Below are positions 1 through 64,000 of a DNA stretch of 64,000 nucleotides, in pieces. The notes beneath the pieces were generated by a model. The model did not search any database and was not told where the DNA came from. It saw nothing but the letters and a program-made list of their open reading frames with translations. The DNA lies in IMG/VR virus record IMGVR_UViG_3300001533_000699; one strand, given 5' to 3'. Source of the DNA: a virus. The first letter of the stretch is position 1; each line of letters opens with the position of its first letter. A program made the translations under genes and the position numbers.

Positions 1-37
1 ATATTTGCGTGTCGCTAATAAAGTAATGCATACGGAT

Positions 38-65
38 ATCTTACCACAAAATTTTCAAAAGTCAA
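38..65 (-). promoter_or_regulatory. sigma70-type promoter (leftward), TTGACT-N16-TAAGAT
   Basis: Reverse complement reads TTGACT tttgaaaattttgtgg TAAGAT; an ATG (31-29; MHYFISDTQI...) lies about 7 nt downstream and runs off the window. Confidence 0.6.
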
Positions 66-775
66 GTGCAAAAATTCCTCCTTATAGACTCTATTATGCT
101 TCATATTGATACAAGTTGTGGCTACTATAGTGAGGACTTAACCTGTGTGAGTAATCTGGCGTAATGAAAGAGGGACTAACACGTGTGATTATGTTCTGTG
201 TCGTTGATGTACGGTAGACCACGACAACCTTCCCTGCTTATACTTAACGTAAGGCGTAGCGTGTACGTAGACCTATATCTAACGGTATCATCGAGTGCAT
301 TTGACTTGCCTATATCTATAAATAGGAATTTCATGTGTGTCTGCCCCACGCTTTTATGTTAAAAACAAAGGTAGCGCCGTCATCGCAGACCGACAACCAA
401 AAAGATGGACTGTATTATGTTAAGCGAGCCCGACAGAGTAGAGACAGTGGTCTCTAACTGGCATCGCTACTCGGCTTCAGGGTATCGTCACGGTAACCCG
501 CTACTCCCATCCATCGCCCCCAACGCAAACTCTTTACTCATATATTTTTTAGCCTGTTGAGGTAGGCTACTCTATTATACGCCTCACACCACCCGTTTGT
601 CAACCACTAACCCAGATTTGTACCAAAGTGTAACACATCCGAACACAACGTACGGTTTCGAACACCGTTTTTAGGTAAACCCCCCCTCTCAGAGACACAA
701 TGTTGCGTAATTGGTACAAAAAGTGGCTAATTTAATGCTATTTTGACACGTTAAGCGTTAAATTCGCCGCATCTC

Positions 776-803
776 TTGACTTTTTCGAAATTTATGATAA
801 AAT
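776..803 (+). promoter_or_regulatory. sigma70-type promoter TTGACT-N16-TAAAAT
   Basis: Consensus-like hexamers with the 16-nt spacer seen throughout the window. Confidence 0.55.
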
Positions 804-1224
804 ACGGGTAAGAACTCGAAAAAACCTGTGATATTACGTAAGTCCTTACTGTGTAAGGGTTAAACGAGCCGTGATATATCATGGAGGGCAGTAGTCTTGC
901 TATGCATGGGGCTCCTGCACCCAATTTCCTAGCGAAAAAATCCCCCCACCCCACCAACTCACCCCATAAGGGCTTACAACACTATTTGCTTGTTCTTCTT
1001 AGTGTTTTTGGTTGTTTTCTTATGGTGTTTTTGAGTACATATACCACAAATAACAAAAAAAATAGAATAATAACCACAATACAATTCACACTACGAACAC
1101 TCAATACAAACACCGCTTTCACAACGTTAAGCAGGGAATATCCCACTCACAACACATCATAACGCTTGTTATTCCTATGAAATAGGCAGAAATACAAAAC
1201 AGCGTATTTAAGAAATAGAAAACC

Positions 1225-1512
1225 ATGAAAATATGGCTAGATGACGAAAGAGCCGCCCCTCCTGGGTGGATACATGTGAAAAATGTAGTAGAAGCCATTA
1301 GTCTTTTGCAAACAGAACAAGTTGAGGAAATTAGCCTTGACAATGACCTCGGTCATCAAATGAAAGAAGGGCGTGAAGTCGCTCGATACATCGAAGAGGC
1401 GGCGATTCGTGGAATAATGCCACGCATCAAGATACACGTGCACACAGCCAATCCTGTGGCTCGTCAATACATGTTGGCTGCTATTCGTAACGCAGAAAAG
1501 GCTTGGGGATAA
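1225..1512 (+). CDS. cyclic-phosphate processing receiver-domain protein
   Basis: KIWLDDER..PPGW, EISLDNDLG, HTANPVA motifs typical of this stand-alone receiver family linked to RNA repair. Confidence 0.8.
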   Translation: MKIWLDDERAAPPGWIHVKNVVEAISLLQTEQVEEISLDNDLGHQMKEGREVARYIEEAAIRGIMPRIKIHVHTANPVARQYMLAAIRNAEKAWG

Positions 1513-1666
1513 CTATGTATTTATTTCTGCTGTTGTACGGCGTTATTGGTGTTCTTGTGTGTGATTGTGTGTACCATATACATGCTAATGCACACAAGGC
1601 TTTATTCTATGGGTCGATGTGGCCTATTACTATTACGATTTTCTTTATTAAACATGTGAGAAAACA

Positions 1667-1921
1667 ATGAGATATTCAGATGAAATCACTAGCCTTACTT
1701 TATGGTTTAAGGCTGCACTTAGTTCAGTAGACACTATTGAAATAACGCAACAACAATATGAGTATGGTTTTGGTAGTCTGCCCGTGAACCTATTGACTAT
1801 TTGCAACAATGCGTTTGATGTGTGGTTGATACATCGAAAGTATGAACTTAGCTATAGTCAGATAAGTATTGCATTCTTTACGGCGGCAGAAGCTATCGGC
1901 AAATTAAAAATTCGTAATTAA
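1667..1921 (+). CDS. hypothetical protein
   Basis: ORF in a gene-dense + strand run. Confidence 0.5.
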   Translation: MRYSDEITSLTLWFKAALSSVDTIEITQQQYEYGFGSLPVNLLTICNNAFDVWLIHRKYELSYSQISIAFFTAAEAIGKLKIRN

Positions 1922-1944
1922 CTCTAGCCACACCTTCCCTGCTT

Positions 1945-2457
1945 ATGAACATTTTTGCACTTGACAGAAATCCACGTATTGCCGCCCAATGTCATTGTGA
2001 TGTGCATGTACGCAAGATGACCGTAGAGTCTGCTCAGATACTATGCACCGTTAATCACTTATATGGAACCTACGACAACATTCCGTATAAGTCCACACAT
2101 GTGCACCATCCGTGTGTTAAATGGGCATGTGAGTCTCAACAGAACTATAACTGGTTATGTGAGCTAGGAATCGGGCTTGCTAAAGAGTTCACGTTTAGGT
2201 TTGGACGCTTCCATAAAACCGAGAGCGTATTATACTGGTGTAGGCACCATAACCCGTGTCCTTTTAATCGTACGCTAGGTACATCGCAGCACTTTGCCTT
2301 ATGTATGCCAGAGCGGTGGCGTGGAGAAGATGGAGTATCTTCTTATCGTAGATATTATGCGGCAGAAAAGGCGGATATTGCTAAGTGGACTAAAAGAAGT
2401 AAACCGCCGTGGTGGCTCAGATATAAGATGTTGTACTATTACCCAAATAAATCATGA
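1945..2457 (+). CDS. pyrimidine-dimer DNA glycosylase / endonuclease V-like protein
   Basis: MNIFALD.NP..AA..HCD.HV.KM..ESAQ.L, YK.TH..HPC..W, YR.YY motifs. Confidence 0.85.
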   Translation: MNIFALDRNPRIAAQCHCDVHVRKMTVESAQILCTVNHLYGTYDNIPYKSTHVHHPCVKWACESQQNYNWLCELGIGLAKEFTFRFGRFHKTESVLYWCRHHNPCPFNRTLGTSQHFALCMPERWRGEDGVSSYRRYYAAEKADIAKWTKRSKPPWWLRYKMLYYYPNKS

Positions 2458-2563
2458 TAAAACAAGTCATTGTAATTCGCAAAGACCTTAAAATGAGGCG
2501 GGGTAAGGAAATAGCTCAAGGTGCTCAATCGATAAGATAACTAGACATTTAAGGCTATACTAA
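2454..2563 (+). pseudogene. pth2: peptidyl-tRNA hydrolase Pth2 remnant (internal deletion)
   Basis: 2454-2540 encodes MIKQVIVIRKDLKMRRGKEIAQGA (Pth2 N-terminal motif); another frame at 2528-2563 encodes IDKITRHLRLY* (Pth2 C-terminus); the middle is missing. Confidence 0.75.
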
Positions 2564-2565
2564 AA

Positions 2566-3015
2566 GTGGAAGCGAGACATTACTATCACTTATCGGCTCT
2601 GTATTTAGGTGGTCCAAAAATCACATTAACCCCTCGTGATTTTGGTGTCAATAGAGGCTATGATGAACCAGACAATAAACGTATTTGTGTTGCTCCATCA
2701 CCAGAGCACTGTATGATTGCATTAGGTGGTTTATTATGTAGTGGTGACTACATATATGTGTATAAGACAAAGAATAAGGTTAAGGGTTTCAGTCCTCATA
2801 ATGTTGTTGATGTAGATGTTACTTTAGAACGTTGGTTATTAAGACGTACTAGTTTTGTACTTGAGACTCAAATCGAATTAGAGTGTGCAAATGGTCTCAT
2901 TGATATATTAGAGGATATGAACCATATCGGCACGGCCAAAGGTATACCGATTCAGCGGCTCGCCCTACAAAAATTAAAAAGAATGAAGTTGACATTTGCT
3001 AGTGTTGTTGTATAA
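2566..3015 (+). CDS. hypothetical protein
   Basis: ORF with YYHLS...TLTPR...RICVAPS...DV.VT.E.W pattern seen in phage hypotheticals. Confidence 0.6.
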   Translation: MEARHYYHLSALYLGGPKITLTPRDFGVNRGYDEPDNKRICVAPSPEHCMIALGGLLCSGDYIYVYKTKNKVKGFSPHNVVDVDVTLERWLLRRTSFVLETQIELECANGLIDILEDMNHIGTAKGIPIQRLALQKLKRMKLTFASVVV

Positions 3016-3016
3016 T
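2989..3016 (+). promoter_or_regulatory. sigma70-type promoter TTGACA-N16-TATAAT
   Basis: Perfect hexamers, 16-nt spacer. Confidence 0.7.
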
Positions 3017-3073
3017 AGAATAACAAAGAAGTTTGTTTTTTTTTATTAACTGTAGACAATAAGGAGTGAAAAA

Positions 3074-3313
3074 ATGGCTAGAACAGCAAAGATGAATGGG
3101 AATCAACGACGTTCGGTGGCGAGTCTCGCAAAGCAGCATGGTGCCTCACGAGCAGCGGAAATTTTAGCAGCACCAAACGATACAGAAGATGCTAAGCTAC
3201 GTGCAAAGAGTTTGTTTCCTGAACCTATCACTGTTACAATCGCTACTGTATGTCGATATGCCAAGGAATACGGCATTGCATTGGCGAAGGGTCGTCGCCC
3301 GAAGCAAGTTTGA
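3074..3313 (+). CDS. small basic protein, possibly DNA-binding
   Basis: Strong RBS (AAGGAG) behind a promoter; basic, helix-rich. Confidence 0.6.
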   Translation: MARTAKMNGNQRRSVASLAKQHGASRAAEILAAPNDTEDAKLRAKSLFPEPITVTIATVCRYAKEYGIALAKGRRPKQV

Positions 3314-3429
3314 TATTGACTTTTGCGAAATTTGTAGTAAACTATTGGGAGTGGGGCCAAGCAAACCGCCTCGACCTATGCTTGGCTTCACACCTTATTT
3401 ACAAGCTGCAAATTACATGACACAAAGAA

Positions 3430-3693
3430 GTGAATAATATGTCTAATATTTTAGAGGAAAAGTTCGGTGCAATTTTGGCTTTTCCGTGGCAAAAATCACA
3501 GAGTCAACCGGATGAAATTATTGGGCAATGGGCAGAAGACGGTAATAGATATGTGATAAGTTGCCCAGAACAATTACGCGACCAACTAGTTAATTTACAA
3601 GTACAGTTGTACGCAAAACTAGATGGTGTAAATAAACTGCGTACACAACTTAATGCAGAAGAACTAAGGATTGAAAAGGTACTACTAACATGA
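3430..3693 (+). CDS. hypothetical protein
   Basis: ORF with coiled-coil-like C-terminus. Confidence 0.55.
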   Translation: MNNMSNILEEKFGAILAFPWQKSQSQPDEIIGQWAEDGNRYVISCPEQLRDQLVNLQVQLYAKLDGVNKLRTQLNAEELRIEKVLLT

Positions 3694-3742
3694 AATTTGC
3701 ACTAGATATTATTGTGTTGGTGATGGCGATTGGTATGTTTTT

Positions 3743-4480
3743 GTGCGTTGTGATGCATGGACTACACTAATAAGAAAGATATATGATATGCAGAATGTGC
3801 GTATGTACTACGTTGGAGGTTTTGTTCGTGATAAAATCCTTGGCGTAGTTTCAAAAGATATAGATTTTGCTGTTGTTGCGCCGTCATATGAAGCAATGAA
3901 ATGTGAAATTGTTCGGAGGGGCGGTAGTATCTTCATAGAACACCCAGAGTACTTTACTATACGCGCTAAACTACCACAATACAATCAGGTTGCGGATTTT
4001 GTGTTGTGTCGTAAAGACGGTGAGTATGTGGATGGACGTAGGCCAGAAGAAGTTATCCATGGCACCCTTGAAGATGATTTGGCTCGTCGTGATTTCACTA
4101 TGAATGCCATTGCTATTGATGAAAACGGAACTTATATTGACCCACATAATGGTATTGAAGACCTAAATCATGGGTTGATTAGATGTGTTGGTGATACTCG
4201 CACCAGATTTACTGAGGACCACCTACGTTTGTTGCGTGCAGTTAGGTTTGCTATTACTAAGAAAATGATGTGGCATTACGATATCGTTGAATGTCTACAC
4301 GATGCTGATTTAGTAGATAATCTAAAGTATGTTGCTGTAGATAGAATTAGAAGCGAGTTATATAAGTGTTTTTTGTGTGACTCTTCTCTTACTATAGAAA
4401 TACTTGCTGAGTTGCGCTATGTTAGAGAAGCTGTATTCTCTACTGAGCTTTGGCTGAAGCCAACTACTGAGCAAAAATAA
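3743..4480 (+). CDS. cca: CCA-adding tRNA nucleotidyltransferase / poly(A) polymerase family (true start probably near 3788)
   Basis: YYVGGFVRD..LG...KDIDF, EDDLARRDFTMNAIA, RFTEDHLRLLRAVRFA. Confidence 0.9.
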   Translation: MRCDAWTTLIRKIYDMQNVRMYYVGGFVRDKILGVVSKDIDFAVVAPSYEAMKCEIVRRGGSIFIEHPEYFTIRAKLPQYNQVADFVLCRKDGEYVDGRRPEEVIHGTLEDDLARRDFTMNAIAIDENGTYIDPHNGIEDLNHGLIRCVGDTRTRFTEDHLRLLRAVRFAITKKMMWHYDIVECLHDADLVDNLKYVAVDRIRSELYKCFLCDSSLTIEILAELRYVREAVFSTELWLKPTTEQK

Positions 4481-4501
4481 TATAAGAATGTGAGGTAAAG
4501 T

Positions 4502-5101
4502 ATGTCTTGGATAAGTGTAAATCCTGTAAGACAAGTAAATACGACAGGATTACTTGGTGATATAGAGTCCCAATTAAGTGCGGCTCAATACCGTGTGTAT
4601 AGTGACCCTGATTTGGTTACGTCTGCTCATGAAATGACACATGGTATTTGTGCTCGTTTGCGTAACGCCATGAACGTAAAAAACGTATGGTACGTTGGTT
4701 ATGGTAGGGCATTTCACACTTCACAGTCACACATTACACTAGCAGACTTAGCAAAGAAGATACCATCGCAACATCGAGGTATGGGTTATCAGCTATATCT
4801 GATACAGCAACAACAATACTGGAATGATGATGCTGCGTACCTAGTTGAAGAGTTAACGTGCTATCTTAATGGCACGGCTGTGGGTGTTGAACGAAGTTTG
4901 TATCAACGTACGAAGGGGAGCTTTCAGAGTGCATGCGAGTTTCTATACTATGTAATGCACTTACGACAGTTAACAATGAACGATGAAATCAAAGAATACA
5001 TTGAGTTTGTGCATAAGCGTATGATTGAACAAGTAGCTAAGCTTGGCGACTTAGTGAGTATTGTGGCAAGAAAATACCTAGAGGAAATTACAAATGTCTG
5101 A
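4502..5101 (+). CDS. hypothetical protein with HExxH motif
   Basis: AHEMTHG motif; RBS GAGG. Confidence 0.6.
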   Translation: MSWISVNPVRQVNTTGLLGDIESQLSAAQYRVYSDPDLVTSAHEMTHGICARLRNAMNVKNVWYVGYGRAFHTSQSHITLADLAKKIPSQHRGMGYQLYLIQQQQYWNDDAAYLVEELTCYLNGTAVGVERSLYQRTKGSFQSACEFLYYVMHLRQLTMNDEIKEYIEFVHKRMIEQVAKLGDLVSIVARKYLEEITNV

Positions 5102-5306
5102 ATCTCAAGACGCTATGGGTTCTATTGGTGGTGTGCTGATGGCTATATTTTCTATGTTTATTTGTTTTATCATGATTACAGAAGGATGTATTAAAGGCAA
5201 ACCCATGCCAAAAATGAACATGTTTCAAAGGGTAGAGCCAGAACCTTCTTCCAATGATAGGCGATTACGTCGTGAATACGAACACCAAAACGGGTTAAAT
5301 ATTTAA
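5094..5306 (+). CDS. small membrane protein
   Basis: One hydrophobic segment; overlapping start/stop. Confidence 0.5.
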   Translation: MSESQDAMGSIGGVLMAIFSMFICFIMITEGCIKGKPMPKMNMFQRVEPEPSSNDRRLRREYEHQNGLNI

Positions 5307-5391
5307 GGCCGGTGGTTGCAAAACGAAAATTTTGTGCTATGATGTAAGTGTGGCACGAATAAACCTCTTGGTTATATGGAGAGTCATCTAA

Positions 5392-6036
5392 ATGCTTAGA
5401 ATCATTGGCGACATACACGGCAAACAAGAAGCATATAGTGAATTGGCGCGTGAGGTCAAGCACAGTGTTCAAGTCGGAGATATGGGTCTTAATTACACTG
5501 TGTTAACTGATTCAGTCAACGCAGAACATCATCGTTTTGTACCAGGAAACCATGACAACTACGACAACCTTCCTGCTCATGCGTTTAAGGACGATTACAG
5601 CATGACGGCTTTGTGCGGTATTCCGTTTTTGTATGTAAGAGGCGCATATTCTATAGATAAAGCGTTTCGTACTCTAGGTATAAGTTGGTGGGGTAATGAA
5701 GAGATTTCATGGCAATCAGGATTAAGTCTTATACAATATGCGTCGAGCTATAAACCTTCACTGATTATATCACACGATTGTCCGTATTGCGTATATTCAT
5801 ATGTACTTACTAATGAAGATAAGTGGAGACAGTCGAGAACTGCTCAAATACTAGACGCATTGTTTAAGGCACATCAACCAGATGTTTGGGTGTTTGGTCA
5901 CCATCATAAAGATATTGTGTTCAAATATCCAAATACCAAAACTACATTTGTGTGTCTTGACGAACTGTCTTATGTAGACTATCCATCATTACAGATACAC
6001 CGAGCTGTTCATTTTTTAACACATTTACAGGAGTAA
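5392..6036 (+). CDS. calcineurin-like metallophosphoesterase
   Basis: GDIHG, GDMG, GNHD, SHD, FGHHH motifs. Confidence 0.9.
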   Translation: MLRIIGDIHGKQEAYSELAREVKHSVQVGDMGLNYTVLTDSVNAEHHRFVPGNHDNYDNLPAHAFKDDYSMTALCGIPFLYVRGAYSIDKAFRTLGISWWGNEEISWQSGLSLIQYASSYKPSLIISHDCPYCVYSYVLTNEDKWRQSRTAQILDALFKAHQPDVWVFGHHHKDIVFKYPNTKTTFVCLDELSYVDYPSLQIHRAVHFLTHLQE

Positions 6037-6042
6037 AAAATC

Positions 6043-6378
6043 ATGTTGGTAGAATACGTGCGTGGTAAACGTGGTGGTTTGGTTGGATGCGTTGTGGCCG
6101 TACTAGATAAAAACATGATAAAGCTAGGTTGGTCCAAGTGCATGGTTAAGCCACCTATTAACTCAAAGTTGAAGGCTGACAAATTCGATAAGGACTACGC
6201 ACTTGATAAAGCTATTGGTCGTGCATTGAGCACCAAAGACCATGTGCGTGTTATGCTGCTTGGAAAAGGCAAGTCGTTGAGTACACAACCTATGGATGTG
6301 CCTAGTTCTGTGAGACCGACCTTGCGCAAAATGGAAAAGCGTGTTGTTTCATACTTCAAACAATTTCAAGATGAATGA
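6043..6378 (+). CDS. hypothetical protein
   Basis: RBS AGGAG; GWSKC...DKFDK...A.GRA phage motif. Confidence 0.6.
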   Translation: MLVEYVRGKRGGLVGCVVAVLDKNMIKLGWSKCMVKPPINSKLKADKFDKDYALDKAIGRALSTKDHVRVMLLGKGKSLSTQPMDVPSSVRPTLRKMEKRVVSYFKQFQDE

Positions 6379-6937
6379 ATTTGACAGGCACTTACGACAA
6401 CGTGGTTTAAGACCACAGTATCAGTACTACAAAACTGAGTGTCTGCCAAACAATCATATTGAAGAGCATGTTGTATTTCCATTTGTGATGCCGGGCGGTA
6501 GATATGTAGGACATCAACGGTATTTTTGGCGTAAACCTAAATTACGTAATAATGATGAGCAGGGAAGGTATGTATCTACTTTTCTCCCTGAATACAATCT
6601 TACTGCGTTTTATGGGTGGCCGCAATGTCGTGGTGTTGGCCCGTTGTTTGTCACGGAAGGAATCTGGGACAGTATACGTGTTAGTAACTGTGGTTTTGAT
6701 TGTATTGCTTTACTATGTAATAGTCCTAATATACAATTACGTAAATATATTAGGTTATTAGCTAACGGCGCGGTAATTGTGGCATTGATAGATAAAGATG
6801 AGAATAAGGCTGGAGAACAATTAGCTAGTTCATTTGACTTTAGTTTTGAGCCAGCACATGGATATGTAGACTTCAACGATATGCCGCAAGAAGTCTGTGA
6901 ATTGCGTATGCTAGAAATTATGGGAGAACTTTTGTGA
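6341..6937 (+). CDS. TOPRIM-domain primase-like protein (start probably 6371)
   Basis: LFVTEGIWD, DKDE.KAG, DFND TOPRIM motifs. Confidence 0.75.
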   Translation: MLFHTSNNFKMNEFDRHLRQRGLRPQYQYYKTECLPNNHIEEHVVFPFVMPGGRYVGHQRYFWRKPKLRNNDEQGRYVSTFLPEYNLTAFYGWPQCRGVGPLFVTEGIWDSIRVSNCGFDCIALLCNSPNIQLRKYIRLLANGAVIVALIDKDENKAGEQLASSFDFSFEPAHGYVDFNDMPQEVCELRMLEIMGELL

Positions 6938-7266
6938 AGCTATTAGTAGACATAGATTGGGAAGATATGCTTGCGTGGTATATTCATATACAATCAATTC
7001 CTGTGGCGTATTTGGTAGATACAGAGAATGTAGTGAGAGCTTACATCGCCGAAACAGAGGTGTATATCTATAGCATAGATTTATTGTTGGATATCAAAGA
7101 CATTGATTTGCGCAATGAACTATGGCGTATGCGTGAGGTGGCGTTATCATATAACCGAATGTGTCAGGCCGGGCGTGAATTTTATAAGTGTTTAGATGAG
7201 TATTGTGAGACTAACAGTGAATCAGAGAATACGAACACAAAATACAACCTAGAGTATCTAGTATAA
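6934..7266 (+). CDS. hypothetical protein
   Basis: Coupled ORF with RBS. Confidence 0.5.
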   Translation: MKLLVDIDWEDMLAWYIHIQSIPVAYLVDTENVVRAYIAETEVYIYSIDLLLDIKDIDLRNELWRMREVALSYNRMCQAGREFYKCLDEYCETNSESENTNTKYNLEYLV

Positions 7267-7297
7267 GAGTTAGTTACACCGGCAATGGAGTGAAATA

Positions 7298-8251
7298 ATG
7301 ATTAAAGATGCGATATATCTACCAAGCGGACGCATTTTCTTAAGTGAAGTAGATGGCTATTTGATTGAATCTACGGAAATGCGCGACGTATCTGTAGATG
7401 GCAAACATAGTAAAGTACGTGAATCTACAGATGTACAAGAAATATGGAAACATCTTGTACCCTACAGTAAAAAGTGGCTATTAACTGTTAGTACCCAGCG
7501 AGGATGCACACATAATTGCCAATTTTGCGATGTTGCAAATTTACCCTTCAAAGGCAACCTTACTAGACAACAAATTGAACAACAGGTTTATGACATTTTG
7601 CTTGCATCGCCGTATGTTAAATATAGCGAGAAAGTAAAAATTGGTTTTGCTAGAATGGGAGAACCGGCATGGAATGTCTCCAATGTTTTAGGCGCAATGT
7701 TGAGTTTAGATAGTATTGCGAATTCTTTAGATAGAGACTTTAAGTGGTTACCGTGTTTTAACTCTATTCTGCCACGCAAAGCTCCATGTCTAGAACAAGT
7801 CATAGATTTTAAGGAAAGTGTTTGTGGTGGGCGGCTACACCTTCAAGTTTCCTGTAATTCAACTAATGAGGATAAGCGGAGTGAACTGTTTGGCGGAGCA
7901 GACGTTCTATCTCTTGATGAAATTGTTCATATCGTTAATCAAAAAAAGATTACTAATAGAACTGTGACATTGAACTTCATAGTGATGGATGGGGTTGAAG
8001 TGTCTGTTACTAAACTAAAGAAAATGGGATTGAATGGAGATAAGTTTACTGTTAAGCTTATTCCTCTAAATAAAACTGTTAATTCAGAACATAATGATTT
8101 ACACGCTTATGCTAATTACTCTAATTATGACAAGCTTGTTGATTTGAAGAATAAATTTGAGCAGGAAGGTGTTCCTGTAGTAATGGACGCCATTGCGAAG
8201 TGTGAAGAAGCAGGCTTATGCTGTGGTCAACTTGCACAAATATATCTATAG
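7298..8251 (+). CDS. RlmN/Cfr-like radical SAM RNA methyltransferase
   Basis: STQRGCTHNCQFC (CxxxCxxC), RMGEP (cf. MGMGEP), LIPLN, C-terminal CGQL. Confidence 0.8.
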   Translation: MIKDAIYLPSGRIFLSEVDGYLIESTEMRDVSVDGKHSKVRESTDVQEIWKHLVPYSKKWLLTVSTQRGCTHNCQFCDVANLPFKGNLTRQQIEQQVYDILLASPYVKYSEKVKIGFARMGEPAWNVSNVLGAMLSLDSIANSLDRDFKWLPCFNSILPRKAPCLEQVIDFKESVCGGRLHLQVSCNSTNEDKRSELFGGADVLSLDEIVHIVNQKKITNRTVTLNFIVMDGVEVSVTKLKKMGLNGDKFTVKLIPLNKTVNSEHNDLHAYANYSNYDKLVDLKNKFEQEGVPVVMDAIAKCEEAGLCCGQLAQIYL

Positions 8252-8266
8252 AGGCAATAAACAATA

Positions 8267-8494
8267 ATGAAGGCAAAAATTAAGTGTGGTGTATGTGGCA
8301 ACGAGATTGACATTACTCAACAAATAGATGCTGATGTGTTATTGCTTGCTGATAAGGCCGAACAAGACAATAAAGAGCTGCTTGAATTACTGGACCGCTT
8401 TCGTTCAGAAGTAAGGCCATATTGTCGTCCAGGTTTTGTGAAGTATGATGTGTTTCCAGTCTTCAAGGAGGTAGACGCATTGTTTTCAAAGTAA
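8267..8494 (+). CDS. hypothetical protein
   Basis: CxxC N-terminus. Confidence 0.5.
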   Translation: MKAKIKCGVCGNEIDITQQIDADVLLLADKAEQDNKELLELLDRFRSEVRPYCRPGFVKYDVFPVFKEVDALFSK

Positions 8495-8550
8495 AATGAA
8501 ATGCATAAAGGAATATCAATAATTACCGACTAAGGAAGCGAGTAATCTCT

Positions 8551-8802
8551 ATGAAAATACGACAAGGTTTTGTTAGCAATTCTTCATCCTCAAGCTTTGT
8601 TGTCATCGACAAAGAACATCCAGGCTATCGTTTTCTTTTATCACAAGCAACACCAACTGCTGACTTTTACATAGAATACCAAGACTCACAACAACCACTG
8701 ATATACGATGCCTACGACAACGCAACATGGGACACACTATCTCTGTCGCCAGTCTATTATGACTGGACCGAATTTCTAGACCAGATATCTTTTGACGGTT
8801 GA
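8551..8802 (+). CDS. MKIRxGFVSNSSSSSF-motif protein (paralog 1)
   Basis: N-terminal motif shared with 12263 and 46139. Confidence 0.7.
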   Translation: MKIRQGFVSNSSSSSFVVIDKEHPGYRFLLSQATPTADFYIEYQDSQQPLIYDAYDNATWDTLSLSPVYYDWTEFLDQISFDG

Positions 8803-8826
8803 CTTCCTGAAAATTTGTGATAAGAT
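8799..8826 (+). promoter_or_regulatory. sigma70-type promoter TTGACT-N16-TAAGAT
   Basis: Hexamers with 16-nt spacer. Confidence 0.6.
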
Positions 8827-8855
8827 ATTAGCAGTGCAGACAACCTTCCCTGCTT

Positions 8856-9392
8856 ATGGAGCCACCGACCACAATGTCAGAGACTGTAATTGTCAATCGT
8901 ACTGACGATACACAAATCGAAAAGTGGGCCAAACAAGCGCTCATTATGTTGGATTGCGATATTCGCACAGTGCGTATCGAGTGGAATGGACGATTTACTC
9001 GCCGTATGGGCGATGCTGGTCTGAAAAACGGTATTGGTGTTGTACGTCTGTCTAAGCCGTTGTGGCCACGAGCAACTGAAATGGACCGCCAACAAACCGT
9101 TGTGCATGAAGTGTGTCATGTAGTACAGCGATATAGACATGGGCGATTAGATACTCCGCACGGTAAAATATGGCAGCATTATATGAAAACGTGTGGGTTT
9201 CAACCACGGCGTTGTCACAGTGTTAACCTAGAAGGTTTACGACGTAATATTCCGAAATACGCTGCGAGGTGTTCATGTCAGACACATCAAATCGGACTAA
9301 TCAGAGCACGGCGAATGATGGCTGGAATTTCGTCGTATAGATGTAAGAAATGCAATACACAATTGACTTTAATTGAGGGGTATGACACATGA
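8856..9392 (+). CDS. SprT-like zinc metalloprotease
   Basis: HEVCH, PHGKIW, C-terminal CxC and CxxC zinc ribbon. Confidence 0.85.
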   Translation: MEPPTTMSETVIVNRTDDTQIEKWAKQALIMLDCDIRTVRIEWNGRFTRRMGDAGLKNGIGVVRLSKPLWPRATEMDRQQTVVHEVCHVVQRYRHGRLDTPHGKIWQHYMKTCGFQPRRCHSVNLEGLRRNIPKYAARCSCQTHQIGLIRARRMMAGISSYRCKKCNTQLTLIEGYDT

Positions 9393-10510
9393 GTAAGATG
9401 ATTGTAAAAATCAAGCATATAGACGCAATCACGCCACATAATAACGCCGACGCCTTAGAAATCGCACATCTAGGTGCGTGGACCACATGCGTTAAGAAGG
9501 GTGTGTTTAATGTTGGTGATTTAGTTGTGTTTCTACCCCCCGACGCTATTCTACCGAAGTCTTTGCATCAATTTCTTGGTATCACTAAGTATTGTAGTGA
9601 AATGCCAAAGTATAGTGAAGATTATAAGCAGGGAAGGTGTCGTGTTAGAGCTGCTAGGTTGAGGGGTGAGAGGTCATTTGGTACTTTAATGACGAAGAAT
9701 GACCTATTAAAGTATGTTATGACTTACACCCCAGAAAAGTGTACTAGTTATGGTTTTATGGTCGATGATGACGTTGCTGATTTGCTTGGCATTACAAAAT
9801 ATACACCGCCAGAAAAGATTAAGAGTGGAGATGCTGCGCCAGAGAATGCATTGTTTCATCAATATACTGACATAGAACGCTATCAGAATTATCCGAAAGC
9901 AATTGATGAGGGTGAGCATGTTGTTATGCTTGAGAAGGTTCACGGCACCAACTCTCGTATTGGGTTAGTGATGTCTAATGATGATTTGGTGTGGATGTGC
10001 GGTAGTCATCGTTCTAACCGCAAACAGTTTGATGCTACTGGCGACTTATCATTGTACTGGAAACCTTTGACTTGCAATGTCGTAGATATGTTAACCGAGA
10101 TACAAAACGATACTAAAGCCGTGTCGGTTGTTTTGTTCGGAGAGATTTACGGCAGAGGCATTCAGGATATGCAATATGATGGCAATATTTCATTTGCCGC
10201 ATTTGATATCTCTGTTAATGGACAGTATCTTGATTGGCCTGCTGTGGTGAAAATGTGCGATAAACATTCCGTATCTATGGTTCCAGTTGTTTATGAAGGT
10301 CCGTTTAGTGAAGCAATACTAATGGAGCACACTGATGGACCAACTATCGTATGTGAGCAGCCGATATCCAAATTCAAAGGTAGAGAAGGGGTGGTTGTAA
10401 AACCGATAGTAGAACGACAATCTCAGTATTTGCCGAATCATGGCAGGGTGATACTTAAGAGTGTTAGTGTGGACTACCTAAACAGACGCGGTGGAACAGA
10501 TAACGCATGA
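9389..10510 (+). CDS. RNA ligase, DRB0094/Rnl5-like family with N-terminal OB-type domain
   Basis: H.NADALE N-terminal domain, EKVHGTN (motif I), FGEIYG, AAFDI, REGVVVK, ILKSVS. Confidence 0.88.
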   Translation: MSKMIVKIKHIDAITPHNNADALEIAHLGAWTTCVKKGVFNVGDLVVFLPPDAILPKSLHQFLGITKYCSEMPKYSEDYKQGRCRVRAARLRGERSFGTLMTKNDLLKYVMTYTPEKCTSYGFMVDDDVADLLGITKYTPPEKIKSGDAAPENALFHQYTDIERYQNYPKAIDEGEHVVMLEKVHGTNSRIGLVMSNDDLVWMCGSHRSNRKQFDATGDLSLYWKPLTCNVVDMLTEIQNDTKAVSVVLFGEIYGRGIQDMQYDGNISFAAFDISVNGQYLDWPAVVKMCDKHSVSMVPVVYEGPFSEAILMEHTDGPTIVCEQPISKFKGREGVVVKPIVERQSQYLPNHGRVILKSVSVDYLNRRGGTDNA

Positions 10511-10878
10511 GCAAACTGTATAATCGTCAAGTATGTTGGCCTATGTTTGTCCAGCGATTAGTATTAGACGCGATTAACAGAGCAGACTGTCATCAGTGTC
10601 AGTATAGTTTTCATGCCAAACTAGCTGCTAATAACGATAAATATGGTGCGTTCACTTTACCATTGTCTATTCATATTGAAGCACATAATGTTGTAGAAGC
10701 AGATATAACACAAGATGTATTAGTAAAACTAGTGGTAAGATTACCTTTAGACGAACATAGAAACATATGTTTAGTATTAGTGCCAAAACATTATGGTTTC
10801 TTTGTGAAAACTGTTTGGATAAATTTGGTAACAGACCAACGTCAAACATTACAGAGACATCGTTACTGTGTACAGTAA
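10507..10878 (+). CDS. hypothetical protein
   Basis: Coupled ORF; FVKTVWIN motif. Confidence 0.55.
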   Translation: MSKLYNRQVCWPMFVQRLVLDAINRADCHQCQYSFHAKLAANNDKYGAFTLPLSIHIEAHNVVEADITQDVLVKLVVRLPLDEHRNICLVLVPKHYGFFVKTVWINLVTDQRQTLQRHRYCVQ

Positions 10879-10889
10879 CTATTTTATCA

Positions 10890-12002
10890 ATGACTACATT
10901 CCAGAAAATGGTTGATAACATGACATACCAAATCTCCCAAGAAGGTCCGTTAAAGAGACTGGTGTCTGAGTCGTATAACTATACGTTTAATCTTGATAAT
11001 GGACATTTCATGAGATGGGGTGCTGAAATAGAAGATGACCCAGAATGGTCACCTTTCGGACCTGAGATTCTTGACCTTGAAATATCCACTGGTGAATGTT
11101 TGGGTAGGTGTCCGTTTTGCTACAAGGAAAATGGTGTGCCACGTTCGCCAACTAAACACATGACACTAGAAACCTTCAAAGGTATTCTTGATAGGATGCC
11201 ACCAACGCTAACGCAAATCGCTCTAGGTTTAACAGACGTTAGGGGAAACCCTGACCTATTCAACATGATTCGTGAAGCCGATAGGCGAGGAATCAAGTGT
11301 AACTACACTACTCATGGTTTGGATATGGACGATGATGCCGCCAATCTCACAGCAGAGCTATGTGGTGCTGTTGCTGTATCTATCGTCAATAAAGACAAGT
11401 CATACGATACTGTACAGAAGTTGACTGACCTTGGTATGACTCAGGTCAATATTCACTTTATGTTGTCTAGTGAAAGAATCGATAAAGCCATGGAGTTGGT
11501 GCGAGAAATTAAAACCGACCCCAGACTTGCCAAGCTAAATGCGGTTGTTTTCCTGCAATATAAACCAAAGGGTGGCAATACTGATAAATTCACAACGCCG
11601 TCGTTTGAAGATTTTTCTACCCTCATACGATACTGTGATAACGCTGGTGTCAGCTATGGTTTTGATAGCTGTACTGCACCGATGTACATGAAAGTTATTA
11701 AGGGGCAACCTAACGAAGAACTCTTAGAACAGTATGTAGAGCCATGCGAGAGCGGTTTATTCTCTGCCTATATCAATGTTGATGGTGAGTTCTTTGCTTG
11801 TAGTTTTTGTGAGAACGAACATGGGTGGAAAACAGGCATGAACGTATTTGATTATGATAATTTTGAAGATTTGTGGCGTTCACCTAGATTAGATAAGTGG
11901 CGCAAGACGTTGTTAGATAATGAACGTGCATGTCCAATGTATTCGCTTGGTGACGGTCAAAGCCAACCACTATATCAAATTAAGGAACTTAATAATGCTT
12001 GA
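10890..12002 (+). CDS. radical SAM protein with C-terminal SPASM/Twitch-like domain (start between 10890 and 10920)
   Basis: CLGRCPFCY motif; CESG...YINVDG.F.ACSF and RACP C-terminal cysteines. Confidence 0.88.
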   Translation: MTTFQKMVDNMTYQISQEGPLKRLVSESYNYTFNLDNGHFMRWGAEIEDDPEWSPFGPEILDLEISTGECLGRCPFCYKENGVPRSPTKHMTLETFKGILDRMPPTLTQIALGLTDVRGNPDLFNMIREADRRGIKCNYTTHGLDMDDDAANLTAELCGAVAVSIVNKDKSYDTVQKLTDLGMTQVNIHFMLSSERIDKAMELVREIKTDPRLAKLNAVVFLQYKPKGGNTDKFTTPSFEDFSTLIRYCDNAGVSYGFDSCTAPMYMKVIKGQPNEELLEQYVEPCESGLFSAYINVDGEFFACSFCENEHGWKTGMNVFDYDNFEDLWRSPRLDKWRKTLLDNERACPMYSLGDGQSQPLYQIKELNNA

Positions 12003-12273
12003 AACAAAAACAAACAAATATTATGTTGAGTCCGGTGACCTACGTGTTATTATAGAGGCAGAATGTCCTCTATGGGCTGCTGTACGTGCTCTACATTATA
12101 ATCAACAACGTAAACCCGGTATTTTACATGTGGGTGATTATTGTTTCGTAGATGAACGTGGATTTCGTAAGGGTAGCTTTGCTTCGCATCATATCAAAAC
12201 AATGCAAGCATACGATATTCTGGCAGAAGATATAGTACCATTTATTACTAAGGAAGATAAAGATGAAAATTAG
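11995..12273 (+). CDS. hypothetical protein
   Basis: KYYVESGDL motif; ATG at 11995 with AAGGA RBS. Confidence 0.55.
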   Translation: MLETKTNKYYVESGDLRVIIEAECPLWAAVRALHYNQQRKPGILHVGDYCFVDERGFRKGSFASHHIKTMQAYDILAEDIVPFITKEDKDEN

Positions 12274-12739
12274 AAAAGGTTTTGTTAGTAACAGTTCAAG
12301 TTCCAGTTTTGTATGTGATATTTCAGGCAGAACGGAGTCAGGATATGATATAGGTCTAAAAGAGGTAGAAATGATTGTGTGTAACAATGGACATTGTATG
12401 AGTGAAGAATATGTCTTGGAATATATCGCAGCCTTAGAGCGTAAATATGGTATGGAACATATACGCCAACTATTGCGTAATGCAGACTATGATATTGATG
12501 TAGAGTCTATTATCAGTCCTAGCAAAGTGATTGATTTTATCAACGAATTAGATGATGGTAGATATGAGCTGGAGTCGTGTTTTTGCCCAATGTGTAATCT
12601 AATATACATTGAAAACCACGATATACTTAATTATATTTTGTGGAATTCTGGTACTACACGACAAGAAGTTGTGCAACAAATGCAAGAACGATTTGTGACA
12701 CACGAAGTTTTTCGTGAAGCCGTTCAATCAGACTCATGA
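12263..12739 (+). CDS. MKIRxGFVSNSSSSSF-motif protein (paralog 2), Cys-containing
   Basis: Shared N-terminal motif; C.NGH and CPMC. Confidence 0.75.
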   Translation: MKIRKGFVSNSSSSSFVCDISGRTESGYDIGLKEVEMIVCNNGHCMSEEYVLEYIAALERKYGMEHIRQLLRNADYDIDVESIISPSKVIDFINELDDGRYELESCFCPMCNLIYIENHDILNYILWNSGTTRQEVVQQMQERFVTHEVFREAVQSDS

Positions 12740-12765
12740 GCTAAAGGATAATATAAACGAAGTTG

Positions 12766-12856
12766 GGCTAAGTGTGACGTAATGCGGGAACGGTTTATCG
12801 CACCCTTGGTATAGCCATGGTTGTCCTTGATGCTGGTTCGAGTCCAGCCTTAGCCT
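12766..12856 (+). ncRNA. atypical tRNA-like element (no assignable anticodon)
   Basis: Acceptor GGCTAAG/CTTAGCC and T arm GCTGG-TTCGAGT-CCAGC; D and anticodon region non-canonical. Confidence 0.55.
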
Positions 12857-12896
12857 ATGTTTTTTACTTTTAACAATTAGATGAAAAGAGTGTGTT

Positions 12897-13223
12897 ATGA
12901 AACCAGGTGATATTGTAGAAGTGTTCGATGGCTCGTGGACTATGGCGTTGGTTGATGGTAAATTGAGAGAGACGGGTAGTCTTTCAGGCCAAAAGTTTCG
13001 CGTAGTACATATCGGAGGTGAGTATCCAACCTCAACATCATCCCAAATGATTCACCAATCGAAAGAATGTTGTGATATAATGTTGGCTTCTTTACGCGAC
13101 CCAACATTTGTAGTATTTGCTATGTCGTATTTATGTTGCCCTACTATTGAACGCCAACCAGATGCTGAATACATAGTAGATGTTCCGAAGCGTGCAAAGC
13201 GAGTGGTTTTGAATTTTACTTGA
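12897..13223 (+). CDS. hypothetical protein
   Basis: MKPGDIV start (SH3/KOW-like). Confidence 0.55.
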   Translation: MKPGDIVEVFDGSWTMALVDGKLRETGSLSGQKFRVVHIGGEYPTSTSSQMIHQSKECCDIMLASLRDPTFVVFAMSYLCCPTIERQPDAEYIVDVPKRAKRVVLNFT

Positions 13224-13280
13224 CTTTTCAACATTCTGCTGCTTACAGAGACCGCGAAATTATTTCCTCGCCACCCTCTC

Positions 13281-13308
13281 TTGACTTTTGAAAAATGTAT
13301 GCTACAAT
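13281..13308 (+). promoter_or_regulatory. sigma70-type promoter TTGACT-N16-TACAAT
   Basis: Upstream of rIIA. Confidence 0.6.
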
Positions 13309-13333
13309 ACACGAGTAACACAAATCCAAACCT

Positions 13334-15490
13334 TTGTTGGAGAGCACAATGAGTATGATTGCTAACCCTCAATTTGTACAACGTGACGGCGGCGACTTTC
13401 AGCGTAAACAGTTCCAAATTGCTGCTTCTCAAGAAGCGTTTCGTATTCTTAGCGATGGGCTTTACAGCCGTAAAATCGACGCCGTGATTCGTGAGCTAAG
13501 CACTAATGCACTCGACAGCCATATTGTGTGTGGTAAGGAAGAACCATTTGAAGTGCATCTGCCGTCTATGTCAGAACCTTGGTTCTCGGTTAAAGACTAT
13601 GGAACCGGATTGTCTCATGAAGATGTGATGGAGCTTTACTCCACATACTTTGGTACGAATAAGGCAGAAGATATTAGTACGACAGGGTGTTTGGGGTTGG
13701 GTTCAAAGTCACCACTCGCCAAAGTACGGTCATTCTCTGTTATGTCTCTTCACGGTGGTGTAGAACGTCATTATATTGTTGCTCTGAACGAAGACCGCAT
13801 TCCAGAAGTCAATTACTTGCCAGAACAAGATAGTGCTACCACTGTCACTGGCATGGAAATCAAATTGGCTGTTTCTGCTTCTGATATATACGAATATATC
13901 AATCGTGCCTCGGCAATCTACAGATATTTTCCAGAGCATTGTCGTCCTCGCGTTCTCAATTGTGCTAACTATAGTATTAGTACATCTAAGGCTATGATTG
14001 AGGGTAATGGATGGCGTATCTATAAAGAATCTGGAAACCCAATCGCTATTCAGGGAAATGTTGCGTATCCGATTGTTGCATCACACATTAAAGGCATCGA
14101 GACACGGCATGAACATATATTGTCATGCAATATCGAAATTGATTTTCCGAATGGAAGTCTGTCATTTACGCCTTCTCGCGAACACCTGTCTTATAACAAG
14201 ATGACTACTGATGCATTGCTACAACGATTGGATGAAATAGTAGAGGAAGTGAATGAAAGGATTGCTAAACGATTTGAGAATTGTCGTAGTCTGTGGGAAG
14301 CAAGAACCTTGGCGTCTAGTATGTTTTGGTCCGACGGTGCTTATTTGAGGAAGCTTCGTAAACTAGCAGACACGAGCAATCTGGTTTGGCAAGGTAAGAA
14401 AATCGCCGGGCAACGACTATCATTTGATGACATTGATGGTGTGCATGGACACTCGTTTGAAATTGCAAAACGTAGGAAATCCTATTGGTCAAATACGTAT
14501 TCTATTCGCGTAGTAAGAAGAGAGCGTAAGGAATATGTTCCTAAGACGAATGCGTTGTGGATAGAAAGCGATATTCCACGAGGCGTTTATTCTAGGTGTG
14601 ACACTTATATCAGAGACAATGAAGATACCACTATATATTTGGTGTCGTTCGATGACGCTAGTGCTAAGCAGGCGTTTTGTGATAAAATGGGGTTGTTGGG
14701 TGATGAATTTATTCAAGTATCAACATTACCAAAGCCGGTAAGCAATTATGTCAAAGGCAATAGAATTCATCGCTCTACTTCTCTTGTATATCGGCATAAA
14801 CACATAAGCAATGCTGAACGCCTGCATAAATACTGGGAACCAACTGAAGTAGATTTGGATTCTGAAAACGGTGGCGTATATGTTGAAATGAAACACAATA
14901 AAGTAGTAGACGCATCCAGTAAATGCATAGACCCGTCTATTATCACAACTGTAGTTAATTTAGTGGAAAACGCTACCGAGGAACACATTGATGTTATTGG
15001 TGTACGACCACAAGTAGCTAAGAAGTTTCATAAATCTGATGATTGGGTTGACCTGTGGACATATGTGAAAAACTTAATCCGTATACATATCAACAAACAC
15101 AACCTTGCTAATAATGTGGTGAACACTGAAGCACTACTAGGTATGAAAGACTACAAGCTGTGGGAAAGTATCACAGCATTGCAAAATGTTAACTCCAGTA
15201 AGCGTTTCCATGATTTTGTTGGCGTCATGACAAAAATGACCCAATATTATACCGCATGTAATGGATATAAGGCTTGGCGTGAATTGTGTACTCTTTTATC
15301 GGTAAGCTTGGATGCTAAGCCAAAGCATGACTTAGATAGACTAGTTATTGGTATGTGTAGTGAATTCCCTATGATTAGTGTATTGATATGTGCGAAGCGT
15401 CGAATGTATGATGATAACAGATTTACGCCCGAAGAGCTAGAGGCAATTCGCCATTATCTTGGGTTGACTTCTGTAAAAACCGTGCTATAA
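13334..15490 (+). CDS. rIIA: rIIA-like protein (GHKL ATPase N-terminus)
   Basis: LS..LYS....VIRELSTNALDSH, DYGTGLS, GLGSKSP, TPSRE.LSY; followed by rIIB. Confidence 0.88.
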   Translation: MLESTMSMIANPQFVQRDGGDFQRKQFQIAASQEAFRILSDGLYSRKIDAVIRELSTNALDSHIVCGKEEPFEVHLPSMSEPWFSVKDYGTGLSHEDVMELYSTYFGTNKAEDISTTGCLGLGSKSPLAKVRSFSVMSLHGGVERHYIVALNEDRIPEVNYLPEQDSATTVTGMEIKLAVSASDIYEYINRASAIYRYFPEHCRPRVLNCANYSISTSKAMIEGNGWRIYKESGNPIAIQGNVAYPIVASHIKGIETRHEHILSCNIEIDFPNGSLSFTPSREHLSYNKMTTDALLQRLDEIVEEVNERIAKRFENCRSLWEARTLASSMFWSDGAYLRKLRKLADTSNLVWQGKKIAGQRLSFDDIDGVHGHSFEIAKRRKSYWSNTYSIRVVRRERKEYVPKTNALWIESDIPRGVYSRCDTYIRDNEDTTIYLVSFDDASAKQAFCDKMGLLGDEFIQVSTLPKPVSNYVKGNRIHRSTSLVYRHKHISNAERLHKYWEPTEVDLDSENGGVYVEMKHNKVVDASSKCIDPSIITTVVNLVENATEEHIDVIGVRPQVAKKFHKSDDWVDLWTYVKNLIRIHINKHNLANNVVNTEALLGMKDYKLWESITALQNVNSSKRFHDFVGVMTKMTQYYTACNGYKAWRELCTLLSVSLDAKPKHDLDRLVIGMCSEFPMISVLICAKRRMYDDNRFTPEELEAIRHYLGLTSVKTVL

Positions 15491-15540
15491 TACTAATAAC
15501 TTTCCACTTTCGTCTTTTTTCTTTTAAGGAGAATGAAACA

Positions 15541-16449
15541 ATGTCTATGGTTCACAGTCTAATTTCTGGCGATGGTACAATCTGTTTGGTAGTCGATGGT
15601 CGTCACCATACAGTAACAGCTACGCATCCAGCGTATCGTGAAATTCGAAGATTGATTACAACCCGACCACTCAACGAACAAGCATTATTGGACCTAATTG
15701 ATATTCCACAGTCAATTAACCATATTATGCAGGGAAGGGTGCGTGTCGATTTGGAGGCCGGTAAGGTTTGGTATAACGACACTGAATTTCATGACGAAGC
15801 GTTCTGTGGCCGTATCCTGCGGCTTATGGGGGAGGGGCAAGATGTTCAATATATGCTCAACTTCTTGAATAACCTTGGGCAAAACCCTGAATTTCGTGCT
15901 ATTATGGAAACCTTCAAGTTCATCTGTAATGAAGGCATGCCAATCACTCCAGATGGTTGTTTTCTTGGATATAAAGGTGTGCGCGAAGACTATTATGATG
16001 AATGGTCTGGGCAGATTGATAACACCCCCGATGGTCGTCGCGTTGATATACCAAGAGAAAATGTTTGTAATAACCCAAGTAATGGTTGTGCATCAGGACT
16101 ACACGTTGGTTCTTATAATTATGCTAAGGGTTGGGGCCATACTGTGGTATTGGTAAAGGTGAATCCGAAGGATGTCGTTAGCGTACCAAATCACGAATGT
16201 GAGAAGATGCGTGTATGCGGCTATTGGGTTATCAAGGAGTTTGGTCCTGGTAATTCTTCTCAACCTGCATTGCGGGGTGAAGTCTACGACTCGACCGGTA
16301 AACGGGTGCCTGGAAGTTTGTTTTCTGAACTTGGCCAGTTTGATAATGATGTCAACTCGCATTGGGATGAAGAAGAAGGTCGTACCTATAGTGAGTCATT
16401 GATTGATGATATGGATGACGACGATGATTGGGATTATGAAGACGACTAG
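15541..16449 (+). CDS. rIIB: rIIB-like protein
   Basis: NP......F.F, PITPDGCFLGYK.V, C.SGLHVG...YA, KVNPKDVVSVP, KMRVC.Y. Confidence 0.88.
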   Translation: MSMVHSLISGDGTICLVVDGRHHTVTATHPAYREIRRLITTRPLNEQALLDLIDIPQSINHIMQGRVRVDLEAGKVWYNDTEFHDEAFCGRILRLMGEGQDVQYMLNFLNNLGQNPEFRAIMETFKFICNEGMPITPDGCFLGYKGVREDYYDEWSGQIDNTPDGRRVDIPRENVCNNPSNGCASGLHVGSYNYAKGWGHTVVLVKVNPKDVVSVPNHECEKMRVCGYWVIKEFGPGNSSQPALRGEVYDSTGKRVPGSLFSELGQFDNDVNSHWDEEEGRTYSESLIDDMDDDDDWDYEDD

Positions 16450-16469
16450 TGTTAGTGGTTAGTTCTTAT

Positions 16470-16510
16470 GCCCCGACCACATCAACCGGTATGTGGTTGG
16501 GGCTATGTTT
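16470..16510 (+). terminator. intrinsic terminator after rIIB
   Basis: GCCCCGACCACAT / ATGTGGTTGGGGC hairpin followed by TATGTTTT. Confidence 0.65.
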
Positions 16511-16538
16511 TATATAGAATAACTCAATAGGTGTTGTT

Positions 16539-17066
16539 ATGCCTCGTGGCTCAAAACTGTGTACATATTGTAATTTTGCTAACGGGCCAAGAAGTTGGGC
16601 GTGCTCTAATTGTGGCAAGGGGTTCGTTGTTAAGGGAGAGCGTAAGCCTGATATCAGTGTTACTGCCCAACAGGCTCAGTCTGATACGCCCGCAGAACAG
16701 ACTAAACAGCGTCTTTGGAGCTTGGTGGAGCGATACAATGGTTTGGATGACCAGCAGCTAAGGACTAAGTACGATATAGTTGGCCGAACTTGGCAATCTC
16801 TGTGTGGTTGCTACCGTATTCGTGAGAATAAGACATTTATGGGCGTGGATATGTCTAGTCATTATTCTAGATGTGTGTACCTACTAAAATTCTCAGAAGG
16901 CAGATGGGATATTGTAAGACCAAAAGGGAGATTCAAAACACCAATAGCGGCAATTAAAAGAATGATTATAGACAAAGACGGGGGTAAGCCTAAGGCGACT
17001 ACTCAACAAGAAAAGACAGAGCTACAGATAGCACAAAGGCTTAACAGAAAAACGAGTTACTCATGA
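16539..17066 (+). CDS. zinc-ribbon hypothetical protein
   Basis: N-terminal CxxC...CxxC. Confidence 0.6.
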   Translation: MPRGSKLCTYCNFANGPRSWACSNCGKGFVVKGERKPDISVTAQQAQSDTPAEQTKQRLWSLVERYNGLDDQQLRTKYDIVGRTWQSLCGCYRIRENKTFMGVDMSSHYSRCVYLLKFSEGRWDIVRPKGRFKTPIAAIKRMIIDKDGGKPKATTQQEKTELQIAQRLNRKTSYS

Positions 17067-17455
17067 CCAATAAACTAAAACCAAAACGGATAGAGGTAGA
17101 TTGTGTGTACGTATGCCCAGAATGCGGGTGCGAAACGTGGTATACTGTCCTTGAGTTGAAATACCGCAAGACATTAGAGTGTATTTGTGGTGTTAATACG
17201 CTTTTAGTCCCTGTACGTAATATTAACGTACAATACATTGGTGATGATGACGAAAAATTAAACAAGTCTGGCGAACATGAAGGGCCAGTAATACCGGTCA
17301 ATGATTTTGTATCTGCGCTTTCTAGACTAGGATGCCAAAAAACAGACGCTAAAAAACTAATAAAACAACTACAACCTAAATACAATGGTAATGACGGTGA
17401 TTTTATGAAACTTTTATTGCAGCATAGGTTGACAAATGCCACTATTGATGTATAA
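17063..17455 (+). CDS. zinc-finger protein with RuvA C-terminal-like helical domain
   Basis: CPECG, C.CG; VSALSRLG....A.K pattern. Confidence 0.55.
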   Translation: MTNKLKPKRIEVDCVYVCPECGCETWYTVLELKYRKTLECICGVNTLLVPVRNINVQYIGDDDEKLNKSGEHEGPVIPVNDFVSALSRLGCQKTDAKKLIKQLQPKYNGNDGDFMKLLLQHRLTNATIDV

Positions 17456-17456
17456 T
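17429..17456 (+). promoter_or_regulatory. sigma70-type promoter TTGACA-N16-TATAAT for the Ro60 operon
   Basis: Perfect hexamers. Confidence 0.7.
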
Positions 17457-17492
17457 ATTTTGTCGTGAATAACGGATACAGGAACCAAAAAG

Positions 17493-19070
17493 ATGAATAA
17501 GAACATTTTTAACACTCAACTGAATAATGTACTGCCAGCAGACACTGTCAATGACGCTGGTGGTGTTGCGTACAATATGTCTAGTGCCGCCGCTTTAGCT
17601 CAATACGCAGTTACAGGTACATTTAATACAACTTATTATGTTAATGATAAACAACACCTACAACGTGTACAAAAACTAGCTCAAGAATGTAGTTCTGAGT
17701 TTTTGGCTAAGCTTGCTGTATATGCACGGCAAGAAGCTAAGATGAAGGATATGCCAGCGTATCTATTGGCTGTTCTTGCTGCCAGAAATGAACATAAACT
17801 ATTGCGTAAGATTTTCGATAGAGTATGCGACAATAGTAAAATGTTGTTTGGTTTTGTGAGTATTATTCGTTCTGGAGTAACCGGGCGACGTTCATTCGGT
17901 ACCGCTATCAAAAAAATGATTCAATCTTGGTTGACACAACAACATAATTGGTCACTATATCTCTCTAGTGTTGGTCATAGTAACCCATCTATGGCAGATG
18001 TAATCAAAATGGTGCACCCAAAGCCAACGAACGAGTATCAAGCGGCTATGTTTTCATATATACTAGGTAAAGAGTGTGATATTAGTAAACTTCCGTTAGC
18101 TGTTAGGCAACTAATCGTATGTAATGGCAACTTTGAAGGGGATATACCAGATGTGCCTTTTCGCGTATTGACAAACTATGATTTAAGCAAAGTGCATTGG
18201 CAACGAATAGCAACACGAATGCCTTGGAATACTTTACGACAATCATTAGTGTTGTTGGGTCGTCGCGGTGTATTTGACTCACAAGATACGGTAGAAAAAA
18301 TAGCACAGCGATTGTCTAATAAAAACGAAGTACTACAGAATAATGTATTTCCTTTTGAGTTGTTGGCAACCTGGAAAGCCACAAAGGATTGTATTCCAAT
18401 CGAAATCACAAATGCGCTATACGATGCCATGGATATTGCCACACACAAAGCGCCTCAATTCAATGGTAAGACTTTGGTCGCCATAGATACTTCGGGTTCT
18501 ATGCAGTGGGCATCATTGACCGGAGCGAGTAATAAGCCTTCTATCATAAGTGTTGTTGAAGCCGCTGCTCTTATTGCGTGTTCTATTTTGCGTAAGAATA
18601 AAACAACAAAACTTATTGGATTTGATTGTGCTCAAGTATTTAATTGTTATACATCAAACGGTATTTATGTTATGGATGATATCAGAGCACATGACAGCGT
18701 TTTTACGAATATGTCAAAGATGTATTTTAATGGTGGGGGAACAGATTGTTCGTTGCCATTCAAATACTTGCTTAGTGAAAATTTGAGAGTAGACAACATT
18801 ATAGTATTGTCAGATAATCAAAGTTGGTCTGGTACATATGGTCCTGGTTCAGCTTCATGTAATGCGTGGACACAATATAAGAAGAGTAACCCTAAGACAA
18901 GGCTTATGTGTGTAGACTTAACACCAAACCAAACAACCCAAGTACCTGACAATAAGGATGTCATAAATATTGGTGGCTGGAGTGACTCGATGTATGGTGT
19001 TATGAGCCAATTCTTCAACGAACATACAGTTGTTAACTTTGTGCAGACTATTAACAATACAGAAATATAA
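17493..19070 (+). CDS. rsr: Ro60 / TROVE-domain RNA-binding protein (Rsr-like) with vWA domain
   Basis: N.AGG.AY, LAQYA.TGTF..TYY, RSG..GRRS.G, D...M.HPKP, DTSGSM MIDAS, GGGTDCS.P, SDNQSW, IGGWSD. Confidence 0.92.
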   Translation: MNKNIFNTQLNNVLPADTVNDAGGVAYNMSSAAALAQYAVTGTFNTTYYVNDKQHLQRVQKLAQECSSEFLAKLAVYARQEAKMKDMPAYLLAVLAARNEHKLLRKIFDRVCDNSKMLFGFVSIIRSGVTGRRSFGTAIKKMIQSWLTQQHNWSLYLSSVGHSNPSMADVIKMVHPKPTNEYQAAMFSYILGKECDISKLPLAVRQLIVCNGNFEGDIPDVPFRVLTNYDLSKVHWQRIATRMPWNTLRQSLVLLGRRGVFDSQDTVEKIAQRLSNKNEVLQNNVFPFELLATWKATKDCIPIEITNALYDAMDIATHKAPQFNGKTLVAIDTSGSMQWASLTGASNKPSIISVVEAAALIACSILRKNKTTKLIGFDCAQVFNCYTSNGIYVMDDIRAHDSVFTNMSKMYFNGGGTDCSLPFKYLLSENLRVDNIIVLSDNQSWSGTYGPGSASCNAWTQYKKSNPKTRLMCVDLTPNQTTQVPDNKDVINIGGWSDSMYGVMSQFFNEHTVVNFVQTINNTEI

Positions 19071-19753
19071 TGAAAAACTACTATTCATTTGCTGGTATGC
19101 AACGTGTTGGTAATCATGCAATTGTCAATTGGTGGATGAAACACTTTAGTTCGTGGTCGGTACGCAATAATATACTTGGACTGCGCTATAATGACCCAGC
19201 AGCACAAACTACAGATATCGGTAGTGATAATGTAGTACAAATTGATACATGGGAAAATTATGACCCTAATGATATCATTGTGTGTAGATTGAGCGAGCCA
19301 ATCATTGTCATTATAAGAGACCCGTATAATTGGTGGGCATCGTGGTTTCAATACACAATACCAAATCAAAATATTCAAGCCATAGACAGAGACAAAACTA
19401 TCGATTGGTATATAAGATATGTTGAATATGCGCGCAACACAAAACGTTGGATATCTTTTAATAATTGGTTTGCTGACACAGACTATAGACGTAGTTTGGA
19501 GCGTCAATATGGTCTGCAAGAATCTGACGCTGGTTTACAAGAACTAATGCGTAGTAATAATGAATTTATTGGTAATGGCAGTACCTTTGATAGAACACGT
19601 TATCACAAAAACGCACAACATATGAAGGTACTCACTAGATACCAAAAATTTTTAGCAGATGATAAATATCTTACACCATTACGCCAACATCTAGAATTGG
19701 CAGATATAGCCAGAGAATTGTTTAATATGGAACCGCCGAAAGGAATATATTGA
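19070..19753 (+). CDS. sulfotransferase-like protein
   Basis: GMQRVGNHAI (5'-PSB-like) and IRDPYNW.AS (3'-PB-like). Confidence 0.6.
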   Translation: MKNYYSFAGMQRVGNHAIVNWWMKHFSSWSVRNNILGLRYNDPAAQTTDIGSDNVVQIDTWENYDPNDIIVCRLSEPIIVIIRDPYNWWASWFQYTIPNQNIQAIDRDKTIDWYIRYVEYARNTKRWISFNNWFADTDYRRSLERQYGLQESDAGLQELMRSNNEFIGNGSTFDRTRYHKNAQHMKVLTRYQKFLADDKYLTPLRQHLELADIARELFNMEPPKGIY

Positions 19754-20265
19754 TGACCAGTATACATGAACTAAAACGCAGAATTCAACGACTAGAACAC
19801 ATTACTAGAAGTACTGTAATCGGCATAGATTTTAAGCGACTCAACACTAATGCACAGCTTCCAATTAAAGCAGGACCAGAAGAAGCGTGTTACGATATTC
19901 ATTGTATAGCAGACGAGTCATTTTCTGACCAAGGAACCATATGTCTTTGTCCTGGTGACAGTCATGTATTTCATACTGGATTAGCATCATATATTCCTAG
20001 TGGATATGGTGTGTTTTTGTGGGATAGGAGCGGAATGGGGGCAAAACGCAACATTCACAGGCTTGCCGGTGTAATTGATAGTACTTACAGGGGAGAGTGG
20101 ATGGTTCCGTTGACCAATTTAGGAAAAAAAGAGCAATACATCAAAGCAGGTGATAGAATCATTCAAGCATATATAGCTGTGATATTGCCAAGCACTGTAC
20201 GGTGGGTCGATGAATTGCCAGAATCGTATCGTGGTGATAGTGGCTTAGGGTCTACTGGCGCTTGA
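19750..20265 (+). CDS. dut: dUTPase (trimeric)
   Basis: ACYD, RSG, GVIDSTYRGE, GDRI.Q, RGDSGLGSTG. Confidence 0.93.
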   Translation: MMTSIHELKRRIQRLEHITRSTVIGIDFKRLNTNAQLPIKAGPEEACYDIHCIADESFSDQGTICLCPGDSHVFHTGLASYIPSGYGVFLWDRSGMGAKRNIHRLAGVIDSTYRGEWMVPLTNLGKKEQYIKAGDRIIQAYIAVILPSTVRWVDELPESYRGDSGLGSTGA

Positions 20266-20278
20266 AATAGGGCAAACA

Positions 20279-20833
20279 ATGATTAATAGATTAAATGGAA
20301 TGCGATGCTATCTGATTGGTGCTATGGACCGCACTGATGATGGTGGTGTACAGTGGCGTGAAGACATTAAAGAATTCCTACATACTAAAGGGGTAGTTGT
20401 ACTAGACCCATGTGACAAACCTATTGACATAGGACAAGAACATATAGAAGACAGAAGTGTGAGACAAACACTGAAAAAGTCTGGACAATATAACTCGCTA
20501 GCAAAAACGATGAAGACAATTCGTGTCATAGACTTACGTATGACAGACATGGCAGACTTCGTGATAGTTCACATTGACACAGACGTACATGCTTGTGGTA
20601 CATACGAAGAATTGTTTTGGGCAAACCGCTTGAAAAACCCTGTACTTATCGTTTGTAAGCAGGGAAAGGCTCAGTGTCCCGATTGGTTGTTCGGGGTCGT
20701 ACCGCACAGGCATATATTTGATAATTTTGAGCAGTTACGTGAGTATTTGGAGTATGTTGCACATAGTTATAGTGTATATCATATGCGTAGGTGGACTTTC
20801 TTTAACTACGAGAAATTAAAATGCCCTATATAA
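20279..20833 (+). CDS. nucleoside 2-deoxyribosyltransferase-like protein
   Basis: YLIGAM....G..WR, DP, D......D, GT.EE...A, PV. Confidence 0.7.
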   Translation: MINRLNGMRCYLIGAMDRTDDGGVQWREDIKEFLHTKGVVVLDPCDKPIDIGQEHIEDRSVRQTLKKSGQYNSLAKTMKTIRVIDLRMTDMADFVIVHIDTDVHACGTYEELFWANRLKNPVLIVCKQGKAQCPDWLFGVVPHRHIFDNFEQLREYLEYVAHSYSVYHMRRWTFFNYEKLKCPI

Positions 20834-21129
20834 AACAAAAATTCAAAGATAAAATAGATGAATCAATACATGCTTTAGTCGATGATATTGAGCAGTGTTG
20901 TAAGGATGATGATAGAGACGCATTAAAAGGTGTGTTAAACTACACTATTACATCTATATTACTAGCAACATTTACAAAGCATGGAATAAGTTATTCTAAA
21001 TTTGCCGATGTTATTGGTACTCTAGAATGTTCAAAGCTAGAAATATATCGACGGGCAATAGCGTCATATGAAGACCGTTGTATACGCAACAACGGAGATA
21101 TAGAAGAGTTTATCCGCATGGGCCTGTAA
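20821..21129 (+). CDS. conserved phage hypothetical protein
   Basis: MPYIK, G.LNY.IT, G.LEC.KLE.YRR....YED.....NGD. Confidence 0.75.
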   Translation: MPYIKQKFKDKIDESIHALVDDIEQCCKDDDRDALKGVLNYTITSILLATFTKHGISYSKFADVIGTLECSKLEIYRRAIASYEDRCIRNNGDIEEFIRMGL

Positions 21130-21408
21130 GGTTTCGACGGGTTGTGAAAGTTTGTGACGGCATTCCGTGGTTCGTCTGATGGCCACGTAAAAATCAGACG
21201 AAAAAAGTAACTGGCACCTGCCATACTTTGGCTCTGTGCGCCTGAGCACAGGTTTCTACTTGTAGAAGCAGCTTAATCTTGTGCTACAACAAGAGCGTAT
21301 AAGCATTTGAGACAGTTTTGTTTGTTGTACAGCTTAACAACATACTATGAATGTAGATGTTACTTATAGAAGCAAAGCCGGACAACGGTTCAATTCCGTT
21401 CAGGTCCA
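21120..21408 (+). ncRNA. ssrA: tmRNA
   Basis: 5' GGGCCTG-TAAGGTTTCGAC; 3' T arm AACGG-TTCAATT-CCGTT and CAGGTCC-A; G3.U pair; pk1-like region then TAACT and tag ORF 21213-21245 (GTCHTLALCA*). Confidence 0.9.
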
Positions 21409-21510
21409 CTGAATCTGATAAGGTGTATAATATAGAAGAAAGCCGATATCAACAAATGGTTTGAGCTTGTTCCTTTCTTTTTGTCTTAAAAATTACATAA
21501 GGAAGTATGA

Positions 21511-21852
21511 ATGAATACTAAATTAGCTAGGGCGATTATGGCCGCTGAAACAGCCAAAGCACAAGGCACACTAGACTTTAAGACGGCAACTTGGTTGGTT
21601 GCGGCGTGGGTAGCCTTCGCAGCAGAATCTGTTGTGCAATTAGCTAACCCTAATGAATACGTAGATAAGGCCGCTCTTACAGATATGTTAGAGACCAGTT
21701 GGAAACAACTTAGTGCTGTAATTGATGACATACCTATGAGTTTGTTTACTAACTTCATTTGGGTATCAGCACGTTCAAGAGTGCTATCTGTAATACCATC
21801 AGCCGTGGATTATTTGGCCACAGAACTAGATAAAGGAGAAAATCACTCATGA
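21511..21852 (+). CDS. hypothetical protein
   Basis: RBS AAGGA; first gene of the membrane/secreted cluster. Confidence 0.6.
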   Translation: MNTKLARAIMAAETAKAQGTLDFKTATWLVAAWVAFAAESVVQLANPNEYVDKAALTDMLETSWKQLSAVIDDIPMSLFTNFIWVSARSRVLSVIPSAVDYLATELDKGENHS

Positions 21853-22148
21853 ATTTGATTCAATTAAGCATTGTCATATTAGCAGCAGTGGGTGTTGTTA
21901 TGATGTTCGGTGACCAATTACTGGTGGTGTGGGATAAGGTTAAGTCGTTTTTTAAGTCCGCAGTACAACCTTCTCCATCGCCAGTGTCTGTAGAATTAGA
22001 CACTAACGATATGTTCAGTAAAATACGTCATCTTATTACTTTAGCAGAGCAAAGTGAAGCTGCTGGAGTAGATAAGGCTGGTGAATTACTACGTCAAGCT
22101 GCCGCTACTGCATTATTAGACAAGAAGGTTAGCGTAGTTAATGAATAA
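21849..22148 (+). CDS. membrane-anchored hypothetical protein
   Basis: N-terminal TM segment. Confidence 0.6.
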   Translation: MNLIQLSIVILAAVGVVMMFGDQLLVVWDKVKSFFKSAVQPSPSPVSVELDTNDMFSKIRHLITLAEQSEAAGVDKAGELLRQAAATALLDKKVSVVNE

Positions 22149-22449
22149 ACCATCTCATTATAGTAGTACTGATTTCAAATATGACTGTGCTACGATAGGT
22201 TTTATATTTGGTTTCTTGTGCGTATTCTTTAGTGAGGCTTTGTTTTCACTTGGATTCTTAACTACAGTAGGTATTCTATTAACCATAATGATGCCTTTAT
22301 CTGAAGTTCTTGGAAGTAATGATGCTGGTTGGTTAGCGCTGTTCATTATATATCCTTTAGCTATGTTCATCAACGGTGTTGTGTATGGTGGTATAGGATA
22401 TGGTATTGGTAAATTAATAACACTTTTTATAAAGGATAAAAACCCATGA
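22141..22449 (+). CDS. multi-pass membrane protein
   Basis: 2-3 hydrophobic segments. Confidence 0.55.
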   Translation: MNKPSHYSSTDFKYDCATIGFIFGFLCVFFSEALFSLGFLTTVGILLTIMMPLSEVLGSNDAGWLALFIIYPLAMFINGVVYGGIGYGIGKLITLFIKDKNP

Positions 22450-22853
22450 AGACAAAACAATTTATGGGGGTGATACTAGTTTTAGCTGCATTAGGTCTAT
22501 ACGGCGTAGACCAAGGCTATATAGTATTGCCGGATAGTATTACGCCAAAACCATCGCCACCATCTGTCTTATATGGTATTGTTATAGAAGAGACAAATGA
22601 GCGTACCCCTGAACAAAATATTGTACTGTCTTCGCCAATTGTAAGAGGACTGTTTGACAAACCAGAGCACTTTAGACCTATCGACCCAAACACAAAGGTA
22701 ACACCAGATTTACAGAAATTCAAGGATAAAGCTAAGGCTAGGGAGGGTGATGTTACATTATTCCTAATAGAACCTAATGGTACTATTCATTATGAGGGAG
22801 ACCTACCAAATACGGTTGAAGAATTTCAACGATTATTTAGGGAGATAAAATAA
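22446..22853 (+). CDS. exported hypothetical protein
   Basis: Signal/TM segment, Pro-rich linker. Confidence 0.6.
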   Translation: MKTKQFMGVILVLAALGLYGVDQGYIVLPDSITPKPSPPSVLYGIVIEETNERTPEQNIVLSSPIVRGLFDKPEHFRPIDPNTKVTPDLQKFKDKAKAREGDVTLFLIEPNGTIHYEGDLPNTVEEFQRLFREIK

Positions 22854-23584
22854 TGAATACATACGGCGTCATACCATCCGGCTATCGTACTGGTTGTTTG
22901 CCAAGAACCACCAAACCTGGAGAGTTTTGTCCATTATTTGGGTCGAGAATTCGGGTCATTCCACGTTCTGACTGGGCAACATACACAGGTAAAATCAGCC
23001 TGCGTCATTTTGTTAGAGAAATACTTAATCAGGGTCGTGTAGGTAGTTGTGCCAGCGAATCATCAACACAGTCGCTGATGATTATACGTGCATTTGCTGG
23101 TTTACCACATGTTAGTTTGAATCCTTATTTTGTATATAATACTGTTTGTGGCGGAAGAGACCAGGGCAGTACTATAGATAGTAATTTGAAGTTCTTACGT
23201 GAAGTAGGTGTCCCGCCAATATCTATATGGCCAAGAGATAAGGGGTGGCAAACTAGACCATCGGAAGAAGCAATAGAAGCCGCAAAGGATTTTCGTATTC
23301 TAGAGTTCTATGATATTAGCACTATAGAAGAAATGGTTACTGCGCTTTTCTTAGGATTTCCAGTGGTGTACGGTGCAAACGGTCATGCAGTCGTAAAGGT
23401 GGAACACCTAAATGACAGAGAAGGTTTAGATGTTAATAGTTGGGGTACTGACTGGGGCGACGGTGGTTTTGGCGTTTGGGTACCATACAGCACGATAGGC
23501 AGCAGTCTACGATATGGTGCGTTTGCCGTAAGAACTTCACTACAGAACGACAATCTATTTGATGTTGAAAGGGCGGCTATCTAA
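22853..23584 (+). CDS. papain-like cysteine protease (C1 family)
   Basis: NQGRVGSCAS (Q, C), GHAV (H), NSWG.DWGDGG (N). Confidence 0.88.
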   Translation: MNTYGVIPSGYRTGCLPRTTKPGEFCPLFGSRIRVIPRSDWATYTGKISLRHFVREILNQGRVGSCASESSTQSLMIIRAFAGLPHVSLNPYFVYNTVCGGRDQGSTIDSNLKFLREVGVPPISIWPRDKGWQTRPSEEAIEAAKDFRILEFYDISTIEEMVTALFLGFPVVYGANGHAVVKVEHLNDREGLDVNSWGTDWGDGGFGVWVPYSTIGSSLRYGAFAVRTSLQNDNLFDVERAAI

Positions 23585-23586
23585 TC

Positions 23587-23841
23587 ATGAGAAGGGTTGG
23601 TATAGCGTTTATCGTTATTGCTATAATTGTGTTTTTGTTTAATAAGCAGGCAAGTGCACCTAGACCACCAATACCGCCAGATAATGAAGAAGAACAAGTA
23701 GTAGATTTTGAAAAGTGGTTTCAACATCACCAACTAGAATGCGATATATGTGAACCTGGATGGCCACCACGCTTATGTACAGAAGCATGGAATAAACTTA
23801 ATGCTCAAAGACTCCACCAAAAGGAGATAGAAAATGAATAA
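23587..23841 (+). CDS. membrane-anchored hypothetical protein
   Basis: N-terminal TM segment; CxxC. Confidence 0.55.
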   Translation: MRRVGIAFIVIAIIVFLFNKQASAPRPPIPPDNEEEQVVDFEKWFQHHQLECDICEPGWPPRLCTEAWNKLNAQRLHQKEIENE

Positions 23842-24541
23842 AATATTAGGAGTTACGATATTGTTTGGTTTAGTGGTTCTGATGCTGTTTGGTCCTAGTC
23901 TTAGTTCAACACATGTAGGCGATACTCCAGACAACAACACCACACAAATAGACCTTGGTACACCACAAGTTGCTGAAGAACAACCAGAAACCTTGAATAC
24001 AACAGAGACTAAAGAAGTAGTTGCTTCTATTGGCAGTATTCGCGAGATTATAAGAAACGCACAAAATGAATTACGGTTCTTTGCTAAGGCTAGACTCGTA
24101 ACACAAGAGTGGTTTACTGCTATGGCAAAGCTTACAGCAGAAGATATGCCGCAGATACAATCACACACAAATGTTATTGAAAACCGTGAGTGGGTACCAC
24201 CTCATAAACAAGTAATTTTGGTGTTCTATCAAGACGACTACTATCAAGAACAACGAATGGTGCCACAAGCACAAAAGCTAATGGATGAAGGACACTATGT
24301 ATATAGAATTCCAGCACGACGCACAGACCTATATCATCAGTACGCGGTTACACAAACGCCGATGTGGTTGGTTGTGCGAGATAAAGAAGTAATTTACCGA
24401 CATACAAAACCACCAACCTTCCCTGCTTATGAAGAACAGGTAGATGTACCCGTTAATGTTCAGGAAACACAAATATATTACACTCCATCATCTATGCAAA
24501 AATACGTCCCGTCATCATGTGGTATCGGAGGATGCAGATGA
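23834..24541 (+). CDS. exported protein with degenerate thioredoxin-like domain
   Basis: Signal peptide; LVFY...M.P...Y.V..TP..LV; C-terminal SCGIGGCR. Confidence 0.55.
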   Translation: MNKILGVTILFGLVVLMLFGPSLSSTHVGDTPDNNTTQIDLGTPQVAEEQPETLNTTETKEVVASIGSIREIIRNAQNELRFFAKARLVTQEWFTAMAKLTAEDMPQIQSHTNVIENREWVPPHKQVILVFYQDDYYQEQRMVPQAQKLMDEGHYVYRIPARRTDLYHQYAVTQTPMWLVVRDKEVIYRHTKPPTFPAYEEQVDVPVNVQETQIYYTPSSMQKYVPSSCGIGGCR

Positions 24542-24831
24542 ATCAACAACTTGTGGATTTGGTTACAGACTATGTGCAACGTAGGTCTTGGCGTGCGCGA
24601 AAATCAAATCATACTAGAAGAATAGTGCATATTGCGCTGTTTAATCTACAAAATGCCCAGCGTAATATACCTGTTGCTGAATTTGGACTACAGTCTTATA
24701 TAAAACATAAGGTACTAACACAACTCAAGACAACAGAATCATGGTATGTGGTGCAGTATATATTGTATTGGCTATTAGATGTTATAATAGAGTTAGTTAT
24801 TAAATGGTGGTTAAGTCAGCAGGAGAAGTAA
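24538..24831 (+). CDS. hypothetical protein (similar to next ORF)
   Basis: C-terminal hydrophobic helix ending WW as in 24834-25145. Confidence 0.55.
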   Translation: MNQQLVDLVTDYVQRRSWRARKSNHTRRIVHIALFNLQNAQRNIPVAEFGLQSYIKHKVLTQLKTTESWYVVQYILYWLLDVIIELVIKWWLSQQEK

Positions 24832-24833
24832 AA

Positions 24834-25145
24834 ATGAGCTTTGGTGATGTGGTAAAATCGGCTACAAACTACGTGTTAGAAAATTCATGGACTGCCAGAC
24901 ATAATAGCAAGCATGCCTCTCGTTTGGCAAACGCAGCTATCATGGAGATATATCTTATACCAGCTCATGAACGTAGACATATGAGTAAAAGTGATTTACG
25001 TGCTCATATCAAAGCTAAATTAAAGAAACGTAATGTTGGCAATCCAATAGTTATTACGTTGATTTTGCAAGTGTTAGTTGGTATCGTAGCTAAACTAATC
25101 GTAGATTGGTGGTGGAAAAATAAGAGAGATAATGTATGGCCATGA
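24834..25145 (+). CDS. hypothetical protein
   Basis: RBS AGGAG; C-terminal hydrophobic helix ending WWW. Confidence 0.55.
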   Translation: MSFGDVVKSATNYVLENSWTARHNSKHASRLANAAIMEIYLIPAHERRHMSKSDLRAHIKAKLKKRNVGNPIVITLILQVLVGIVAKLIVDWWWKNKRDNVWP

Positions 25146-25540
25146 ATCAAAATGAGTTGATTACGCCTGACAGTTCAGGTTTTCATATAGATGATATGGA
25201 CTTCATAAGTCCGACTAAAGACCCATGCTCTAGGGAAAACCCAGATGCGTTTTGGGTTGGATATGGTAAGTTTCGTCAAGGTAAGTGGTATACTGATTTG
25301 CCTCGTGATTCTCACTCTTTGGCTGGATGGTTTTTTGGGTTTACTGAAGGTAAACGATGGAAAAAATGGTGGCAAAGTAAATCTCTATGGCTAGCTACAT
25401 GCGTGGGTTTTACGTCTGTTTTGGCGCAGGTCGATGTCGGTGTAATATCAGATAATCCGCGCATAGTGGCGTTTGCAGCGAGTACTGTCGCTGCTGCGAT
25501 AGCCACTCTGAGATTCGTCACGCACACCACAGTAAAATAA
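25136..25540 (+). CDS. holin-like membrane protein
   Basis: KKWWQSKSLW followed by two TM segments and LRF.T. Confidence 0.5.
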   Translation: MAMNQNELITPDSSGFHIDDMDFISPTKDPCSRENPDAFWVGYGKFRQGKWYTDLPRDSHSLAGWFFGFTEGKRWKKWWQSKSLWLATCVGFTSVLAQVDVGVISDNPRIVAFAASTVAAAIATLRFVTHTTVK

Positions 25541-25555
25541 TTTGTTAGGTCGGTC

Positions 25556-25583
25556 TTGACTTTTGGGAATTTTGGTGTAAGAT
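25556..25583 (+). promoter_or_regulatory. promoter TTGACT-N16-TAAGAT upstream of tRNA cluster
   Basis: Hexamers with 16-nt spacer. Confidence 0.6.
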
Positions 25584-25608
25584 ACTAGTAACGAACAACG
25601 CACGTTTT

Positions 25609-25680
25609 TGCACGGTAGCACAATGGTAGTGCACCTGACTGTTAATCAGAGGGTTGCAGGTTCGAATCCTGCCTGTGCAG
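25609..25680 (+). tRNA. tRNA-Asn(GTT)
   Basis: Cloverleaf; loop CT-GTT-AA; TTCGAAT T loop. Confidence 0.92.
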
Positions 25681-25718
25681 CTTGGATTTTTTTAGGACAC
25701 TAATCAAGGAACAAATAC

Positions 25719-26030
25719 ATGCAAAAACCAAAAATCATCAAGTTAGTCAGCGGAGAAACAATTGTTGCACAAGTAGAGTTTATGACAAATAAACTACATT
25801 TGACACGACCTTTGTCTCTAATTGCGATGCCGCGCCCAGACCAAAGTGGTAGAATGAATACTGCTATTACCTTGATGGATTTTATACCTGGAGTTAAGGA
25901 CGAAAAAATGGTGTTGAATAAGGATATGGTTATGCTTGTTGTAGAACCTGACGAACAAATCAAAGAGTTGTATAGTAGGTTGACAAATCCAAATCATATT
26001 GAGGTTGCTAAACCAGAATTGATAGTTTAG
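25719..26030 (+). CDS. Sm-like/phage hypothetical protein
   Basis: IIKLVSGETI.A motif typical of phage Sm-fold proteins. Confidence 0.6.
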   Translation: MQKPKIIKLVSGETIVAQVEFMTNKLHLTRPLSLIAMPRPDQSGRMNTAITLMDFIPGVKDEKMVLNKDMVMLVVEPDEQIKELYSRLTNPNHIEVAKPELIV

Positions 26031-26036
26031 TTATTT

Positions 26037-26110
26037 GGGGTAGTGGACTAGTGGTTGATGTCATCACCCTTTCAAGGTGAAGGTCACGGGTTCAAATCCC
26101 GTCTACCCTA
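26037..26110 (+). tRNA. tRNA-Glu(TTC)
   Basis: TCACC-CTTTCAA-GGTGA anticodon arm; full cloverleaf. Confidence 0.9.
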
Positions 26111-26112
26111 CT

Positions 26113-26202
26113 GTGTATAAGTCAGATATTGGTTAGCTGAACTTGACTGTGAATCAAGAGGCCGTTAAGGCTGTGCGGGTTCGATTCCCGTTATACACCC
26201 CA
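26113..26202 (+). tRNA. tRNA-His(GTG), long variable arm, CCA encoded
   Basis: CTTGA-CTGTGAA-TCAAG; C73; variable stem GCC-GTTAA-GGC. Confidence 0.8.
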
Positions 26203-26209
26203 TATTATT

Positions 26210-26279
26210 AACGGTGTCCTCCTGGGAGAGGCGACGGATTCCAAACCCGTACGATGGCGTTCGACTCGTCACACCGTTG
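26210..26279 (+). tRNA. tRNA-Trp(CCA)
   Basis: AACGGTG/CACCGTT acceptor; loop TT-CCA-AA; short D arm. Confidence 0.78.
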
Positions 26280-26288
26280 CTTTATTAA

Positions 26289-26363
26289 CAGTGTGTAGCT
26301 CAGTCTGGCTAGAGCACGTGCCTTGGGAGCACGGGGTCGAACGTTCAAATCGTTTCACACTGA
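26289..26363 (+). tRNA. tRNA-Pro(TGG)
   Basis: CGTGC-CTTGGGA-GCACG; C1-G72. Confidence 0.9.
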
Positions 26364-26396
26364 CTGTATGGTTAGTATTACTTAGGGGTTCATACT

Positions 26397-26813
26397 ATGA
26401 ATTCGCAGACAGTACGAGACGAATTACTTCAGAGAGCACTATGGTTGGAGTTTCATTGGAAGAATGATGACATTACCATACAAGACGTAGCCGTAGAGCA
26501 TAATTGGTGGAGATATCTAGTAGAAAATCATAAGCGAGATATGAGAATCATAGGCCATTTTCTACTGGATGTTATTGATGATTTGCTTGAGGTAGTAGCT
26601 AAACTAGTTGGTCCTCGTGATATTGTATTTTTCCAAACGACATTACTTGAGGTCATTTCAGGACTATATGATACCATGGTAGAAAAACTCAAAGTGCCAT
26701 GGTGGGTCAAACCCTTTGCAAATAATATTCACAGAATAGTCAAGAGCGTGGTACTGCCACTGATTTTGAATTATCTAGTGCATAAGTTTGTTGCTGGAAA
26801 AATGATAGTATGA
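26397..26813 (+). CDS. hypothetical protein
   Basis: ORF between tRNA genes. Confidence 0.55.
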   Translation: MNSQTVRDELLQRALWLEFHWKNDDITIQDVAVEHNWWRYLVENHKRDMRIIGHFLLDVIDDLLEVVAKLVGPRDIVFFQTTLLEVISGLYDTMVEKLKVPWWVKPFANNIHRIVKSVVLPLILNYLVHKFVAGKMIV

Positions 26814-26818
26814 ATGGG

Positions 26819-26846
26819 TTGACATTCTAAAAATCTATTGTATAAT
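26819..26846 (+). promoter_or_regulatory. promoter TTGACA-N16-TATAAT
   Basis: Perfect hexamers 11 nt before tRNA-Leu. Confidence 0.7.
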
Positions 26847-26857
26847 GTTTTAGAGTT

Positions 26858-26940
26858 GGCCGGGTGGCGAAATTGGTAAACGCATCGGTTTTAAGCACCG
26901 ACGCCCTAGCGGCTTGCGGGTTCGACTCCCGCCTCGGCTA
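26858..26940 (+). tRNA. tRNA-Leu(TAA)
   Basis: TCGGT-TTTAAGC-ACCGA; long variable arm. Confidence 0.92.
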
Positions 26941-26941
26941 C

Positions 26942-27008
26942 TGACGAATGCAGTAATGCTTACATATCATTGATTAGATTGACAAACAGCATTACATTTT
27001 TGTCGTCA
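26942..27008 (+). ncRNA. candidate minimal Y RNA (Y1)
   Basis: TGACGA/TCGTCA terminal stem, GACGAATG motif, GTAATGCT/AGCATTAC second stem; same architecture at 30144 and 54151. Confidence 0.6.
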
Positions 27009-27030
27009 ACTTTTTACTATAGGAAAACAA

Positions 27031-27399
27031 ATGCTGACTGAAATTGCACCAATAGACGTATTTAGTGTTACTACTGGTAAAGTCGTCTATGAAAACGAAA
27101 ATCACAACGCTACTATGTATGCGTTTGATGAAGGCAGGCTCTATAGATATGTCGAGTATCGCAAACTAATTATATACACATGTATACCAACATCAGAAAT
27201 ACTTGAAAAAGCCCAGTATATTCTGAAAATGGCAGCTAAGGATAATCCTAACGTAGTTGATGCGACACATAAGCTATCGATAGATGGAGAAAACATAGTA
27301 TTGGATTTGCGTGACCGCAGCAAGTTTGTGTGCGTCAAACAAGGCAATGTGTGTGGATTGGCAATTTTAGATAGTAGCAAAGTCGGGTCCATCGTCTAG
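27031..27399 (+). CDS. hypothetical protein
   Basis: RBS AGGA; 3' end overlaps tRNA-Lys. Confidence 0.55.
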   Translation: MLTEIAPIDVFSVTTGKVVYENENHNATMYAFDEGRLYRYVEYRKLIIYTCIPTSEILEKAQYILKMAAKDNPNVVDATHKLSIDGENIVLDLRDRSKFVCVKQGNVCGLAILDSSKVGSIV

Positions 27400-27455
27400 T
27401 GGTAAGACTACAGACTTTTAATCTGTGTACCGGGGTTCGATTCCCCGTGGACCCA
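27385..27455 (+). tRNA. tRNA-Lys(TTT)
   Basis: ACAGA-CTTTTAA-TCTGT. Confidence 0.92.
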
Positions 27456-27461
27456 CTATAT

Positions 27462-27537
27462 GGGGCGTAAGGTAAGCCGGTAGCATCCGCGAATCTTATA
27501 AATTCGTCATAGGCAGGTTCAACTCCTGCACGCCCTA
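27462..27537 (+). tRNA. tRNA-Ile(TAT)
   Basis: CGAAT-CTTATAA-ATTCG; GGGGCGT/ACGCCCT; A73. Confidence 0.8.
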
Positions 27538-27573
27538 CTCTGTATTACACTGTCGAGTATTAGTAATAGAACA

Positions 27574-28188
27574 ATGGTTTCAGTAATAGTGCCATATACA
27601 CCGCTCACACCATCTAGAGAGCGCGCTTGGATATACACGCAAAAAAAAATTCATCAAATACTACCGGATTGTGAATTAATTGTTGCCGACATATCTGGCA
27701 ATATAAGAACATACAATAAAGCTCAAGCTATCATAGATGCTACTAAAAAAGTCACGCATGAAGTTGTTGTTGTACACGATGCTGACTGTTGGTGTAAGGC
27801 ATTACCAGCGGCTATACAAGCCATAGAAACCAACCAGTGTATGGTTGCCATACCGCATAAAGCTATCAATAATCTTAATGAGGTTTCTACTCATTGTTTA
27901 TATAATAATCTACCATGTACACATAAATACAAAACACGTGGTATTACTAAGTGTGGTTTGATAGTAGTAATGCATCGTGATGTTCTACAAGAGTTTCCAC
28001 CAGATATACGTTTTGTGGGGTGGGGACACGAGGACCATGCCTGGAGCTATATGATAGGGTCTAAGTATGAATTTTGGCTAGGCAATGGCGTTGCTTGGCA
28101 TTTATGGCATGATAGAGCGAATAAAGAGGTTGTAAATGCAAACAACAGTCAGCTTCTTCAAGCATATAAAAAAATGTACGGACCTTAA
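27574..28188 (+). CDS. GT-A glycosyltransferase (GT2/GT7-like)
   Basis: SVIVPY, HDAD, D.RFVGWGHED, HLWH. Confidence 0.8.
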   Translation: MVSVIVPYTPLTPSRERAWIYTQKKIHQILPDCELIVADISGNIRTYNKAQAIIDATKKVTHEVVVVHDADCWCKALPAAIQAIETNQCMVAIPHKAINNLNEVSTHCLYNNLPCTHKYKTRGITKCGLIVVMHRDVLQEFPPDIRFVGWGHEDHAWSYMIGSKYEFWLGNGVAWHLWHDRANKEVVNANNSQLLQAYKKMYGP

Positions 28189-28209
28189 CAAAATTAGTTA
28201 GGAAAAGCT

Positions 28210-28650
28210 ATGATAGTATATCTAGCATTTGATGGTGGTGGTAATGCACAAATTACACCATGTTATGCCTATACGTTGAAGATGGATGATAAGGTTGTAG
28301 GTCAAGGATATGGCGTATGTCATGATGAAAAACCAACTAGCAATGTTGCTGAATGGTCAGGATTATGGCATGGCCTTATGGCGGTTTGGCCACATATAAT
28401 AACACAGAGTAGATATTCAGACATAAAAGGTTTAGTATTATGCGGAGATAGTCAATTGGTGTTGAATCAACTGACCGGTGCTTACGGTATAACAAAACCA
28501 CATCTACAATTTTATCATGCTAAGTGCGTAGCGTTAGTCGAAAGAATTAAGCAGGAAGGTGTGCCTGTCACAATTAAATGGGCGGGTCGCGATACTAATA
28601 AGGTCGCGGATAAACTCACACACACAGCCAGAAGCATATACAAGGGTTAA
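28210..28650 (+). CDS. RNase HI-like protein
   Basis: FDGG, TSNVAEW.GL..GL, GDSQLV.NQ..G.Y, W..R..NK.AD.L. Confidence 0.85.
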   Translation: MIVYLAFDGGGNAQITPCYAYTLKMDDKVVGQGYGVCHDEKPTSNVAEWSGLWHGLMAVWPHIITQSRYSDIKGLVLCGDSQLVLNQLTGAYGITKPHLQFYHAKCVALVERIKQEGVPVTIKWAGRDTNKVADKLTHTARSIYKG

Positions 28651-28661
28651 AGCCAACATAT

Positions 28662-28745
28662 GGCGATGTGGCGAAATTGGTAAACGCACCACGCTTAGAA
28701 CGTGGCGGACGAAAGTCCTTGCAGGTTCGAATCCTGTCATCGCTA
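28662..28745 (+). tRNA. tRNA-Leu(TAG)
   Basis: CCACG-CTTAGAA-CGTGG; variable arm. Confidence 0.92.
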
Positions 28746-28875
28746 CTTACTATAACTAAACCAAAATGAAAAACAATGTTAAGTAACTATAAACATATAC
28801 GTATATTAGTGTCTTTACTCAAACAATATAACGAGAGAAGTTTATACAGGAGATTTAAGTGCGACATACATCGAT

Positions 28876-29196
28876 GTGATGATACACGCCAACGACATAA
28901 TGAATATAATACAACGTATGATAAACGCCAAATTTGTTTTGACTAACAGTCTACATTGCCTAATATTGTGTATAGCTTATAAGGTGCCATGCGCTGTAAT
29001 TATACGTGAAAATGAGAAATTAAACATGCCGGATAAATGGTTAGATGTATTTTCTACACTCAACACGGATTTTGTTACTGTTAAATCTATGACAGAAGGA
29101 CAGCAATGGTGGAAAAAACACGGACAATATATTCGACCACCCAAAGATGTCGAATGCGCCTACGAACTAAGTAAAAATTTAGCGGCTGTGGTGTAG
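28876..29196 (+). pseudogene. C-terminal fragment of a polysaccharide pyruvyltransferase-like gene
   Basis: A.FVLTNSLH.LI...AY.VP, KW.D motifs; N-terminal part absent. Confidence 0.5.
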
Positions 29197-29252
29197 AGGT
29201 AGCACGTTAGCTTGCCAAGCTGGAGGTGGCAGTTCAAGTCTGCTCAGTCGCA
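29182..29252 (+). tRNA. tRNA-Gly(GCC)
   Basis: TTAGC-TTGCCAA-GCTGG. Confidence 0.88.
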
Positions 29253-29394
29253 CTTGACATTTGAAAAAATTGTGTTATGACAATAGCATACAACGAGGCA
29301 CCTTTCCTGCTTATGTTTGGAGTAAAACAATGACACGCAACACCTTATCCAATAGATGTAGTAATATGTATTAGTTTACAAATTAACTATCTCT

Positions 29395-29955
29395 ATGGGG
29401 TATAACATGAAGAATAAGACTAAGCACCAAAAGTTTTATCGATGCCCACGTACAACACAAGAGCGTCGTATTAACGGTAAGCGTAGTGAATATGGCAGAG
29501 CAAAACGAAATCAATCAAATTTAGTTAATGCTTATTATGATAAGCCTACTTGCGTACAAAAGACCTGGAAAGTCAAACGTAAGCATCAATATAGAGTAGA
29601 TGGTCGTGGTAAAAAATATCAAATCACTATAAATCCTAAAGGGTTACTTAGTGATTGGTTATTGAAACAATGGTTTGATGAGCACGATATTCCGTGTCGT
29701 TTAATACCAATATACAAATTACTGCGTAGTAAGCCACATAAACAGCGTATTAAGTATGTAGAAAGATACATAGAAAAGTATATCACGCATTATGATGGAA
29801 CTGTAGAACATTATCAGCATCCAGTACATGGATATAAATACATTCAACCAAGAGAATATGTGTATAGACATCTTATTGGATATCAACTAACTTGGTGGTG
29901 TCATAAGGACATAGATATTGATAACCTACTACGTTCATTGAGTTTGGAGGTCTAG
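29395..29955 (+). CDS. basic hypothetical protein
   Basis: YR.PRTTQERR...RAKRN...L...Y.D.....K.WK..RK.QY phage motif. Confidence 0.6.
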   Translation: MGYNMKNKTKHQKFYRCPRTTQERRINGKRSEYGRAKRNQSNLVNAYYDKPTCVQKTWKVKRKHQYRVDGRGKKYQITINPKGLLSDWLLKQWFDEHDIPCRLIPIYKLLRSKPHKQRIKYVERYIEKYITHYDGTVEHYQHPVHGYKYIQPREYVYRHLIGYQLTWWCHKDIDIDNLLRSLSLEV

Positions 29956-30022
29956 TGTATGCTGGTGTGCACGGCGGCTTGAAGTACCGCAGGTCTTGAG
30001 GGTTCGATTCCCTGGGCCTCCA
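29946..30022 (+). tRNA. tRNA-Phe(GAA)
   Basis: GGAGGTC/GGCCTCC acceptor; loop TT-GAA-GT; some mismatches. Confidence 0.72.
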
Positions 30023-30023
30023 C

Positions 30024-30051
30024 TTGACAATTGTAAAGATTGTGCTATAAT
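30024..30051 (+). promoter_or_regulatory. promoter TTGACA-N16-TATAAT
   Basis: Perfect hexamers upstream of tRNA-Asp / Y RNA / tRNA-Val. Confidence 0.7.
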
Positions 30052-30067
30052 CAAAATAGAAGTACAA

Positions 30068-30142
30068 CCTCCGTTGGTCCAGTCTGGAGTGGACGCTGCC
30101 CTGTCAAGGCAGAGAGCATGGGTTCAAATCCCATACGGGGGG
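30068..30142 (+). tRNA. tRNA-Asp(GTC)
   Basis: CTGCC-CTGTCAA-GGCAG; G73. Confidence 0.9.
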
Positions 30143-30143
30143 C

Positions 30144-30277
30144 TTTGGTGAATGATGTAAGACATACATGCATTGTAAGCCGTATGTGTAGGTTCAAGTC
30201 CTACTCTCACCGCTTTATGGTGAGATAGCTTAATTGGACAGAGCGACGAAAATTAGTCTTGCTAATTAGTCACCAAA
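30144..30277 (+). ncRNA. YrlA-like Y RNA (Y2) with permuted tRNA-like domain
   Basis: TTTGGTGA/TCACCAAA and GTAAGAC/GTCTTGC terminal stems enclose T arm (30188-30204), closed acceptor hairpin TCTCACC-GCTTTAT-GGTGAGA and D arm (30228-30244). Confidence 0.78.
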
Positions 30278-30279
30278 AC

Positions 30280-30351
30280 GGGCCTATAGTACAATGGTCA
30301 GTGCATATGGTTTACACCCATAAAATGGGGGTTCGATTCCCTCTAGGCCCA
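30280..30351 (+). tRNA. tRNA-Val(TAC)
   Basis: TATGG-TTTACAC-CCATA. Confidence 0.9.
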
Positions 30352-30536
30352 CTTATGACAATGGTTTCAATGGAGAAACAGTTATGAACGACGCACTATA
30401 TATTCAATTCATTGATGAGCGCATCAAAGATGGTGAACTACTGACTGCTTTATTTCACGTTGGTATAGAGGGTATTTTACAAGAATTTGAATGTTGGTTA
30501 CAATCAAATTTCATACTAACACAGAAATAAACATAA

Positions 30537-31262
30537 ATGAAAACTTCTGCCGTATGTTGTATTAGGAATCGCAATAATATTCTAATGCAAACACTACATT
30601 CATGGTTACAACAGACAAAACCATTCGATGAAATAGTGTTAGTACAGTGGGGCGGCAAAGAACAGATACAAGATATAGTTAATGACATAGATACCCGAAT
30701 ACCGATAGCAGTATATGAAGTATTAGACGCTGATAGGTGGATATTAACACATGCATATAATCTGGCTATAAGTTTGTCTAAATATCCAGCTATATATAAA
30801 CTTGATGCAGACTATATGTTGCATCCAAGTTTTACTACACAATACCAAATCGATTACCGACCAAGGTTCTTTGCTGGTAATTGGAGAATGTATCCATCGT
30901 GTAATCAAAACACACGTAATATTAATGGGTGCGTTGTAATAAATCAACAGCTATTTTGGAATGTTGGTGGCTATAATGAACACATAGTAGATTATGGATA
31001 TGATGACAACGACTTGTATGAGCGCCTACAGGCTGCTGGATATTTACGGCTTAACATTAGTTACGGCTTAATCCAACATATACCTCATGATGATACGATA
31101 CGTGCATGTAAACACTCTAACTTACGAGGGCAAATGATTCAACAAAACCAAAAGATAGCTCATTCGCAACGATGGTCAAAAATTAATCAGTGTAGTAGAT
31201 GGTGCGTGAAGCATGTCAGTAATAACCACTATATCGTACGTAAAGTAATAAATGGAAATTAG
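30537..31262 (+). CDS. GT-A glycosyltransferase (GT2/GT7-like)
   Basis: RNR, KLDAD, VGGYNE...YGYDD.DLY.RL, H..H. Confidence 0.82.
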   Translation: MKTSAVCCIRNRNNILMQTLHSWLQQTKPFDEIVLVQWGGKEQIQDIVNDIDTRIPIAVYEVLDADRWILTHAYNLAISLSKYPAIYKLDADYMLHPSFTTQYQIDYRPRFFAGNWRMYPSCNQNTRNINGCVVINQQLFWNVGGYNEHIVDYGYDDNDLYERLQAAGYLRLNISYGLIQHIPHDDTIRACKHSNLRGQMIQQNQKIAHSQRWSKINQCSRWCVKHVSNNHYIVRKVINGN

Positions 31263-31464
31263 CAGGGGATGTGTGTTGGTGAGTGAACTTGGGCAGCTAT
31301 TTGTAGCCATGCATCGCACTCGCATAAATAATAACAACGGATGGAGTGGCATAGGGTTTAATGGTGAGAGTATTGTGTCTCAAAACCCTGAATTTGTATC
31401 TAAGTCTATAAATGTGTATATTAACCAAACATATAGCGATGTTGCAGACGGTTCTGCCGCGTGA
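31252..31464 (+). CDS. hypothetical protein
   Basis: Coupled ORF; end overlaps tRNA-Gln. Confidence 0.45.
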   Translation: MEISRGCVLVSELGQLFVAMHRTRINNNNGWSGIGFNGESIVSQNPEFVSKSINVYINQTYSDVADGSAA

Positions 31465-31506
31465 CTTTGAATCACGTTGTTTAGGGTTCAACTCCTTACG
31501 TCGCTG
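31435..31506 (+). tRNA. tRNA-Gln(TTG)
   Basis: CGTGA-CTTTGAA-TCACG. Confidence 0.82.
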
Positions 31507-31509
31507 CTT

Positions 31510-31578
31510 GCCGACGTAGAGTGGTCTCAACTACACATTGGTAATGTGGGGTTCCCGATTCGATTTCGGGCGTTGGCT
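31510..31578 (+). tRNA. tRNA-Thr(GGT), shortened D arm
   Basis: GCCGACG/CGTTGGC; loop TT-GGT-AA; T arm CCCGA-TTCGATT-TCGGG. Confidence 0.7.
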
Positions 31579-31620
31579 TTGTATAGTTTTTCAATCACAA
31601 TCAGCTAAGGATGTATAGGA

Positions 31621-32253
31621 ATGAACAAAAATCTTACAGACCTAACCATTATCATGGACCGCAGCGGTTCTATGTTTACCTGCCAACAAGAAGCAGAAAA
31701 TGGACTTAATCATCTAATTGAAGAACAACAAAAAGAGACAGGTGATTGCAACTTCACTCTTGTGCGATTTGATAACGAATACGATATTGTTTACGATGGG
31801 GTGCCAATTAAGGATGTGCAACACGTTAAACTAGACCCGCGTGGTATGACTGCGCTGAACGATGCTGTTGGTAAAACCATCAATACGATTGGAGAAAGAC
31901 TAAGCAAGATGAATGAAGAAGACCGCCCTGGCTTAGTGATGGTGGTTATTGTCACGGACGGTGGAGAGAATGCAAGCCAAGAGTTCACCAGCGATATGGT
32001 TAAGCGTATGATTGAGACTCAGCAGAACCAATATCAGTGGAAGTTCACATTTTTGGGCGCGAATCAAGACGCATTCGCAGAAAGTGCTAAGCTAGGTATC
32101 AACCCACAGTTTGCAGCGAATTATGATGTTGGCAAGAGTATGGATACGATGTGTATAGTAAGCCGTAAAATGAGTGATATGAGATTTGCTCATAGTATAG
32201 GACAACCCGTGTCGCACGCATACACAGACAAAGAGCGTAAAGAAATTCAATAA
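31621..32253 (+). CDS. von Willebrand factor A (vWA) domain protein
   Basis: DRSGSM, G.TAL.DA.G, TDG.ENAS, F.FLGANQD. Confidence 0.9.
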   Translation: MNKNLTDLTIIMDRSGSMFTCQQEAENGLNHLIEEQQKETGDCNFTLVRFDNEYDIVYDGVPIKDVQHVKLDPRGMTALNDAVGKTINTIGERLSKMNEEDRPGLVMVVIVTDGGENASQEFTSDMVKRMIETQQNQYQWKFTFLGANQDAFAESAKLGINPQFAANYDVGKSMDTMCIVSRKMSDMRFAHSIGQPVSHAYTDKERKEIQ

Positions 32254-32308
32254 TCTAATTGTGGTTGTTGCTTACCGTTCTACCACTTAACAACTAGAAC
32301 GGTTGCCG

Positions 32309-32391
32309 GGAAGGTAGTGGGAAATGGTGCCCAACAAGGTTTGAACCCTTGGCCACGGTAAAACGTGACCGTTCGATTCGGTTACCTTCCG
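32309..32391 (+). tRNA. tRNA-Ser(TGA)
   Basis: CAAGG-TTTGAAC-CCTTG; variable arm; G73. Confidence 0.88.
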
Positions 32392-32396
32392 CTGTA

Positions 32397-32483
32397 GGCT
32401 AACTAAAGTTCCTGAGTGGAATGTCAGAACAACCTCAATCGGCTGGAAACCGAGAGGCCGGTATAAAGAATTCCATGTTAGCC
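32397..32483 (+). ncRNA. candidate structured RNA with pseudoknot
   Basis: GGCTAAC/GTTAGCC closing stem, two internal hairpins, loop TGGAAT complementary to ATTCCA. Confidence 0.45.
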
Positions 32484-32525
32484 ATTAATGATTTTTAATC
32501 TTAGGATAAAATAAGGATAACGAAC

Positions 32526-33260
32526 ATGACAAAGCTGAATCAAGTGATTGCGTTGGTGAACGGTAAGAAAACCCGTGCCAAGGAAGAACTGACTAAAATA
32601 TACAAGACAGTACAAAAACCAGAGGTGTTTGCTGGTATTTCGCGTGTGTATCAACCTAGCGACGATGAAGGTGAAACTATTCCACCAGAAAAAAAGTTGC
32701 CTCTGTTCACCACTAAACAGATACTGAATTCTGTACAAACAACGCTTACAGACTTGATTGATATTGTGGCAACGCAAGACCATGGTAATACTGAAGCAAT
32801 GGCAGGAATTGTTGTTGATGGTACACTATTAGTAGATAACGTGCCAGTTACGCACTTATTGTTTTTGGAAAAACAGCTTGTAGATATCCACACTTTGATT
32901 GCTGCACTTCCAACACTGGACCCGTCAGAACATTGGATGTATGACGAAAATCGTGGGTGTTATGTTACTGAACCGACACGCACCAACCGCACAAAGAAGG
33001 TGATGCGTAATCACGTGAAGGCTGCCGCGACAGATAAGCACCCGGCACAGGTTGACGTATACACAGAAGACATAAAGGTTGGCGAATGGTCAACCGTAAA
33101 AATGGGCGGGGCACTTCCTGCTGACGAAAAGCGCGATATACTTGAGCGCGTTCGTAAGTTGCAAGACGCAGTAAAAATGGCACGCGAAGAAGCCAATTCA
33201 CATGTTGTGACGCCAATAACTATAGCACCACAGCTATTAACGTACATTATCGGAGCGTAG
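32526..33260 (+). CDS. conserved uncharacterised helical protein (244 aa)
   Basis: KLNQ.IA...G.K, F.GI.R.Y.P..D.GE..P.E, VPVT.LLFLEKQL, AT.KHPAQV...TED..VG.W, K.ARE.AN; a pattern I recall from bacterial and phage hypotheticals. Confidence 0.85.
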   Translation: MTKLNQVIALVNGKKTRAKEELTKIYKTVQKPEVFAGISRVYQPSDDEGETIPPEKKLPLFTTKQILNSVQTTLTDLIDIVATQDHGNTEAMAGIVVDGTLLVDNVPVTHLLFLEKQLVDIHTLIAALPTLDPSEHWMYDENRGCYVTEPTRTNRTKKVMRNHVKAAATDKHPAQVDVYTEDIKVGEWSTVKMGGALPADEKRDILERVRKLQDAVKMAREEANSHVVTPITIAPQLLTYIIGA

Positions 33261-33411
33261 TCTTAGATTTAGTTTTAGTCTGAATCCTATATACTGTCAG
33301 TGTTGGTTCGAACCCAGCTCCCCTCACTTACATATAATTAGAGGGGGTAGCCCAATTGGTAGAGGCAGGTAAGGTGTTTTAGCTTCAGATTATCGCTCTA
33401 ATCTAAACTAC
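33257..33411 (+). ncRNA. circularly permuted tRNA mimic on a long stem (module A)
   Basis: T arm GTTGG-TTCGAAC-CCAGC, acceptor TCCCCTC/GAGGGGG closed by a loop, D arm GCC-CAATTGGTAGA-GGC; outer stems TAGTCTGAA/TTCAGATTA and TTAGATT/AATCTAA. Confidence 0.75.
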
Positions 33412-33414
33412 TAT

Positions 33415-33569
33415 CGTGTTGTTTAATCAAGTTCATTGATGCATTATTGGAAGATGCTAGTTCGATTCTAGCCCCGACATCTTTAGTAATTTAATGTCGG
33501 GTAGCACAAAGGTAGTGTGGCCACTATAAGTATGACATCAATGATTAAACGGATATCGTAAACAACGTG
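33415..33569 (+). ncRNA. circularly permuted tRNA mimic on a long stem (module B)
   Basis: T arm GCTAG-TTCGATT-CTAGC, acceptor CCCGACA/TGTCGGG closed by a loop, D arm GCAC-AAAGGTA-GTGT; outer stems CATTGATG/CATCAATG and GTTGTTTA/TAAACAAC. Confidence 0.75.
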
Positions 33570-33622
33570 GTTAAGCCGATAGACCCGGACCCCCCTGAAT
33601 GCGATAAGATTGGGGGTCTATT

Positions 33623-33709
33623 GGAAGGTAGCCAAATATTGGTTTGTTGGGCTCGCTTGGAAAGCGAGTTTGTCGAAAGGCGATGAGGGTTCGATTCCCT
33701 TACCTTCCG
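33623..33709 (+). tRNA. tRNA-Ser(GGA)
   Basis: CTCGC-TTGGAAA-GCGAG; variable arm. Confidence 0.88.
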
Positions 33710-33714
33710 CTGAT

Positions 33715-33804
33715 GGAAGATGGCCGAACGTTGGTCAGTCGGGGCTGTTTGCTAAGCAGTTGGTGGTTAATAGCCACCCATAGGTTCGATTCCTATATCT
33801 TCCG
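33715..33804 (+). tRNA. tRNA-Ser(GCT)
   Basis: GCTGT-TTGCTAA-GCAGT; variable arm. Confidence 0.88.
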
Positions 33805-33840
33805 CTCATTATTTATATTATTATTGAATCACAGAAAGCG

Positions 33841-34668
33841 ATGAAGAAATACGTTTTATGCATACCGTCAGGCGGTTTTACTGATACCTTGACGCAAATT
33901 CAACGCTCATGGCATTATTGTCGGGCTCACAACCGCACACTTGTTGTAGACACTATGTGTAGTTCCTGTATGCGTGCTCAATTTAGTACGTATCTTAATG
34001 TAGTCGGTGATGTGGAAGTAATTGGTGAAATAACTAAAGAATTGGTTGAACATCTAAACGAACACGGGCAGGATGTTTATGCAGTTACTGAAGCTAGTTT
34101 TGACCATAATCAGAAGTTTGATGAATATTGTTTAGTAGAACGTACCAGGGGTGGCATGTGGTGGTTTAGCCAACAACAAATTCAAGCTTTTGGTGCATTT
34201 GCTGATAATCTACGCATAGACCCTTTAGTGTCTAAGTATATTCAACAACAACTTTGTAAATTACCGTCAGTATACGACGCTATTCATGTTCGTAATACCG
34301 ACTATCAAACAGATTATAGGTCGTTTTTTAATAAAGTTTTGCCTCAACTAAAAACCGACCATGTCTTGGTATGCTCCGATGATTATGATTGCCTACAATA
34401 CGCCAAGGAATTTTTTCCACAAACGATATTGCAAGTAATAAACCTGACTCCAAACCCAGACAAACCTCGTCATAAAATGATGAATGTAGATTATCATAAA
34501 AGAAATTTGGATTTATTATGTGACTTATTTGCTATGGCAAAATCTCAAAGTTTTTTCTATACTCAGTGTCACAATAATAAATGGAACAAGGGTTTTGCGG
34601 GCTTTAGCATGTTGACCAAGTGCTTACACGATAATCCCAATATTACAAGTAAGATACTACAAGGGTAA
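33841..34668 (+). CDS. NodZ/O-fucosyltransferase-like GT-B enzyme
   Basis: GG..D.L, AIHVRNTD, VCSDD, DLF. Confidence 0.7.
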   Translation: MKKYVLCIPSGGFTDTLTQIQRSWHYCRAHNRTLVVDTMCSSCMRAQFSTYLNVVGDVEVIGEITKELVEHLNEHGQDVYAVTEASFDHNQKFDEYCLVERTRGGMWWFSQQQIQAFGAFADNLRIDPLVSKYIQQQLCKLPSVYDAIHVRNTDYQTDYRSFFNKVLPQLKTDHVLVCSDDYDCLQYAKEFFPQTILQVINLTPNPDKPRHKMMNVDYHKRNLDLLCDLFAMAKSQSFFYTQCHNNKWNKGFAGFSMLTKCLHDNPNITSKILQG

Positions 34669-34673
34669 ACTAC

Positions 34674-35291
34674 ATGAAACTATATACTCATGTGACTGAT
34701 AGTCATAGCAAGATGTTTGAACAATGGTTAAAACCAGGGGCTGAACGAGAATTTGAGTTGTGTGTAGGTACGTCCAAGCAGTATGGCCGTGGGCATTGGG
34801 ACGATGCAGAATGGGGCAAAAACACACGCAATAAAGCCAAGACCATGTTAGATGCAGTATCACACAATCTTGGTGATGTTGTAGTATGGTCTGATTGTGA
34901 TATACAGATTTTAAGACCAATCAAAGATAGGCTATTAGAAATACTGGGCGACCATGATATTGCCGTCAGCCATAACGATAAACACAGCGCATGCTCTGGT
35001 TTTTATATAGTTAAATGTAGTATGGATACACACTCTTTCTTTTATGAAATATATCAAGACGATATTTTTACCAAACACAGAAATGGCTTAACAGACCAAG
35101 CTGTATTTTGTAAGCTGTTACCAACACTCAGCTATACAATGTTACCGCCAGATGAATTTTGGTGTAATAGATTTCCATTACAATTAGATAAAATTAGAGT
35201 TCATCACGCTAATTGGATAAAAGGTGTTGACAATAAAGTGTTAGCATTAGAACATCTATACAAGCAATGGAGCACCCAATGTGTAGAGTAG
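34674..35291 (+). CDS. nucleotide-diphospho-sugar transferase (GT77-like)
   Basis: WSDCDI, CSGFY, DQ..F, HHANW..G...K. Confidence 0.75.
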   Translation: MKLYTHVTDSHSKMFEQWLKPGAEREFELCVGTSKQYGRGHWDDAEWGKNTRNKAKTMLDAVSHNLGDVVVWSDCDIQILRPIKDRLLEILGDHDIAVSHNDKHSACSGFYIVKCSMDTHSFFYEIYQDDIFTKHRNGLTDQAVFCKLLPTLSYTMLPPDEFWCNRFPLQLDKIRVHHANWIKGVDNKVLALEHLYKQWSTQCVE

Positions 35292-36199
35292 TTATTACTG
35301 GTGGAACTGGATTTTTAGGTCGATATGTAACACAAGAATGTCATAAACACGATGAATTTACACACATAATGCCTTTGGGAAGCAAAGACTATGATTTGCG
35401 ACATAGCGAAGACATCAAAAAGATGTTTTATGACTGTTGTCCTGATGTTATAATTCATCTTGCTGCTCAGGTTGGTGGTATTGGCTTAAACAAAGCTGAA
35501 CCAGCAAGGCTGTTTTATGACAACGCCATTATGGGAATAGAGTTATTGCACCATGCGTGGATGGGTGAAGTAAAGAAGCTGGTAAATGTTGGCACTGTAT
35601 GCGCATATCCTAAATACACACGTACTCCATTCAAAGAGAGTGATATATGGAATGGGTATCCTGAAGAAACAAATGCGCCATATGGTCTAGCAAAAAAGAT
35701 GTTATTAGTACAAGGGCAAGCATATCGAGAGCAGTATGGGTTTAACTCCATCTATTTACTGCCTACTAATCTATATGGCCCTGGTGATAATTTTGAACCA
35801 AATAGTTCGCACGTTATTCCAGCGCTTATTAAAAAGATTTACGACGCAATTAAGCAGGGAAGGGATGCTGTTGAAGTATGGGGTACTGGAGAGGCGTCAC
35901 GAGATTTTCTATATGTTGAGGATTGCGCTAAAGGTATAGTTGAAGCAACCTTGAAATACGAGTCAGGCGACCCTGTTAATCTTGGTAGTGGTAAGACTAT
36001 GCGTATTTCTACGCTTGTGTATACAATAGCAGAACTCATGCATTACAACGGTAGTATTGTTTTTAACGCCGACAAACCAGAAGGTCAACCAGCTAGATGT
36101 TTAAATACTTCGCGTGCTAAGACATTTGGGTTTGAAGCTACAACTGATATACATACCGGCTTAGAAAAAACTATACTTTATTATCTTAGGAGGATATAG
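35267..36199 (+). CDS. fcl: GDP-L-fucose synthase
   Basis: TGGTGFLG, HLAAQVGGIG.N, C.YPK, YGLAKK, NLYGPGDNF, SHVIPALI, WGTG...R.FLYV.D. Confidence 0.93.
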   Translation: MEHPMCRVVITGGTGFLGRYVTQECHKHDEFTHIMPLGSKDYDLRHSEDIKKMFYDCCPDVIIHLAAQVGGIGLNKAEPARLFYDNAIMGIELLHHAWMGEVKKLVNVGTVCAYPKYTRTPFKESDIWNGYPEETNAPYGLAKKMLLVQGQAYREQYGFNSIYLLPTNLYGPGDNFEPNSSHVIPALIKKIYDAIKQGRDAVEVWGTGEASRDFLYVEDCAKGIVEATLKYESGDPVNLGSGKTMRISTLVYTIAELMHYNGSIVFNADKPEGQPARCLNTSRAKTFGFEATTDIHTGLEKTILYYLRRI

Positions 36200-36201
36200 A
36201 T

Positions 36202-37101
36202 ATGTTGCTAATTGGGCTTAGAGGCCCCAACGACACTAATTTTGGTGATATAAATATGCGTCGTGTTATTGAAAATGCCATTCATAATACCACCAACGAA
36301 GTTACATATTCTCGTAGAAAGCCGTTCGCTAGAGCAGTAGATTTAGTAATTGACGCCAGCGGCTATGCATATTTTTCTTCTATGGGTCAAGGTAATTTTA
36401 TCAGTGCATTAGAATGTCAGGCCACTACGGGTAACTCTCCTTGGTATTTTATACCCCAAGCATGGGGGCCATTTAAACCAATAGATAAGTCACGTACAGT
36501 ATCTATTACGAGCGGTAATTATGTTTGGGCTCGTGATACAACGTCTTATAGATATTTACGAGATTTGGGTATTCCGAATGTGGTTGCACCAGACATAACG
36601 TTTGCTGACGATACTGACTTTTGTGACAACAAAGAGGATTACGTTGCCATATGTCCAAACACACGTATATCAAATGTAAATTATGTTACGTGGTTACACT
36701 CATTATGTCGCCTGTTTCCTAATTATAAAATTATAGTTGGTGAAAAAAACGACATAGGATTTGCAAAACAGTTTGGTGCAGTTACATCAGATGTAGACGA
36801 CGTTAAAGAAGTATTACGACACGCGTCTTTAGTTATAAGTTCACGTTATCACATATTGCTTTATGCTCTTATGTACGCCACACCAGTTATGTGTGTTGGA
36901 TGGTCTCATAAGTATGATGAACTATTCACAGATATTGGTATCAATAAGTGGATTATTAGCGTAGAAACTACACAAAAAGATATTGATAATTTATATTGTC
37001 GTTCAGGTGAGCAAATAGACAAAATAAAAGCTAGTGTTGGTATATATAAGAAACAAGCAACAAACCTTCTCAATAGCGTGGTGTCTATAAAATTATGTTA
37101 G
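36202..37101 (+). CDS. polysaccharide pyruvyltransferase family (WcaK-like)
   Basis: N.GD, PQAWGPF, ARD..S, APD..F, SRYH....AL, GWSHKY. Confidence 0.82.
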   Translation: MLLIGLRGPNDTNFGDINMRRVIENAIHNTTNEVTYSRRKPFARAVDLVIDASGYAYFSSMGQGNFISALECQATTGNSPWYFIPQAWGPFKPIDKSRTVSITSGNYVWARDTTSYRYLRDLGIPNVVAPDITFADDTDFCDNKEDYVAICPNTRISNVNYVTWLHSLCRLFPNYKIIVGEKNDIGFAKQFGAVTSDVDDVKEVLRHASLVISSRYHILLYALMYATPVMCVGWSHKYDELFTDIGINKWIISVETTQKDIDNLYCRSGEQIDKIKASVGIYKKQATNLLNSVVSIKLC

Positions 37102-38207
37102 ACCTAAAACTATGTACATCATGCGGTGCGTGTGCTGGCGTTTGTCCAACCAACGCAATATCTATGGTTCGTGATAGTGTATCTCACAAACCAAGTATCG
37201 ATAAAGATATGTGCGTAGGGTGTGGTCGATGTCAAGAGGTTTGTCCAGGCCCAGGTTTTGATTATGAATACTACCATAAGCAAATTTTTGGAAGTATTCC
37301 AAACCACAAACTAGGTCATTATATCAATGTGTATGCTGGACACACAACAGATGCACAGATTCTTGCGAGTAGTCAAAGCGGTGGTTTTGTATCAACTCTA
37401 TTATGCTCATTATTAGAACAAGGAATCATACAAGGGGCAATTGTCTCAGCAAGACTGCCTAATGCGCCATTAGAGCCAGTGAGTTTTGTAGCGCGAACAA
37501 GAACAACAATATTGAGTGCTGTAGGCAGTATATATAATTCTGTGCCTACTGCTGAACTAATTAAGAATTTACTACAATTACCGGGTAAGTACGTGTTTGT
37601 GGGATTACCATGCCACATACACGCGATGCGTAAAGCTGAGCAACTATACCCACAACTCAAAAACGCTATACAGTGTTATATAGGACTGCATTGCCTGGGG
37701 GTGTTTACGTATAGTATATATGACCGCATATTCAGCATGTGTGGATTATCTCAAAAAGACATTAAGGAGTTTAGGCATAGAGATAAACGGTCTGGTATGC
37801 AACATGGTGGCGCATATATAGTTGACAACAACGATAACGTACATTTAATAGACCCCTATAAGTCTAGACTGCATAAACGAGAGCAATACACCAATCCTAG
37901 ATGTCTCGTGTGTATAGATAAAACTAATCAATTTTGTGATATATCATGCGGTGATTGTAGAATGCCGCGAGCGCATGCAGAATTCAAGAGGGAAAACTAC
38001 GACCCAAACGACGGTCTGTCAGAAATTGTTGTAAGAACACCTAGAGGTCAAAACACCATAGATAGATTACGTAACTTCTTGTATAAAACGTACACAGCCG
38101 ACGAAGTATTAAAATCTATATATGGAGGAATCAATAAAATAGATAGATTCGAAGAATGGTGTGATTTATTAGATATGTATCCTCTATACACCAATAAGGA
38201 TAACTGA
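37095..38207 (+). CDS. F420-reducing hydrogenase beta-subunit-like (FrhB/FdhB family) Fe-S protein
   Basis: Two CxxCxxCxxxCP motifs, SQSGG, GS.Y, VGLPCH, GL.C.G, C..C.D, DIS.GD; this family commonly pairs with pyruvyltransferases in polysaccharide loci. Confidence 0.85.
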   Translation: MLDLKLCTSCGACAGVCPTNAISMVRDSVSHKPSIDKDMCVGCGRCQEVCPGPGFDYEYYHKQIFGSIPNHKLGHYINVYAGHTTDAQILASSQSGGFVSTLLCSLLEQGIIQGAIVSARLPNAPLEPVSFVARTRTTILSAVGSIYNSVPTAELIKNLLQLPGKYVFVGLPCHIHAMRKAEQLYPQLKNAIQCYIGLHCLGVFTYSIYDRIFSMCGLSQKDIKEFRHRDKRSGMQHGGAYIVDNNDNVHLIDPYKSRLHKREQYTNPRCLVCIDKTNQFCDISCGDCRMPRAHAEFKRENYDPNDGLSEIVVRTPRGQNTIDRLRNFLYKTYTADEVLKSIYGGINKIDRFEEWCDLLDMYPLYTNKDN

Positions 38208-39178
38208 TGCAGCACGATATTCCACTAGTACACTTAGATAGTTGTAGGTGGTTAAAGCATAATCCTATGCCAGAACACACTAAAACGCTATATGCTACAC
38301 CTACACGTGATGATTTAGCAGTATGTATATGCTATTTTTCCTATTGCAGATATAAAAAGACATTACGCAATATATTGACTGTATTACAAGACCTACGTGA
38401 AGCAAATATTCCACACTATGTAATAGAGTTGCTATACCCAAACCAAACTAGTGTGGTACCCAACCCACACAAAATAGTTCATGCTGAAACAGTAATGTTC
38501 CATAAAGAAAATCTACACAATGTACTAGAGCCACACATACCATCAAAATACTCTAAGTTGTTATTCTTAGATGCTGATGTACGATTTACAATCCCAGACT
38601 GGTATGACCAAACTTCACATATTCTTGATAACGCAACAGTTATGCAACCAATGGGTGTATCTAGCTGGATATCATTTTGTAAACACACGGTCGCATACGG
38701 CGCGCTACAATGCCCAAATCAATTACTTGGGCTAGTAGAATATCATCCTGGTTTTGCGATTGGTATAACTAGGAGCGTGTTCCATGCTATTGGTGGTTTA
38801 TATGATAGAACAGTACTTGGTGCCGGTGATTCGCTATTTTGGGACAGTATGATACGCGCAACGGGGCATCCTGGGATTCGCTCTAAATACATGACGCATG
38901 TTGATTATGCTTTACAGGGTGATTATTTCAGTGAATATAAAGATAGATGTACCCAAAATCAGAGTAGTATCAAAATTGGTTGTTTATCCCACAATATAGC
39001 AACACATATGCCACATGGAGCAAGAGAAAACCGTCGTTATAGCGATAGGTCTAATGGTTGGAACATAGATGATTACGATATCTATAAAAACTCTGATGGT
39101 GTATATGAGTGGAGTGATAAAAAGTATGATAAATTAGCAAAAGAGTATTTTATCAATAGAAAAGAAGACGAAGATTAG
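38207..39178 (+). CDS. GT-A fold glycosyltransferase-like protein
   Basis: FHKE.L.N, FLDAD, PG.A, LG.GD, H..HG; similar to 42185. Confidence 0.65.
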   Translation: MQHDIPLVHLDSCRWLKHNPMPEHTKTLYATPTRDDLAVCICYFSYCRYKKTLRNILTVLQDLREANIPHYVIELLYPNQTSVVPNPHKIVHAETVMFHKENLHNVLEPHIPSKYSKLLFLDADVRFTIPDWYDQTSHILDNATVMQPMGVSSWISFCKHTVAYGALQCPNQLLGLVEYHPGFAIGITRSVFHAIGGLYDRTVLGAGDSLFWDSMIRATGHPGIRSKYMTHVDYALQGDYFSEYKDRCTQNQSSIKIGCLSHNIATHMPHGARENRRYSDRSNGWNIDDYDIYKNSDGVYEWSDKKYDKLAKEYFINRKEDED

Positions 39179-39180
39179 TC

Positions 39181-39954
39181 ATGGTTGTATTTCTTATACC
39201 GGTGCGACACCCAAATAGCGCGATAGATTATAATACGACATGGCAGCTTTTAATAGATTCTTTGCGTAATATTTATCGACAAACTGACGGCGATTGGCAC
39301 GCTATAATCACGGCAAATAAAATTCTGCATATGCCGCATGATTTACCGCTAGGCAATATCACGTTTTTAACATACTCTGGGGAAGAGTGTGGTCATACTC
39401 TGAAAAAATGGAATCAACAAAAGTTCCTAAAGCACAACAAAGACAAAGCAAATAAAAGGATGTGCGGAGTCAAATACGCTAAAGAGAATCTGAATCCAAA
39501 ATGGTATTTTATGATGGATGCAGACGACTATATATCTAATGATTTAGTGGAAACCATACACACCTTCCCTGCTAATATTAAATGTGTTACAATTGAGTGT
39601 GGGGTAGTTGTAAATACTATGAACGGTGTATGTACTTTAAATAATGACTTTAATAGATGCTGTGGTACATCTATTGGTTTCAAATCACAGTTCTTACACT
39701 TACATCTACATAATCGACAACTCATGTGGGCGTTATTGGGCAAACACATATTTTGTCAAAGTGGTGCGCATATGTGGAAACGACGTAAATTAGAGGATAA
39801 ACCATACGCAACATATATGATTCATGACGATAACCACGGATTACATTTATGGGGTGCTAAGAATTTGGTCGATACACACCATCAGCCAGTTTCCAACGTA
39901 GACAAAAAACGTCTGGGAATTTTAGGGTTGACAAAAAGAAAAATCCAGCTATAA
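39181..39954 (+). CDS. GT2-like glycosyltransferase
   Basis: FLIP, S...QTD, DK..K, MMDADD, CGTS. Confidence 0.65.
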   Translation: MVVFLIPVRHPNSAIDYNTTWQLLIDSLRNIYRQTDGDWHAIITANKILHMPHDLPLGNITFLTYSGEECGHTLKKWNQQKFLKHNKDKANKRMCGVKYAKENLNPKWYFMMDADDYISNDLVETIHTFPANIKCVTIECGVVVNTMNGVCTLNNDFNRCCGTSIGFKSQFLHLHLHNRQLMWALLGKHIFCQSGAHMWKRRKLEDKPYATYMIHDDNHGLHLWGAKNLVDTHHQPVSNVDKKRLGILGLTKRKIQL

Positions 39955-39955
39955 T
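39928..39955 (+). promoter_or_regulatory. promoter TTGACA-N16-TATAAT
   Basis: Perfect hexamers about 300 nt upstream of ssb. Confidence 0.7.
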
Positions 39956-40260
39956 ACAACTAATAATGACGAACAGATGTTCGCAAACATGGTCTTTAAT
40001 TATGAGTAGTGGCCTCGATATGAGGGTTGCCTGGTAACTTGCTATTACCAATCCGATGGTACTTATGTATCTATGTGACACGGGGGCAACGGTGCTATAC
40101 AAGCTGTACACCTATAGTTTTATTTATTTTAAAAAAGTTTTATGCGACGGCGCTTGCAAACCGCCCACAACATACAGCAATGTAGTTGTACACAACAAGC
40201 AGGACGTAATCTGCGTCCAAACATATTTTTCACTCAAAATAAACACAAAGGAGAAGCTGA

Positions 40261-40686
40261 ATGGCTGGAAGTTTTAACAAGGTCATTATCATGGGTAATC
40301 TAACCCGTGATGTAGAGTTGCGTTATATTCCAAGCGGTACTGCTGTAACAGATTTGGGTATCGCCGTGAACGAAAAGCGTAAAAACACCAACGGGGATGT
40401 TATTGAAGAGACGACATTTGTTGACGTAACTCTCTGGGGGCGTAACGCTGAGGTAGCCTCTAAGTATCTTAGTAAGGGCTCCCCAGTTCTTATTGAGGGT
40501 CGCCTACGTCTTGACCAGTGGGAAAACGCTGATGGAGAAAAGCGACAAAAGATGAAGGTTGTGTGTGACCGCATGCAAATGGTAGGCGGCAACCCAAACA
40601 CAAGCTCAGAAACAGCTAAGAGTTCAGGAACAAAGCAAGAACAAAGTTCTGAACCAGTAGATACGGATGATGACATCCCATTCTAA
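40261..40686 (+). CDS. ssb: single-stranded DNA-binding protein
   Basis: [29 protein letters not shown], acidic DDDIPF tail. Confidence 0.96.
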
Positions 40687-41416
40687 GATAGCGTATTTGT
40701 TTTTGGTATATAGCGATGTATACCATCCACAGGTGTGGGAAAAGTATTTCACTGGCGAATCAGACAACGTAAAAATATGTTGTCATGCCGCCAACAGAAA
40801 GCAAACTACCACACCATTTATACGCAACAATCTGATTCCATACTGGGTTTCTACTAAGTGGGCCGGGCTAGGTTTAGTCTTGGCCCACTTAGAGTTAATT
40901 CGTTATGCTTTACGTGACCCAAGTGTACAAAGGCTTGTGTTGTGTTCAGAAAGCTGTATACCGATTAAGTCATATAAAAAAACTCGCCAACTGTTATTCG
41001 ACACAGACGCTACTTGGTTACGCACTACGACACAATATACCTCAAGAATGTCTCGCGTTACTACAATACCAAAACAACACCACAGACATCATTCTCAATG
41101 GGTAGCTCTAACTAGAGAACACGCCTCTATGTTAGTTCGTTTCAACTTTCTAGGAGATTTTATCAATTGTGTAGTACCAGACGAACATTATGTTGGGTCA
41201 GTATTAGTACATCTTGGCGAAGCAGAACGCATATTACAAAAAAGCCAAACATATGCACAATGGTATAAACTGTCACCGGTTCAGTTCACACCAAGAGAAC
41301 ACACACAAATATCTACTCAATTGATACAAAACTTGAAAAAATCCGATGCTTTATTTGCTAGAAAATTTCCCGCAAATAGTTGCATAAACCAACATTGGAA
41401 GGATATCATAGAGTGA
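40667..41416 (+). CDS. core-2/I-branching (GT14-like) glycosyltransferase
   Basis: KIAYLFL, T.W, SESCIP, SQW..L.R, PDEHY, LFARKF. Confidence 0.8.
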
Positions 41417-42246
41417 GTTTTATACAGAAAGTCAAAACCAGAGTTCATAATGCCAACGAATTCGCTAAATTTAAGAATTTAGTAACTGCATACAGCCTAT
41501 GTATCAAACACGATATTATAATACCAAAGCTGTATTTTATTCTTTCACAAGAAGAAGCTACTGCAACATCATACGAAGATTTATATCATCGTTTACCTAA
41601 TCTGTTCACCATAAGACCAAGCATATTTCTAAATAATAAGTATGATTATATGTTGCGTGATGACGGTCTTACGCTGCATAATTTTGCAACCGGTCAAGAC
41701 GACCAACCACAAAACATATATAAGACCCAATGCGATGCAATGCAAAGCATTGATAATTCTTCTTTATTGTTTGAAGAGTTCCCATTAGTAAATCATGTGT
41801 TACAATACCCCACACACTATCGTTTACACACGTTTTACGGTGGTGTAGCACTAATACAAATAGTTAAAGTCGATGGAAAAATGGGTTGGTGCAATAACCA
41901 GGGTAAGATATTGGCGACCACCAATGACAACACATCCTTACAGTCTCACGACATACCACAGCATAAGGCTATGGAATCGTTAGTGAATGCTGGGCGAAAA
42001 CTATCCCTAGCCACAAAACAACCATATATTAGAATCGACTTTGTGTTATCTACTCACGGCCCTATGTTTAGAAGCTTTGCGTGTATCCCAGGAGATGTTC
42101 GTTCACAAACATTCGCAACATTCTATCAACAAATAGACGAACAACTTGATAATGAGTGGATAGCAGCAGAAGAAAGAATAAAGAATGCCGATAATCCTAC
42201 CACAAAACCAACAATTAGTACAGACACGCCAGATGACAACGCCTAA
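41380..42246 (+). CDS. ATP-grasp-like protein (TupA-like, degenerate)
   Basis: LLFEEF, YR.H.F.G, YIRIDF, PG motifs. Confidence 0.5.
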   Translation: MHKPTLEGYHRVSFIQKVKTRVHNANEFAKFKNLVTAYSLCIKHDIIIPKLYFILSQEEATATSYEDLYHRLPNLFTIRPSIFLNNKYDYMLRDDGLTLHNFATGQDDQPQNIYKTQCDAMQSIDNSSLLFEEFPLVNHVLQYPTHYRLHTFYGGVALIQIVKVDGKMGWCNNQGKILATTNDNTSLQSHDIPQHKAMESLVNAGRKLSLATKQPYIRIDFVLSTHGPMFRSFACIPGDVRSQTFATFYQQIDEQLDNEWIAAEERIKNADNPTTKPTISTDTPDDNA

Positions 42247-43195
42247 GATTGATGTAGTAGACCTAACTGGTACATTGTGTTGTATCAGTAGTTATTTTAA
42301 TCCAATTGGTTGGAAAAGTAGATATGATAATTTTTGCATATTCTATGAACGCATGCTGCGTCAAAACGTCAATCTGTTAATTGGTGAAGTAGCATTACAT
42401 GATAGAGGTTTTCAACTACAAAATATTGTCAACGAAGAGCACCTAGCTTTTCAATTATGTGCACCAAATATATTGTGGCACAAAGAAAGCGTTTTGTCCT
42501 TACTATTGGGGCACCTTCCTGCTAATTGTGATAAAGTATGTTGGATAGACGCAGATATTTTAGTACAAAACAATGATTGGGTAGAACAAATAAACAATGC
42601 GCTCAATATGTATCGCGTTGTACAAGGCTTTAATTGGTGTGGAATGCTGCCTCACGGAGTAGAAGACGTTGACCGCATCGGAATTCATAGTTTTCCCACG
42701 GGTTTTCAAGACTGTCATAAATGCTATAGCTACATCAATGGCTTATTGAATAATGAACCGAAGTATTATAGTGGACAGCCAGGAATAATGTGGGCAGCTC
42801 GACGCTCTGTGTTAGAACGCATAGGATTCTATAAACATTGCGTCCTTGGTGGGGCAGACTATCTAACGGCGCGAGCGATGGCATACAAACATTATGACCC
42901 AAAAACATGTGAATTATTTAGTAAATTTAATTTAGCAACATATTTTCCATGGGCGCAAAACTGTGCGGAACAAGTAGACTTTAGCATTAACTATGTGTCT
43001 AATGTGGTATATCATTTGTATCATGGTCATATAGACGATAGAGGACACAACCATAGGCTACAACTACTTCGTGAGCTAGAGTTTGACCCACGAATAGATA
43101 TCAATGAACTAGAGAATGGTCTATGTAACTTCACAGATATTGGGGAAAGATTCATGGAGCCAACCAAACAGTTTTTTATACAAAGGAAAGAATAA
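42185..43195 (+). CDS. GT-A fold glycosyltransferase-like protein
   Basis: YFNP, WHKE..L, WIDAD, PG..WA.RR, LGG.D, HLYHG. Confidence 0.7.
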   Translation: MPIILPQNQQLVQTRQMTTPKIDVVDLTGTLCCISSYFNPIGWKSRYDNFCIFYERMLRQNVNLLIGEVALHDRGFQLQNIVNEEHLAFQLCAPNILWHKESVLSLLLGHLPANCDKVCWIDADILVQNNDWVEQINNALNMYRVVQGFNWCGMLPHGVEDVDRIGIHSFPTGFQDCHKCYSYINGLLNNEPKYYSGQPGIMWAARRSVLERIGFYKHCVLGGADYLTARAMAYKHYDPKTCELFSKFNLATYFPWAQNCAEQVDFSINYVSNVVYHLYHGHIDDRGHNHRLQLLRELEFDPRIDINELENGLCNFTDIGERFMEPTKQFFIQRKE

Positions 43196-44259
43196 TGGAC
43201 CTTAACTATATGGCACCAATCAATCCTCTGGGATATGGCAATGTGGGTGTAAATATTCTATATGCGCTTGTTCAGCAAAATGTAGACGTAAAACTATGGC
43301 CAATTGGTAAGGTATACTGTGCTAAACAATATTCGGCTATCGTAGAACATGCTAGAGATACACGCCATTGGTATAATGTATCAGCAACTAGTCTAAAACT
43401 ATGGCATCAGTTTGATTTAGCTCAACATGTTGGCCATGGCATGCACATCGGATTTCCTATTTTTGAACTCGATAATTTCACAGACCAAGAATATCGAGAG
43501 CTTGACGGTGTGGATATGTTATTTGTGTGTTCGCAGTGGGCTAAGAGTGTAATAGAAAAAAGATTACCCCATACTAAGTCTAAGGGCAACGTAGTTGTTG
43601 TGCCACTAGGAGTAGACCGCAATATATTTCATGAAAATATAGGCACGCCAGAACCACAGTGGACTACATTTCTCAATATTGGTAAATGGGAATACCGTAA
43701 GGGACATGACGTAATATGTGAAGCATTTTCTAAAGCATTTGAACCAAAAGACCGAGTACGGTTATGGATGATGAATCACAATCCATTTTTAACCACAGAA
43801 CAAACACTCAAGTGGCATCAGACATATAAAAAATCCCGCATGGGACACCGCATTAGTTTTCTCAGTCGCGTGGAAACGCAAGAACAAGTGGCGAAAATTA
43901 TGTCAGAAGCTGATTGCGGCGTATTTCCTGCCAGAGCCGAAGGATGGAACCTAGAATTACTAGAAATGATGTCATTGGGTAAGCCTGTAATTACTACGAA
44001 CCTAGCTGGACACACAGAGTTTTGTAATCATAATAACGCACTGCTAATTGACGTAACCGAACAAGAAATTGCGCATGATGGTGTATTTTTCGTGGAGCCT
44101 GTGGGTAGCTGGGGAAAGTTTGAGAAAAAAGATATAGACCAACTAGTAGAATACATGCGATATGTTCATCTACATAAACCTGACAACACCAACGGTATCA
44201 CTACTGCTAAACAATTTTCTTGGCAAAACACAGCCTCAATTATCAAAACCCATATTTAG
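43195..44259 (+). CDS. GT4 (GT-B) glycosyltransferase
   Basis: LGVD...F, GKWEYRKG.D, FP.RAEGWNL.L.E.M..GKPVI.T. Confidence 0.88.
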   Translation: MDLNYMAPINPLGYGNVGVNILYALVQQNVDVKLWPIGKVYCAKQYSAIVEHARDTRHWYNVSATSLKLWHQFDLAQHVGHGMHIGFPIFELDNFTDQEYRELDGVDMLFVCSQWAKSVIEKRLPHTKSKGNVVVVPLGVDRNIFHENIGTPEPQWTTFLNIGKWEYRKGHDVICEAFSKAFEPKDRVRLWMMNHNPFLTTEQTLKWHQTYKKSRMGHRISFLSRVETQEQVAKIMSEADCGVFPARAEGWNLELLEMMSLGKPVITTNLAGHTEFCNHNNALLIDVTEQEIAHDGVFFVEPVGSWGKFEKKDIDQLVEYMRYVHLHKPDNTNGITTAKQFSWQNTASIIKTHI

Positions 44260-44765
44260 GAGAAACAAGTGTTTGTATTAGATAGAGCACGTAAAAAAAA
44301 GACGGTCCATAAGCTACAATCCAAACAAATAGCAGAAATTATCGACAATAATGGTAAACATAGCATTATAAGAGACCATCAAAATAAACACTGGATGACA
44401 GTTCCTAGTGCTAGCGGCGTAGATTTATATCCAATGGAACAAATATAGGAGAATACATATGTCTGTAGAATTTCCAAGAGATGACATTGTAACCGAAGTG
44501 ATTAGCCCTAGTGTAGGGCAAGAAAATGAATTGGAAGCTGGCGAATATATAATTATTGTACCCGAAGGTCAGAAAGCTATAATTAGATATGAAAAAATCT
44601 AATGATATACCAGAATGGATGAAAGAACGTACTATACATGTGATATACTTACGTGATATAGGATATGATTCAAGTACTTTATCAAATGCAACTAACAGTG
44701 ATGTAAAGAAATGGTACGAAGCAGAGAAAACTAAGCAGGGAAGCCCACCCTGCTAATTTTTCGTC

Positions 44766-44793
44766 TTGACTTTTGTGTATTTTGGTGTATAAT
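44766..44793 (+). promoter_or_regulatory. promoter TTGACT-N16-TATAAT
   Basis: Upstream of tRNA-Ala. Confidence 0.65.
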
Positions 44794-44805
44794 ATGGTTG
44801 TCTGG

Positions 44806-44881
44806 GGGCCAAGGGATACTGTTGGGAGTATCACTAGTCTTGCAAACTAGGTTTTCGCCGGTTCGATTCCGGCTTGGTCCA
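44806..44881 (+). tRNA. tRNA-Ala(TGC)
   Basis: CTAGT-CTTGCAA-ACTAG; G3.U70 in GGGCCAA/TTGGTCC. Confidence 0.85.
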
Positions 44882-44883
44882 CT

Positions 44884-45057
44884 ATGCTAATGAAAAAAAT
44901 AGTCATTACACACATAAAAGACCATAGATTAGAAGAAATTGGTCTGTGTGTTGGCCAAGTAGTTTGGTTATTGCAAAAGAACCCATTGATTATTAAGGTC
45001 AATCACTATAGTAAGTTGTGCTTAAGAGACTTGATAGAATATGAGTATCAACAATAA
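44884..45057 (+). CDS. FeoA-like SH3 domain small protein
   Basis: 57 aa, below the ORF-track cutoff: ...HRLEEIGLCVGQVV.LLQKNPLIIKV...SKLCLR. Confidence 0.5.
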   Translation: MLMKKIVITHIKDHRLEEIGLCVGQVVWLLQKNPLIIKVNHYSKLCLRDLIEYEYQQ

Positions 45058-45060
45058 TGA

Positions 45061-45224
45061 TGTGTCACCTACATACTAGCTATAGATGGTAAAGTGGTGA
45101 GGTAATCAGGATAAGCTTAATCCTGGCGAGTAGTGGTTTAGCGGCCATGAAGCGCGACACATGCTACAGAACAGCCCGACTATGAATCGGTAACTGAAAG
45201 TTGTGTGACACGAGGGAGAGACCC
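45061..45224 (+). ncRNA. candidate structured ncRNA
   Basis: TGTGTCAC/GTGACACG closing stem with internal hairpins CAGGAT/ATCCTG, CCGA/TCGG, TAAC/GTTG. Confidence 0.45.
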
Positions 45225-45229
45225 GACAT

Positions 45230-45300
45230 GCGGGTGTCGTATAATGGTAATACTTTTGGCTTCCAACCAAATGATGCCCGTTCGATTCGGGTCACCCGCA
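45230..45300 (+). tRNA. tRNA-Gly(TCC)
   Basis: TTTGG-CTTCCAA-CCAAA. Confidence 0.9.
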
Positions 45301-45316
45301 CTAAATTGATACAAAT

Positions 45317-45388
45317 GGCTCGTTGGTGTCAAAGTAGCATACTTCTCTCTTAAAGAAGTTGGTCTCAGTGCAAGTCTGGGGCGGGCCA
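45317..45388 (+). tRNA. tRNA-Lys(CTT)
   Basis: CTTCT-CTCTTAA-AGAAG; atypical T loop TGCAAGT. Confidence 0.75.
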
Positions 45389-45412
45389 CTATTTATACCT
45401 GGACGTTATTAT

Positions 45413-45482
45413 GGCCCCTCCGAGGGATTGCGGCTTGATGACTACGAATCATTGATGGGCGGTTCAACTCCGTTAGGGGCTA
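45413..45482 (+). tRNA. tRNA-Arg(ACG)
   Basis: GATGA-CTACGAA-TCATT; GGCCCCT/AGGGGCT; weak D arm. Confidence 0.72.
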
Positions 45483-45502
45483 CTTGCGGTAGCTGAATGA
45501 CG

Positions 45503-45550
45503 GCACCGGTCGCGCGATGCACCTGTCGTGCGATGCACCTGTCGTGCGAG
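45503..45550 (+). repeat. 3 x 16-bp tandem repeat matching the D arm of the downstream tRNA-Ile
   Basis: GCACCGGTCGCGCGAT, GCACCTGTCGTGCGAT, GCACCTGTCGTGCGAG versus GCACCGGTCGTGCGAT at 45569-45584. Confidence 0.9.
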
Positions 45551-45559
45551 GCTCCAAAT

Positions 45560-45631
45560 GGTATGTGCGCACCGGTCGTGCGATTTTGCCTGATAAGCAA
45601 AATGTGTAGAGTTCGACTCTCTAACATACCA
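45560..45631 (+). tRNA. tRNA-Ile(GAT)
   Basis: TTTGC-CTGATAA-GCAAA; GGTATGT/ACATACC. Confidence 0.82.
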
Positions 45632-45655
45632 CTTCACTATGTATGAAAGGTTAGC

Positions 45656-46090
45656 ATGTATATAAATCATTGGCGACACAAAATTAACATTGACTCGTAC
45701 GCTCATATGAAAGCAGTACGTTATTGTGTAAAGCATTATGTGTCTGGTGACCCAGAGGCGTTGGAAGCGTACTATTTTCCTTTGGGAACACAAAATAATG
45801 AAATACGCTTGGTGGTTGTAAGTGAATCGCGAACCAAACCACAATATAGTTCAGAAAACGCTACAATAAATTTTGGCGTTAGAGTTAAGGGCTTTCTATA
45901 TACATTGATAATCATAGACTTAAATGAAACAGAGTGGCGACATGTTTTAGACGAAACGTTATCACTACCTATTGCATTTAATATGAACTATGTTCAACAA
46001 GTGTACAATAGAGACATTGTTAAAATTGACAATAAAAACGACATCATCAGTACTCGTTATAGATATAATACAACTAGTTTGTTGGAATAG
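45656..46090 (+). CDS. hypothetical protein
   Basis: ORF with RBS. Confidence 0.55.
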   Translation: MYINHWRHKINIDSYAHMKAVRYCVKHYVSGDPEALEAYYFPLGTQNNEIRLVVVSESRTKPQYSSENATINFGVRVKGFLYTLIIIDLNETEWRHVLDETLSLPIAFNMNYVQQVYNRDIVKIDNKNDIISTRYRYNTTSLLE

Positions 46091-46138
46091 ACATAAAGAT
46101 TCTGTATATACTATGTTTTATGTTAGGAGAATAACGCG

Positions 46139-46435
46139 ATGAAAGTTCGTCAAGGGTTTGTGAGTAACAGCTCTACTACTAGTTTTTGTATTTATGGTGT
46201 TGGCACAAATGAACCTGTTTCTGCCTCAGATATTAAAAAGGCAGGTCTGTCCTATGAGTATTTTCAAGAATATTCAGAGCATAAATTGGCAATAGGATTA
46301 CCATTTACAGACATAGAAAACCATGAAACCGGCGCTGAATTTAAAAGTCGCGTAAGAACAGCGGTGCGCAAGGTATTGCCAACTGTATCAGACGATGACT
46401 TTGGTGTGCAAGAAGACGCATATAGAGATGGTTAA
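46139..46435 (+). CDS. MKVRQGFVSNSSTTSF-motif protein (paralog 3)
   Basis: Shared N-terminal motif; RBS AGGAG. Confidence 0.75.
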   Translation: MKVRQGFVSNSSTTSFCIYGVGTNEPVSASDIKKAGLSYEYFQEYSEHKLAIGLPFTDIENHETGAEFKSRVRTAVRKVLPTVSDDDFGVQEDAYRDG

Positions 46436-46441
46436 TCAGCC

Positions 46442-46714
46442 ATGTTAAAGAAGAGCGACATTAAGATAGAATACACCAAGGGCAAAGGCCCAGGCGGTCA
46501 ACATAAAAACAAAGTGGAGACCATGGTAGTCGCTACACATATTCCGACTGGAATTAAGGCAAGCGTAGACGGTCGAAGTCGCAAGGCTAATCAAGTTGCG
46601 GCTCTTAAAGAACTAGAGTACAGAGTACGACAAAAAGGATTGGAACTACAAGCTAAAGCCAACAGTTGCCCCATCAGATATTGTGCGGACTTTCAAGAGC
46701 ATATCAGCCATTGA
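46442..46714 (+). pseudogene. GGQ peptide-chain-release-factor-like gene, 5' part (disrupted)
   Basis: GPGGQHKNKVET.V..THIPTGI....RS...N...A; reads into tnpA sequence after about 46657. Confidence 0.8.
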
Positions 46715-46868
46715 GTTGTTCAAGAAGTTCTATGCACTTAAAAACTTCTACTCTCGTTGTGGTTCATTGTGGTCGGAAGGAAAATTCATTAGCACTATTG
46801 GTTTTGTCAGTGCTGATACAATTAAAAGATACATTCAAGAGCAAAAAGAGTTTGATGAGGACGAGTGA
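46659..46868 (+). pseudogene. tnpA: IS200-type Y1 transposase C-terminal remnant
   Basis: PTVAPSDIVRTFKSIS...LWSEG.F.ST.G.VS..TI..YI..Q; HUH half missing. Confidence 0.8.
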
Positions 46869-48070
46869 AGATATTAAGAGCATACAGATATAGGTTGTAT
46901 CCAACGAAAAAACAGGAACAACAATTAAAACAACAATGTGGAAACTGCCGTTTCCTTTGGAATAGGTTTCTTGACATGAACCAACGGCAGTATGAAAATA
47001 CAGGCAAGTTTGTGTTTGCTTATGAACTCATTACTTCCATTCCCGAACTCAAAAAAGAACATGACTTCCTCGGACTTACGTTTAGCCAATCGCTTCAACA
47101 AGTAGGTCGTTTTTTTGACAGAGCATTAAAAGACTTTATCGCAGGCATCCGTGAGTTTCCAAAGCACAAGAAAAAGAAGTATCAAGACGGATTGACCGTT
47201 CCACAAAAGTTCCGCTTAAACAAAAAGTTTGTGTTCATTCCAAAGATTGGTGAAGTTCAATGGGTTAAACACAGACCATATAAAGGTAAAGTCAAAAGTA
47301 TCACCGTTAAGCAAGATGGCGACCAGTGGTATTGCTCGGTTTTGTGTGAACTAAGAATTAAACAACCAAAAACAAATACAGATAATGTTGTTGGCATAGA
47401 TGTAGGTCTGAAAACATTTGCCACATTGTCCGATGGGACAACAGTTGAAAACGAACGAGTATTAAGAAAGCACGAAAGAAGGTTGAACAAAGCCCAACGC
47501 ATACTTTCTCGGAGAAAGAAAGGTGGGCAAAACAGAAACAAACAACGGGTCAAGGTTGCGAAACTTCATCGTAAAGTCCGACATGTAAGAAGTAATTTCC
47601 AACATCAAATCACAAGTCGTATGATAGCCAAATATGATGGATTTGCTTTGGAAACACTGAACATTGAAGGTATGATGAAGAACCACAATCTTGCTAAAAG
47701 TATAGCCGATGTTGGTTGGTATAGTTTTAAGCAAAAATTGAAGTATAAGTCAGAGTGGAGTGGCAAAGTGTTTCTTGAAATAGGAACATTTGAGCCGAGT
47801 AGCAAAACTTGTCATTGTTGTGGATGGAAGGACACAGACCAAATGCTTCAAGACCGAACATTCTGTTGTGAACAATGCGGAATGGATATGGACAGAGACT
47901 TGAATGCCGCTATCAACATTAGGAATATAGCGATTAAAGATATACCGTGGGACGCACGGGAATTTACGCTTGGGGATGATAAGAGGTTGCAGTCAGATAA
48001 TGACAGTGCTTGTCGTAGAGCCAAGAAAAAACAATGCTTAGCCCTAACCGAACTTGCATCGGTTAGATAG
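46865..48070 (+). CDS. tnpB: RNA-guided endonuclease TnpB
   Basis: AYRYRLYPT HTH, GIDVG (RuvC-I), ALETL (RuvC-II), PSSKTC..CG...C..CG, DRDLNAA.NI (RuvC-III). Confidence 0.95.
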   Translation: MKILRAYRYRLYPTKKQEQQLKQQCGNCRFLWNRFLDMNQRQYENTGKFVFAYELITSIPELKKEHDFLGLTFSQSLQQVGRFFDRALKDFIAGIREFPKHKKKKYQDGLTVPQKFRLNKKFVFIPKIGEVQWVKHRPYKGKVKSITVKQDGDQWYCSVLCELRIKQPKTNTDNVVGIDVGLKTFATLSDGTTVENERVLRKHERRLNKAQRILSRRKKGGQNRNKQRVKVAKLHRKVRHVRSNFQHQITSRMIAKYDGFALETLNIEGMMKNHNLAKSIADVGWYSFKQKLKYKSEWSGKVFLEIGTFEPSSKTCHCCGWKDTDQMLQDRTFCCEQCGMDMDRDLNAAINIRNIAIKDIPWDAREFTLGDDKRLQSDNDSACRRAKKKQCLALTELASVR

Positions 48071-48106
48071 GCACGAAGCCACGGGGCTTGCCCCGCGGTG
48101 CGTCAC

Positions 48107-48196
48107 AGTAGAGGTGTCGTGACAGACCATAGAACTGGCAAAAAAGCATCATTAAAGCAAATTTTGCAAAAAGGTAAATTAGACCTTTTGCAATAA
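48107..48196 (+). pseudogene. release-factor-like gene, 3' part
   Basis: SRGVVTDHRTGKKASLKQILQKGKLDLLQ* matches the RF1/RF2 C-terminal VTDHR...G.LD motif. Confidence 0.75.
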
Positions 48197-48197
48197 T

Positions 48198-48267
48198 GGC
48201 TCGGCCACCGGATGTGGAGGAAATTCTTCTAAAGTTTCCGTGGTGAGTTCGACTCTCACACGAGCTA
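48198..48267 (+). tRNA. tRNA-Arg(TCT)
   Basis: GAAATT-CTTCTAA-AGTTTC; T arm GTGAG-TTCGACT-CTCAC; compact D arm. Confidence 0.7.
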
Positions 48268-48315
48268 CATACAGACTTAACTCAATCACAACAATTTTTT
48301 CACACAGGCTCAACA

Positions 48316-48930
48316 ATGACAGTAGTATTATGGGACATTAACGTATCTAAGCGACAACAAAACCCAATGTCACAACAATGCCCAAATGACTGGACACTAA
48401 ATGATTACTACACTATAGCACAGCGATGTATTGGTGCTTTTGCTTCATCATCATTAGCAAATAATATGCTACACAACGAAGATGCTGTGTCGTTTGTTGC
48501 AGAACATCTGATGTATGCTGCGTATCGTTGGGACGAAAAACGTGGTAGAACACTGTATAGCTATATGAATCAATGTGCATGTTGGAGTATCAAACGATGG
48601 ATTAATTTATATAAAAAATCTAATTGTGGTGCTATCATATCACTTAATGACACCCTAACTGACCAACACAAGCCACTTTACGCTATTACACCCATAGACG
48701 TAGACGCCCCAGATAAAAACCTAGACGACACAGAAAGTCAACAGGCATTAGCAACCCTATTCAATAAAGCAAAGTTGACTGACAAACAACATTATTGCGT
48801 TGAGCATATTTATATACATGGAATCAAGCCGTCTGAAGTCGCACGTAGACTTGGTGTTACACGACAAGCAGTACACCAATGTTTACGCAAGGGTATATCG
48901 AAATTAAAATTGGTAATAAATGAAAATTGA
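48316..48930 (+). CDS. sigma-70-family-like RNA polymerase sigma factor
   Basis: Region 2-like (A..RWD..RG....Y....W.I), ISL, region 4 HTH (LT.KQ...EVARRLGVTRQAV.Q....I.KLK). Confidence 0.78.
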   Translation: MTVVLWDINVSKRQQNPMSQQCPNDWTLNDYYTIAQRCIGAFASSSLANNMLHNEDAVSFVAEHLMYAAYRWDEKRGRTLYSYMNQCACWSIKRWINLYKKSNCGAIISLNDTLTDQHKPLYAITPIDVDAPDKNLDDTESQQALATLFNKAKLTDKQHYCVEHIYIHGIKPSEVARRLGVTRQAVHQCLRKGISKLKLVINEN

Positions 48931-49427
48931 GTAATTTCATTAAAGACAAAAAAAATGGTCAACACGCCGAAGCGATAGTGTTGAATCTAATGAATAACGC
49001 TGGGTTTAGCAGTAAGGGCGGCGTTGCAACAGATAGAAGATGGGATATAATTTCGCACTATGGATTAAATCAAATTACGATAGAAGTCAAATATGATATC
49101 TATGAACAACGTAGTGGTAACATAGCCATAGAAGTTTATAATCCTAAATCCAATATTCCCTCTGGTATTACTGCGACAAAAGCATTTATATGGGCACATG
49201 TTTTAGCAGAAAACGCAGTATGGTTTACTGTAGTTAATACTCTTAAGCAATATATGGACCATAAACCACCGGCAAAAATCATAGATATTGGCGGTGATAA
49301 AAACGCGACGTTATATCTATATCCAAGCCACGAAATTCTAGTGGATATATTTATCAGAGTAGATAACATACCTTCTAACGATTTACGTAATTGGGTAATT
49401 CAACAATGGGAACAACAATATGAGTGA
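48927..49427 (+). CDS. PD-(D/E)XK nuclease-like protein
   Basis: G..AE, WD, IEVK.D, GNI.IE, PSGI..T.A. Confidence 0.65.
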   Translation: MSNFIKDKKNGQHAEAIVLNLMNNAGFSSKGGVATDRRWDIISHYGLNQITIEVKYDIYEQRSGNIAIEVYNPKSNIPSGITATKAFIWAHVLAENAVWFTVVNTLKQYMDHKPPAKIIDIGGDKNATLYLYPSHEILVDIFIRVDNIPSNDLRNWVIQQWEQQYE

Positions 49428-49881
49428 CGATACTTATAACTGGGAAAAGGACAATAGATTGTGGGAGCGTGTTCTTAATATAGATGTTGTCGCAACAATA
49501 TATGTGTGTGGCGTAGGTGATGACGGTAGTCCAGAAATTACGTGTGGGTTTTTAGACATGGATGATAAGCTTTGCTTACCAAACGCGCCAGTTACACCAA
49601 AATATCATGCAGCAGAAGTGGCGATACAATTATTTAGGGAATACATGGGTGTTGACCTAAATACAATCGACATAGTTCCTTATGGATTTTTTGACCCAAT
49701 ACACCCACCATTACATGATAAACTTAACCGTAATATCATTTTATCTTATGCAACTCGTATTCATCCTGGTACACCCGTACACCATGATTTAAGGTTTATG
49801 AACTATGAAGAAATCAACATCGCTAGAGAAAGAATTGAACGAGGTCATTACGAAGCATATAGAGCAGGCTTTAGTGGATAA
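49420..49881 (+). CDS. hypothetical protein (possible degenerate Nudix fold)
   Basis: LP......A.R..RE..G-like spacing. Confidence 0.5.
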   Translation: MSDDTYNWEKDNRLWERVLNIDVVATIYVCGVGDDGSPEITCGFLDMDDKLCLPNAPVTPKYHAAEVAIQLFREYMGVDLNTIDIVPYGFFDPIHPPLHDKLNRNIILSYATRIHPGTPVHHDLRFMNYEEINIARERIERGHYEAYRAGFSG

Positions 49882-50206
49882 TCAAGACGTTGCTTTAGCT
49901 GGATGCCCATTCCAAGTACTTTTCACTGCTGATAAAGATAGCAACGTAAAAATAAATGTACGTTGGCCAGTAGATGACAATGTTCAGTATAACGGTGAAA
50001 TTATAGCCCGTATGTTAGAATCAATATTCAGCACAGAATGGCTCCAGCCTACTATAGATGCCGTACAGCGTTTTGCTGTAAGTAATAAACAAAAGTTGAC
50101 TGCTACTAACATTATGCAACGACTAAACGAATTACAACAAGAACGCAACATAATGAATCAAGTGTGTGTTAGACCACTAGAAGTTTTCCATAAGACACAA
50201 AAATGA
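49805..50206 (+). CDS. hypothetical protein (start probably downstream, near 49874)
   Basis: Fills the gap before thyX. Confidence 0.5.
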   Translation: MKKSTSLEKELNEVITKHIEQALVDNQDVALAGCPFQVLFTADKDSNVKINVRWPVDDNVQYNGEIIARMLESIFSTEWLQPTIDAVQRFAVSNKQKLTATNIMQRLNELQQERNIMNQVCVRPLEVFHKTQK

Positions 50207-51153
50207 TAGAATTCAAAGACAAATATTTTCCAGTGTTAGACCATGGTTTTTGTGCACTCGTAGATTACATGGGTGACGATACAGCTATTACAAGAGCGGC
50301 ACGGTGTAGTTATGGTGCTGGTAATAGAAGTGTATCTGATGACCGAGGTTTAATACGCACATTGATAAGGGAAAAGCATACTAGTCCATTTGAAATGTGT
50401 GAAGTTGTATTGCATGTTGGCTTACCAATATTCGTTGCGCGTCAATGGATAAGACATAGAACGGCAAGTCTAAATGAATATAGTGGTAGATATAGTATAA
50501 TGCCGTCTATATACTACACGCCAGATAATGATAGACTACAAGTGCAACACGCTAAGAATAAGCAGGGAAGTGGGCCTGTATGTATTGACGAAGACGCAAA
50601 GACCGAAATCAGCACACGGCGTGATGCGCTACGTCATTTTATTACTAACCACTATAATCAATGTCTAGAATTTGACCTTGCGCGTGAATTATCTCGTATT
50701 GACCTACCTCTTAGTACATATACTTTTTGGTATTGGAAGATTGACCTAAAAAACCTACTACATTTCTTACGGCTTAGGCTTGACCAACACGCTCAGTGGG
50801 AAATTCAACAATACGCTAAAGTCATAGCTGGTCTAGTAGCAAAGTGGGTGCCATTAACATGGGAGGCGTTTGTTGATTATGAGTTATGTAGTACAACATT
50901 CAGCAGACCAGAATTAAAAATACTTGATATTTTGTTCTACGCGCAAGAATTAGATATTGGCACATTAACAAACGAGCACATGTATTATATTCGTGGTTTA
51001 TGTGATAAAAATGGTCTTACAGGTAGAGAACAAGATACATTTATAGAAAAGCTCAAATGTCAACCAAACCTCCCAGCTCATATTGAACTAAACGTTAATA
51101 ACGCGAAGACCCCAGAATTTTACCAACAAATGATAAATCAAGGTGTAGTATGA
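50203..51153 (+). CDS. thyX: FAD-dependent thymidylate synthase
   Basis: H.SPFE, RQWIRHRTASLNEYSGRY, RELSR..LP, HAQWEI. Confidence 0.96.
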   Translation: MIEFKDKYFPVLDHGFCALVDYMGDDTAITRAARCSYGAGNRSVSDDRGLIRTLIREKHTSPFEMCEVVLHVGLPIFVARQWIRHRTASLNEYSGRYSIMPSIYYTPDNDRLQVQHAKNKQGSGPVCIDEDAKTEISTRRDALRHFITNHYNQCLEFDLARELSRIDLPLSTYTFWYWKIDLKNLLHFLRLRLDQHAQWEIQQYAKVIAGLVAKWVPLTWEAFVDYELCSTTFSRPELKILDILFYAQELDIGTLTNEHMYYIRGLCDKNGLTGREQDTFIEKLKCQPNLPAHIELNVNNAKTPEFYQQMINQGVV

Positions 51154-51764
51154 CAAAAAAAGTAGTGTGGGAACAATGGAAAGACCCATTGATGTCTAAT
51201 CAAACTGAAGACGTTATACCTGAATATGATAATGACTATAACAGTGGATTAAATAAACCAGTTCCTCAACCGTTCATACATACGCAATTTGGATTGCTGG
51301 CTATTATGAATCACATGTCAGCAAGTAATCACTTTGATTTTTGGATGATGCATACTAATTTTAATATAACTCATGATTTTGCTATTATGATTGAGGCATT
51401 GCCGGGCGTAGAAACAATTGAAGTTTACACTAGATATCGAATGCGTCTTGGTTTTCCAAAGTCTGGTCTATTTAAGTCTAATGAAATCATGAACCACATA
51501 ACAGAAATCATTAAACAGTTAGACACAGAAAAGACTAAACTGTTATTATCAGGTTTTGAAGAACAAATACAACAAAAGGTATTAGAAACTACAGGTCAAG
51601 TCTCAGAAAAATATCCTATATGGGCTATCTGGGTTGCGCCAAATGGCAAGATTGATATAATTGGTGCGGAGGTAAAAGATGAGATTTATGAGCATCAATT
51701 TAGTGTAATAACCAATGCACAAGAAGAGGTTGGTGGCACCATTTTAACATCAGAGGAATATTAA
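51150..51764 (+). CDS. hypothetical protein
   Basis: WE.W.DP, W..HTNFNIT, PGVE......RYR. Confidence 0.6.
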   Translation: MTKKVVWEQWKDPLMSNQTEDVIPEYDNDYNSGLNKPVPQPFIHTQFGLLAIMNHMSASNHFDFWMMHTNFNITHDFAIMIEALPGVETIEVYTRYRMRLGFPKSGLFKSNEIMNHITEIIKQLDTEKTKLLLSGFEEQIQQKVLETTGQVSEKYPIWAIWVAPNGKIDIIGAEVKDEIYEHQFSVITNAQEEVGGTILTSEEY

Positions 51765-52456
51765 TGCCTAGTCCAAAACGTAGAAACATATCTCAACGTA
51801 GTGAGATGATATATGATGTACATAACTTTGGTATTATACTTGATACTAGAGAGATTTTTATTTCACCACCATTAGATGAATCATTAGAAGTAGCTTGTAT
51901 CGACCACAGGGTATATCATCAGTTTATTCGTAATCTACAGATTCTGAATAGTATAGGCAACGAACCAATTTTAGTACATATAGGTAGTTGTGGCGGTGAT
52001 TGGCACTATGGTTTAGGTATATATGATGCTATTTATGCTAGTTGTCAAGATGAAAGGTCTTCAGATATTGTTGTTTTATCGCATGTTCATGCGCGCAGTA
52101 TGTCATCCGTTATTCCCCAAGCAGCCACGTGGCGTGTTTTGATGCCCAACATAGATTATCTCGTTCATTATGGTTCGTATGGGGATGAAGGTAATTACAC
52201 AAATGTGATGGCTAACATGGAGTGGTATAAAAAGGCCAATGAAGTAATGTTGTCTATATATCTTAAACGTATTCGTGAGGGACAGTTTTTCAAGAGAGAG
52301 GGCTTGGACGACAAACAAATTTTGACATGGTTGCGTCAGACAATCGACCAACGCCAAGAGTTTTATATGACACCTAGAGAAGCTGTGGATAAGGGGTTCG
52401 CAGACGCTATCCTTGGCGATGAAGGATTCGAAACCATTGATAAACTACGAGAATAA
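51764..52456 (+). CDS. ClpP-like protease subunit
   Basis: REIF, I.S.GG....G..IYD, ARSMSS (catalytic Ser position), H, YMTP.EA...G.AD.I. Confidence 0.8.
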   Translation: MPSPKRRNISQRSEMIYDVHNFGIILDTREIFISPPLDESLEVACIDHRVYHQFIRNLQILNSIGNEPILVHIGSCGGDWHYGLGIYDAIYASCQDERSSDIVVLSHVHARSMSSVIPQAATWRVLMPNIDYLVHYGSYGDEGNYTNVMANMEWYKKANEVMLSIYLKRIREGQFFKREGLDDKQILTWLRQTIDQRQEFYMTPREAVDKGFADAILGDEGFETIDKLRE

Positions 52457-52458
52457 TA

Positions 52459-52944
52459 ATGAGAAGAAATAAAAAACAAATTACAAATGATGAATTATAT
52501 GAAGCTAAACAAAAATATGCGTACACAATAAAAAGAACAACAGAACAATATAGGCATGTATTATCTATTGAGGTAAGAGAAGCATGTGGGGATATGGCTT
52601 TATGGAAATGCCTTCAATGCTATGACCCAAGCTTTAACCAGTCTGTGTCGTCATCATTATTTCGCTTTATACATTGGGAATGTCGTAGAGCACTAAGAGA
52701 CCTTAGACCAAAAACACCACACAGTCAATTACATGAAAACGTAACACAAGACGAGACACAGTATTTAAACATGATTATAAATGACTGTTTAGGTGTCTTA
52801 TGTAGTAGAGATAGACGTATAATAGAAGACAGATACCTATATCAATACACTTTACAAGAGATAGCAAATAAAGAAGGATGTTCCAGACAGGGTGTTAAGC
52901 ATATTATTGACCGTTGCTTAAATCGAATGTCTAAAGCATCTTAA
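52459..52944 (+). CDS. second sigma-70-family-like factor
   Basis: ALW.....YD, L..RDR.I...Y....TLQEIA...G.SRQ.V......L. Confidence 0.75.
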   Translation: MRRNKKQITNDELYEAKQKYAYTIKRTTEQYRHVLSIEVREACGDMALWKCLQCYDPSFNQSVSSSLFRFIHWECRRALRDLRPKTPHSQLHENVTQDETQYLNMIINDCLGVLCSRDRRIIEDRYLYQYTLQEIANKEGCSRQGVKHIIDRCLNRMSKAS

Positions 52945-53028
52945 TTTTGGTGTATGTACTGTATGGATAGTGGAATCTTTATTGTGGGACACAGGAAAGT
53001 ATTGTGATATAATAAAAAGAGGTAAAAA

Positions 53029-53577
53029 ATGTCTAACAACAAAGCGCACACAGACCTATATAGCAAAGCTATAACAGCAAATGATTTACATGATAATGGT
53101 GCTACTGTTCTAATGGGTGGTGATATTGATAGCTCAAAGACCGTAACAAATGCACCAGACTTAGCTATTACAGGCGCTGGTCGTAAAGCTCAGCCTGGAC
53201 CAGTACAAAGCGCACATACTGGCGCAACATACGCTAATATAAACGGCATATTTGCTAAATTAACAGCGGGTCAATATGCAGTAAAGGGTGGAAACATTAC
53301 TACACAACTTGCTGGTGTAGCATATCGTGGTCTACGAGGCGGCGGTAACGCTAACCAAATTCGCAGCATACACACGCTATTGACACGTTCTACAGTCATT
53401 ATTGATTCTTGGAATTACGCAACTGGTGTTGCAACTATAAATGAAGGTAGCCCAAGTTCAGACGATTTTGATTCTGGTAGTTACGCAACACCAACACGTG
53501 CCCTACCCGGTAATTTAATCGTTAATGAAACAGGTGGTACACCAAGCACAGAAGCTTATCAAGAAAAAACTGGGTGA
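53029..53577 (+). CDS. Gly/Thr/Ala-rich protein, possibly virion-associated
   Basis: Composition; RBS GAGG; own terminator. Confidence 0.55.
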   Translation: MSNNKAHTDLYSKAITANDLHDNGATVLMGGDIDSSKTVTNAPDLAITGAGRKAQPGPVQSAHTGATYANINGIFAKLTAGQYAVKGGNITTQLAGVAYRGLRGGGNANQIRSIHTLLTRSTVIIDSWNYATGVATINEGSPSSDDFDSGSYATPTRALPGNLIVNETGGTPSTEAYQEKTG

Positions 53578-53590
53578 ACTATGATTTAAA

Positions 53591-53624
53591 ATCTGGGGTG
53601 GGAAACCACCCTAGATATTTATTT
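53591..53624 (+). terminator. intrinsic terminator
   Basis: ATCTGGGGTGG-GAAA-CCACCCTAGAT plus T-rich tail. Confidence 0.7.
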
Positions 53625-53660
53625 ATAGTATCTACCAGTAACACCACGGAGTAACCACCA

Positions 53661-54038
53661 ATGAATGAACATAATGAATGCCCATTAACAACTCAAGAAA
53701 TATGTATTATGAAATTTCGTAATATTAAAGGTGCTTTAGCTGCTATACTTGGGTTGTTTACTGTACTTTTGGCTCTTGTAATATATGCCAGTAATCAAGC
53801 TTCTGGAGCAACAAATCAGTATATCAACGTAAAAGAGCGTATGAATACGTTATCGCTAGAAGTCAATACACAAACTATCGAACGCAAAGTTTCTGATAAA
53901 GTAATAATGACAAAAATGGCAGAGCTACAAGAAGAACTAGTGGCACAGAGGCATGAGCAAAGGCAACTACTAGAACGTATTTTATCACTACAGATAGAAT
54001 TTGCTAAACAAATGCGACTTGACAGCAGTCAAAATTAG
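53661..54038 (+). CDS. single-TM coiled-coil protein
   Basis: TM segment followed by heptad-rich region. Confidence 0.6.
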   Translation: MNEHNECPLTTQEICIMKFRNIKGALAAILGLFTVLLALVIYASNQASGATNQYINVKERMNTLSLEVNTQTIERKVSDKVIMTKMAELQEELVAQRHEQRQLLERILSLQIEFAKQMRLDSSQN

Positions 54039-54046
54039 TGTATAAT
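54019..54046 (+). promoter_or_regulatory. promoter TTGACA-N16-TATAAT
   Basis: Upstream of a tRNA/Y RNA cluster. Confidence 0.7.
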
Positions 54047-54081
54047 ACAAGTACCCCGGCGACAGGGATAATTGTCGCGCC

Positions 54082-54149
54082 GCCGATGCGAACGGGTTCG
54101 GGTCTGGTCTTGTAAACCGGACTACTGGGGTCAGCACCCAGCTTCGGCT
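54082..54149 (+). tRNA. atypical tRNA-Thr(TGT)
   Basis: TCTGGT-CTTGTAA-ACCGGA; GCCGATG/CTTCGGC; non-canonical T loop GTCAGCA and tiny D arm. Confidence 0.55.
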
Positions 54150-54150
54150 C

Positions 54151-54222
54151 TGACGAATGCGGTGATGCATACATAAACCAATGACATCGTTTATACGAAG
54201 TGCATCACATCACTAGTCGTCG
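54151..54222 (+). ncRNA. candidate minimal Y RNA (Y3)
   Basis: TGACGA/TCGTCG stem, GACGAATG motif, GTGATGCA/TGCATCAC stem, ATAAAC/GTTTAT apical stem. Confidence 0.62.
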
Positions 54223-54228
54223 TTTTTA

Positions 54229-54299
54229 GGCAGTGTGTGTTTGGTAACACAGTATCCCTCATAAGGATATCATGGTCAGTTCGATTCTGCCCTCTGCTA
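54229..54299 (+). tRNA. tRNA-Met(CAT) (elongator Met or Ile2)
   Basis: TATCC-CTCATAA-GGATA. Confidence 0.75.
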
Positions 54300-54301
54300 C
54301 T

Positions 54302-54375
54302 AGCGGGTGGTAGGCGTGGTCGCCTTTCTGGTCTCATAAGCCAGAGTTTCAGAGGTTCGATTCCCTGGCCCGCCA
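54302..54375 (+). tRNA. tRNA-Met(CAT), initiator-like 1:72 mismatch
   Basis: CTGGT-CTCATAA-GCCAG; A1xC72. Confidence 0.75.
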
Positions 54376-54491
54376 CTTAGGCACACAGAACTTGAAAGAC
54401 CGAATGTGGTTACATCGGTACGGTGGCAGAGAGTTCGTGTGTCTTTTATTTAGTCGGGTTCGGGTTAACATTTATTAATACTGCCACCGAA

Positions 54492-54563
54492 GACCCTATA
54501 GTCTAAAGGTTAGGACAGCAGACTCTCAATCTGCAAATCGGAGTTCGATTCTCCGTAGGGTCA
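54492..54563 (+). tRNA. tRNA-Glu(CTC)
   Basis: GCAGA-CTCTCAA-TCTGC. Confidence 0.9.
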
Positions 54564-54576
54564 CTGTGTGTATTAT

Positions 54577-54660
54577 GGCGTTGTGTCGAAATTGGTATAC
54601 GAGCCTGTCTCAAAAACAGGTGGGTATTAGCCCGTGCGGGTTCGACTCCCGCCAACGCTA
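54577..54660 (+). tRNA. tRNA-Leu(CAA)
   Basis: CCTGT-CTCAAAA-ACAGG; variable arm. Confidence 0.92.
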
Positions 54661-54695
54661 CTTATGGTAAAGAGCCACTATTATTAACAAAAAAC

Positions 54696-55409
54696 ATGAA
54701 GTTAATTTTTAGCGTACTAGACCGAACGGACCTATGGCCTCATTTTCAGGCTCATTATCAAGCACAAGGCGTAACTCAGTTTTTGTGTATTACTTATGGT
54801 CCTAAGCTAGACGGCGCAATAATGATTCCCGCCTCTATTTCTAGTCAATCTTTCACAGGTGTAAATGACGCCAACCAACACAATCGAGTTATTCAGCAGT
54901 TTGTGTCTCAAAATGAATGGTGTGTAATAGCAGACCTAGACGAGTTTGCTATAGTTAATGATGGAAGTTCAACATTAATAGACGCATGTACACAAGCACA
55001 AAAACAGCATTATAATGTAATTACTGGTGTAATGCTGGATAGAGTAACACGAGACGGGCACTTCCCTGCTAACTTGGAAGAGAACATATGGCAACAGTTT
55101 CCCATAGGTATGAATGTCACAGGTAGTATAGTTGGTGGGTGCATAGATAAGGTTGTGTGTTTGCAAGGAAATATTAGAGTGGGTGGTGGTCATCACTATC
55201 CACTGCAAAATGCTCATGTGCGTCAATGGCACAAGAAAATAAACGTACATCACTTTAAGTGGTGGGGTACAAACCCAACACAATTCTTTCTTAAACGTAT
55301 TCACGAAGGAAAAGAACAGCCATACACACAGGAACTAAATCGTTTGAATGAATACTTATGTAACAATAACAACCACATCGATGTATGTATAGAGCAAGAT
55401 AATGTCTAA
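54696..55409 (+). CDS. GT-A glycosyltransferase-like protein (GT2/GT92-like)
   Basis: HF..HY...GV, W...ADLDEF, DR, K, G.H, HHFKW. Confidence 0.7.
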   Translation: MKLIFSVLDRTDLWPHFQAHYQAQGVTQFLCITYGPKLDGAIMIPASISSQSFTGVNDANQHNRVIQQFVSQNEWCVIADLDEFAIVNDGSSTLIDACTQAQKQHYNVITGVMLDRVTRDGHFPANLEENIWQQFPIGMNVTGSIVGGCIDKVVCLQGNIRVGGGHHYPLQNAHVRQWHKKINVHHFKWWGTNPTQFFLKRIHEGKEQPYTQELNRLNEYLCNNNNHIDVCIEQDNV

Positions 55410-55704
55410 GGTAAACGTTCGTTTTCTGAGCAACTTTATAACACGTGTCGTTCGCACACAAGTAAATGGCGACGGCAACCTATCAGTAAAGACCATAGAT
55501 AAGCATATTGGTGTGGGTGAAATTTATAGACTGGAACAGTATGAACGTAATGCTGCCGGTAAACTTGACCTACATCTTAGTGATGGTGTTGTAATGCGTA
55601 ATCTAGAGCCAGAGTGTTGTGAAATAATTGATGCTCAAGCCAACGCTGATAAAAAAGCATCTACTAGTGGTGGGTGCGGTTGTGGTGGTACAGGTAAAAA
55701 ATAA
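55402..55704 (+). CDS. hypothetical protein
   Basis: VRFL N-terminus shared with next ORF; C-terminal GGCGCG. Confidence 0.55.
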   Translation: MSKVNVRFLSNFITRVVRTQVNGDGNLSVKTIDKHIGVGEIYRLEQYERNAAGKLDLHLSDGVVMRNLEPECCEIIDAQANADKKASTSGGCGCGGTGKK

Positions 55705-55716
55705 AGGAGATAAAAT

Positions 55717-56046
55717 ATGGGTTCAGTTCGTTTTCTAGATGACATGGAGTTAATTGTTAATAAAGACGGGCAAGATATGCCAGTAAAAATTAACGCTGGA
55801 GATATTTATGGTGCTACTTCAATCACAGTAGACTCAGATGGTTATTCAGACATATCGCTTAAAGACGGTAGGGTTTTTATGGGTGTTCTGTCATCGTTGT
55901 TTGAAAATATGGGTAACAAAGTAAAATGTATATATGTTGAAGAAGTAGAGCCGCCAAACGTTGAAGAGTTTACAAATGAAGACCTTTTGGATTTAAACGC
56001 AGAGGAATATGATGAACCAGATGCAAGTACGTTTAGAGGATATTAA
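55717..56046 (+). CDS. hypothetical protein
   Basis: RBS AAGGAG; resembles 55402. Confidence 0.55.
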   Translation: MGSVRFLDDMELIVNKDGQDMPVKINAGDIYGATSITVDSDGYSDISLKDGRVFMGVLSSLFENMGNKVKCIYVEEVEPPNVEEFTNEDLLDLNAEEYDEPDASTFRGY

Positions 56047-56221
56047 AACTAACACACATCTTTTACAGTTTTACGCAAAAGCTAGCTGTAAAAAATGTCG
56101 TGGTCGTGGCGTGAATGAATTTAGTGTTTCTAGAGGTAAACAGGTTCATAATTATGTGTTGTTATGTGACTGTGTCATCAAAGCAGTACGCCGTGAGGTA
56201 AACGAGTTACAAAATGGGTAG
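56009..56221 (+). CDS. zinc-finger hypothetical protein
   Basis: CKKCRGRG...C.CV. Confidence 0.5.
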   Translation: MMNQMQVRLEDIKTNTHLLQFYAKASCKKCRGRGVNEFSVSRGKQVHNYVLLCDCVIKAVRREVNELQNG

Positions 56222-56268
56222 AACATTTCGTAAAAAAGATAGAGAACAACACCGTAAACAAAGGAAAC

Positions 56269-56826
56269 GTGAAAAACGTCGCACCAAAGATGACAAAACA
56301 AATGAAGAGTGGGGTAAACCACAACGACGCTCCCCAAGAAGTCCGTGAATACATTGCACAGATGTCCCAGTATCATGTTGAAAATCAACGTCCATGCTGG
56401 GATATTACTTTTATGAATATAGCGCATGAAATAGCTAAACGTAGTCCAGATACACAAACGAAAGTTGGAGCAGTAATCGTCAATGCTGCTAAGCATATCA
56501 TTAGTGTTGGGTATAATGGTTGGATGCCTGGCATAGACGATGACGTTATTCCAAATATCCGGCCATATAAACATGACTGGGTCATTCATGCGGAACTCAA
56601 CGCTATTCTAAATTGTGAGCATCGACCTCATAACGCAACACTGTATTGTACGCATCAACCTTGTATTCATTGCTTCAGCGCTATTGTAGTTGCAGGTATC
56701 ACCGAACTGGTGTATATTGATTCTAGCACTACAAATACTCAAGACAAAAAGATTGAGTGGAAAACAGCAAAATACTTAGTTAAGGACAAGATATCAATAC
56801 GTAAATTAGAGTTGGAGAATATATAG
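56269..56826 (+). CDS. dCMP deaminase (start probably 56362)
   Basis: RSPD..TKVGAVIV, GYNG, HAE.NAI, PC..C. Confidence 0.92.
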   Translation: MKNVAPKMTKQMKSGVNHNDAPQEVREYIAQMSQYHVENQRPCWDITFMNIAHEIAKRSPDTQTKVGAVIVNAAKHIISVGYNGWMPGIDDDVIPNIRPYKHDWVIHAELNAILNCEHRPHNATLYCTHQPCIHCFSAIVVAGITELVYIDSSTTNTQDKKIEWKTAKYLVKDKISIRKLELENI

Positions 56827-56827
56827 A

Positions 56828-59281
56828 ATGCCTAGTTATAAAGAAGCGCTGAAGGCTAGTTTAGAATACTTTGATGGTGATGAGTTAGCAGCAAAAGTAT
56901 TTGTAGATAAGTACGCCTTAAGAACAATTGATAATGAATTAGTTGAGCTTACACCTACAGATATGCATAGACGTATAAGTAAGGCATTGTATGATGTTGA
57001 GGTACAGAAGTTTGGACAAGACGCACTGTCTGAACAAACTATTTTTGATGCTTTGGACAAATTTCGGTACATCATTCCGCAAGGCGGCTGTATGTCAGGT
57101 ATCGGTAGTCCTAGCTTTGTCACATTGAGTAATTGCTATGTCGTAGACCCGCCAAAAGACTCTTATGGCGGCATCATGCTCACTGATGAACAAATTGTAC
57201 AGATAAGTAAGAGAAGAGGCGGTTGTGGAACCGATATTTCTAAACTACGACCAAGAGGCGCTGTAACACATAATTCTTCTCGGACAAGTACTGGTCCTGT
57301 GTGTTTCGCTGATAGATTCTCTCATTCTATTAGAGAAGTCGGCCAAAACGGAAGGCGTGGCGCGTTAATGTTAACTATGGATGTACATCATCCAGATATT
57401 CTTGATTTCATTAACAGCAAAACAGACAAAACGCGACTTACTGGTGCTAATCTATCTGTGCGTTTGTCAGACGAATTCCTTTGTGCTGTGCGTGACAATA
57501 CCACATATGAACAAAGATGGCCGGTAGATAGTGATAAGCCACAAATAAGCAGGGAAGTGTGTGCCGCTGATGTGTGGGAGGCGATTACAAAGAATGCTCA
57601 CGAACATGCAGAACCGGGGGTGTTGTTTTGGGATAAGATTCTAAGTGAAAGCCCAGCAGATTGCCATAAGGAATTCAAAACCGAGGGCGTTAACCCATGC
57701 TCAGAACTAAGTTTGTCAATCTTGGATAGTTGTCGTTTGTTGTTGATTAATGCATTTAGTTTTGTTGAAAAGCCATTTAGTAAAAAGCCTGTATTTAATT
57801 GGCGTAAGTTCTATGAATATGCTCGTATGGCCCAGCGTCTCATGGATGACATTATAGACTTGGAGCTTTACTATATTAAACGTATAATTACAAAAATACA
57901 AAACGATGACGAATCATTAGAACTCAAACACCGTGAATTAGATATGTGGTGGCGCGTATACAATAATTGTGAGACTGGTCGTCGTACTGGTACTGGCATC
58001 ACTGCGTTAGCTGATACACTTGCGGCCCTAAACCTACCATACGCATGTAAAAAGTCATTAAAGTTTGTAGACCGCATATACAAAACCTTGAAATTCGGAT
58101 GCTACACTGCATCTATTGACATGGCTAAAACTATCGGCCCATTTGCTGTGTGGAATGCAGAGAATGAAAGTCGGTGTCCATTCTTTTTGCGTTTCGCTGA
58201 AGAAACATGTGATATAGAAGATACTATTATTGATGGTAGTAGTGTAATGGCAGATATGATGAAATACGGCAGACGTAATATTGGGCTTTTAACTAGCTCG
58301 CCTGCTGGCTCAACAAGTCTAGAAACACAGACTTCATCAGCCATAGAGCCAGTATTTGCTTTGTCAACAACTAGACGAAAAAAGGGTAATCCATCAGACG
58401 AAGATTTTCGAGTTGATTTCATAGACGCAAAAGGTGACCACTGGATGGAGTTTACTGTGCTACACCCAAAACTAAAGATGTGGTGTGATATAACAGGCGA
58501 ACAAGATATAACTAAATCTCCATGGAACGGTAGTTGCGCCAAAGACTTAGACTATACATACAGAATTAAACTACAGGCTACTGCTCAACGCCACATAGAC
58601 CATAGTATATCAAGCACAATTAATCTTCCTGCTGATACCACGGTCGAACAAGTACAAAAGATATACATGCTTGCATGGGAACTTGGATGCAAAGGTGTTA
58701 CGGTATATCGTGATGGATGCAGGGATGGCGTTATTTTAGATAAGGTTGCAATTGACAAGCAAAAATCTTGTGGTACAATACAAGATAAGCGACCACGGAT
58801 ATTGCCGTGCGACGTACATCATACTTCTGTACAAGGCCAAAGCTACTTTGTTCTTGTGGGGTTGCTCGACGGGAAACCATATGAGGTTTTTGCTGGAAAA
58901 AACGGATTTATTCCTAGTAAAGTCAAATCAGGAACTATTACTAGAAAACGAAAGAACTTTTATATAGCGCATTTTGATGATACGGATGACGAATTGTCAC
59001 CTATTACTGCCGCAACTACTGAGATGGAAGAAATGATAACTAGGCTTACTTCATTAGGGTTGAGGTATGGCGCGGATATGCACAAGGTTGTGCAACAACT
59101 AGAAAAGGTTGGGGAAAGAAAGGCTATGAATAGCTTTGCTAGGGGTGTAGCTCGCGTATTGAAGAAATACATAGTAGATGGCACATCGGAGAATGAGCAG
59201 TGCCCTGAATGCAAGTCGGATATGATTAGGCAAGAAGGTTGTGTAAAATGCACTAGTTGTGCTTGGACACGATGCTTATAA
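56828..59281 (+). CDS. nrdJ: class II (adenosylcobalamin-dependent) ribonucleotide reductase
   Basis: LSNCYV, GG.GTD.S.LRP.G, GRRGALM, NPCSE, P.GS.S, SISST.N, KG.TVYRDG, C-terminal zinc finger; no nrdB nearby. Confidence 0.93.
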   Translation: MPSYKEALKASLEYFDGDELAAKVFVDKYALRTIDNELVELTPTDMHRRISKALYDVEVQKFGQDALSEQTIFDALDKFRYIIPQGGCMSGIGSPSFVTLSNCYVVDPPKDSYGGIMLTDEQIVQISKRRGGCGTDISKLRPRGAVTHNSSRTSTGPVCFADRFSHSIREVGQNGRRGALMLTMDVHHPDILDFINSKTDKTRLTGANLSVRLSDEFLCAVRDNTTYEQRWPVDSDKPQISREVCAADVWEAITKNAHEHAEPGVLFWDKILSESPADCHKEFKTEGVNPCSELSLSILDSCRLLLINAFSFVEKPFSKKPVFNWRKFYEYARMAQRLMDDIIDLELYYIKRIITKIQNDDESLELKHRELDMWWRVYNNCETGRRTGTGITALADTLAALNLPYACKKSLKFVDRIYKTLKFGCYTASIDMAKTIGPFAVWNAENESRCPFFLRFAEETCDIEDTIIDGSSVMADMMKYGRRNIGLLTSSPAGSTSLETQTSSAIEPVFALSTTRRKKGNPSDEDFRVDFIDAKGDHWMEFTVLHPKLKMWCDITGEQDITKSPWNGSCAKDLDYTYRIKLQATAQRHIDHSISSTINLPADTTVEQVQKIYMLAWELGCKGVTVYRDGCRDGVILDKVAIDKQKSCGTIQDKRPRILPCDVHHTSVQGQSYFVLVGLLDGKPYEVFAGKNGFIPSKVKSGTITRKRKNFYIAHFDDTDDELSPITAATTEMEEMITRLTSLGLRYGADMHKVVQQLEKVGERKAMNSFARGVARVLKKYIVDGTSENEQCPECKSDMIRQEGCVKCTSCAWTRCL

Positions 59282-59576
59282 TCTATTATTTAAGGAAATA
59301 AACACAATGACACACCCATTAGGAACACGTACTGATGAACCAGTTGATGAACAACTACGGGAGTTCACTATCTGGTTGGAAGGCTATCTCATCACCGGTG
59401 GTGGTGGGGGAGCAGTGTTTGAGGGAACATGGAAGGGGAAAGACTTCCGTGATGCTGTGTTGAGAATGGTGAAAGCCAAGGGTCTTGACGACAGCAACTT
59501 CAACGAGGAACGACTTTCATATTGGGGGTGTCGCTACTTCGATAATGAGGCTGACGCCCGCCGGACTTTTGGATAA
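59259..59576 (+). CDS. conserved phage hypothetical protein (start probably 59307)
   Basis: IW.EGY..TG....A......F..A, WGCR.FDNE.DAR..FG. Confidence 0.65.
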   Translation: MLGHDAYNLLFKEINTMTHPLGTRTDEPVDEQLREFTIWLEGYLITGGGGGAVFEGTWKGKDFRDAVLRMVKAKGLDDSNFNEERLSYWGCRYFDNEADARRTFG

Positions 59577-59587
59577 GGATTGAAGCG

Positions 59588-60691
59588 ATGTTTTTAGACA
59601 TGGAAAAGGTGCGACAGTTGGTCGCGGATGGTTACATATCTGTTCGTAAACATCCAAACGCTCCACTATTTATCTACAACTACACACCTAAATGTCAGTA
59701 CGAATGGCACTGGACACCTGAAACAATAGCGTGTCGCGGTCTCATATTAGACGACCGTGATAATGTGGTTGCCCGTCCATTTCCTAAGTTCTTTACGCCA
59801 GACCAATATCGTGACTTACGTAATAACGTACATAATCTCTTTGGTATTTGTTATAAAGACCTTTATCAGGGTGGATTTAAGGTTACTGAGAAGGTAGATG
59901 GCTCAATGGGTGTATTGTATCATTACAACGGAGCTTTGGCTATTGCCTCACGTGGCTCCTTTGAGTCAGAGCAAGCAGTACATGCCACCAAAATACTTCA
60001 AGAAAAATACGGCGAATTTCCTTTTGTTGTAGACCCTGATTGTACCTACATCTTTGAGATAGTGTATCCAGATAATCGTATTGTAGTTGACTATGAAGGA
60101 TTAGACGACATTGTTTTGTTAACAGTATTAAACAATGAAAATGGTGAAGATTTACCAGACCTTGTTCGTCAATGGCAAGACGCTGGTGGGCTAGCCGCAA
60201 AGTCGTATTGCTTTGCGTTTTTTGACAATGTCTTGAATGAGCAGCAAGTAGGCAGGGAAGGGTTCGTTGTGAAGTTTGATAGCGGCCTGCGAGTGAAGGT
60301 CAAGTTTGAAGACTACATACGATTACACCGTATTCTAACTAATATGTCTGCTCGTGATATTTGGGAGCGATTACGCAATAACGAACCGCTTGACGATTTG
60401 CTAGAAGTGGTTCCTGACGAATTCTATAATTGGGTTCGTAAGATTGAACGTGACCTAACAAACAAATATAGAGAGATTGAGCAACATGCACAAGGCGTGA
60501 TTCAACGTGATGTAGTTAAGTGCAACACGCCTCTTACGCGCAAGCAACTAGCTATCAAGCACAAGAACTACCAGTATAAAGGCATCATGTTTAATATGCT
60601 AGACAACAAAGAGTATGCAGACTCAATATGGCGTATTATTCGACCAAAAGCAGAATTACCGTTCTCAACGACTGACGAAAAGGATAGATAA
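59588..60691 (+). CDS. T4 Rnl1-like RNA ligase
   Basis: CRGLI, RPF.KFF, EKVDGS (motif I), A.RGSF, FEI....RIVV.Y, EGFVV, KVK...Y...H. Confidence 0.9.
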   Translation: MFLDMEKVRQLVADGYISVRKHPNAPLFIYNYTPKCQYEWHWTPETIACRGLILDDRDNVVARPFPKFFTPDQYRDLRNNVHNLFGICYKDLYQGGFKVTEKVDGSMGVLYHYNGALAIASRGSFESEQAVHATKILQEKYGEFPFVVDPDCTYIFEIVYPDNRIVVDYEGLDDIVLLTVLNNENGEDLPDLVRQWQDAGGLAAKSYCFAFFDNVLNEQQVGREGFVVKFDSGLRVKVKFEDYIRLHRILTNMSARDIWERLRNNEPLDDLLEVVPDEFYNWVRKIERDLTNKYREIEQHAQGVIQRDVVKCNTPLTRKQLAIKHKNYQYKGIMFNMLDNKEYADSIWRIIRPKAELPFSTTDEKDR

Positions 60692-61095
60692 TGGTACGGC
60701 TTATTGGCGGCATCACAGTGCCTAGAACTAAATTATTGGAGTTCAAGACTCAGGCGTTTAAACAAATGCTCAATGGATTATTGGTCAACACTAAACTTAG
60801 TACTCGTAAGATTAAATATGGGTTAAATCGATACCTAATGTCTAAGGGTATATTGCCTAAAGACGAAAGCATAATGATGTGGTTGCAGGAAAACCCAGGA
60901 GACACTATAGGTCTATTTATGTTTGAAATTCGCCCACACTCTATAGGATTTTTTATTAAGGCGGGTTCTAGCGAAGAACTGAAACGATTAGGAGAACAAT
61001 ATGGTACAGTCAGTAACAATACTAAAAGGATTACCGGCCAGCGGAAAATCGACATGGGCCAAAGAACAGGTGTTGAAAAACCAAGGGCATACTAA
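60691..61095 (+). CDS. hypothetical protein
   Basis: Coupled ORF between ligase and PNK. Confidence 0.5.
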   Translation: MVRLIGGITVPRTKLLEFKTQAFKQMLNGLLVNTKLSTRKIKYGLNRYLMSKGILPKDESIMMWLQENPGDTIGLFMFEIRPHSIGFFIKAGSSEELKRLGEQYGTVSNNTKRITGQRKIDMGQRTGVEKPRAY

Positions 61096-61897
61096 ACGCA
61101 TCAACAAGGATGACTTGCGTTCAATGTTAGACGCTGGAAAGTACAGCAAGGACAATGAAAAGCTTGTCCTACTTCTACGTGATATGCTCATACTTGAAGC
61201 TTTAAGGACGGGTAAGAATGTTATTGTTGATGATACCAACCTAAATCCTCAACACGAAAAAGATATTCGTACGCTTGTAAAGACTCATATCAGTAGACCA
61301 ATACAATTTATAGTCAAAACATTTGATACACATATGGACGAATGCATAGAACGTGATTTGAAGCGTGCAAAATCTGTTGGTGCAGATGTCATAATACAAA
61401 TGGCAAAACGATGGCTTAAACCATACAAGGTATGCATACCGGAATTAAACCACAGCGAAATTATTACATCAAATAAGCCCTTGTGTATAATATATGACTT
61501 AGATGGCACAGCAGCGATTATGGGAGACCGTTCTCCTTATGACGCCAGTAAATGTTATGAAATAGATAGACCAAACTATGCTTTATTAAGCGTGTTATTG
61601 TGTATGACATACGCAGAGAAACCATTTACCTTTATAGCATTATCTGGTCGAAGCAGCAAATATCGCGATACTACTGTGCGTTTTCTAGACACATACGGTT
61701 TTCCGTACAGCGCATTATTTATGCGCCAAGATGAAGATAGTCGTAAAGACGCAGTGGTGAAAAAAGAACTGTACGAAAAACACATACAAGGTAAGTATAA
61801 TGTATTGGTTGTGTTTGATGACCGTGACCAAGTAGTAGATATGTGGCGTAAGGAACTAAACGTACCTTGTTTTCAAGTAAATTATGGAGATTTCTGA
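61001..61897 (+). CDS. pseT: polynucleotide 5'-kinase / 3'-phosphatase (T4 PseT-like)
   Basis: GLPASGKST P-loop, D.LR, DDTN; HAD DLDGT, SGR, R.D...K, DDRDQV. Confidence 0.93.
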   Translation: MVQSVTILKGLPASGKSTWAKEQVLKNQGHTKRINKDDLRSMLDAGKYSKDNEKLVLLLRDMLILEALRTGKNVIVDDTNLNPQHEKDIRTLVKTHISRPIQFIVKTFDTHMDECIERDLKRAKSVGADVIIQMAKRWLKPYKVCIPELNHSEIITSNKPLCIIYDLDGTAAIMGDRSPYDASKCYEIDRPNYALLSVLLCMTYAEKPFTFIALSGRSSKYRDTTVRFLDTYGFPYSALFMRQDEDSRKDAVVKKELYEKHIQGKYNVLVVFDDRDQVVDMWRKELNVPCFQVNYGDF

Positions 61898-62571
61898 TGT
61901 CTGTTCCAAAAGGAACTAGAGTGCTAGTATTAGGCGATGACTATGTTCCTATAAATATCGTGGGATGGAAAAAGGCCATGAAGAGGTTGTTTGAATCGCC
62001 ATGCCAAAAATGCAAACAATACGGACACATAATGTTTAATGGTAGACCTCAAGAATGCAATCGGTGTAAAGGTACGGGTCTATTACCAGCAGCAATTCCA
62101 GTGGAATACTTTAACGAGTGTTATGTAGTGCGCGACGGGCGTGGTAATGAGCATTTAGTACCTGCTGTTATTGCAAACTCTCATCATATTCAGCGTAAAT
62201 ACCGTAAAGTACCATTTTCTAGACATAATGTGTTACGTAGGGATGGGTTTAGATGCCAATATTGTGGTAATAAATTTCCACCACAAGAGCTTTCGTTTGA
62301 CCATGTTATTCCACGTAGCATGTGGAATGGGTCTACTACGCCTACATGTTGGCAAAATATTGTCACTGCATGTTTAAAGTGTAACAGAAAAAAATCGAAC
62401 AGAACACCAGAACAAGCCGGTATGCCATTAATCAAATTGGTGCGTGGCACGTTCGTAGAATACAAAAAACCGAAGGTTCCGAACTCGCATGAGCTTTTGT
62501 TGGGCGTGGCATACAAACATATTCCAGTAGAATGGGAACCATATATTGCATATTTGCGCGATAAGCATTGA
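61867..62571 (+). CDS. HNH endonuclease (McrA-like) with zinc-finger insertion
   Basis: SR.NV..RD...CQYCG, DHV.P.S, W.N.V.AC..CN..K. Confidence 0.9.
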   Translation: MFSSKLWRFLMSVPKGTRVLVLGDDYVPINIVGWKKAMKRLFESPCQKCKQYGHIMFNGRPQECNRCKGTGLLPAAIPVEYFNECYVVRDGRGNEHLVPAVIANSHHIQRKYRKVPFSRHNVLRRDGFRCQYCGNKFPPQELSFDHVIPRSMWNGSTTPTCWQNIVTACLKCNRKKSNRTPEQAGMPLIKLVRGTFVEYKKPKVPNSHELLLGVAYKHIPVEWEPYIAYLRDKH

Positions 62572-62646
62572 TTTTAGTTGCCAAAACATGGTAGTAAAGG
62601 TTATAATGTACTAGCGTTAATTATACCATAATATAAGGACGACACC

Positions 62647-63057
62647 ATGATAACATACGTATATGAATGTACGAATTGCGGCAGTAATATAGAAATACAG
62701 CAAAGCATAAAAGATGATGCGCTAGTCTTATGTCCAGAATGTAATACGAACTCTTTACGAAGAGTGATATTTAATCCAATGTATGTTCGTGTGATACAAG
62801 AACCAACGACCCTTGGACAAATAGCTGAACGCAATGCCAAATCAATGTCTCGGGATGAAAAAAGCTTAAGGCTTGAGGATGACAAAACAAAGAAGACCAT
62901 AAATAGAATACCAGAAGACATGCGTCCCAAAACTGTCGAACCGAAAGATTCTGGCCCACTACCAGATTGGATGGAAAAACCTCGCACAAAGACACATACA
63001 GAAATCAACAAGTTGTCGCCAGAAAATGTCGAGCGATATGTATATACCGGAGACTAA
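62647..63057 (+). CDS. FmdB-family zinc-ribbon protein
   Basis: M.TY.Y.C..CG...E..Q...D.....CP.C....L.R. Confidence 0.8.
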   Translation: MITYVYECTNCGSNIEIQQSIKDDALVLCPECNTNSLRRVIFNPMYVRVIQEPTTLGQIAERNAKSMSRDEKSLRLEDDKTKKTINRIPEDMRPKTVEPKDSGPLPDWMEKPRTKTHTEINKLSPENVERYVYTGD

Positions 63058-63424
63058 AATGCCAGAACATAAAATAACAAAACCAAATAAAACAGAAGTG
63101 GTTGAACGTGTTGCTGAAGTTGTGCCAGATTTGCAGAACGCATGTGAAGCAATAGTAACAACGCAAGTGATTATTTGTGAGCCTATGACTGATGGTACGT
63201 GGCGTCTAATTACATCATTTCAAGACAATTACAATATAGTGCTGGAAGAGCGCGACCCAGATAAAGCACGTAACGAAGTTACCAATAGATTGATGGAGAT
63301 AAAGAAAAAATGGCACAAAAAAGGTTTGATAATAGCGTTAGAGAATTTGCTAAACAAAGAGAGTCAAATATCCAAGATGGCAAACACAACAACATCTCCT
63401 GCTCAGCCTGTGGAGAGTCCTTAG
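63026..63424 (+). CDS. hypothetical protein
   Basis: ORF in continuous run. Confidence 0.45.
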   Translation: MSSDMYIPETKMPEHKITKPNKTEVVERVAEVVPDLQNACEAIVTTQVIICEPMTDGTWRLITSFQDNYNIVLEERDPDKARNEVTNRLMEIKKKWHKKGLIIALENLLNKESQISKMANTTTSPAQPVESP

Positions 63425-63630
63425 TAGAAATATGGGTCATTAGACCAGAGGCTGAGGTCACTACAGACATCATTGTGGAATGCCCATTCTGTGGTGATGC
63501 ATCTTTCCCGGTAAGAATTACTGGACAGTATTGTATAGGCTATGCAGAGGGCAGTAAAGCCAGAATGACCAACATGACAATCGATGGCGACACACTACAA
63601 AAAGTTCGTGTCCATACAGAAATGAGGTAA
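63310..63630 (+). CDS. zinc-ribbon hypothetical protein
   Basis: CSAC...CPFCG. Confidence 0.55.
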   Translation: MAQKRFDNSVREFAKQRESNIQDGKHNNISCSACGESLVEIWVIRPEAEVTTDIIVECPFCGDASFPVRITGQYCIGYAEGSKARMTNMTIDGDTLQKVRVHTEMR

Positions 63631-63632
63631 TT

Positions 63633-64000
63633 ATGAAAGAATTCGCAATTAGAAAAAATGAATCACAACGTAGTGGTTTTGTTGCAACTGTCACAAACTC
63701 CATTGGTTATGGATTAGAAATAGACAAAGACCCTAAGACTGGTACGTTGGGTTTAGTCCCAATTCCTGCTTTTATAGACAATGGATATGGCGGTCACGAT
63801 GATAACCCAGATTGTTACGCTAAAGCTATACAATATGACAATGAAGAAACTTGGGTATACTATTTACGTATGAATTCTATTGGTGACCTATCTGACCCCT
63901 GGGGATTATTTGCGGATAGCGCACAAAACGCTAGGGTTGCCAAACATAAAGGCATTCCTAAATGGTCGTTTAATCGTGTGACAGAAGAACAGTTTCTTGT
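63633..64000 (+). CDS. hypothetical protein (truncated by window end)
   Basis: GAGG RBS; open frame MKEFAIRKNE... to the end of the window. Confidence 0.55.
   Translation, partial: MKEFAIRKNESQRSGFVATVTNSIGYGLEIDKDPKTGTLGLVPIPAFIDNGYGGHDDNPDCYAKAIQYDNEETWVYYLRMNSIGDLSDPWGLFADSAQNARVAKHKGIPKWSFNRVTEEQFL

Follow-up and report, generated by a model that had tools for sequence, protein, structure and literature searches.

Copies of the word in the window

The DNA analysed here, referred to as the window, is a stretch of 64,000 nucleotides from an uncultured giant phage (IMG/VR record IMGVR_UViG_3300001533_000699). All genes in the window lie on the plus strand, and they include rIIA and rIIB, a tRNA bank and RNA-repair genes. 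Dispersed through genes and spacers, on both strands and at about one copy per 2-3 kb, is the word T(A/G)AGCAGG(G)AAGG, of which 21 solid and 2 doubtful copies were found in the 64 kb. The positions and surroundings of the copies are given in Table 1.

Table 1. Copies of the dispersed word in the window, with strand and genomic context.
Copy	Position	Strand	Context
Exact	228..240	-	Divergent promoter region
Two mismatches, TAAGCAGGGAATA	1128..1140	+	3' end of small ORF 881-1162
Exact	1933..1945	-	Overlaps by its last base the phrog_624 start codon (A of ATG); no Shine-Dalgarno
Short form, TGAGCAGGAAGG	5568..5579	-	Metallophosphoesterase gene
TGAGCAGGGAAGG	6556..6568	+	Primase-like gene; L242 has an orthologous copy, L243 a dialect form, and L244 has lost it
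Short form	8158..8169	+	Radical-SAM gene
Exact	8844..8856	-	Leader, ~+10 to +22 from early promoter 8799; orthologous in L242
Exact	9625..9637	+	RNA ligase gene; six relatives have an orthologous copy, spelled according to dialect (degenerate in L245)
TATGCAGGGAAGG	15726..15738	+	rIIB; window/L242 lineage only
TAAGCAGGGAAAG	20656..20668	+	Deoxyribosyltransferase-like gene; orthologous in L242, L243 and L245
Weak, TAAGCAGGCAAGT	23643..23655	+	Apparent orthologues L242:18420 and L244:19136 (by position only)
Exact	24417..24429	-	Gene 23834-24541; orthologues in L242 and L244, with no change at synonymous positions
Short form, TAAGCAGGAAGG	28548..28559	+	
TAAGCAGGAAAGG	29301..29313	-	Leader, just downstream of early promoter ~29263
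Doubtful short form, TCAGCAGGAAGT	33113..33124	-	0.6 chance matches expected for this pattern
Exact	35851..35863	+	Sugar epimerase gene
TTAGCAGGGAAGG	39563..39575	-	Glycosyltransferase-like gene
Short form, TTAGCAGGAAGG	42514..42525	-	
Copy in stem AGCAGGG/CCCTGCT with T-run (intrinsic terminator)	44732..44765	+	Abuts early promoter 44766
TAAGCAGGGAAGT	50559..50571	+	Thymidylate-synthase-like gene
TTAGCAGGGAAGT	55060..55072	-	Gene 54696-55409
TAAGCAGGGAAGT	57546..57558	+	Class II ribonucleotide reductase gene, frame ISRE
Doubtful short-form core, AGCAGGAAG	58625..58633	-	A-rich tail; probably chance
TAGGCAGGGAAGG	60249..60261	+	T4 Rnl1-like RNA ligase gene, frame VGRE

Chance and coding artefact were both ruled out as the origin of the word by shuffling. 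The exact 13-mer was found six times and never in 100 dinucleotide shuffles of the window, which bears out the statement in the first-pass annotation of this DNA that six exact copies are beyond chance. When up to two mismatches were allowed, 19 matches were found against 0.8 expected. A codon-preserving shuffle had been set beforehand as the test that could refute the enrichment, and the enrichment survived it: 10 copies with at most one mismatch lie in ORFs, compared with 0.13 on average, and never more than 1, in 300 such shuffles. Among the long k-mers of the window the word was the most over-represented, the tRNA T-arm excepted. The copies listed in the first-pass annotation were all recovered, the six exact ones with their coordinates and strands, all nine with one mismatch, and the two with two mismatches (1128 and 55060). 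Its four copies that are one base shorter (5568 and 42514 on the minus strand, 8158 and 28548 on the plus strand) proved to be real, sharing the form T(A/G/T)AGCAGGAAGG and the same GT-rich tail.

The short form, with one G fewer, thus occurs beside the long form in the window, which argues against a base-paired guide. A guide or target role for the omega-RNA of a TnpB element (46865-48320) was rejected separately, as no word or complement was seen beside the element and it lies outside the conserved neighbourhood. The short form also counts against recognition by a protein, since a rigid protein-DNA interface does not usually tolerate the loss of one base inside its site. The 8 nt on the 3' side of the word are poor in A (10 of 160 positions, 6% versus 30%; P ~1e-13), and the footprint would therefore be asymmetric and ~21 bp long.

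The word has no strand polarity in the window, with 12 copies on the plus and 11 on the minus strand, and the tendency of copies to alternate between strands was not significant (15/22, P = 0.10). The closest inverted pair in the window is at least 685 bp apart. Copies in genes occupy two plus frames and one minus frame, as the first-pass annotation had partly noted (its readings KQGR, ISRE and FPA were confirmed), and further copies lie in spacers; the frame that contains TAA is necessarily barred to the word. A peptide-level motif such as KQGR was ruled out by the other frames, the opposite strand, the copies in spacers and the invariant synonymous positions. Eleven of the 18 mapped copies lie inside ORFs of at least 100 aa, four short-form copies are also in genes, and about two thirds of the copies are placed deep within genes. 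The spacing is somewhat more even than random, to an extent that depends on the set of copies counted (P = 0.002, 0.013 or 0.18); in the union set the gaps had a coefficient of variation of 0.63 (P = 0.013) and the largest was 6.1 kb (P = 0.03).

Conservation and spelling in relatives

The word was a top k-mer in three metagenomic relatives of the phage (L242, L244 and L246) and was enriched in three others (L243, L245 and L247). These six relatives have rIIA identities of 67-40% and G+C contents of 35-48%. No enrichment was present in L248 and L249 (rIIA identity 37-35%); among the phages compared, it was seen in the seven with rIIA identities of at least 40% and in neither of the two outgroups. 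Searches of wider collections were negative: an IMG/VR motif scan for the word gave single chance matches only, IMG/VR protein scans found no relatives, megablast against phage records returned no match, no Rfam family matched the word, and a literature search for the word itself yielded only primers in unrelated papers.

Orthologous copies are still present at 40% rIIA identity. At five orthologous sites within genes, the codons for the same residue were identical in 34 of 41 cases (83%), compared with 752 of 1558 (48%) elsewhere in those genes (Fisher P = 6e-6), so that the conservation at synonymous sites that the first-pass annotation had called for was found. The spelling of the word differs between relatives in a concerted manner. 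At three orthologous sites L243 reads GAG CAA GGA AAG where the window reads (A/G)AG CAG GGA A(G/A)G, and L245 has the L243 spelling at one of those sites and a degenerate form at another. In these two relatives CAG has become CAA and AGG has become AAG; enrichment of AGCAAGG was limited to L243 and L245, and that of AGCAGG to the other word-bearing phages. Concerted re-spelling in sublineages is what would be expected if the sites track a changing reader.

Comparison across these genomes shows that purifying selection acts on the word as nucleotide sequence, whichever strand it is on and whether or not it lies in a gene. Its description in the first-pass annotation as a DNA-level signal is supported by the codon-preserving null, the synonymous conservation, the use of both strands and of every open frame, and the concerted dialects.

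Gene starts, promoters and hairpins

Two copies had been described earlier as abutting start codons, at 1945 and 8856. This holds for the copy at 1933, which abuts a genuine ATG that has no Shine-Dalgarno sequence and from which the PHROG profile aligns from residue 1; the ordinary genes of the window use AAGGAG-type sites. It is doubtful for 8856, as in a relative the start of the gene is placed at the following ATG, 18 nt further downstream. The stress laid on these copies did not lead to a general rule, and a start-codon translation signal was rejected as the general role of the word: only the 1933 copy truly abuts a start, and the phrog_624 orthologues in two relatives, L244 and L246, are without it.

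Copies adjoin three of ~10 early promoters (8799, ~29263 and 44766). Those beside 8799 and ~29263 are placed at about +10 to +22, and the one at 44732 lies ~21 bp upstream of the -35 box of its promoter. A second conserved element was not found within 45 nt of the word, nor a fixed position relative to gene starts, and a two-box promoter for a host or phage sigma factor was rejected on these grounds. Patterns of the sigma54, MotA-box and ECF types were discarded by eye for their misfit in spacing. The window sequence at 12263-12739 is not a diverged copy of the sigma factor that L244 encodes at the same position.

The inverted half copy that had been noticed at 44732 proved to be part of a stem, AGCAGGG/CCCTGCT, which is followed by a T-run and lies just upstream of the early promoter. 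Such an arrangement of a GC-rich hairpin and then a T-run, typical of an intrinsic terminator, was seen at 44732 and at about half of the L244 copies. The remaining 20 of the 21 solid copies in the window lack both a partner arm and a T-run. L244 has perfect inverted pairs that stand 8-21 bp apart (13360/13381 and 16967/16979), and most of its intergenic copies are arms of hairpins that are followed by T-runs. Several of these hairpins are more stable on the plus strand through G-U pairs (e.g., -17.1 versus -6.5 kcal/mol). Since many copies in L244 and one in the window are terminator stems with G-U pairs, formed in RNA, part of the family has a role at that level. The copy at L242:8999 likewise forms a stem-loop that is followed by a T-rich tract just upstream of an early promoter, as at 44732.

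Candidate functions of the word

The balanced orientation and rather even spacing of the copies fit a duplex-DNA site for a genome-wide factor. The reading favoured here, held with somewhat less than even confidence and built on sequence comparison, is that the word and its A-free, GT-rich 8-nt tail are recognised on duplex DNA by a protein that is specific to the clade and probably phage-encoded. This reader would be a protein rather than an RNA, and would bind, and possibly also cut, the DNA every 2-3 kb whichever way the site points. It would more probably be encoded by the phage than by the host, and could have two subsites, one for the constant TRAGCA(G/A)G anchor and one for the variable purine block with the tail. 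Its task would cover the whole chromosome, for instance to mark or organise the DNA or to open it to nicking, recombination or replication, and may be any of those named in the first-pass annotation (organisation, segregation, packaging, injection or recombination). Where the word occurs in inverted pairs, these would have been co-opted as the stems of intrinsic terminators. As guesses at the reader we name the HNH endonuclease (61867-62571), the two sigma-like HTH proteins (48316-48930 and 52459-52944) and the phrog_624 protein (1945-2457).

Dispersed words under selection, such as Chi, KOPS, uptake sequences, nick sites and stoperators, give a rare view of machines that act on whole chromosomes, and the present one has been maintained across a deep clade of giant phages, uncultured and equipped with tRNA banks and RNA-repair genes. 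From the dialect pairs follows a prediction of which variant of the reader binds which spelling, and from the boundary between presence (at least 40% rIIA identity) and absence (37% or less) a prediction of where gain or loss of the reader gene took place. Should the copies be nick or priming sites, a 50-year-old unexplained phenomenon would be extended to a new group of phages, together with a comparative framework for it; should they be neither, the reader would be a new kind of genome-wide phage DNA-binding factor. The closest known kinds are the nick-associated motifs of phages and the stoperators of mycobacteriophages.

A specific form of the recognition-site reading, in which the copies would be localized single-strand nick sites of a phage nickase, is rather unlikely. 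Among short asymmetric words kept across diverged lytic phages, the nick-associated ones are the only class with experimental characterisation. They are known from T5, the Pseudomonas phages tf and Rembedalsseter (WACTRTGAC) and phiKMV-like phages, where they occur about once per 3.5 kb (3-4 kb), are enriched ~10-fold or more, and lie mostly in genes and predominantly, yet not solely, on the coding strand; they are kept across relatives with little nucleotide similarity and unlinked to gene starts, and their function is unknown (PMC11780129). The word of the window resembles them in being short, asymmetric, clade-enriched, of similar density, kept in relatives that share little nucleotide similarity, mostly within genes and not tied to starts. 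The window also encodes an HNH endonuclease, and the asymmetric flank suits an enzyme that acts beside its site. However, the word is longer (12-13 bp plus the tail) and strand-balanced, and its copies are spread over the window, whereas tf-type words cluster near one genome end. The close inverted pairs of L244 (8-21 bp) further conflict with a nicking role, since nicking of both members would produce a double-strand break. The phages with nick motifs are unrelated to the group of the window phage.

It is distinctly unlikely that the copies are sites of the operator or stoperator type, at which a monomeric phage repressor or silencer would block initiation or elongation by the host RNA polymerase. 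The consensus of stoperators differs between subclusters together with the repressor. Cluster A mycobacteriophages provide a precedent with more than 20 asymmetric 13-mers per genome, bound by a monomeric repressor with two DNA-binding domains (PMC9283540). The word of the window is likewise an asymmetric 13-mer, with 21-23 copies in 64 kb, and three of them adjoin early promoters. Stoperators of the L5 gp71-type repressor, in contrast, lie at promoters and in short spacers and point along transcription, and their reversal abolishes function (PMC9283540), whereas the window copies are mostly deep in genes, are oriented at random to transcription, and accompany only a minority of the early promoters. 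The phage also looks lytic, given rIIA/rIIB and the tRNA bank, and no monomeric HTH immunity repressor was recognised among the annotated proteins of the window, which is part of the genome.

An improbable elaboration is that the word is a 'self' or entry mark owned by the phage. An enzyme of the clade would nick or prime either strand at the mark and the GT-rich tail would load recombination-dependent replication, or the mark would keep a nuclease of the phage itself from attacking the phage chromosome. If true, the word would be a virus-encoded counterpart of Chi- and uptake-type tags, in which the reader and the word co-evolve into dialects.

Quite improbable, too, is that a sequence-specific primase or primase-polymerase, or else recombination-dependent replication, starts preferentially at the copies, which would then seed DNA synthesis on either strand. 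About equal use of the strands and rather even spacing at 2-6 kb would agree with this, as would the GT-rich, A-free tail, recombinases being known to load preferentially on GT-rich DNA; one conserved copy lies inside the primase-like gene, and the phage has replication genes of its own. Known primase sites, however, are trinucleotides, nothing links the word to the primase, and priming gives no logic to the copies in terminator stems.

There is equally little likelihood that the word acts in RNA, either as a terminator or stabiliser stem or through pairing of sense copies with complementary copies in leaders. The L244 hairpins with their T-runs, the stems before early promoters at 44732 and L242:8999, and the minus-strand copies in two leaders speak for such a role. 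Against it stand the lack of a partner arm or T-run at nearly all solid window copies, an orientation balanced with respect to transcription, and the lack of an Rfam match. Moreover, copies of both orientations within genes are kept at synonymous sites, though the RNAs are unrelated in sequence.

The least probable reading, and a very improbable one, is that the word is a host's 'self' tag of the uptake-sequence or Chi type that was copied by phages. DUS of Neisseriaceae and USS of Pasteurellaceae are chromosomal words of competent bacteria that occur about once per kb; they are dispersed in both orientations through genes and spacers, their inverted pairs double as terminators, and they have lineage dialects. 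The word of the window shares these features of pattern, but its carrier is a phage clade and not a bacterial chromosome. When one genome of each prokaryote species was scanned for the extended word, the matches listed comprised at least 120 single matches in at least 120 genomes, each match in a different one, and no word-enriched bacterial genome was among them. The same core recurs among phages whose G+C spans 35-48% and whose hosts probably differ, and orthologous positions have long retained their copies. Known Chi and KOPS words, moreover, are 5-8 nt long and have a strand polarity that follows replication or end entry, and the 13 or more specific bases plus tail of the present word, which lacks polarity, far exceed them.

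A minor resemblance was found to the PeSLs of T4-type phages, intergenic composite repeats that flank variable ORFs and consist of stem-loops with T-rich tracts directly upstream of a sigma70-type early promoter (PMC4122927). It is confined to 44732 and L242:8999, where a stem-loop and a T-rich tract precede a sigma70-type early promoter; in contrast to PeSLs, ~20 of the 21 solid copies in the window stand alone, have neither stem nor promoter, and lie mostly in conserved genes.

Composition and placement of the word

The window comes from a novel large phage with a G+C content of ~40%, for which no close relatives were found in phage records or IMG/VR. Its long ORFs all lie on the + strand, with AAGGAG-type ribosome sites, and it encodes 25 tRNAs and a tmRNA along with rIIA/rIIB, a class II ribonucleotide reductase (RNR), Ro60, two RNA ligases, polynucleotide kinase, a CCA-adding enzyme and a TnpB element. 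The tRNA T-arm aside, no long k-mer recurs more often than the dispersed motif TAAGCAGGGAAGG (the word), which has six exact copies (0 expected) and 19 at ≤2 mismatches (0.8 expected). Four copies that the first-pass annotation had described as one base shorter are real; they are spelled TRAGCAGGAAGG and followed by the same tail as the long form. In total, 21 solid and 2 doubtful copies were counted, 12 on the + and 11 on the - strand. Information was limited to positions 0-14, (A)TAAGCAGGGAAGG(T/G). In the 8 nt 3' of the word (motif strand), which frequently read T(T)GTC/G, A occupied 10 of 160 positions (P ~1e-13). No second box was present within 45 nt of the copies.

Synonymous codons were permuted across all ORFs, keeping every protein and the codon usage, and the enrichment claimed in the first-pass annotation survived this shuffle: 10 copies at ≤1 mismatch were present versus a mean of 0.13 and a maximum of 1 in 300 runs. 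In-gene + copies were read in two frames, as KQGR (seven times) and an ISRE-type peptide (twice); the third frame would contain a TAA stop codon. Copies on the - strand within genes gave FPA. The gap CV of the union set was 0.63 versus ~0.95 under random placement (P = 0.013) and the largest gap was 6.1 kb (P = 0.03). As P shifted with the copy set (0.002 for 17 copies, 0.18 for a regex-defined set), the evenness is graded as suggestive only. Gaps between copies of one orientation were filled by copies of the other, which fits an orientation-indifferent function.

Conservation and spelling among relatives

Relatives were syntenic metagenomic contigs reached via rIIA homologues. The pooled 8-mer family TRAGCARG exceeded the third-order expectation 3.3-7.8-fold in the seven bearers of the word (the window and L242-L247). 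L248 had some matches to the 5' half (7 vs 1.6 expected) and the shared 3' half was absent.

Spelling of the word in relatives of the window
Locus	rIIA identity (vs window)	G+C	Form
L242	67%	48%	AGCAGGGAAG, a top 10-mer
L243	54%	46%	TGAGCAAGGAAAG
L244	54%	43%	AGCAGGGAAG, top 10-mer; plus AGCAGGAGAGG
L245	52%	44%	T(A/G)AGCAAGGAAG
L247	45%	39%	TGAGCAGGAGG + AGCAGGAAGT
L246	40%	35%	TCAGCAGGAAGTG, nine copies/17 kb (5+/4-), all in genes
L248	37%	36%	no coherent word
L249	35%	36%	no coherent word

Copies at the same codons were shared by several phages in the primase-like, RNA ligase, deoxyribosyltransferase-like, rIIB and 23834-24541 genes. Where the window and L242 or L244 encode an identical residue, the codon was also identical in 34 of 41 cases inside the word, compared with 752 of 1558 (48%) elsewhere in these genes (Fisher P = 6e-6), so that synonymous positions are kept, as the DNA-level signal proposed earlier had implied. 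One minus-strand copy, ACC TTC CCT GCT, was unchanged in three phages while adjacent Pro, Val and Arg codons drifted. Sites also turned over: the rIIB copy was confined to the window/L242 lineage and the primase-gene copy was lost from L244.

At three orthologous sites L243 had GAG CAA GGA AAG where the window had (A/G)AG CAG GGA A(G/A)G, a difference that includes a silent CAG -> CAA change at each. L245 shared this spelling at one of the three and had a degenerate CAG CAA GGG AAG at another. The terminator stem and minus copy of L243 carried the same A as its in-gene dialect. AGCAAGG was enriched in L243 and L245 only (7 vs ~2.4), and AGCAGG only in the other bearers. The spelling shared at in-gene, stem and minus copies indicates that a whole set of sites was re-spelled together, as co-evolution with a reader, the postulated factor recognising the word, would predict. 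The 5' half, TRAGCA, was constant across all dialects and the purine block variable.

Early promoters, hairpins and the putative reader

The window has a strong sigma70-type early promoter family, cTTGACTTTT-N16-TAtAAT; the promoter at 65 points leftward, making the window's left end a divergent promoter region. Two leaders contain a copy, 8844(-), which is kept in L242, and 29301(-), each ~10-22 nt past the start point of an early promoter. Copy 1933(-) takes the place of a ribosome site ahead of the phrog_624 gene; the L244 and L246 versions of this gene have no such copy. At L247 2069-2085 the dialect form TGAGCAGGAGGT also serves as the Shine-Dalgarno site of the following gene (AGGAGGTAACCATG).

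The word is a genuine DNA signal, under selection and present across the clade, with a putative reader. The role ranked first is plain binding by this reader, which would mark or organise the DNA. Duplex DNA rather than RNA is favoured as the level at which the word mainly acts, given that its copies are balanced in orientation in a genome with genes on one strand, that selection bears on either orientation, and that features of RNA families or hairpins are lacking. Three features suggest that the reader is a protein with two modules for contact and not a base-pairing guide: a footprint of ~21 bp that is asymmetric, an anchor that stays constant while the second half varies, and tolerance of the form shorter by one base. 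A phage-encoded reader is favoured, since the core is stable over phages of 35-48% G+C and scanning the genomes of bacterial species yielded, among the matches listed, single chance matches only.

Possible nicking at the copies ranks second. Nick-associated phage motifs have been described (PMC11780129), and the word resembles them in how it is conserved, in its density and in lying within genes; the closely spaced inverted pairs of L244 speak against a nick at each copy. Stoperator-like silencing, ranked third, agrees in length, asymmetry and copy number but not in orientation and location (PMC9283540). Use of the word as a priming or recombination entry comes fourth.

Copy 44732, adjoining the early promoter at 44766, forms a stem AGCAGGG/CCCTGCT with a T-run, and L241:2551 (the same site as L242:8999) has a comparable stem-loop and T-rich tract ahead of the rIIA promoter. 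In L244 many copies supply either a single arm or both arms of a hairpin with a T-run after it; several gain stability from G-U pairs on the + strand only and are thus genuine intrinsic terminators. The partner arm was absent at 20 of the 21 solid window copies, and PeSL cassettes (PMC4122927) account for two copies only. An RNA role is placed fifth and a host tag last: DUS/USS share the word's layout but require a host genome full of it, and none was among the bacterial matches listed.

Other features of the window and its relatives

The nucleotide-metabolism genes and a glycosyltransferase island (33.8-44.3 kb) hint at a modified DNA base. The HNH endonuclease is possibly a homing enzyme or nickase. 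The C/A-rich stretch, perhaps non-coding, overlaps an ORF of 93 aa that is doubtful. Conserved genes of relatives contain Hint/intein or LAGLIDADG insertions, from which the window's copies are free.

Coordinates of features in the window and relatives
Feature	Location	Remarks
Early promoters, near-identical	65(-), 776, 3316, 8799, 13281, 15464, 25556, 26819, 29263, 44766	cTTGACTTTTgaaaa-N-(TG)nTAtAAT
RNA repair/surveillance set	3743-4480, 9389-10510, 17493-19070, 21120-21411, 59588-60691, 61001-61897	dense, beside tRNA bank; CCA-adding enzyme, two RNA ligases (different families), Ro60, tmRNA, polynucleotide kinase
Nucleotide-metabolism genes	19750-20833, 50203-51153, 56269-59281	dUTPase, nucleoside 2-deoxyribosyltransferase-like, thymidylate-synthase-like, dCMP deaminase, class II RNR with TSCPD domain
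C/A-rich, G-poor stretch	900-1130	long; cacaatacaattcacactacgaacactcaatacaaacacc...; downstream of promoter 776
Single-strand-binding protein gene	40261-40686	amid sugar-enzyme island
TnpB	46865-48320	OrfB_IS605 with Cas12f-like TNB domain; 3' region structured
tRNA-like T-arm	~48190-48270	follows structured 3' region of TnpB; missed by ARAGORN
Two small sigma-like proteins	48316-48930, 52459-52944	region 4 HTH
Head-maturation-protease-like gene	51764-52456	ClpP/S49-type; far from structural genes, in the midst of early and nucleotide-metabolism genes
HNH endonuclease	61867-62571	zinc-ribbon-like segment at N terminus; free-standing, flanked by polynucleotide kinase gene and small ORFs
ECF-type sigma factor, complete	L244 8433-8915	directly upstream of rIIA
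Hint/intein or LAGLIDADG insertions	L246 3572-5933; L245 17570-18817; L242 17224-18348; L248 21406-22145	RNA ligase split (L246); dUTPase (L245); further genes

What the first reader, a model, noticed from the sequence alone, without database searches (positions are those of the whole stretch)
17493..54222. Phage Ro60 with a dispersed family of three Y RNA candidates hidden in tRNA trailers
Seen: a full-length Ro60/TROVE gene, plus three elements 8-35 kb away (26942-27008, 30144-30277, 54151-54222) with one architecture. Each has a terminal stem ending GA/TC, an internal loop ATGNN opposite ...T(T/A)G, then a 7-8-bp stem starting GT(A/G)A. The pairing is kept despite sequence change (GACGA/TCGTC vs GGTGA/TCACC; GTAATGCT/AGCATTAC vs GTAAGAC/GTCTTGC vs GTGATGCA/TGCATCAC). 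Each begins 2 nt after a tRNA discriminator (Leu-TAA, Asp, Thr-TGT). Established: bacterial Y RNAs carry a GNCGAAN(0-1)G motif in the Ro-binding stem and usually lie next to rsr. Inference: one Ro60 uses several interchangeable RNAs with different effector domains, released by tRNA 3' processing. Searches limited to rsr-proximal DNA would miss them.
Basis: partly seen in the sequence, partly recalled or inferred. Interest (0 to 1): 0.88.

Follow-up and report, generated by a model that had tools for sequence, protein, structure and literature searches.

The report
Phage Ro60 with tRNA-joined Y RNAs
An uncultured tRNA-rich phage encodes the RNA-binding ring protein Ro60 and three partner-type "Y RNAs" 8 to 35 kb away among its tRNA genes, each joined end-to-end to a tRNA; the RNA-protein pair is a known kind, but I found no paper describing this scattered, tRNA-linked layout.

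Summary
The window encodes a full-length Ro60 (TROVE + vWA). Exactly three RNAs share one "handle": a terminal stem ending GA/UC, an AUGNN internal loop, a 7-8-bp stem, then UACAU.

- **Y2** is a YrlA-type permuted tRNA mimic. Rfam YrlA gives 39.7 bits, E 3e-5 window-wide, below the 69-bit cut-off.
- **Y1 and Y3** are short hairpins without a tRNA-like part.

A covariance model built only from 33 elements of other Ro60 phages scores Y1 at 39.9 bits and Y3 at 32.7 bits. Y2 is a weak third hit (13.2 bits, E 0.16); nothing else scores better.

In 77 Ro60 phage loci the handle occurs 138 times on the Ro60 strand and 12 times on the other. Thirty-six copies start 0-10 nt after a tRNA (0.9 expected). 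The closest relative carries the Y2 counterpart at the syntenic place, 12.5 kb from Ro60.

Ro60 and each tRNA-Y unit sit behind four of the window's seven perfect TTGACA-N16-TATAAT promoters.

One caveat: the "tRNA-Thr" before Y3 is only a tRNA-like cloverleaf.

Phage Ro60 with Y RNAs is published, but only next to Ro60. This scan has noted similar arrays in other phages. Nothing here is experimental.

The parts
17429..17456 (+). Perfect sigma70-type promoter (TTGACA-N16-TATAAT), 37 nt upstream of the Ro60 start codon
   Evidence: one of only 7 perfect matches in 64 kb (0.14 expected).
17493..19070 (+). Ro60 / TROVE + vWA protein, 525 aa, full length
   Evidence: Pfam PF25045 66.6 bits and PF05731 38.6 bits. 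PDB 2NVO Rsr E 1.4e-18 over residues 18-508. Homologues align over 96-100% of its length.
26819..26846 (+). Perfect sigma70-type promoter, 12 nt upstream of tRNA-Leu(TAA)
26858..26940 (+). tRNA-Leu(TAA), leader of the Y1 unit; followed by C-T, no CCA encoded
   Evidence: ARAGORN; Rfam tRNA 56.2 bits; trailer.
26942..27008 (+). Y1: short Y RNA (handle plus A/U-rich loop, no tRNA-like part), followed by ACTTTTT
   Evidence: MFE fold. Rfam YrlA stems 19.4 bits. Model R2, trained without the window, 39.9 bits, E 1.1e-9.
30024..30051 (+). Perfect sigma70-type promoter with TG extension, between tRNA-Phe and tRNA-Asp
30068..30142 (+). tRNA-Asp(GTC), leader of the Y2 unit
30144..30279 (+). Y2: YrlA-type Y RNA. 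Handle plus an extra hairpin, T-arm (GTAGG-TTCAAGT-CCTAC), closed 7-bp acceptor-like stem and D-arm. It fills the tRNA-Asp/tRNA-Val gap exactly.
   Evidence: Rfam RF02553 39.7 bits over model positions 1-114, E 1.5e-7 locally and 3e-5 window-wide. Fold z = -4.2. Inner helices covary in alignment A5. Counterpart in the closest relative at the syntenic place.
30280..30351 (+). tRNA-Val(TAC), directly after Y2
54019..54046 (+). Perfect sigma70-type promoter upstream of the tRNA-like element and Y3
54082..54149 (+). tRNA-like cloverleaf (anticodon-like TGT, T-loop GTCAGCA); not a canonical tRNA
   Evidence: Not called by ARAGORN at default or by Rfam tRNA. Called only at -ps80, and the MFE fold is a cloverleaf. 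It has the same C-T trailer as the tRNAs.
54151..54222 (+). Y3: short Y RNA, paralogue of Y1 (5' 26 nt 88% identical), followed by TTTTT and then two tRNA-Met
   Evidence: Fold; R2 32.7 bits, E 1.8e-7; blastn Y1 against Y3. No Rfam YrlA hit.
54229..54300 (+). tRNA-Met(CAT) directly after Y3
33277..33394 (+). Possible further member: YrlA-like permuted tRNA mimic in a long closing stem, with a degenerate handle (CUGAAUCC)
   Evidence: Rfam YrlA 18.8 bits, E 0.23 locally; fold; no R1/R2 hit. Low confidence.
33432..33548 (+). Possible further member: YrlA-like permuted tRNA mimic with a non-canonical handle (UUGAUGC, no UACAU)
   Evidence: Rfam YrlA 33.5 bits, E 1.3e-5 locally and 0.0018 window-wide; fold. 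Moderate confidence.
31621..32253 (+). Stand-alone vWA-domain protein (210 aa) in the tRNA island; possible accessory
   Evidence: Pfam VWA E 6.7e-5, just under the cut-off. Homologues at 33-43% identity within 10 kb of Ro60 in 11 of 77 loci, including Mx1.

Best explanation
The phage makes a Ro60-Y RNA ribonucleoprotein whose RNA genes are built into its tRNA operons.

**Transcription.** Ro60 and three tRNA-led units (tRNA-Leu-Y1; tRNA-Asp-Y2-tRNA-Val; tRNA-like-Y3-tRNA-Met-tRNA-Met) each sit behind a perfect TTGACA-N16-TATAAT promoter. The host RNA polymerase probably transcribes them strongly and together.

**Processing (inferred).** Each Y RNA starts at the U that follows C74 of the upstream tRNA. 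Y2 and Y3 end a few nucleotides before the next tRNA. The enzymes that trim tRNA ends (RNase P at the downstream 5' end; RNase Z, or RNase E with exonucleases, at the upstream 3' end) would therefore release them as discrete RNAs of about 70 and about 135 nt.

**Binding (inferred from homology).** Ro60 binds the shared handle: terminal stem ending GA/UC, AUGNN internal loop, second stem, UACAU.

**Variable parts.** The interiors differ: a permuted tRNA mimic in Y2, and A/U-rich single-stranded loops in Y1 and Y3. They probably present Ro60 to different partners. By analogy with Deinococcus, Salmonella and Thermus phage phiLo, the partners would be host PNPase or enzymes that recognise tRNA.

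**Shown:** sequence, structure, conservation, covariation, genomic linkage, promoter matches.
**Inferred:** expression, processing, Ro60 binding, effector function.
For: **Identity as Y RNAs**
- Rfam YrlA aligns Y2 end to end (39.7 bits), with the handle and all three tRNA-like arms.
- Y1 matches the consensus letters CGAAUGC...UUGUCG.
- Model R2, trained on 33 elements from other phages only, scores Y1 at 39.9 bits and Y3 at 32.7 bits. Y2 is the third-best hit in the window and nothing else scores.
- UACAU after stem 2 is invariant in alignments A3/A4 although the descriptor did not require it. It occurs in 120 of 138 plus-strand hits.

**Structure is real**
- I chose 194 sites by the 5' motif alone. 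Of these, 65 have a perfect 12/12 3' partner, against 1 in each control.
- In 33 long elements, the T-arm, acceptor-like stem and D-arm show compensatory changes.

**Link to Ro60**
- 138 hits lie on the Ro60 strand and 12 on the other. For strict hits the split is 72 against 1.
- Many hits sit in the classical place just upstream of Ro60.
- In a reverse motif scan of IMG/VR, 9 of 21 records with a true handle encode Ro60, against 1 weak match in 25 chance-motif records.

**Dispersal and tRNA joining in relatives**
- 36 of 138 elements start 0-10 nt after a tRNA (random mean 0.9, maximum 5). Sixteen are flanked by tRNAs on both sides.
- G001 (Ro60 56% identical) has YrlA hits of 58 and 45 bits 12.5 kb from Ro60. 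The first abuts tRNA-Phe.
- G002 has copies adjacent to Ro60 and 10, 17 and 20 kb away.
- Mx1 has two copies 11 kb away.

**Co-regulation**
- Four of the window's 7 perfect promoters (0.14 expected) precede Ro60 and the three units.
- In G001 and G002, perfect promoters sit directly before Ro60 and before short Y RNAs.

**Published precedent**
- Phage Ro60 binds phage-encoded Y-like RNAs and assembles with host PNPase (PMC12135203).
Against: - No expression, end-mapping or binding data exist for this phage.
- None of the three reaches Rfam's gathering score of 69 bits, and Y3 gets no Rfam YrlA hit at all.
- Y2 has UGAA where the motif has CGAA. In phiLo, a C-to-U change in that motif weakened binding about 3-fold.
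- Y1 lies in what could equally be the 5' leader of ORF 27031-27399.
- The element before Y3 is not a canonical tRNA, so its processing is less certain.
- R2 does not recognise the experimentally validated phiLo Yrl RNAs, nor anything in Bxz1, Karimac or CcrColossus. The tie to validated Y RNAs therefore rests on Rfam YrlA alone.
- Four phage genomes rated complete carry strong handle RNAs but no Ro60. The handle does not always imply a phage-encoded partner.
Confidence: 0.75

Rival explanations
1. The handle RNAs are real and conserved but work mainly with host factors (the host's own Rsr/Ro60, PNPase or tRNA enzymes). They would act as decoys or sponges, not as dedicated partners of the phage Ro60.
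For: Four IMG/VR phage records that CheckV rates 100% complete have R2 hits of 35-44 bits but no TROVE protein, even at E <= 1. Three of the window's RNAs lie 8-35 kb from Ro60 and have their own promoters.
Against: The handle is strongly tied to Ro60 genes and to their strand. Ro60 and the Y units share the same rare perfect promoter. phiLo Ro60 binds its own phage's Y-like RNAs.
Confidence: 0.12
2. Y1 and Y3 are ordinary tRNA-trailer hairpins (terminators, processing signals or 5'-UTR structures) that resemble the Y RNA stem only by chance. Only Y2 is a Y RNA.
For: Y1 and Y3 are short. Their fold z-scores are modest, -2.2 and -2.1. Both are followed by a T5 run. Y1 precedes an ORF. Y3 has no Rfam hit.
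Against: R2, trained without them, gives E 1e-9 and 2e-7 and nothing else in 64 kb. They carry GACGAATG, AUGC and UACAU at the register seen in elements that sit directly upstream of Ro60 in other phages. The descriptor expects 0.16 hits by chance.
Confidence: 0.05
3. Y2 (and the two modules at 33277-33548) are decayed or rearranged tRNA genes with no function of their own.
For: They contain T-arm and D-arm sequences. Rfam tRNA gives a sub-threshold 23-bit hit inside Y2.
Against: The arm order is permuted (T-arm, closed acceptor, D-arm), exactly as in YrlA, and is enclosed by the conserved handle. This architecture recurs with compensatory changes in 33 elements from many phages, and in the closest relative at the same place.
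Confidence: 0.03

Closest known systems
YrlA (Rfam RF02553): the tRNA-mimicking Y RNA bound by bacterial Rsr/Ro60 and found in mycobacteriophages (Chen et al. 2014, PMC4201824)
   Same: Y2 has the same plan. The 5'/3' ends pair into a stem, internal loop and stem carrying the G-N-C/U-G-A-A-U-G motif. This encloses a T-arm, a closed acceptor-like stem and a D-arm in permuted order. The Rfam alignment covers the whole model. It lies on the same strand as Ro60.
   Different: It scores 39.7 bits against a 69-bit cut-off. It carries an extra hairpin and has U for C in the CGAA motif. It lies 11 kb from Ro60, whereas the published sets were limited to 4 kb. It is butt-joined to tRNAs on both sides, and the published search discarded hits overlapping tandem tRNAs.
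YrlB-type short Y RNAs (Salmonella, M. smegmatis) and Yrl1/Yrl2 of Thermus phage phiLo (PMC12135203)
   Same: Y1 and Y3 are short stem-bulge-stem RNAs with the CGAA motif and no tRNA-like domain. They occur alongside a YrlA-type RNA and a phage Ro60. The phiLo RNAs bind phage Ro60 and join host PNPase.
   Different: phiLo's RNAs lie directly upstream of Ro60, while these lie 8 and 35 kb away behind a tRNA or tRNA-like leader. My handle model does not score the phiLo RNAs, so the sequence relationship is distant. There is no Rfam family for short bacterial or phage Y RNAs to test against.
Myxococcus phage Mx1 (OR576727.2): the closest cultured phage, Ro60 37% identical
   Same: Ro60 is embedded in a tRNA island. 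Two unannotated handle RNAs (record 45170-45293 and 45522-45623) lie 11 kb upstream of Ro60, each 1-5 nt after a tRNA or tRNA-like element. A stand-alone vWA protein lies nearby.
   Different: The gene order differs (the RNAs are upstream of Ro60), and GC content is higher. None of this is annotated in the record.

Membership tests
Ro60 / TROVE protein family | TROVE (HEAT-repeat ring) domain above Pfam's cut-off | tested here: met
   PF05731 38.6 bits against a cut-off of 23.
Ro60 / TROVE protein family | C-terminal Ro60-type vWA domain | tested here: met
   PF25045 66.6 bits against a cut-off of 27.7, residues 326-507.
Ro60 / TROVE protein family | Full-length homology to a solved Ro60 | tested here: met
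   2NVO (Rsr) E 1.4e-18 over residues 18-508. Also human/Xenopus Ro60 and phiLo Ro60.
Ro60 / TROVE protein family | Binds Y RNA / misfolded RNA | not testable with these tools
   Needs EMSA or RIP.
YrlA (Rfam RF02553) | Score at or above Rfam's gathering threshold (69 bits) | tested here: not met
   Y2 39.7 bits; Y1 19.4 bits; Y3 no hit; 33432-33548 33.5 bits.
YrlA (Rfam RF02553) | GNCGAAN(0-1)G motif in the 5' strand of the terminal helix (Chen 2014) | tested here: met
   Y1 and Y3 have GACGAATG. Y2 has GGTGAATG, with one deviation (C to T) and a compensating 3' A.
YrlA (Rfam RF02553) | Ends pair into stem, internal loop, stem | tested here: met
   MFE folds; descriptor; pairing test on 5'-motif-selected sites, 65/194 against 1/194.
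YrlA (Rfam RF02553) | tRNA-like domain: T-arm, closed acceptor-like stem, D-arm in permuted order | tested here: met
   Met for Y2. Not met for Y1 and Y3, which are therefore YrlB-like and not YrlA.
YrlA (Rfam RF02553) | Encoded within about 4 kb of Ro60 on the same strand (criterion of the published census) | tested here: not met
   Same strand, but 7.9, 11.1 and 35.1 kb away. There is no handle RNA within 4 kb of Ro60 in the window.
YrlA (Rfam RF02553) | Bound by Ro60; carries tRNA-type modifications; RNase P substrate | not testable with these tools
   Experimental features.
tRNA (the claimed tRNA-Thr(TGT) before Y3) | Recognised by standard tRNA detectors | tested here: not met
   No call by ARAGORN at default or -ps, and no Rfam tRNA hit at E <= 10. 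Found only at -ps80. The T-loop GTCAGCA is non-canonical.

The most novel reading that the evidence does not exclude
In tRNA-rich Ro60 phages the Y RNA genes are true members of the tRNA operons. They would be transcribed from the same early consensus promoters as Ro60 and cut out by the tRNA-end machinery. Several RNAs with different interiors would programme one Ro60 for different jobs, the main job being surveillance, repair or protection of the phage's own tRNA pool during infection, for example against host anticodon nucleases. Related Ro60-less phages would carry the same RNAs to hijack or block the host's Rsr.
Probability: 0.2. Interest if true: 0.75.

Novelty: new variant of a known kind. 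Interest (0 to 1): 0.5.

Why it matters
Bacterial and phage Y RNAs have been catalogued almost entirely by looking next to the Ro60 gene. This window, and about 77 related phage loci, show that many lie elsewhere: inside tRNA arrays, joined base-to-base to tRNAs, and in several copies with different interiors. If that is right, three things follow.

- The published census undercounts them.
- Their ends are probably made by RNase P and RNase Z, a biogenesis route not described for Y RNAs in the papers I could search.
- Ro60 would be tied functionally to the phage's tRNA set.

The analysis also yields a compact, testable handle consensus (GAAUGC - stem - UACAU ... UUG-UC). And it points to a cultured model, Myxococcus phage Mx1, where the idea can be tested.

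Tried and rejected
**Tools and papers not available**
- No whole genome is held for this window. The rest of the phage could not be scanned.
The long contigs of the closest protein hits could be reached only through IMG/VR.
- Two Wolin-lab reviews and the supplementary tables of Chen 2014 are not held. I could not check whether tRNA adjacency is mentioned there.

**Searches that found nothing useful**
- A single-protein scan of viral contigs found nothing. A profile scan was needed.
- No close DNA relative exists in the GenBank phage set; only tRNA matches came back.
- blastn of the two extra modules at 33257-33569 against all loci found only tRNA-like fragments.
- The region 44200-45700, with long tRNA spacers, holds no further YrlA-like RNA.

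**Limits of model R2**
- R2 finds nothing in phiLo, Bxz1, Karimac or CcrColossus, which encode Ro60 but are distant. The model is specific to a subfamily.
- Its silence in T4, T5 and KVP40, which are tRNA-rich and lack Ro60, is therefore only a weak negative control.
- Rfam YrlA hits in Bxz1 and Karimac were weak, 20-32 bits. I did not follow them up.

**Ideas dropped**
- GTATAAT alone is not enriched, 23 against 20 expected. Only the full two-box promoter is.
- Covariation counts in A3 were set aside as evidence, because my descriptor had imposed those pairs. The test on sites selected by the 5' motif alone replaces them.

Full report
**What is in the window.**
- ARAGORN and Rfam find 25 tRNA genes and a tmRNA, all on the + strand.
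- The ORF at 17493-19070 is a full-length Ro60. Pfam gives vWA_Ro60 66.6 bits and TROVE 38.6 bits. It matches D. radiodurans Rsr (2NVO) over residues 18-508 at E 1.4e-18, and also animal Ro60 and Thermus phage phiLo Ro60.
- The best cultured relative is Myxococcus phage Mx1, at 37% identity. Metagenomic relatives reach 56%.
- No close DNA relative exists in the GenBank phage set.
- Surrounding genes are dUTPase, a nucleoside 2-deoxyribosyltransferase-like protein, an RNase H-like protein, many glycosyltransferases and a sugar-modification cluster. This is an accessory region of a large phage.

**The observation.**
- The three elements are at the stated coordinates and read as described. Each folds with a terminal stem, an asymmetric internal loop and a second stem.
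It finds exactly these three on both strands, against 0.16 per shuffle.
- Y1 begins 2 nt after the discriminator of tRNA-Leu(TAA). Y2 begins 2 nt after that of tRNA-Asp and ends 2 nt before tRNA-Val. Y3 ends about 6 nt before tRNA-Met.
- The one weak point is the 'tRNA-Thr(TGT)' before Y3. Neither ARAGORN at default nor Rfam calls it. It appears only at a relaxed threshold and folds as a cloverleaf with an aberrant T-loop.
- That element does share a striking property of this phage's tRNAs. In 24 of 25 tRNAs the discriminator is followed by C-T, not CCA. In all three units that T is the first base of the Y element (Y1, Y2) or sits just 5' of its first paired base (Y3).

**Are they Y RNAs?**
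- Rfam's YrlA model aligns Y2 over its full length at 39.7 bits (E 1.5e-7 in the local search, 3e-5 over the whole window). The alignment covers the handle, the T-arm, a closed acceptor-like stem and the D-arm.
- The same model aligns the two stems of Y1 and the conserved letters CGAAUGC / UUGUCG at 19.4 bits. It does not report Y3.
- All scores are below the family's 69-bit cut-off, so I do not file them as Rfam YrlA members.
- For an independent test I collected Ro60 loci from IMG/VR with a profile of 28 Ro60 proteins, giving 80 loci. I scanned them with the descriptor.
- The MAFFT alignment of 33 short elements from other phages shows an invariant UACAU just after the second stem. The descriptor never asked for it, and Y1, Y2, Y3 and the Mx1 element all have it.
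- Covariance model R2, built from those 33 elements only, scores Y1 at 39.9 bits (E 1e-9) and Y3 at 32.7 bits (E 2e-7). Y2 is the third-best hit (13.2 bits), and nothing else in the 64 kb scores.
- I also avoided the circularity of a pairing-based descriptor by choosing 194 sites from the 5' motif alone. Of these, 65 have a perfect 12/12 3' partner, against 1 in each of two controls.
- For the long form, an alignment of 33 elements including Y2 yields a consensus with T-arm, acceptor-like stem and D-arm. Each shows compensatory changes that were not imposed by selection.

**Link to Ro60, and the layout in relatives.**
- Over 77 non-redundant Ro60 loci the handle occurs 138 times on the Ro60 strand and 12 times on the other. 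For strict hits the split is 72 against 1.
- Many copies sit in the classical position just upstream of Ro60. This ties the handle to the published kind of Y RNA.
- 36 of the 138 begin 0-10 nt after a tRNA end, against a random mean of 0.9 and maximum of 5 in 2000 permutations. Sixteen fill a tRNA-to-tRNA gap.
- Whole-record scans show dispersal elsewhere too:
  - The closest relative, G001 (Ro60 56% identical), has YrlA hits of 58.2 and 45.5 bits 12.5 kb downstream of Ro60. The first is butt-joined to tRNA-Phe and ends 10 nt before tRNA-Leu. Its stems are GGTGA and GTGAGAC, close to Y2's. The order Ro60 - tmRNA - tRNAs - Y is the same as here.
  - G002 (173 kb, rated complete) has copies adjacent to Ro60 and about 10, 17 and 20 kb away.
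  - Mx1 has two unannotated copies 11 kb from Ro60, each after a tRNA or tRNA-like element.
- As a reverse test I scanned IMG/VR for a 15-base handle motif. Of 46 new records, 21 have a true handle by R2, and 9 of those encode Ro60. Of the 25 chance-motif records, only one has a weak partial match.
- Four records rated complete have strong handle RNAs and no TROVE protein at all. I could not explain this.

**Promoters.**
- Only seven perfect TTGACA-N(15-19)-TATAAT sites exist in the window (0.14 expected).
- One lies 37 nt before the Ro60 start codon. Three lie 12-36 nt before the tRNA or tRNA-like element that leads each Y unit.
- In G001 a perfect promoter precedes Ro60, and in G001 and G002 perfect promoters precede short Y RNAs. 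There the predicted start site coincides with the Y RNA 5' end.
- This points to strong, coordinated transcription of Ro60 and its RNAs by the host polymerase. It is a consensus match, not evidence of activity.

**Mechanism.**
- I think the units are transcribed as tRNA-Y(-tRNA) precursors. The tRNA-end enzymes then release Y RNAs whose paired ends are flush with the cuts.
- Ro60 then binds the handle. In phiLo each base of CGAA contributes to binding, and the phage Ro60, Y-like RNA and host PNPase form a ternary complex (PMC12135203).
- The different interiors (a tRNA mimic, or A/U-rich loops) plausibly recruit different partners.
- All of this is inference from layout and homology.

**Comparison with what is known, and novelty.**
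- Chen et al. 2014 found YrlA-type RNAs in 254 bacteria and 22 phages. They reported only hits within 4 kb of Ro60 and discarded hits overlapping tandem tRNAs (PMC4201824).
- The phiLo study describes two RNAs directly upstream of Ro60.
- In three literature searches I found no paper that describes Y RNAs interleaved with, and butt-joined to, tRNA genes far from Ro60. Two relevant reviews and the 2014 supplements are not held, so I cannot exclude a mention there.
- The RNP itself is a known kind. The dispersed, tRNA-linked, multi-copy organisation and its implied biogenesis are a new variant.
- Earlier notes of this scan describe comparable handle-RNA arrays among tRNA genes in other phages, so this is a recurrent pattern and not a singularity of this window.
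- One such note on this same window led me to two further YrlA-like permuted tRNA mimics at 33277-33394 and 33432-33548 (18.8 and 33.5 bits). They lack the canonical handle. They may extend the family to five members.

**Verdict.**
- Interest is moderate. A specialist would find the layout and the promoter link informative and testable, but not very surprising.

Noticed in passing
window 33257-33569: Two tandem modules of about 155 nt sit directly after the stop codon of the DUF7873 ORF (32526-33260). Each is a long closing stem around a T-arm, a closed acceptor-like stem and a D-arm. Rfam YrlA gives 18.8 and 33.5 bits, but the canonical GAAUGC/UACAU handle is absent. They may be divergent Y RNAs.
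   Followed up: partly
window 574-603(-), 2989-3016, 17429-17456, 26819-26846, 30024-30051, 39928-39955, 54019-54046: Seven perfect TTGACA-N16/18-TATAAT promoters (0.14 expected). Four drive Ro60 and the three tRNA-Y units. The other three precede an ORF at 3075, about 100 nt of untranslated sequence before 40056, and about 240 nt of non-coding sequence on the minus strand.
   Followed up: partly
window, all tRNA genes (25609-54661): In 24 of 25 tRNAs the discriminator is followed by C-T; tRNA-His is the exception. C74 is therefore encoded, but the rest of CCA is not. This implies CCA completion after a uniform 3' cut.
   Followed up: no
window 31621-32253: A stand-alone vWA-domain protein (210 aa) lies between tRNA-Gln and tRNA-Ser. 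Homologues at 33-43% identity lie within 10 kb of Ro60 in 11 of 77 phage loci, including Mx1. It may be a third component of the Ro60 system.
   Followed up: partly
L128:4046-4100, L135:8091-8143, L118:382-512 and 617-678, L142:1553-1616 (IMG/VR records G037, G043, G031, G048): Four phage genomes rated 100% complete (48-77 kb, two with terminal repeats) carry strong handle RNAs (35-44 bits with R2). They have no TROVE/Ro60 and no homologue of the vWA protein.
   Followed up: partly
window 21120-21411: Phage-encoded tmRNA (Rfam 108.8 bits), 2 kb downstream of Ro60. Relatives G001 and G002 also carry a tmRNA, and in G001 it sits in the syntenic position downstream of Ro60.
   Followed up: no
L182:6442-6536 (G001) and G002 147019-147120: In two relatives a short Y RNA has its own perfect promoter, and the predicted transcription start falls on the first bases of the Y RNA. 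In G001 a tRNA follows 8 nt later, so the order there is Y then tRNA. In this window the order is tRNA then Y.
   Followed up: partly
L187 (Streptomyces phage Karimac NC_048724.1), e.g. locus 16642-16890, 23625-23771, 8200-8511: The Ro-like gene lies in a tRNA island. Several small 'hypothetical protein' CDSs begin 1-4 nt after a tRNA gene. They may be unrecognised RNA genes. Only one weak YrlA hit (23.6 bits) was found in the record.
   Followed up: no
window 33841-44259: A run of sugar-modification genes: NAD-dependent epimerase, polysaccharide pyruvyl transferase, an FrhB/FdhB-like 4Fe-4S protein, several glycosyltransferases, a Core-2/I-branching enzyme and a TupA-like ATP-grasp protein. 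It lies between tRNA clusters.
   Followed up: no

Follow-up and report, generated by a model that had tools for sequence, protein, structure and literature searches.

Ro60/Rsr is the usual protein partner of the YrlA-type RNAs, and the two genes are usually adjacent. A permuted gene order is found in the two-piece (circularly permuted) tmRNA, where the acceptor 3' strand and the tail precede the 5' strand in the gene; the enzymes that process tRNA ends cut out the linker and so leave a functional acceptor stem. The permuted tRNA genes of Cyanidioschyzon have the same order and their linker is removed as well (cited in 10.1101/312249). In M. smegmatis, the acceptor stem of YrlA has 7 bp, and RNase P cuts this RNA both in vivo and in vitro; it is then nibbled and completed with a non-templated CA (PMC4201824; 10.1101/312249), and its product consists of two halves bound to Ro60. 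According to Chen et al. (2014, RNA 20:1715; PMC4201824), the 7-bp acceptor stem is the determinant for RNase P, and the same authors described a motif for Ro60 binding, GNCGAAN0-1G, which lies on the 5' side of the closing helix. The Y RNAs S. Typhimurium YrlA and D. radiodurans Yrn1 are not cleaved (PMC4201824), and the crystal structure of S. Typhimurium YrlA has a closed acceptor loop (10.1101/312249).

Regarding the 3'-ends of tRNAs, the tRNase Z activity of a spinach chloroplast extract cleaves just 3' of a templated C74, and CA is then supplied by the nucleotidyltransferase (PMC3161902); in M. tuberculosis most tRNAs need a 'final or partial' CCA to be added (PMC10673834). Within CCA, it is C74 that reportedly blocks RNase Z most strongly, and loop L15 of RNase P pairs with C74 and C75 (PMC1874595). 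Ardell and Hou (2016) did not treat the partial CCA, and we found no paper describing a C-T partial-CCA pattern in phages or in Planctomycetota.

The 3' flanks of the tRNA genes and the tmRNA

The window analysed here is a stretch of 64,000 nucleotides from an uncultured giant phage. ARAGORN with default settings found 25 tRNAs and one tmRNA in it; Rfam also matched most of these tRNAs, and the tmRNA at 108.8 bits. With a lowered threshold we obtained four further and weaker candidates, each in an intergenic gap: Thr-GGT (31510-31578), Arg-ACG (45413-45483), Arg-TCT (about 48198-48269) and Thr-TGT (54079-54150). The whole set therefore has 29 tRNA genes, dispersed over 25609..54661 on the + strand. 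The tmRNA (21120..21411, + strand) is of the ordinary one-piece form, and its acceptor stem GGGCCTG/CAGGTCC, which contains a G3:U70 pair, is followed by A73-C-T. A megablast search with the tRNA island gave no match among 50,697 phage records.

The initial annotation had reported CT immediately after the discriminator in 26 of the 29 tRNA genes and in the tmRNA, with His (CCA), Thr-GGT (TT) and Arg-TCT (CA) as exceptions. Our tabulation of the flanks, in which the discriminator position was set independently through the acceptor pairing, gave the same count and exactly the same exceptions, two of which are among the four tRNAs below the default ARAGORN threshold or Rfam E<1. With a CT dinucleotide frequency of 0.0435 for the strand read, the binomial probability of finding it at least 27 times in 30 is about 6e-34. 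By reading of the flanks, C74 without the following C-A is present in 27 of the 29 tRNAs (26 CT and one CA) and in the tmRNA, a templated C74 and an added C being indistinguishable in sequence. A tRNA-like element at 12766-12856 carries T73-A-T, not C-T.

The phage also encodes a nucleotidyltransferase of the class II CCA-adding type (3743..4480, + strand), in agreement with the CCA-adding enzyme proposed initially, although it is truncated. It has 245 aa instead of about 400 aa, with the head and neck domains only; the body and tail, by which enzymes of this class grip the elbow of the tRNA, are absent. It aligned to 1MIV with an E of 1e-26, and motifs A-D of the class II enzymes (GGxVRD/DxD, flexible loop, RRD and EDxxR) read GGFVRD…DIDF, DGEYVDGRRPEEV, RRDFTMNA and EDHLRLLRAVRF. 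The best NCBIfam match was the CCA tRNA nucleotidyltransferase model (135.7 bits, the cut-off being 290). We ruled out a CC-adding or A-adding enzyme, since the protein has a flexible loop and a CCA-like D-R-x3-E motif, and the A-adding model scores far lower. Nothing ties the C-T signal to this enzyme. The phage further carries a metallophosphatase (5392-6036) and an RNA repair kit of two RNA ligases, a polynucleotide kinase-phosphatase and Ro60.

Three permuted tRNA mimics and their neighbouring genes

Three permuted modules on the + strand, Y1 (30145..30279), Y2 (33277..33394) and Y3 (33432..33548), show the same signal. Their acceptor hairpins are TCTCACC/GCTTTAT/GGTGAGA from 30205, TCCCCTC/ACTTACATATAATTA/GAGGGGG from 33319 and CCCGACA/TCTTTAGTAATTTAA/TGTCGGG from 33473, respectively. 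Thus, as had been noticed before, N-C-T follows the acceptor 3' strand in all of them, and the stems are perfect (7/7 bp). Every loop opens with N-C-T-T, which would happen by chance in three of three with a probability of about 8e-5. In a close relative the N-CTT is kept in the mimic loop and the remaining loop drifts.

In cmscan the three mimics aligned to model positions 1-114 of the Rfam YrlA family (RF02553), a terminal helix enclosing the T-arm, the acceptor hairpin and the D-arm in this order. With 39.7, 33.5 and 18.8 bits they all fall below the gathering score of 69, and much of the difference is due to the longer acceptor loops and the divergent closing helices. On this alignment we classify Y1, Y2 and Y3 as YrlA-class RNAs. 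They share with the Rfam YrlA and with S. Typhimurium YrlA the arm order, the conserved T and D loops and the closing helix that replaces the anticodon arm. However, their acceptor stems have 7 bp instead of 6 bp and their loops 7-15 nt instead of about 4. M. smegmatis YrlA is likewise permuted and tRNA-like, and its acceptor stem, also of 7 bp, ends in a loop where C follows the discriminator; processing was measured there, whereas we infer it here.

The genomic setting is also different. M. smegmatis YrlA adjoins rsr, directly upstream, whereas in the window the Ro60/Rsr orthologue (17493..19070, + strand; TROVE and Ro60 vWA domains) lies 11-14 kb away from the mimic RNAs. Y1, at 11 kb from Ro60, fills exactly the gap between two tRNA genes, with the tRNA-Asp trailer (…G73-C-T) on one side and the first base of tRNA-Val on the other. 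The 5' strand of its closing helix, GGUGAAUG, is one change away from the Ro60-binding motif, and Y1 is probably the partner RNA of Ro60. Y2 (GUCUGAAUC) and Y3 (CAUUGAUG) fit this motif poorly. They are the first and second modules of a single RNA that begins 17 nt past the stop codon of a DUF7873 protein gene (32526..33260, + strand) and on the same strand, so two of the three modules go with DUF7873 and not with Ro60.

Tandem mimic modules are nearly always found 3' of the DUF7873 gene, in phages and in bacteria. A tblastn search for Ro60 next to DUF7873 gave no match in 160 loci, and three of five genomes having DUF7873-linked modules had no Ro60 match with the query used. Single-protein scans of viral contigs with Ro60 or DUF7873 did not find relatives, whereas an alignment-based scan did. 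The AlphaFold2 model of the DUF7873 protein is confident (pLDDT 90); Foldseek against the PDB gave no match at E<=0.001 with it, and our literature search found no paper on DUF7873.

The initial annotation also considered that the mimics might accept an amino acid. This finds no support, as the G3:U70 pair of the phage tmRNA is absent in all three. The mimics also lack an anticodon and a tag reading frame, and identity elements could not be recognised in them. In this they are unlike the two-piece tmRNA and the permuted tRNA products of Cyanidioschyzon, which are aminoacylated and act in translation.

The C-T style in relatives, bacteria and further mimics

Contigs with a syntenic Ro60 (48-56% identity) had CT in 13 of 13 tRNAs, one contig having an ARAGORN-called tmRNA too, and in 3 of 3 tmRNAs. 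The pattern recurs in relatives of 43-49% G+C. The close relative L008-L011 was less strict, with CT in about 5 of 9 tRNAs by automatic count and 6 of 9 by eye.

Among bacteria, we found CT in 19 of 30 chromosomal tRNA genes (one CCA) of one Planctomycetota MAG and in 23 of 41 (no CCA) of another, that is, in 56-63%, and in 14 of 37 (38%) in Myxococcus. In Streptomyces all 33 tRNA genes had C74 and CT was common; in Herpetosiphon all 34 had CCA. The phage, with 90% CT, was stricter than any bacterium sampled (at most 63%). Two phages of known host resembled it: Karimac had C74 in 40 of 40, like Streptomyces, and Mx1 had CT in 14 of 38, like Myxococcus. A count of tRNA 3' flavours over whole genomes by T-loop pattern was dropped, being swamped by chance matches.

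Judged from these counts, C-T is a bacterial 'partial CCA' gene style, normal in groups such as Planctomycetota, with C74 encoded and C75 avoided, which the phage follows more strictly. The partial-CCA genes known from chloroplasts and from actinobacteria also template C74 but not the remainder of CCA; unlike in those, the next base here is nearly always U and the setting is a phage and Planctomycetota. Planctomycetota are the phylum whose tRNA-gene style best fits the phage, the host assignment itself being unproven. The DUF7873 protein and its mimic RNA are also closest to the Planctomycetota versions, but marginally. The phage TnpB was uninformative for the host assignment (best match of 35% identity among 401 Planctomycetota genomes).

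We also collected 213 distinct related modules with 7/7-bp acceptor stems from 147 further DUF7873 loci (72 of 80 viral and 75 of 80 bacterial ones), where one or two modules lie downstream and on the same strand. The module finder gave 240 matches on the gene strand and none on the opposite strand. A version that needed only the T-arm and D-arm, with no acceptor pairing, mis-registered many modules and gained little. About 86% of the 213 modules had C74 (87% viral, 85% bacterial), followed by the rest of CCA in 33% (42% and 26%) or by T in 46% (38% and 52%, the latter being 60 of 116). On the other side of the loop we found U at -1 (65% viral, 52% bacterial) and G at +1 (82% and 84%). The acceptor loop of these modules therefore reads like a tRNA trailer fused to a leader, as at a pre-tRNA junction.

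The loop flavour also tracks the tRNA-gene style of the host phylum, Planctomycetota modules having CT and never CCA and Chloroflexota modules mostly CCA. The parallel is imperfect, since phages with C-G tRNA genes have CCA or C-T mimic loops and never C-G. Directly observed here are the pattern in the sequences, how it is conserved and how it parallels the tRNA genes of the hosts.

Proposed maturation of the mimics and its meaning

Our main reading, to which we give a probability of about 0.6, is that the tRNAs, the tmRNA and the mimics carry host-style partial-CCA ends and that the mimics are processed like tRNA precursors. N73-C-T would be a gene-encoded partial CCA, with C74 templated, C75 avoided and a U-rich trailer next, written in the style of the host so that its tRNA-processing enzymes accept these RNAs. 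RNase P would cut at +1, and in tight arrays the same cut would make the 3'-end of the upstream RNA, sometimes leaving only C-U. The trailer would then be trimmed back to C74 or N73, and the tail completed by a CCA-adding enzyme, either that of the host or the 245-aa version of the phage. The acceptor hairpin loop of the mimics would correspond to a 3' trailer fused to a 5' leader, N73-C-U…U(-1)|G(+1), on a stem of tRNA length (7 bp). Nicked by RNase P, trimmed and completed with CA, the mimics would become two-piece, CCA-tailed, tRNA-shaped RNAs with no anticodon. Cleavage, trimming and CA addition in this phage are all steps that we infer; the opening of the loop is likely because of the M. 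smegmatis precedent, where RNase P cuts and CA is added. Of the common 3' route proposed initially for tRNAs, tmRNA and mimics, the shared route is thus well supported by the comparison with the 213 modules, the opening of the mimics leans on M. smegmatis, and a phage-specific C-T did not stand.

The loops might instead stay closed, so that N73-C-U or N73-CCA would be a displayed imitation of a tRNA 3'-end for a binding partner (DUF7873, Ro60, the CCA enzyme, RNase P by competitive inhibition or a toxin targeting tRNA ends), or a relic of a tRNA dimer or pre-tRNA junction. This is possible, in our opinion, but somewhat unlikely. The uncleaved S. Typhimurium and D. radiodurans RNAs and the closed YrlA structure (PMC4201824; 10.1101/312249) agree with it, as does a hairpin inserted after N-C-T in some long module loops, which looks like a stable architecture; furthermore, DUF7873-linked RNAs occur in genomes with no Ro60 match to the query, so another partner could read the loop. 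However, the YrlAs that escape cleavage have stems of 6 bp, one pair short of the 7-bp determinant of Chen et al., which all modules here possess. In addition, the leader-like 3' side of the loop is needless for a pure 3'-end display, and a flavour that tracks the host tRNA genes is what a processing substrate should have.

That C-T is a code for a phage enzyme (the nucleotidyltransferase, the metallophosphatase or some nuclease), making tRNA maturation dependent on the phage, seems to us very improbable, even if the strictness of the phage, its own CCA-type enzyme and its RNA repair kit would agree with such a code. CT dominates the chromosomal tRNA genes of Planctomycetota and the bacterial DUF7873-linked mimics and is common in Myxococcus and Streptomyces, and the motifs of the phage enzyme are ordinary CCA-type. 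The initial annotation had named a general tRNA-gene pattern of the host as evidence against its proposal, and this is partly what we found, CT being widespread in bacteria. Therefore, the signal would be aimed at host enzymes. Finally, a manual count could be misled by ARAGORN, which stretches gene ends wherever CCA matches in part, but chance, base composition or a misplaced discriminator have a practically negligible probability and are already refuted by the independent acceptor pairing and the P value; the pattern in the relatives also speaks against them.

The regularity of the phage is thus explained as an adopted bacterial tRNA-gene style, and tRNA positions 74-75 are a possible cheap clue to the host, as they agreed with the known host in the two pairs checked (Karimac/Streptomyces and Mx1/Myxococcus). 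In the two Planctomycetota MAGs, both incomplete, we did not find a canonical RNase Z; the candidates were metallo-beta-lactamase-fold proteins of 244-262 aa only, which match RNase Z models in two pieces with no flexible-arm region (107-112 bits, the cut-off being 293). Together with the dominant discriminator-C-U, this points to a 3'-end pathway not yet described there.

A broader and rather unlikely extension is that the YrlA-like and DUF7873-linked mimics, which occur in hundreds of bacteria and phages, are in general not closed RNAs but are converted by RNase P, by trimming at the 3' side and by the CCA enzyme into nicked two-piece RNAs with a true acceptor end, the trailer and leader co-evolving with the style of the host and the free CCA end being the working part. 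If so, this end could accept an amino acid or another group, or serve to divert or to sense the toxins and defence nucleases whose target is the acceptor end of tRNAs. Wang et al. (10.1101/312249) take the M. smegmatis case as an exception, whereas the 213 modules suggest that it is common. Since the acceptor loops of more than 200 mimics resemble the junction in a pre-tRNA, a large family of RNAs may generally undergo the processing that was seen a single time, in M. smegmatis.

C-T ends in the tRNA genes, the tmRNA and the tRNA mimics

ARAGORN found 25 tRNA genes and one tmRNA in the window, all of them on the + strand from 21120 to 54661; Rfam supported the tmRNA (108.8 bits) and the majority of the tRNAs. 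At a lowered threshold, 4 extra tRNA-shaped genes appeared in intergenic gaps (Thr-GGT, Arg-ACG, Arg-TCT and Thr-TGT), which reproduces the total of 29 tRNA genes given in the initial annotation. Because ARAGORN runs the gene ends through partial CCA matches, we set the discriminator position (N73) by the pairing of the acceptor stem and not by the ARAGORN gene ends. Placed in this way, 26 of the 29 tRNA genes and the tmRNA had C-T at 74-75, as had been claimed, and the three exceptions were also upheld, namely His (CCA), Thr-GGT (TT) and Arg-TCT (CA). Since CT represents only 4.35% of the dinucleotides on the window strand, finding C-T in 27 of 30 genes has a P of about 6e-34. In tight pairs, for example Glu-His and Met-Met, the C-T is actually the whole spacer.

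The tRNA-His gene (26113-26202) is the only one of the window with a full CCA; its variable arm is long, G-1 is not encoded, and its counterparts in two relatives (L001 and L008) end in C73-C-T. There is also a tRNA-like 'top half' at 12766-12856. It pairs perfectly over the 7 bp of its acceptor stem (GGCTAAG/CTTAGCC) and its T-arm is canonical (TTCGAGT), and an anticodon arm is absent. Its 3'-end, T73-A-T-G-TTTTTT, does not carry the C-T mark, and the element may occupy a terminator position.

The three permuted mimics Y1 (30145-30279), Y2 (33277-33394) and Y3 (33432-33548) each aligned over the full Rfam YrlA (Y RNA-like) model, with the arms in the order T-arm, acceptor hairpin and D-arm, at 39.7, 33.5 and 18.8 bits respectively, all below the gathering score of 69. 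The acceptor stem is a perfect 7 bp in each of them and is closed by the loops GCTTTAT, ACTTACATATAATTA and TCTTTAGTAATTTAA, so that N-C-T follows the acceptor strand exactly where the initial annotation had located it; the G at +1 lies at 30219, 33341 and 33495 respectively. Y1 occupies all the space from the C-T trailer of tRNA-Asp to the first base of tRNA-Val and therefore ordinary tRNA processing would free it, while Y2 and Y3 begin 17 nt past the stop codon of the DUF7873 gene (32526-33260, + strand).

Regarding the order Asp-Y1-Val (30068-30352), Myxococcus phage Mx1 has Pro-YrlA-Pro (L004 8174-8454), also packed exactly between tRNA genes; in its YrlA copy the stem is short and the loop a tetraloop, without C-T. 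Both of these Y RNAs would be freed by RNase P and the processing of tRNA 3'-ends, without a promoter or terminator of their own. Among the companion genes of the window there is a Ro60/Rsr orthologue (17493-19070) with TROVE and Ro60 vWA domains, and the RNA-related genes of the phage also include two RNA ligases, a polynucleotide kinase-phosphatase and a metallophosphatase. The AlphaFold2 model of DUF7873, which is confident (pLDDT 90), predicts long helices and beta-hairpins, and its comparison to the PDB by Foldseek gave no significant match.

Acceptor loops at DUF7873 loci

We searched 160 DUF7873 loci, 80 viral and 80 bacterial, with a strict finder. A module had to begin with a T-stem of 5 bp carrying a TTCRA-type loop, continue with two 7-base stretches that paired at all seven positions around a loop of 3-40 nt, and be followed by a T and a D-arm. 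The finder gave 240 matches on the gene strand versus 0 on the opposite strand, and one or two modules lay directly 3' of the DUF7873 gene in 72/80 viral and 75/80 bacterial loci. The tabulated set comprised 213 distinct modules (97 viral and 116 bacterial).

Loop position 1 was A, T or G in this set, C being almost absent, and position 2, which corresponds to 74, was C in 87% of the viral and 85% of the bacterial modules. Positions 74-76 were CCA in 42% and 26% respectively, and positions 74-75 were C-T in 38% and 52%. At the other side of the loop, the last base (-1) was T in 65% of the viral and 52% of the bacterial modules, and the 5' strand began with G (+1) in 82% and 84%. Most of the loops were 6-9 nt long, for example TCCACGT, ACCAATCAT, TCTTCGT and ACTCGA. 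Judged by its sequence, the typical loop thus appears to be a discriminator followed by a full or partial CCA and by a "leader" of 2-5 nt ending in U. In the second mimic module of these loci (L012-L171), the three bases ahead of +1 were strongly C-R-T (C 86%, G/A 93%, T 76%), a conserved 'leader' motif.

The flavour of the mimic loops follows the host phylum, the parallel being inexact. Planctomycetota modules had C-T or T-T and never CCA, the same as Planctomycetota tRNA genes, CCA was found in 5/8 Chloroflexota modules, and the Actinomycetota modules had C-T in 67/109 and CCA in 25/109. In phages with C-G tRNA genes the mimic loops were CCA or C-T, and C-G was never seen there. In the close relative of the window, both orthologous loops retain N-C-T-T and the later positions drift.

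tRNA 3'-ends in relatives, bacteria and other phages

Three syntenic contigs (125-171 kb, 43-49% G+C, Ro60 48-56% identical) had N73-C-T in 13/13 tRNAs and 3/3 tmRNAs. In a closer relative, whose DUF7873 is 84% identical, about 5-6 of the 9 tRNAs had C-T and the others T-T or C-C. The same ending was common in bacterial tRNA genes: C-T was found in 19/30 of those sampled from a Pirellulales MAG (T-T 4, CCA 1), in 23/41 of a second Planctomycetota MAG (T-T 8, CCA 0) and in 14/37 of Myxococcus sp. Y35 (CCA 9). One Streptomyces had C74 in 33/33 tRNA genes with any base at 75 (C-G in just 6/33), and Herpetosiphon had CCA in 34/34. The cultured phages agree with their hosts in this style, Streptomyces phage Karimac having C74 in 40/40 (CT 20, CA 10, CG 8, CC 2) and Myxococcus phage Mx1 C-T in 14/38.

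The tRNA arrays of 80 further viral contigs had mostly C74 plus a non-C base, frequently C-G, and therefore the general rule is that C74 is templated and C75 avoided, U75 being characteristic of the Planctomycetota and of the lineage to which this phage belongs. Six IMG/VR contigs (L020, L047, L050, L062, L063 and L075) have large phage tRNA arrays in which the majority of the genes are discriminator-C-G (23/36 in L020).

Thus, C-T belongs to a bacterial style of tRNA gene and is neither a code nor an invention of the phage. The initial annotation had considered that it could simply be the general pattern of the host's tRNA genes, and this was found in kind in bacterial chromosomes. DUF7873 and the mimic RNA were nearest to Planctomycetota versions by a slight margin only, and a test for the host with the phage TnpB in Planctomycetota genomes gave no host assignment. 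Dense tRNA arrays, with 7-13 genes in 1-4 kb, are present on contigs of both Planctomycetota MAGs (G002 C3:135799-140178 and C14:83029-84003; G003 C144:20207-22778 and C290:6499-8910) and could derive from a prophage or from phage DNA binned together with the MAG.

Opening or display of the mimic loops

Known systems supply each step of a likely processing route. The substrate read by RNase P is a T-arm with a 7-bp acceptor stem stacked on it, and guanines of the enzyme's L15 pair with C74 and C75 (PMC1874595). An encoded C74 can stay, as the chloroplast 3' nuclease cuts after it and the nucleotidyltransferase then adds CA (PMC3161902). The YrlA RNA of M. smegmatis is cleaved by RNase P in vivo and in vitro, its 5' half has a non-templated CA that completes CCA, and it is the only YrlA examined with a 7-bp stem (PMC4201824), a feature which the window mimics share; the case has been described as "exonucleolytic nibbling and CCA addition" (10.1101/312249). 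Because of these precedents, we read C-T as a host-style processing mark common to the phage tRNAs, tmRNA and mimics, and the mimic loop as a trailer joined to a leader; opening of this loop would give a two-piece, CCA-tailed RNA. As for the base after C74, C-U could still pair with both L15 guanines (C-G and U·G) without making the CCA that blocks RNase Z, which may explain the choice of U75.

The loops may instead stay closed and only present a partner protein with what looks like a tRNA end. The Y RNAs of S. Typhimurium and D. radiodurans are uncleaved (PMC4201824). Furthermore, DUF7873-linked RNAs exist without Ro60, for which neither the 160 loci nor 3 of the 5 genomes searched gave a match, and therefore a loop reader of another kind is possible. 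However, mere display would require neither a stem of 7 bp nor a leader-like U(-1)/G(+1). By analogy with M. smegmatis, the mimic loops of this phage are likely opened. In both bacteria having Ro60, a tRNA-like match just upstream of it is likely a classical YrlA, separate from the DUF7873-linked RNA of the same genome (match and Ro60 at G003 C148:601-688 and 1733-3340; G005 C24:43083-43189 and 41400-42890).

Regarding the common 3' maturation proposed by the initial annotation, the junction signature and the host-like C-T support a shared route, and the idea of a phage-specific signal was not supported, as bacterial chromosomes have the same ending. The possible aminoacylation of the mimics was unsupported, the G3:U70 pair being present in the tmRNA and in none of Y1-Y3. 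Canonical RNase Z was not found in the two incomplete Planctomycetota MAGs; their only RNase Z-like proteins are metallo-beta-lactamases of 244-262 aa (L325 1492-2226, - strand; L326 1021-1809, + strand), whose weak similarity to the RNase Z model lies at its two ends, the flexible-arm region being absent from the proteins.

The CCA-adding enzyme attributed to the phage is a CCA-type nucleotidyltransferase of 245 aa (3743-4480) that corresponds to the head and neck domains of a class II CCA-adding enzyme in an alignment with 1MIV (E 1e-26). Every catalytic motif and the flexible loop are present, and the tRNA-binding body and tail domains are missing. Nothing links the C-T signal specifically to this enzyme, which may simply add capacity or mend damaged ends. 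A short 'nucleotidyltransferase domain' gene is likewise present in the tRNA island of Karimac (L328 13117-13638).

Partial CCA templating as such was already known. Our literature search found no paper on DUF7873, nor any account of a discriminator-C-U rule in the tRNA genes of phages or Planctomycetota. New here are the junction signature tabulated over 213 mimic modules, its parallel with the tRNA-gene flavour of the host, and the demonstration that the C-T of the phage is a bacterial style. The tRNA genes of the phage belong with those of the partial-CCA type, and its mimics would belong with RNase P-cleavable YrlA RNAs.
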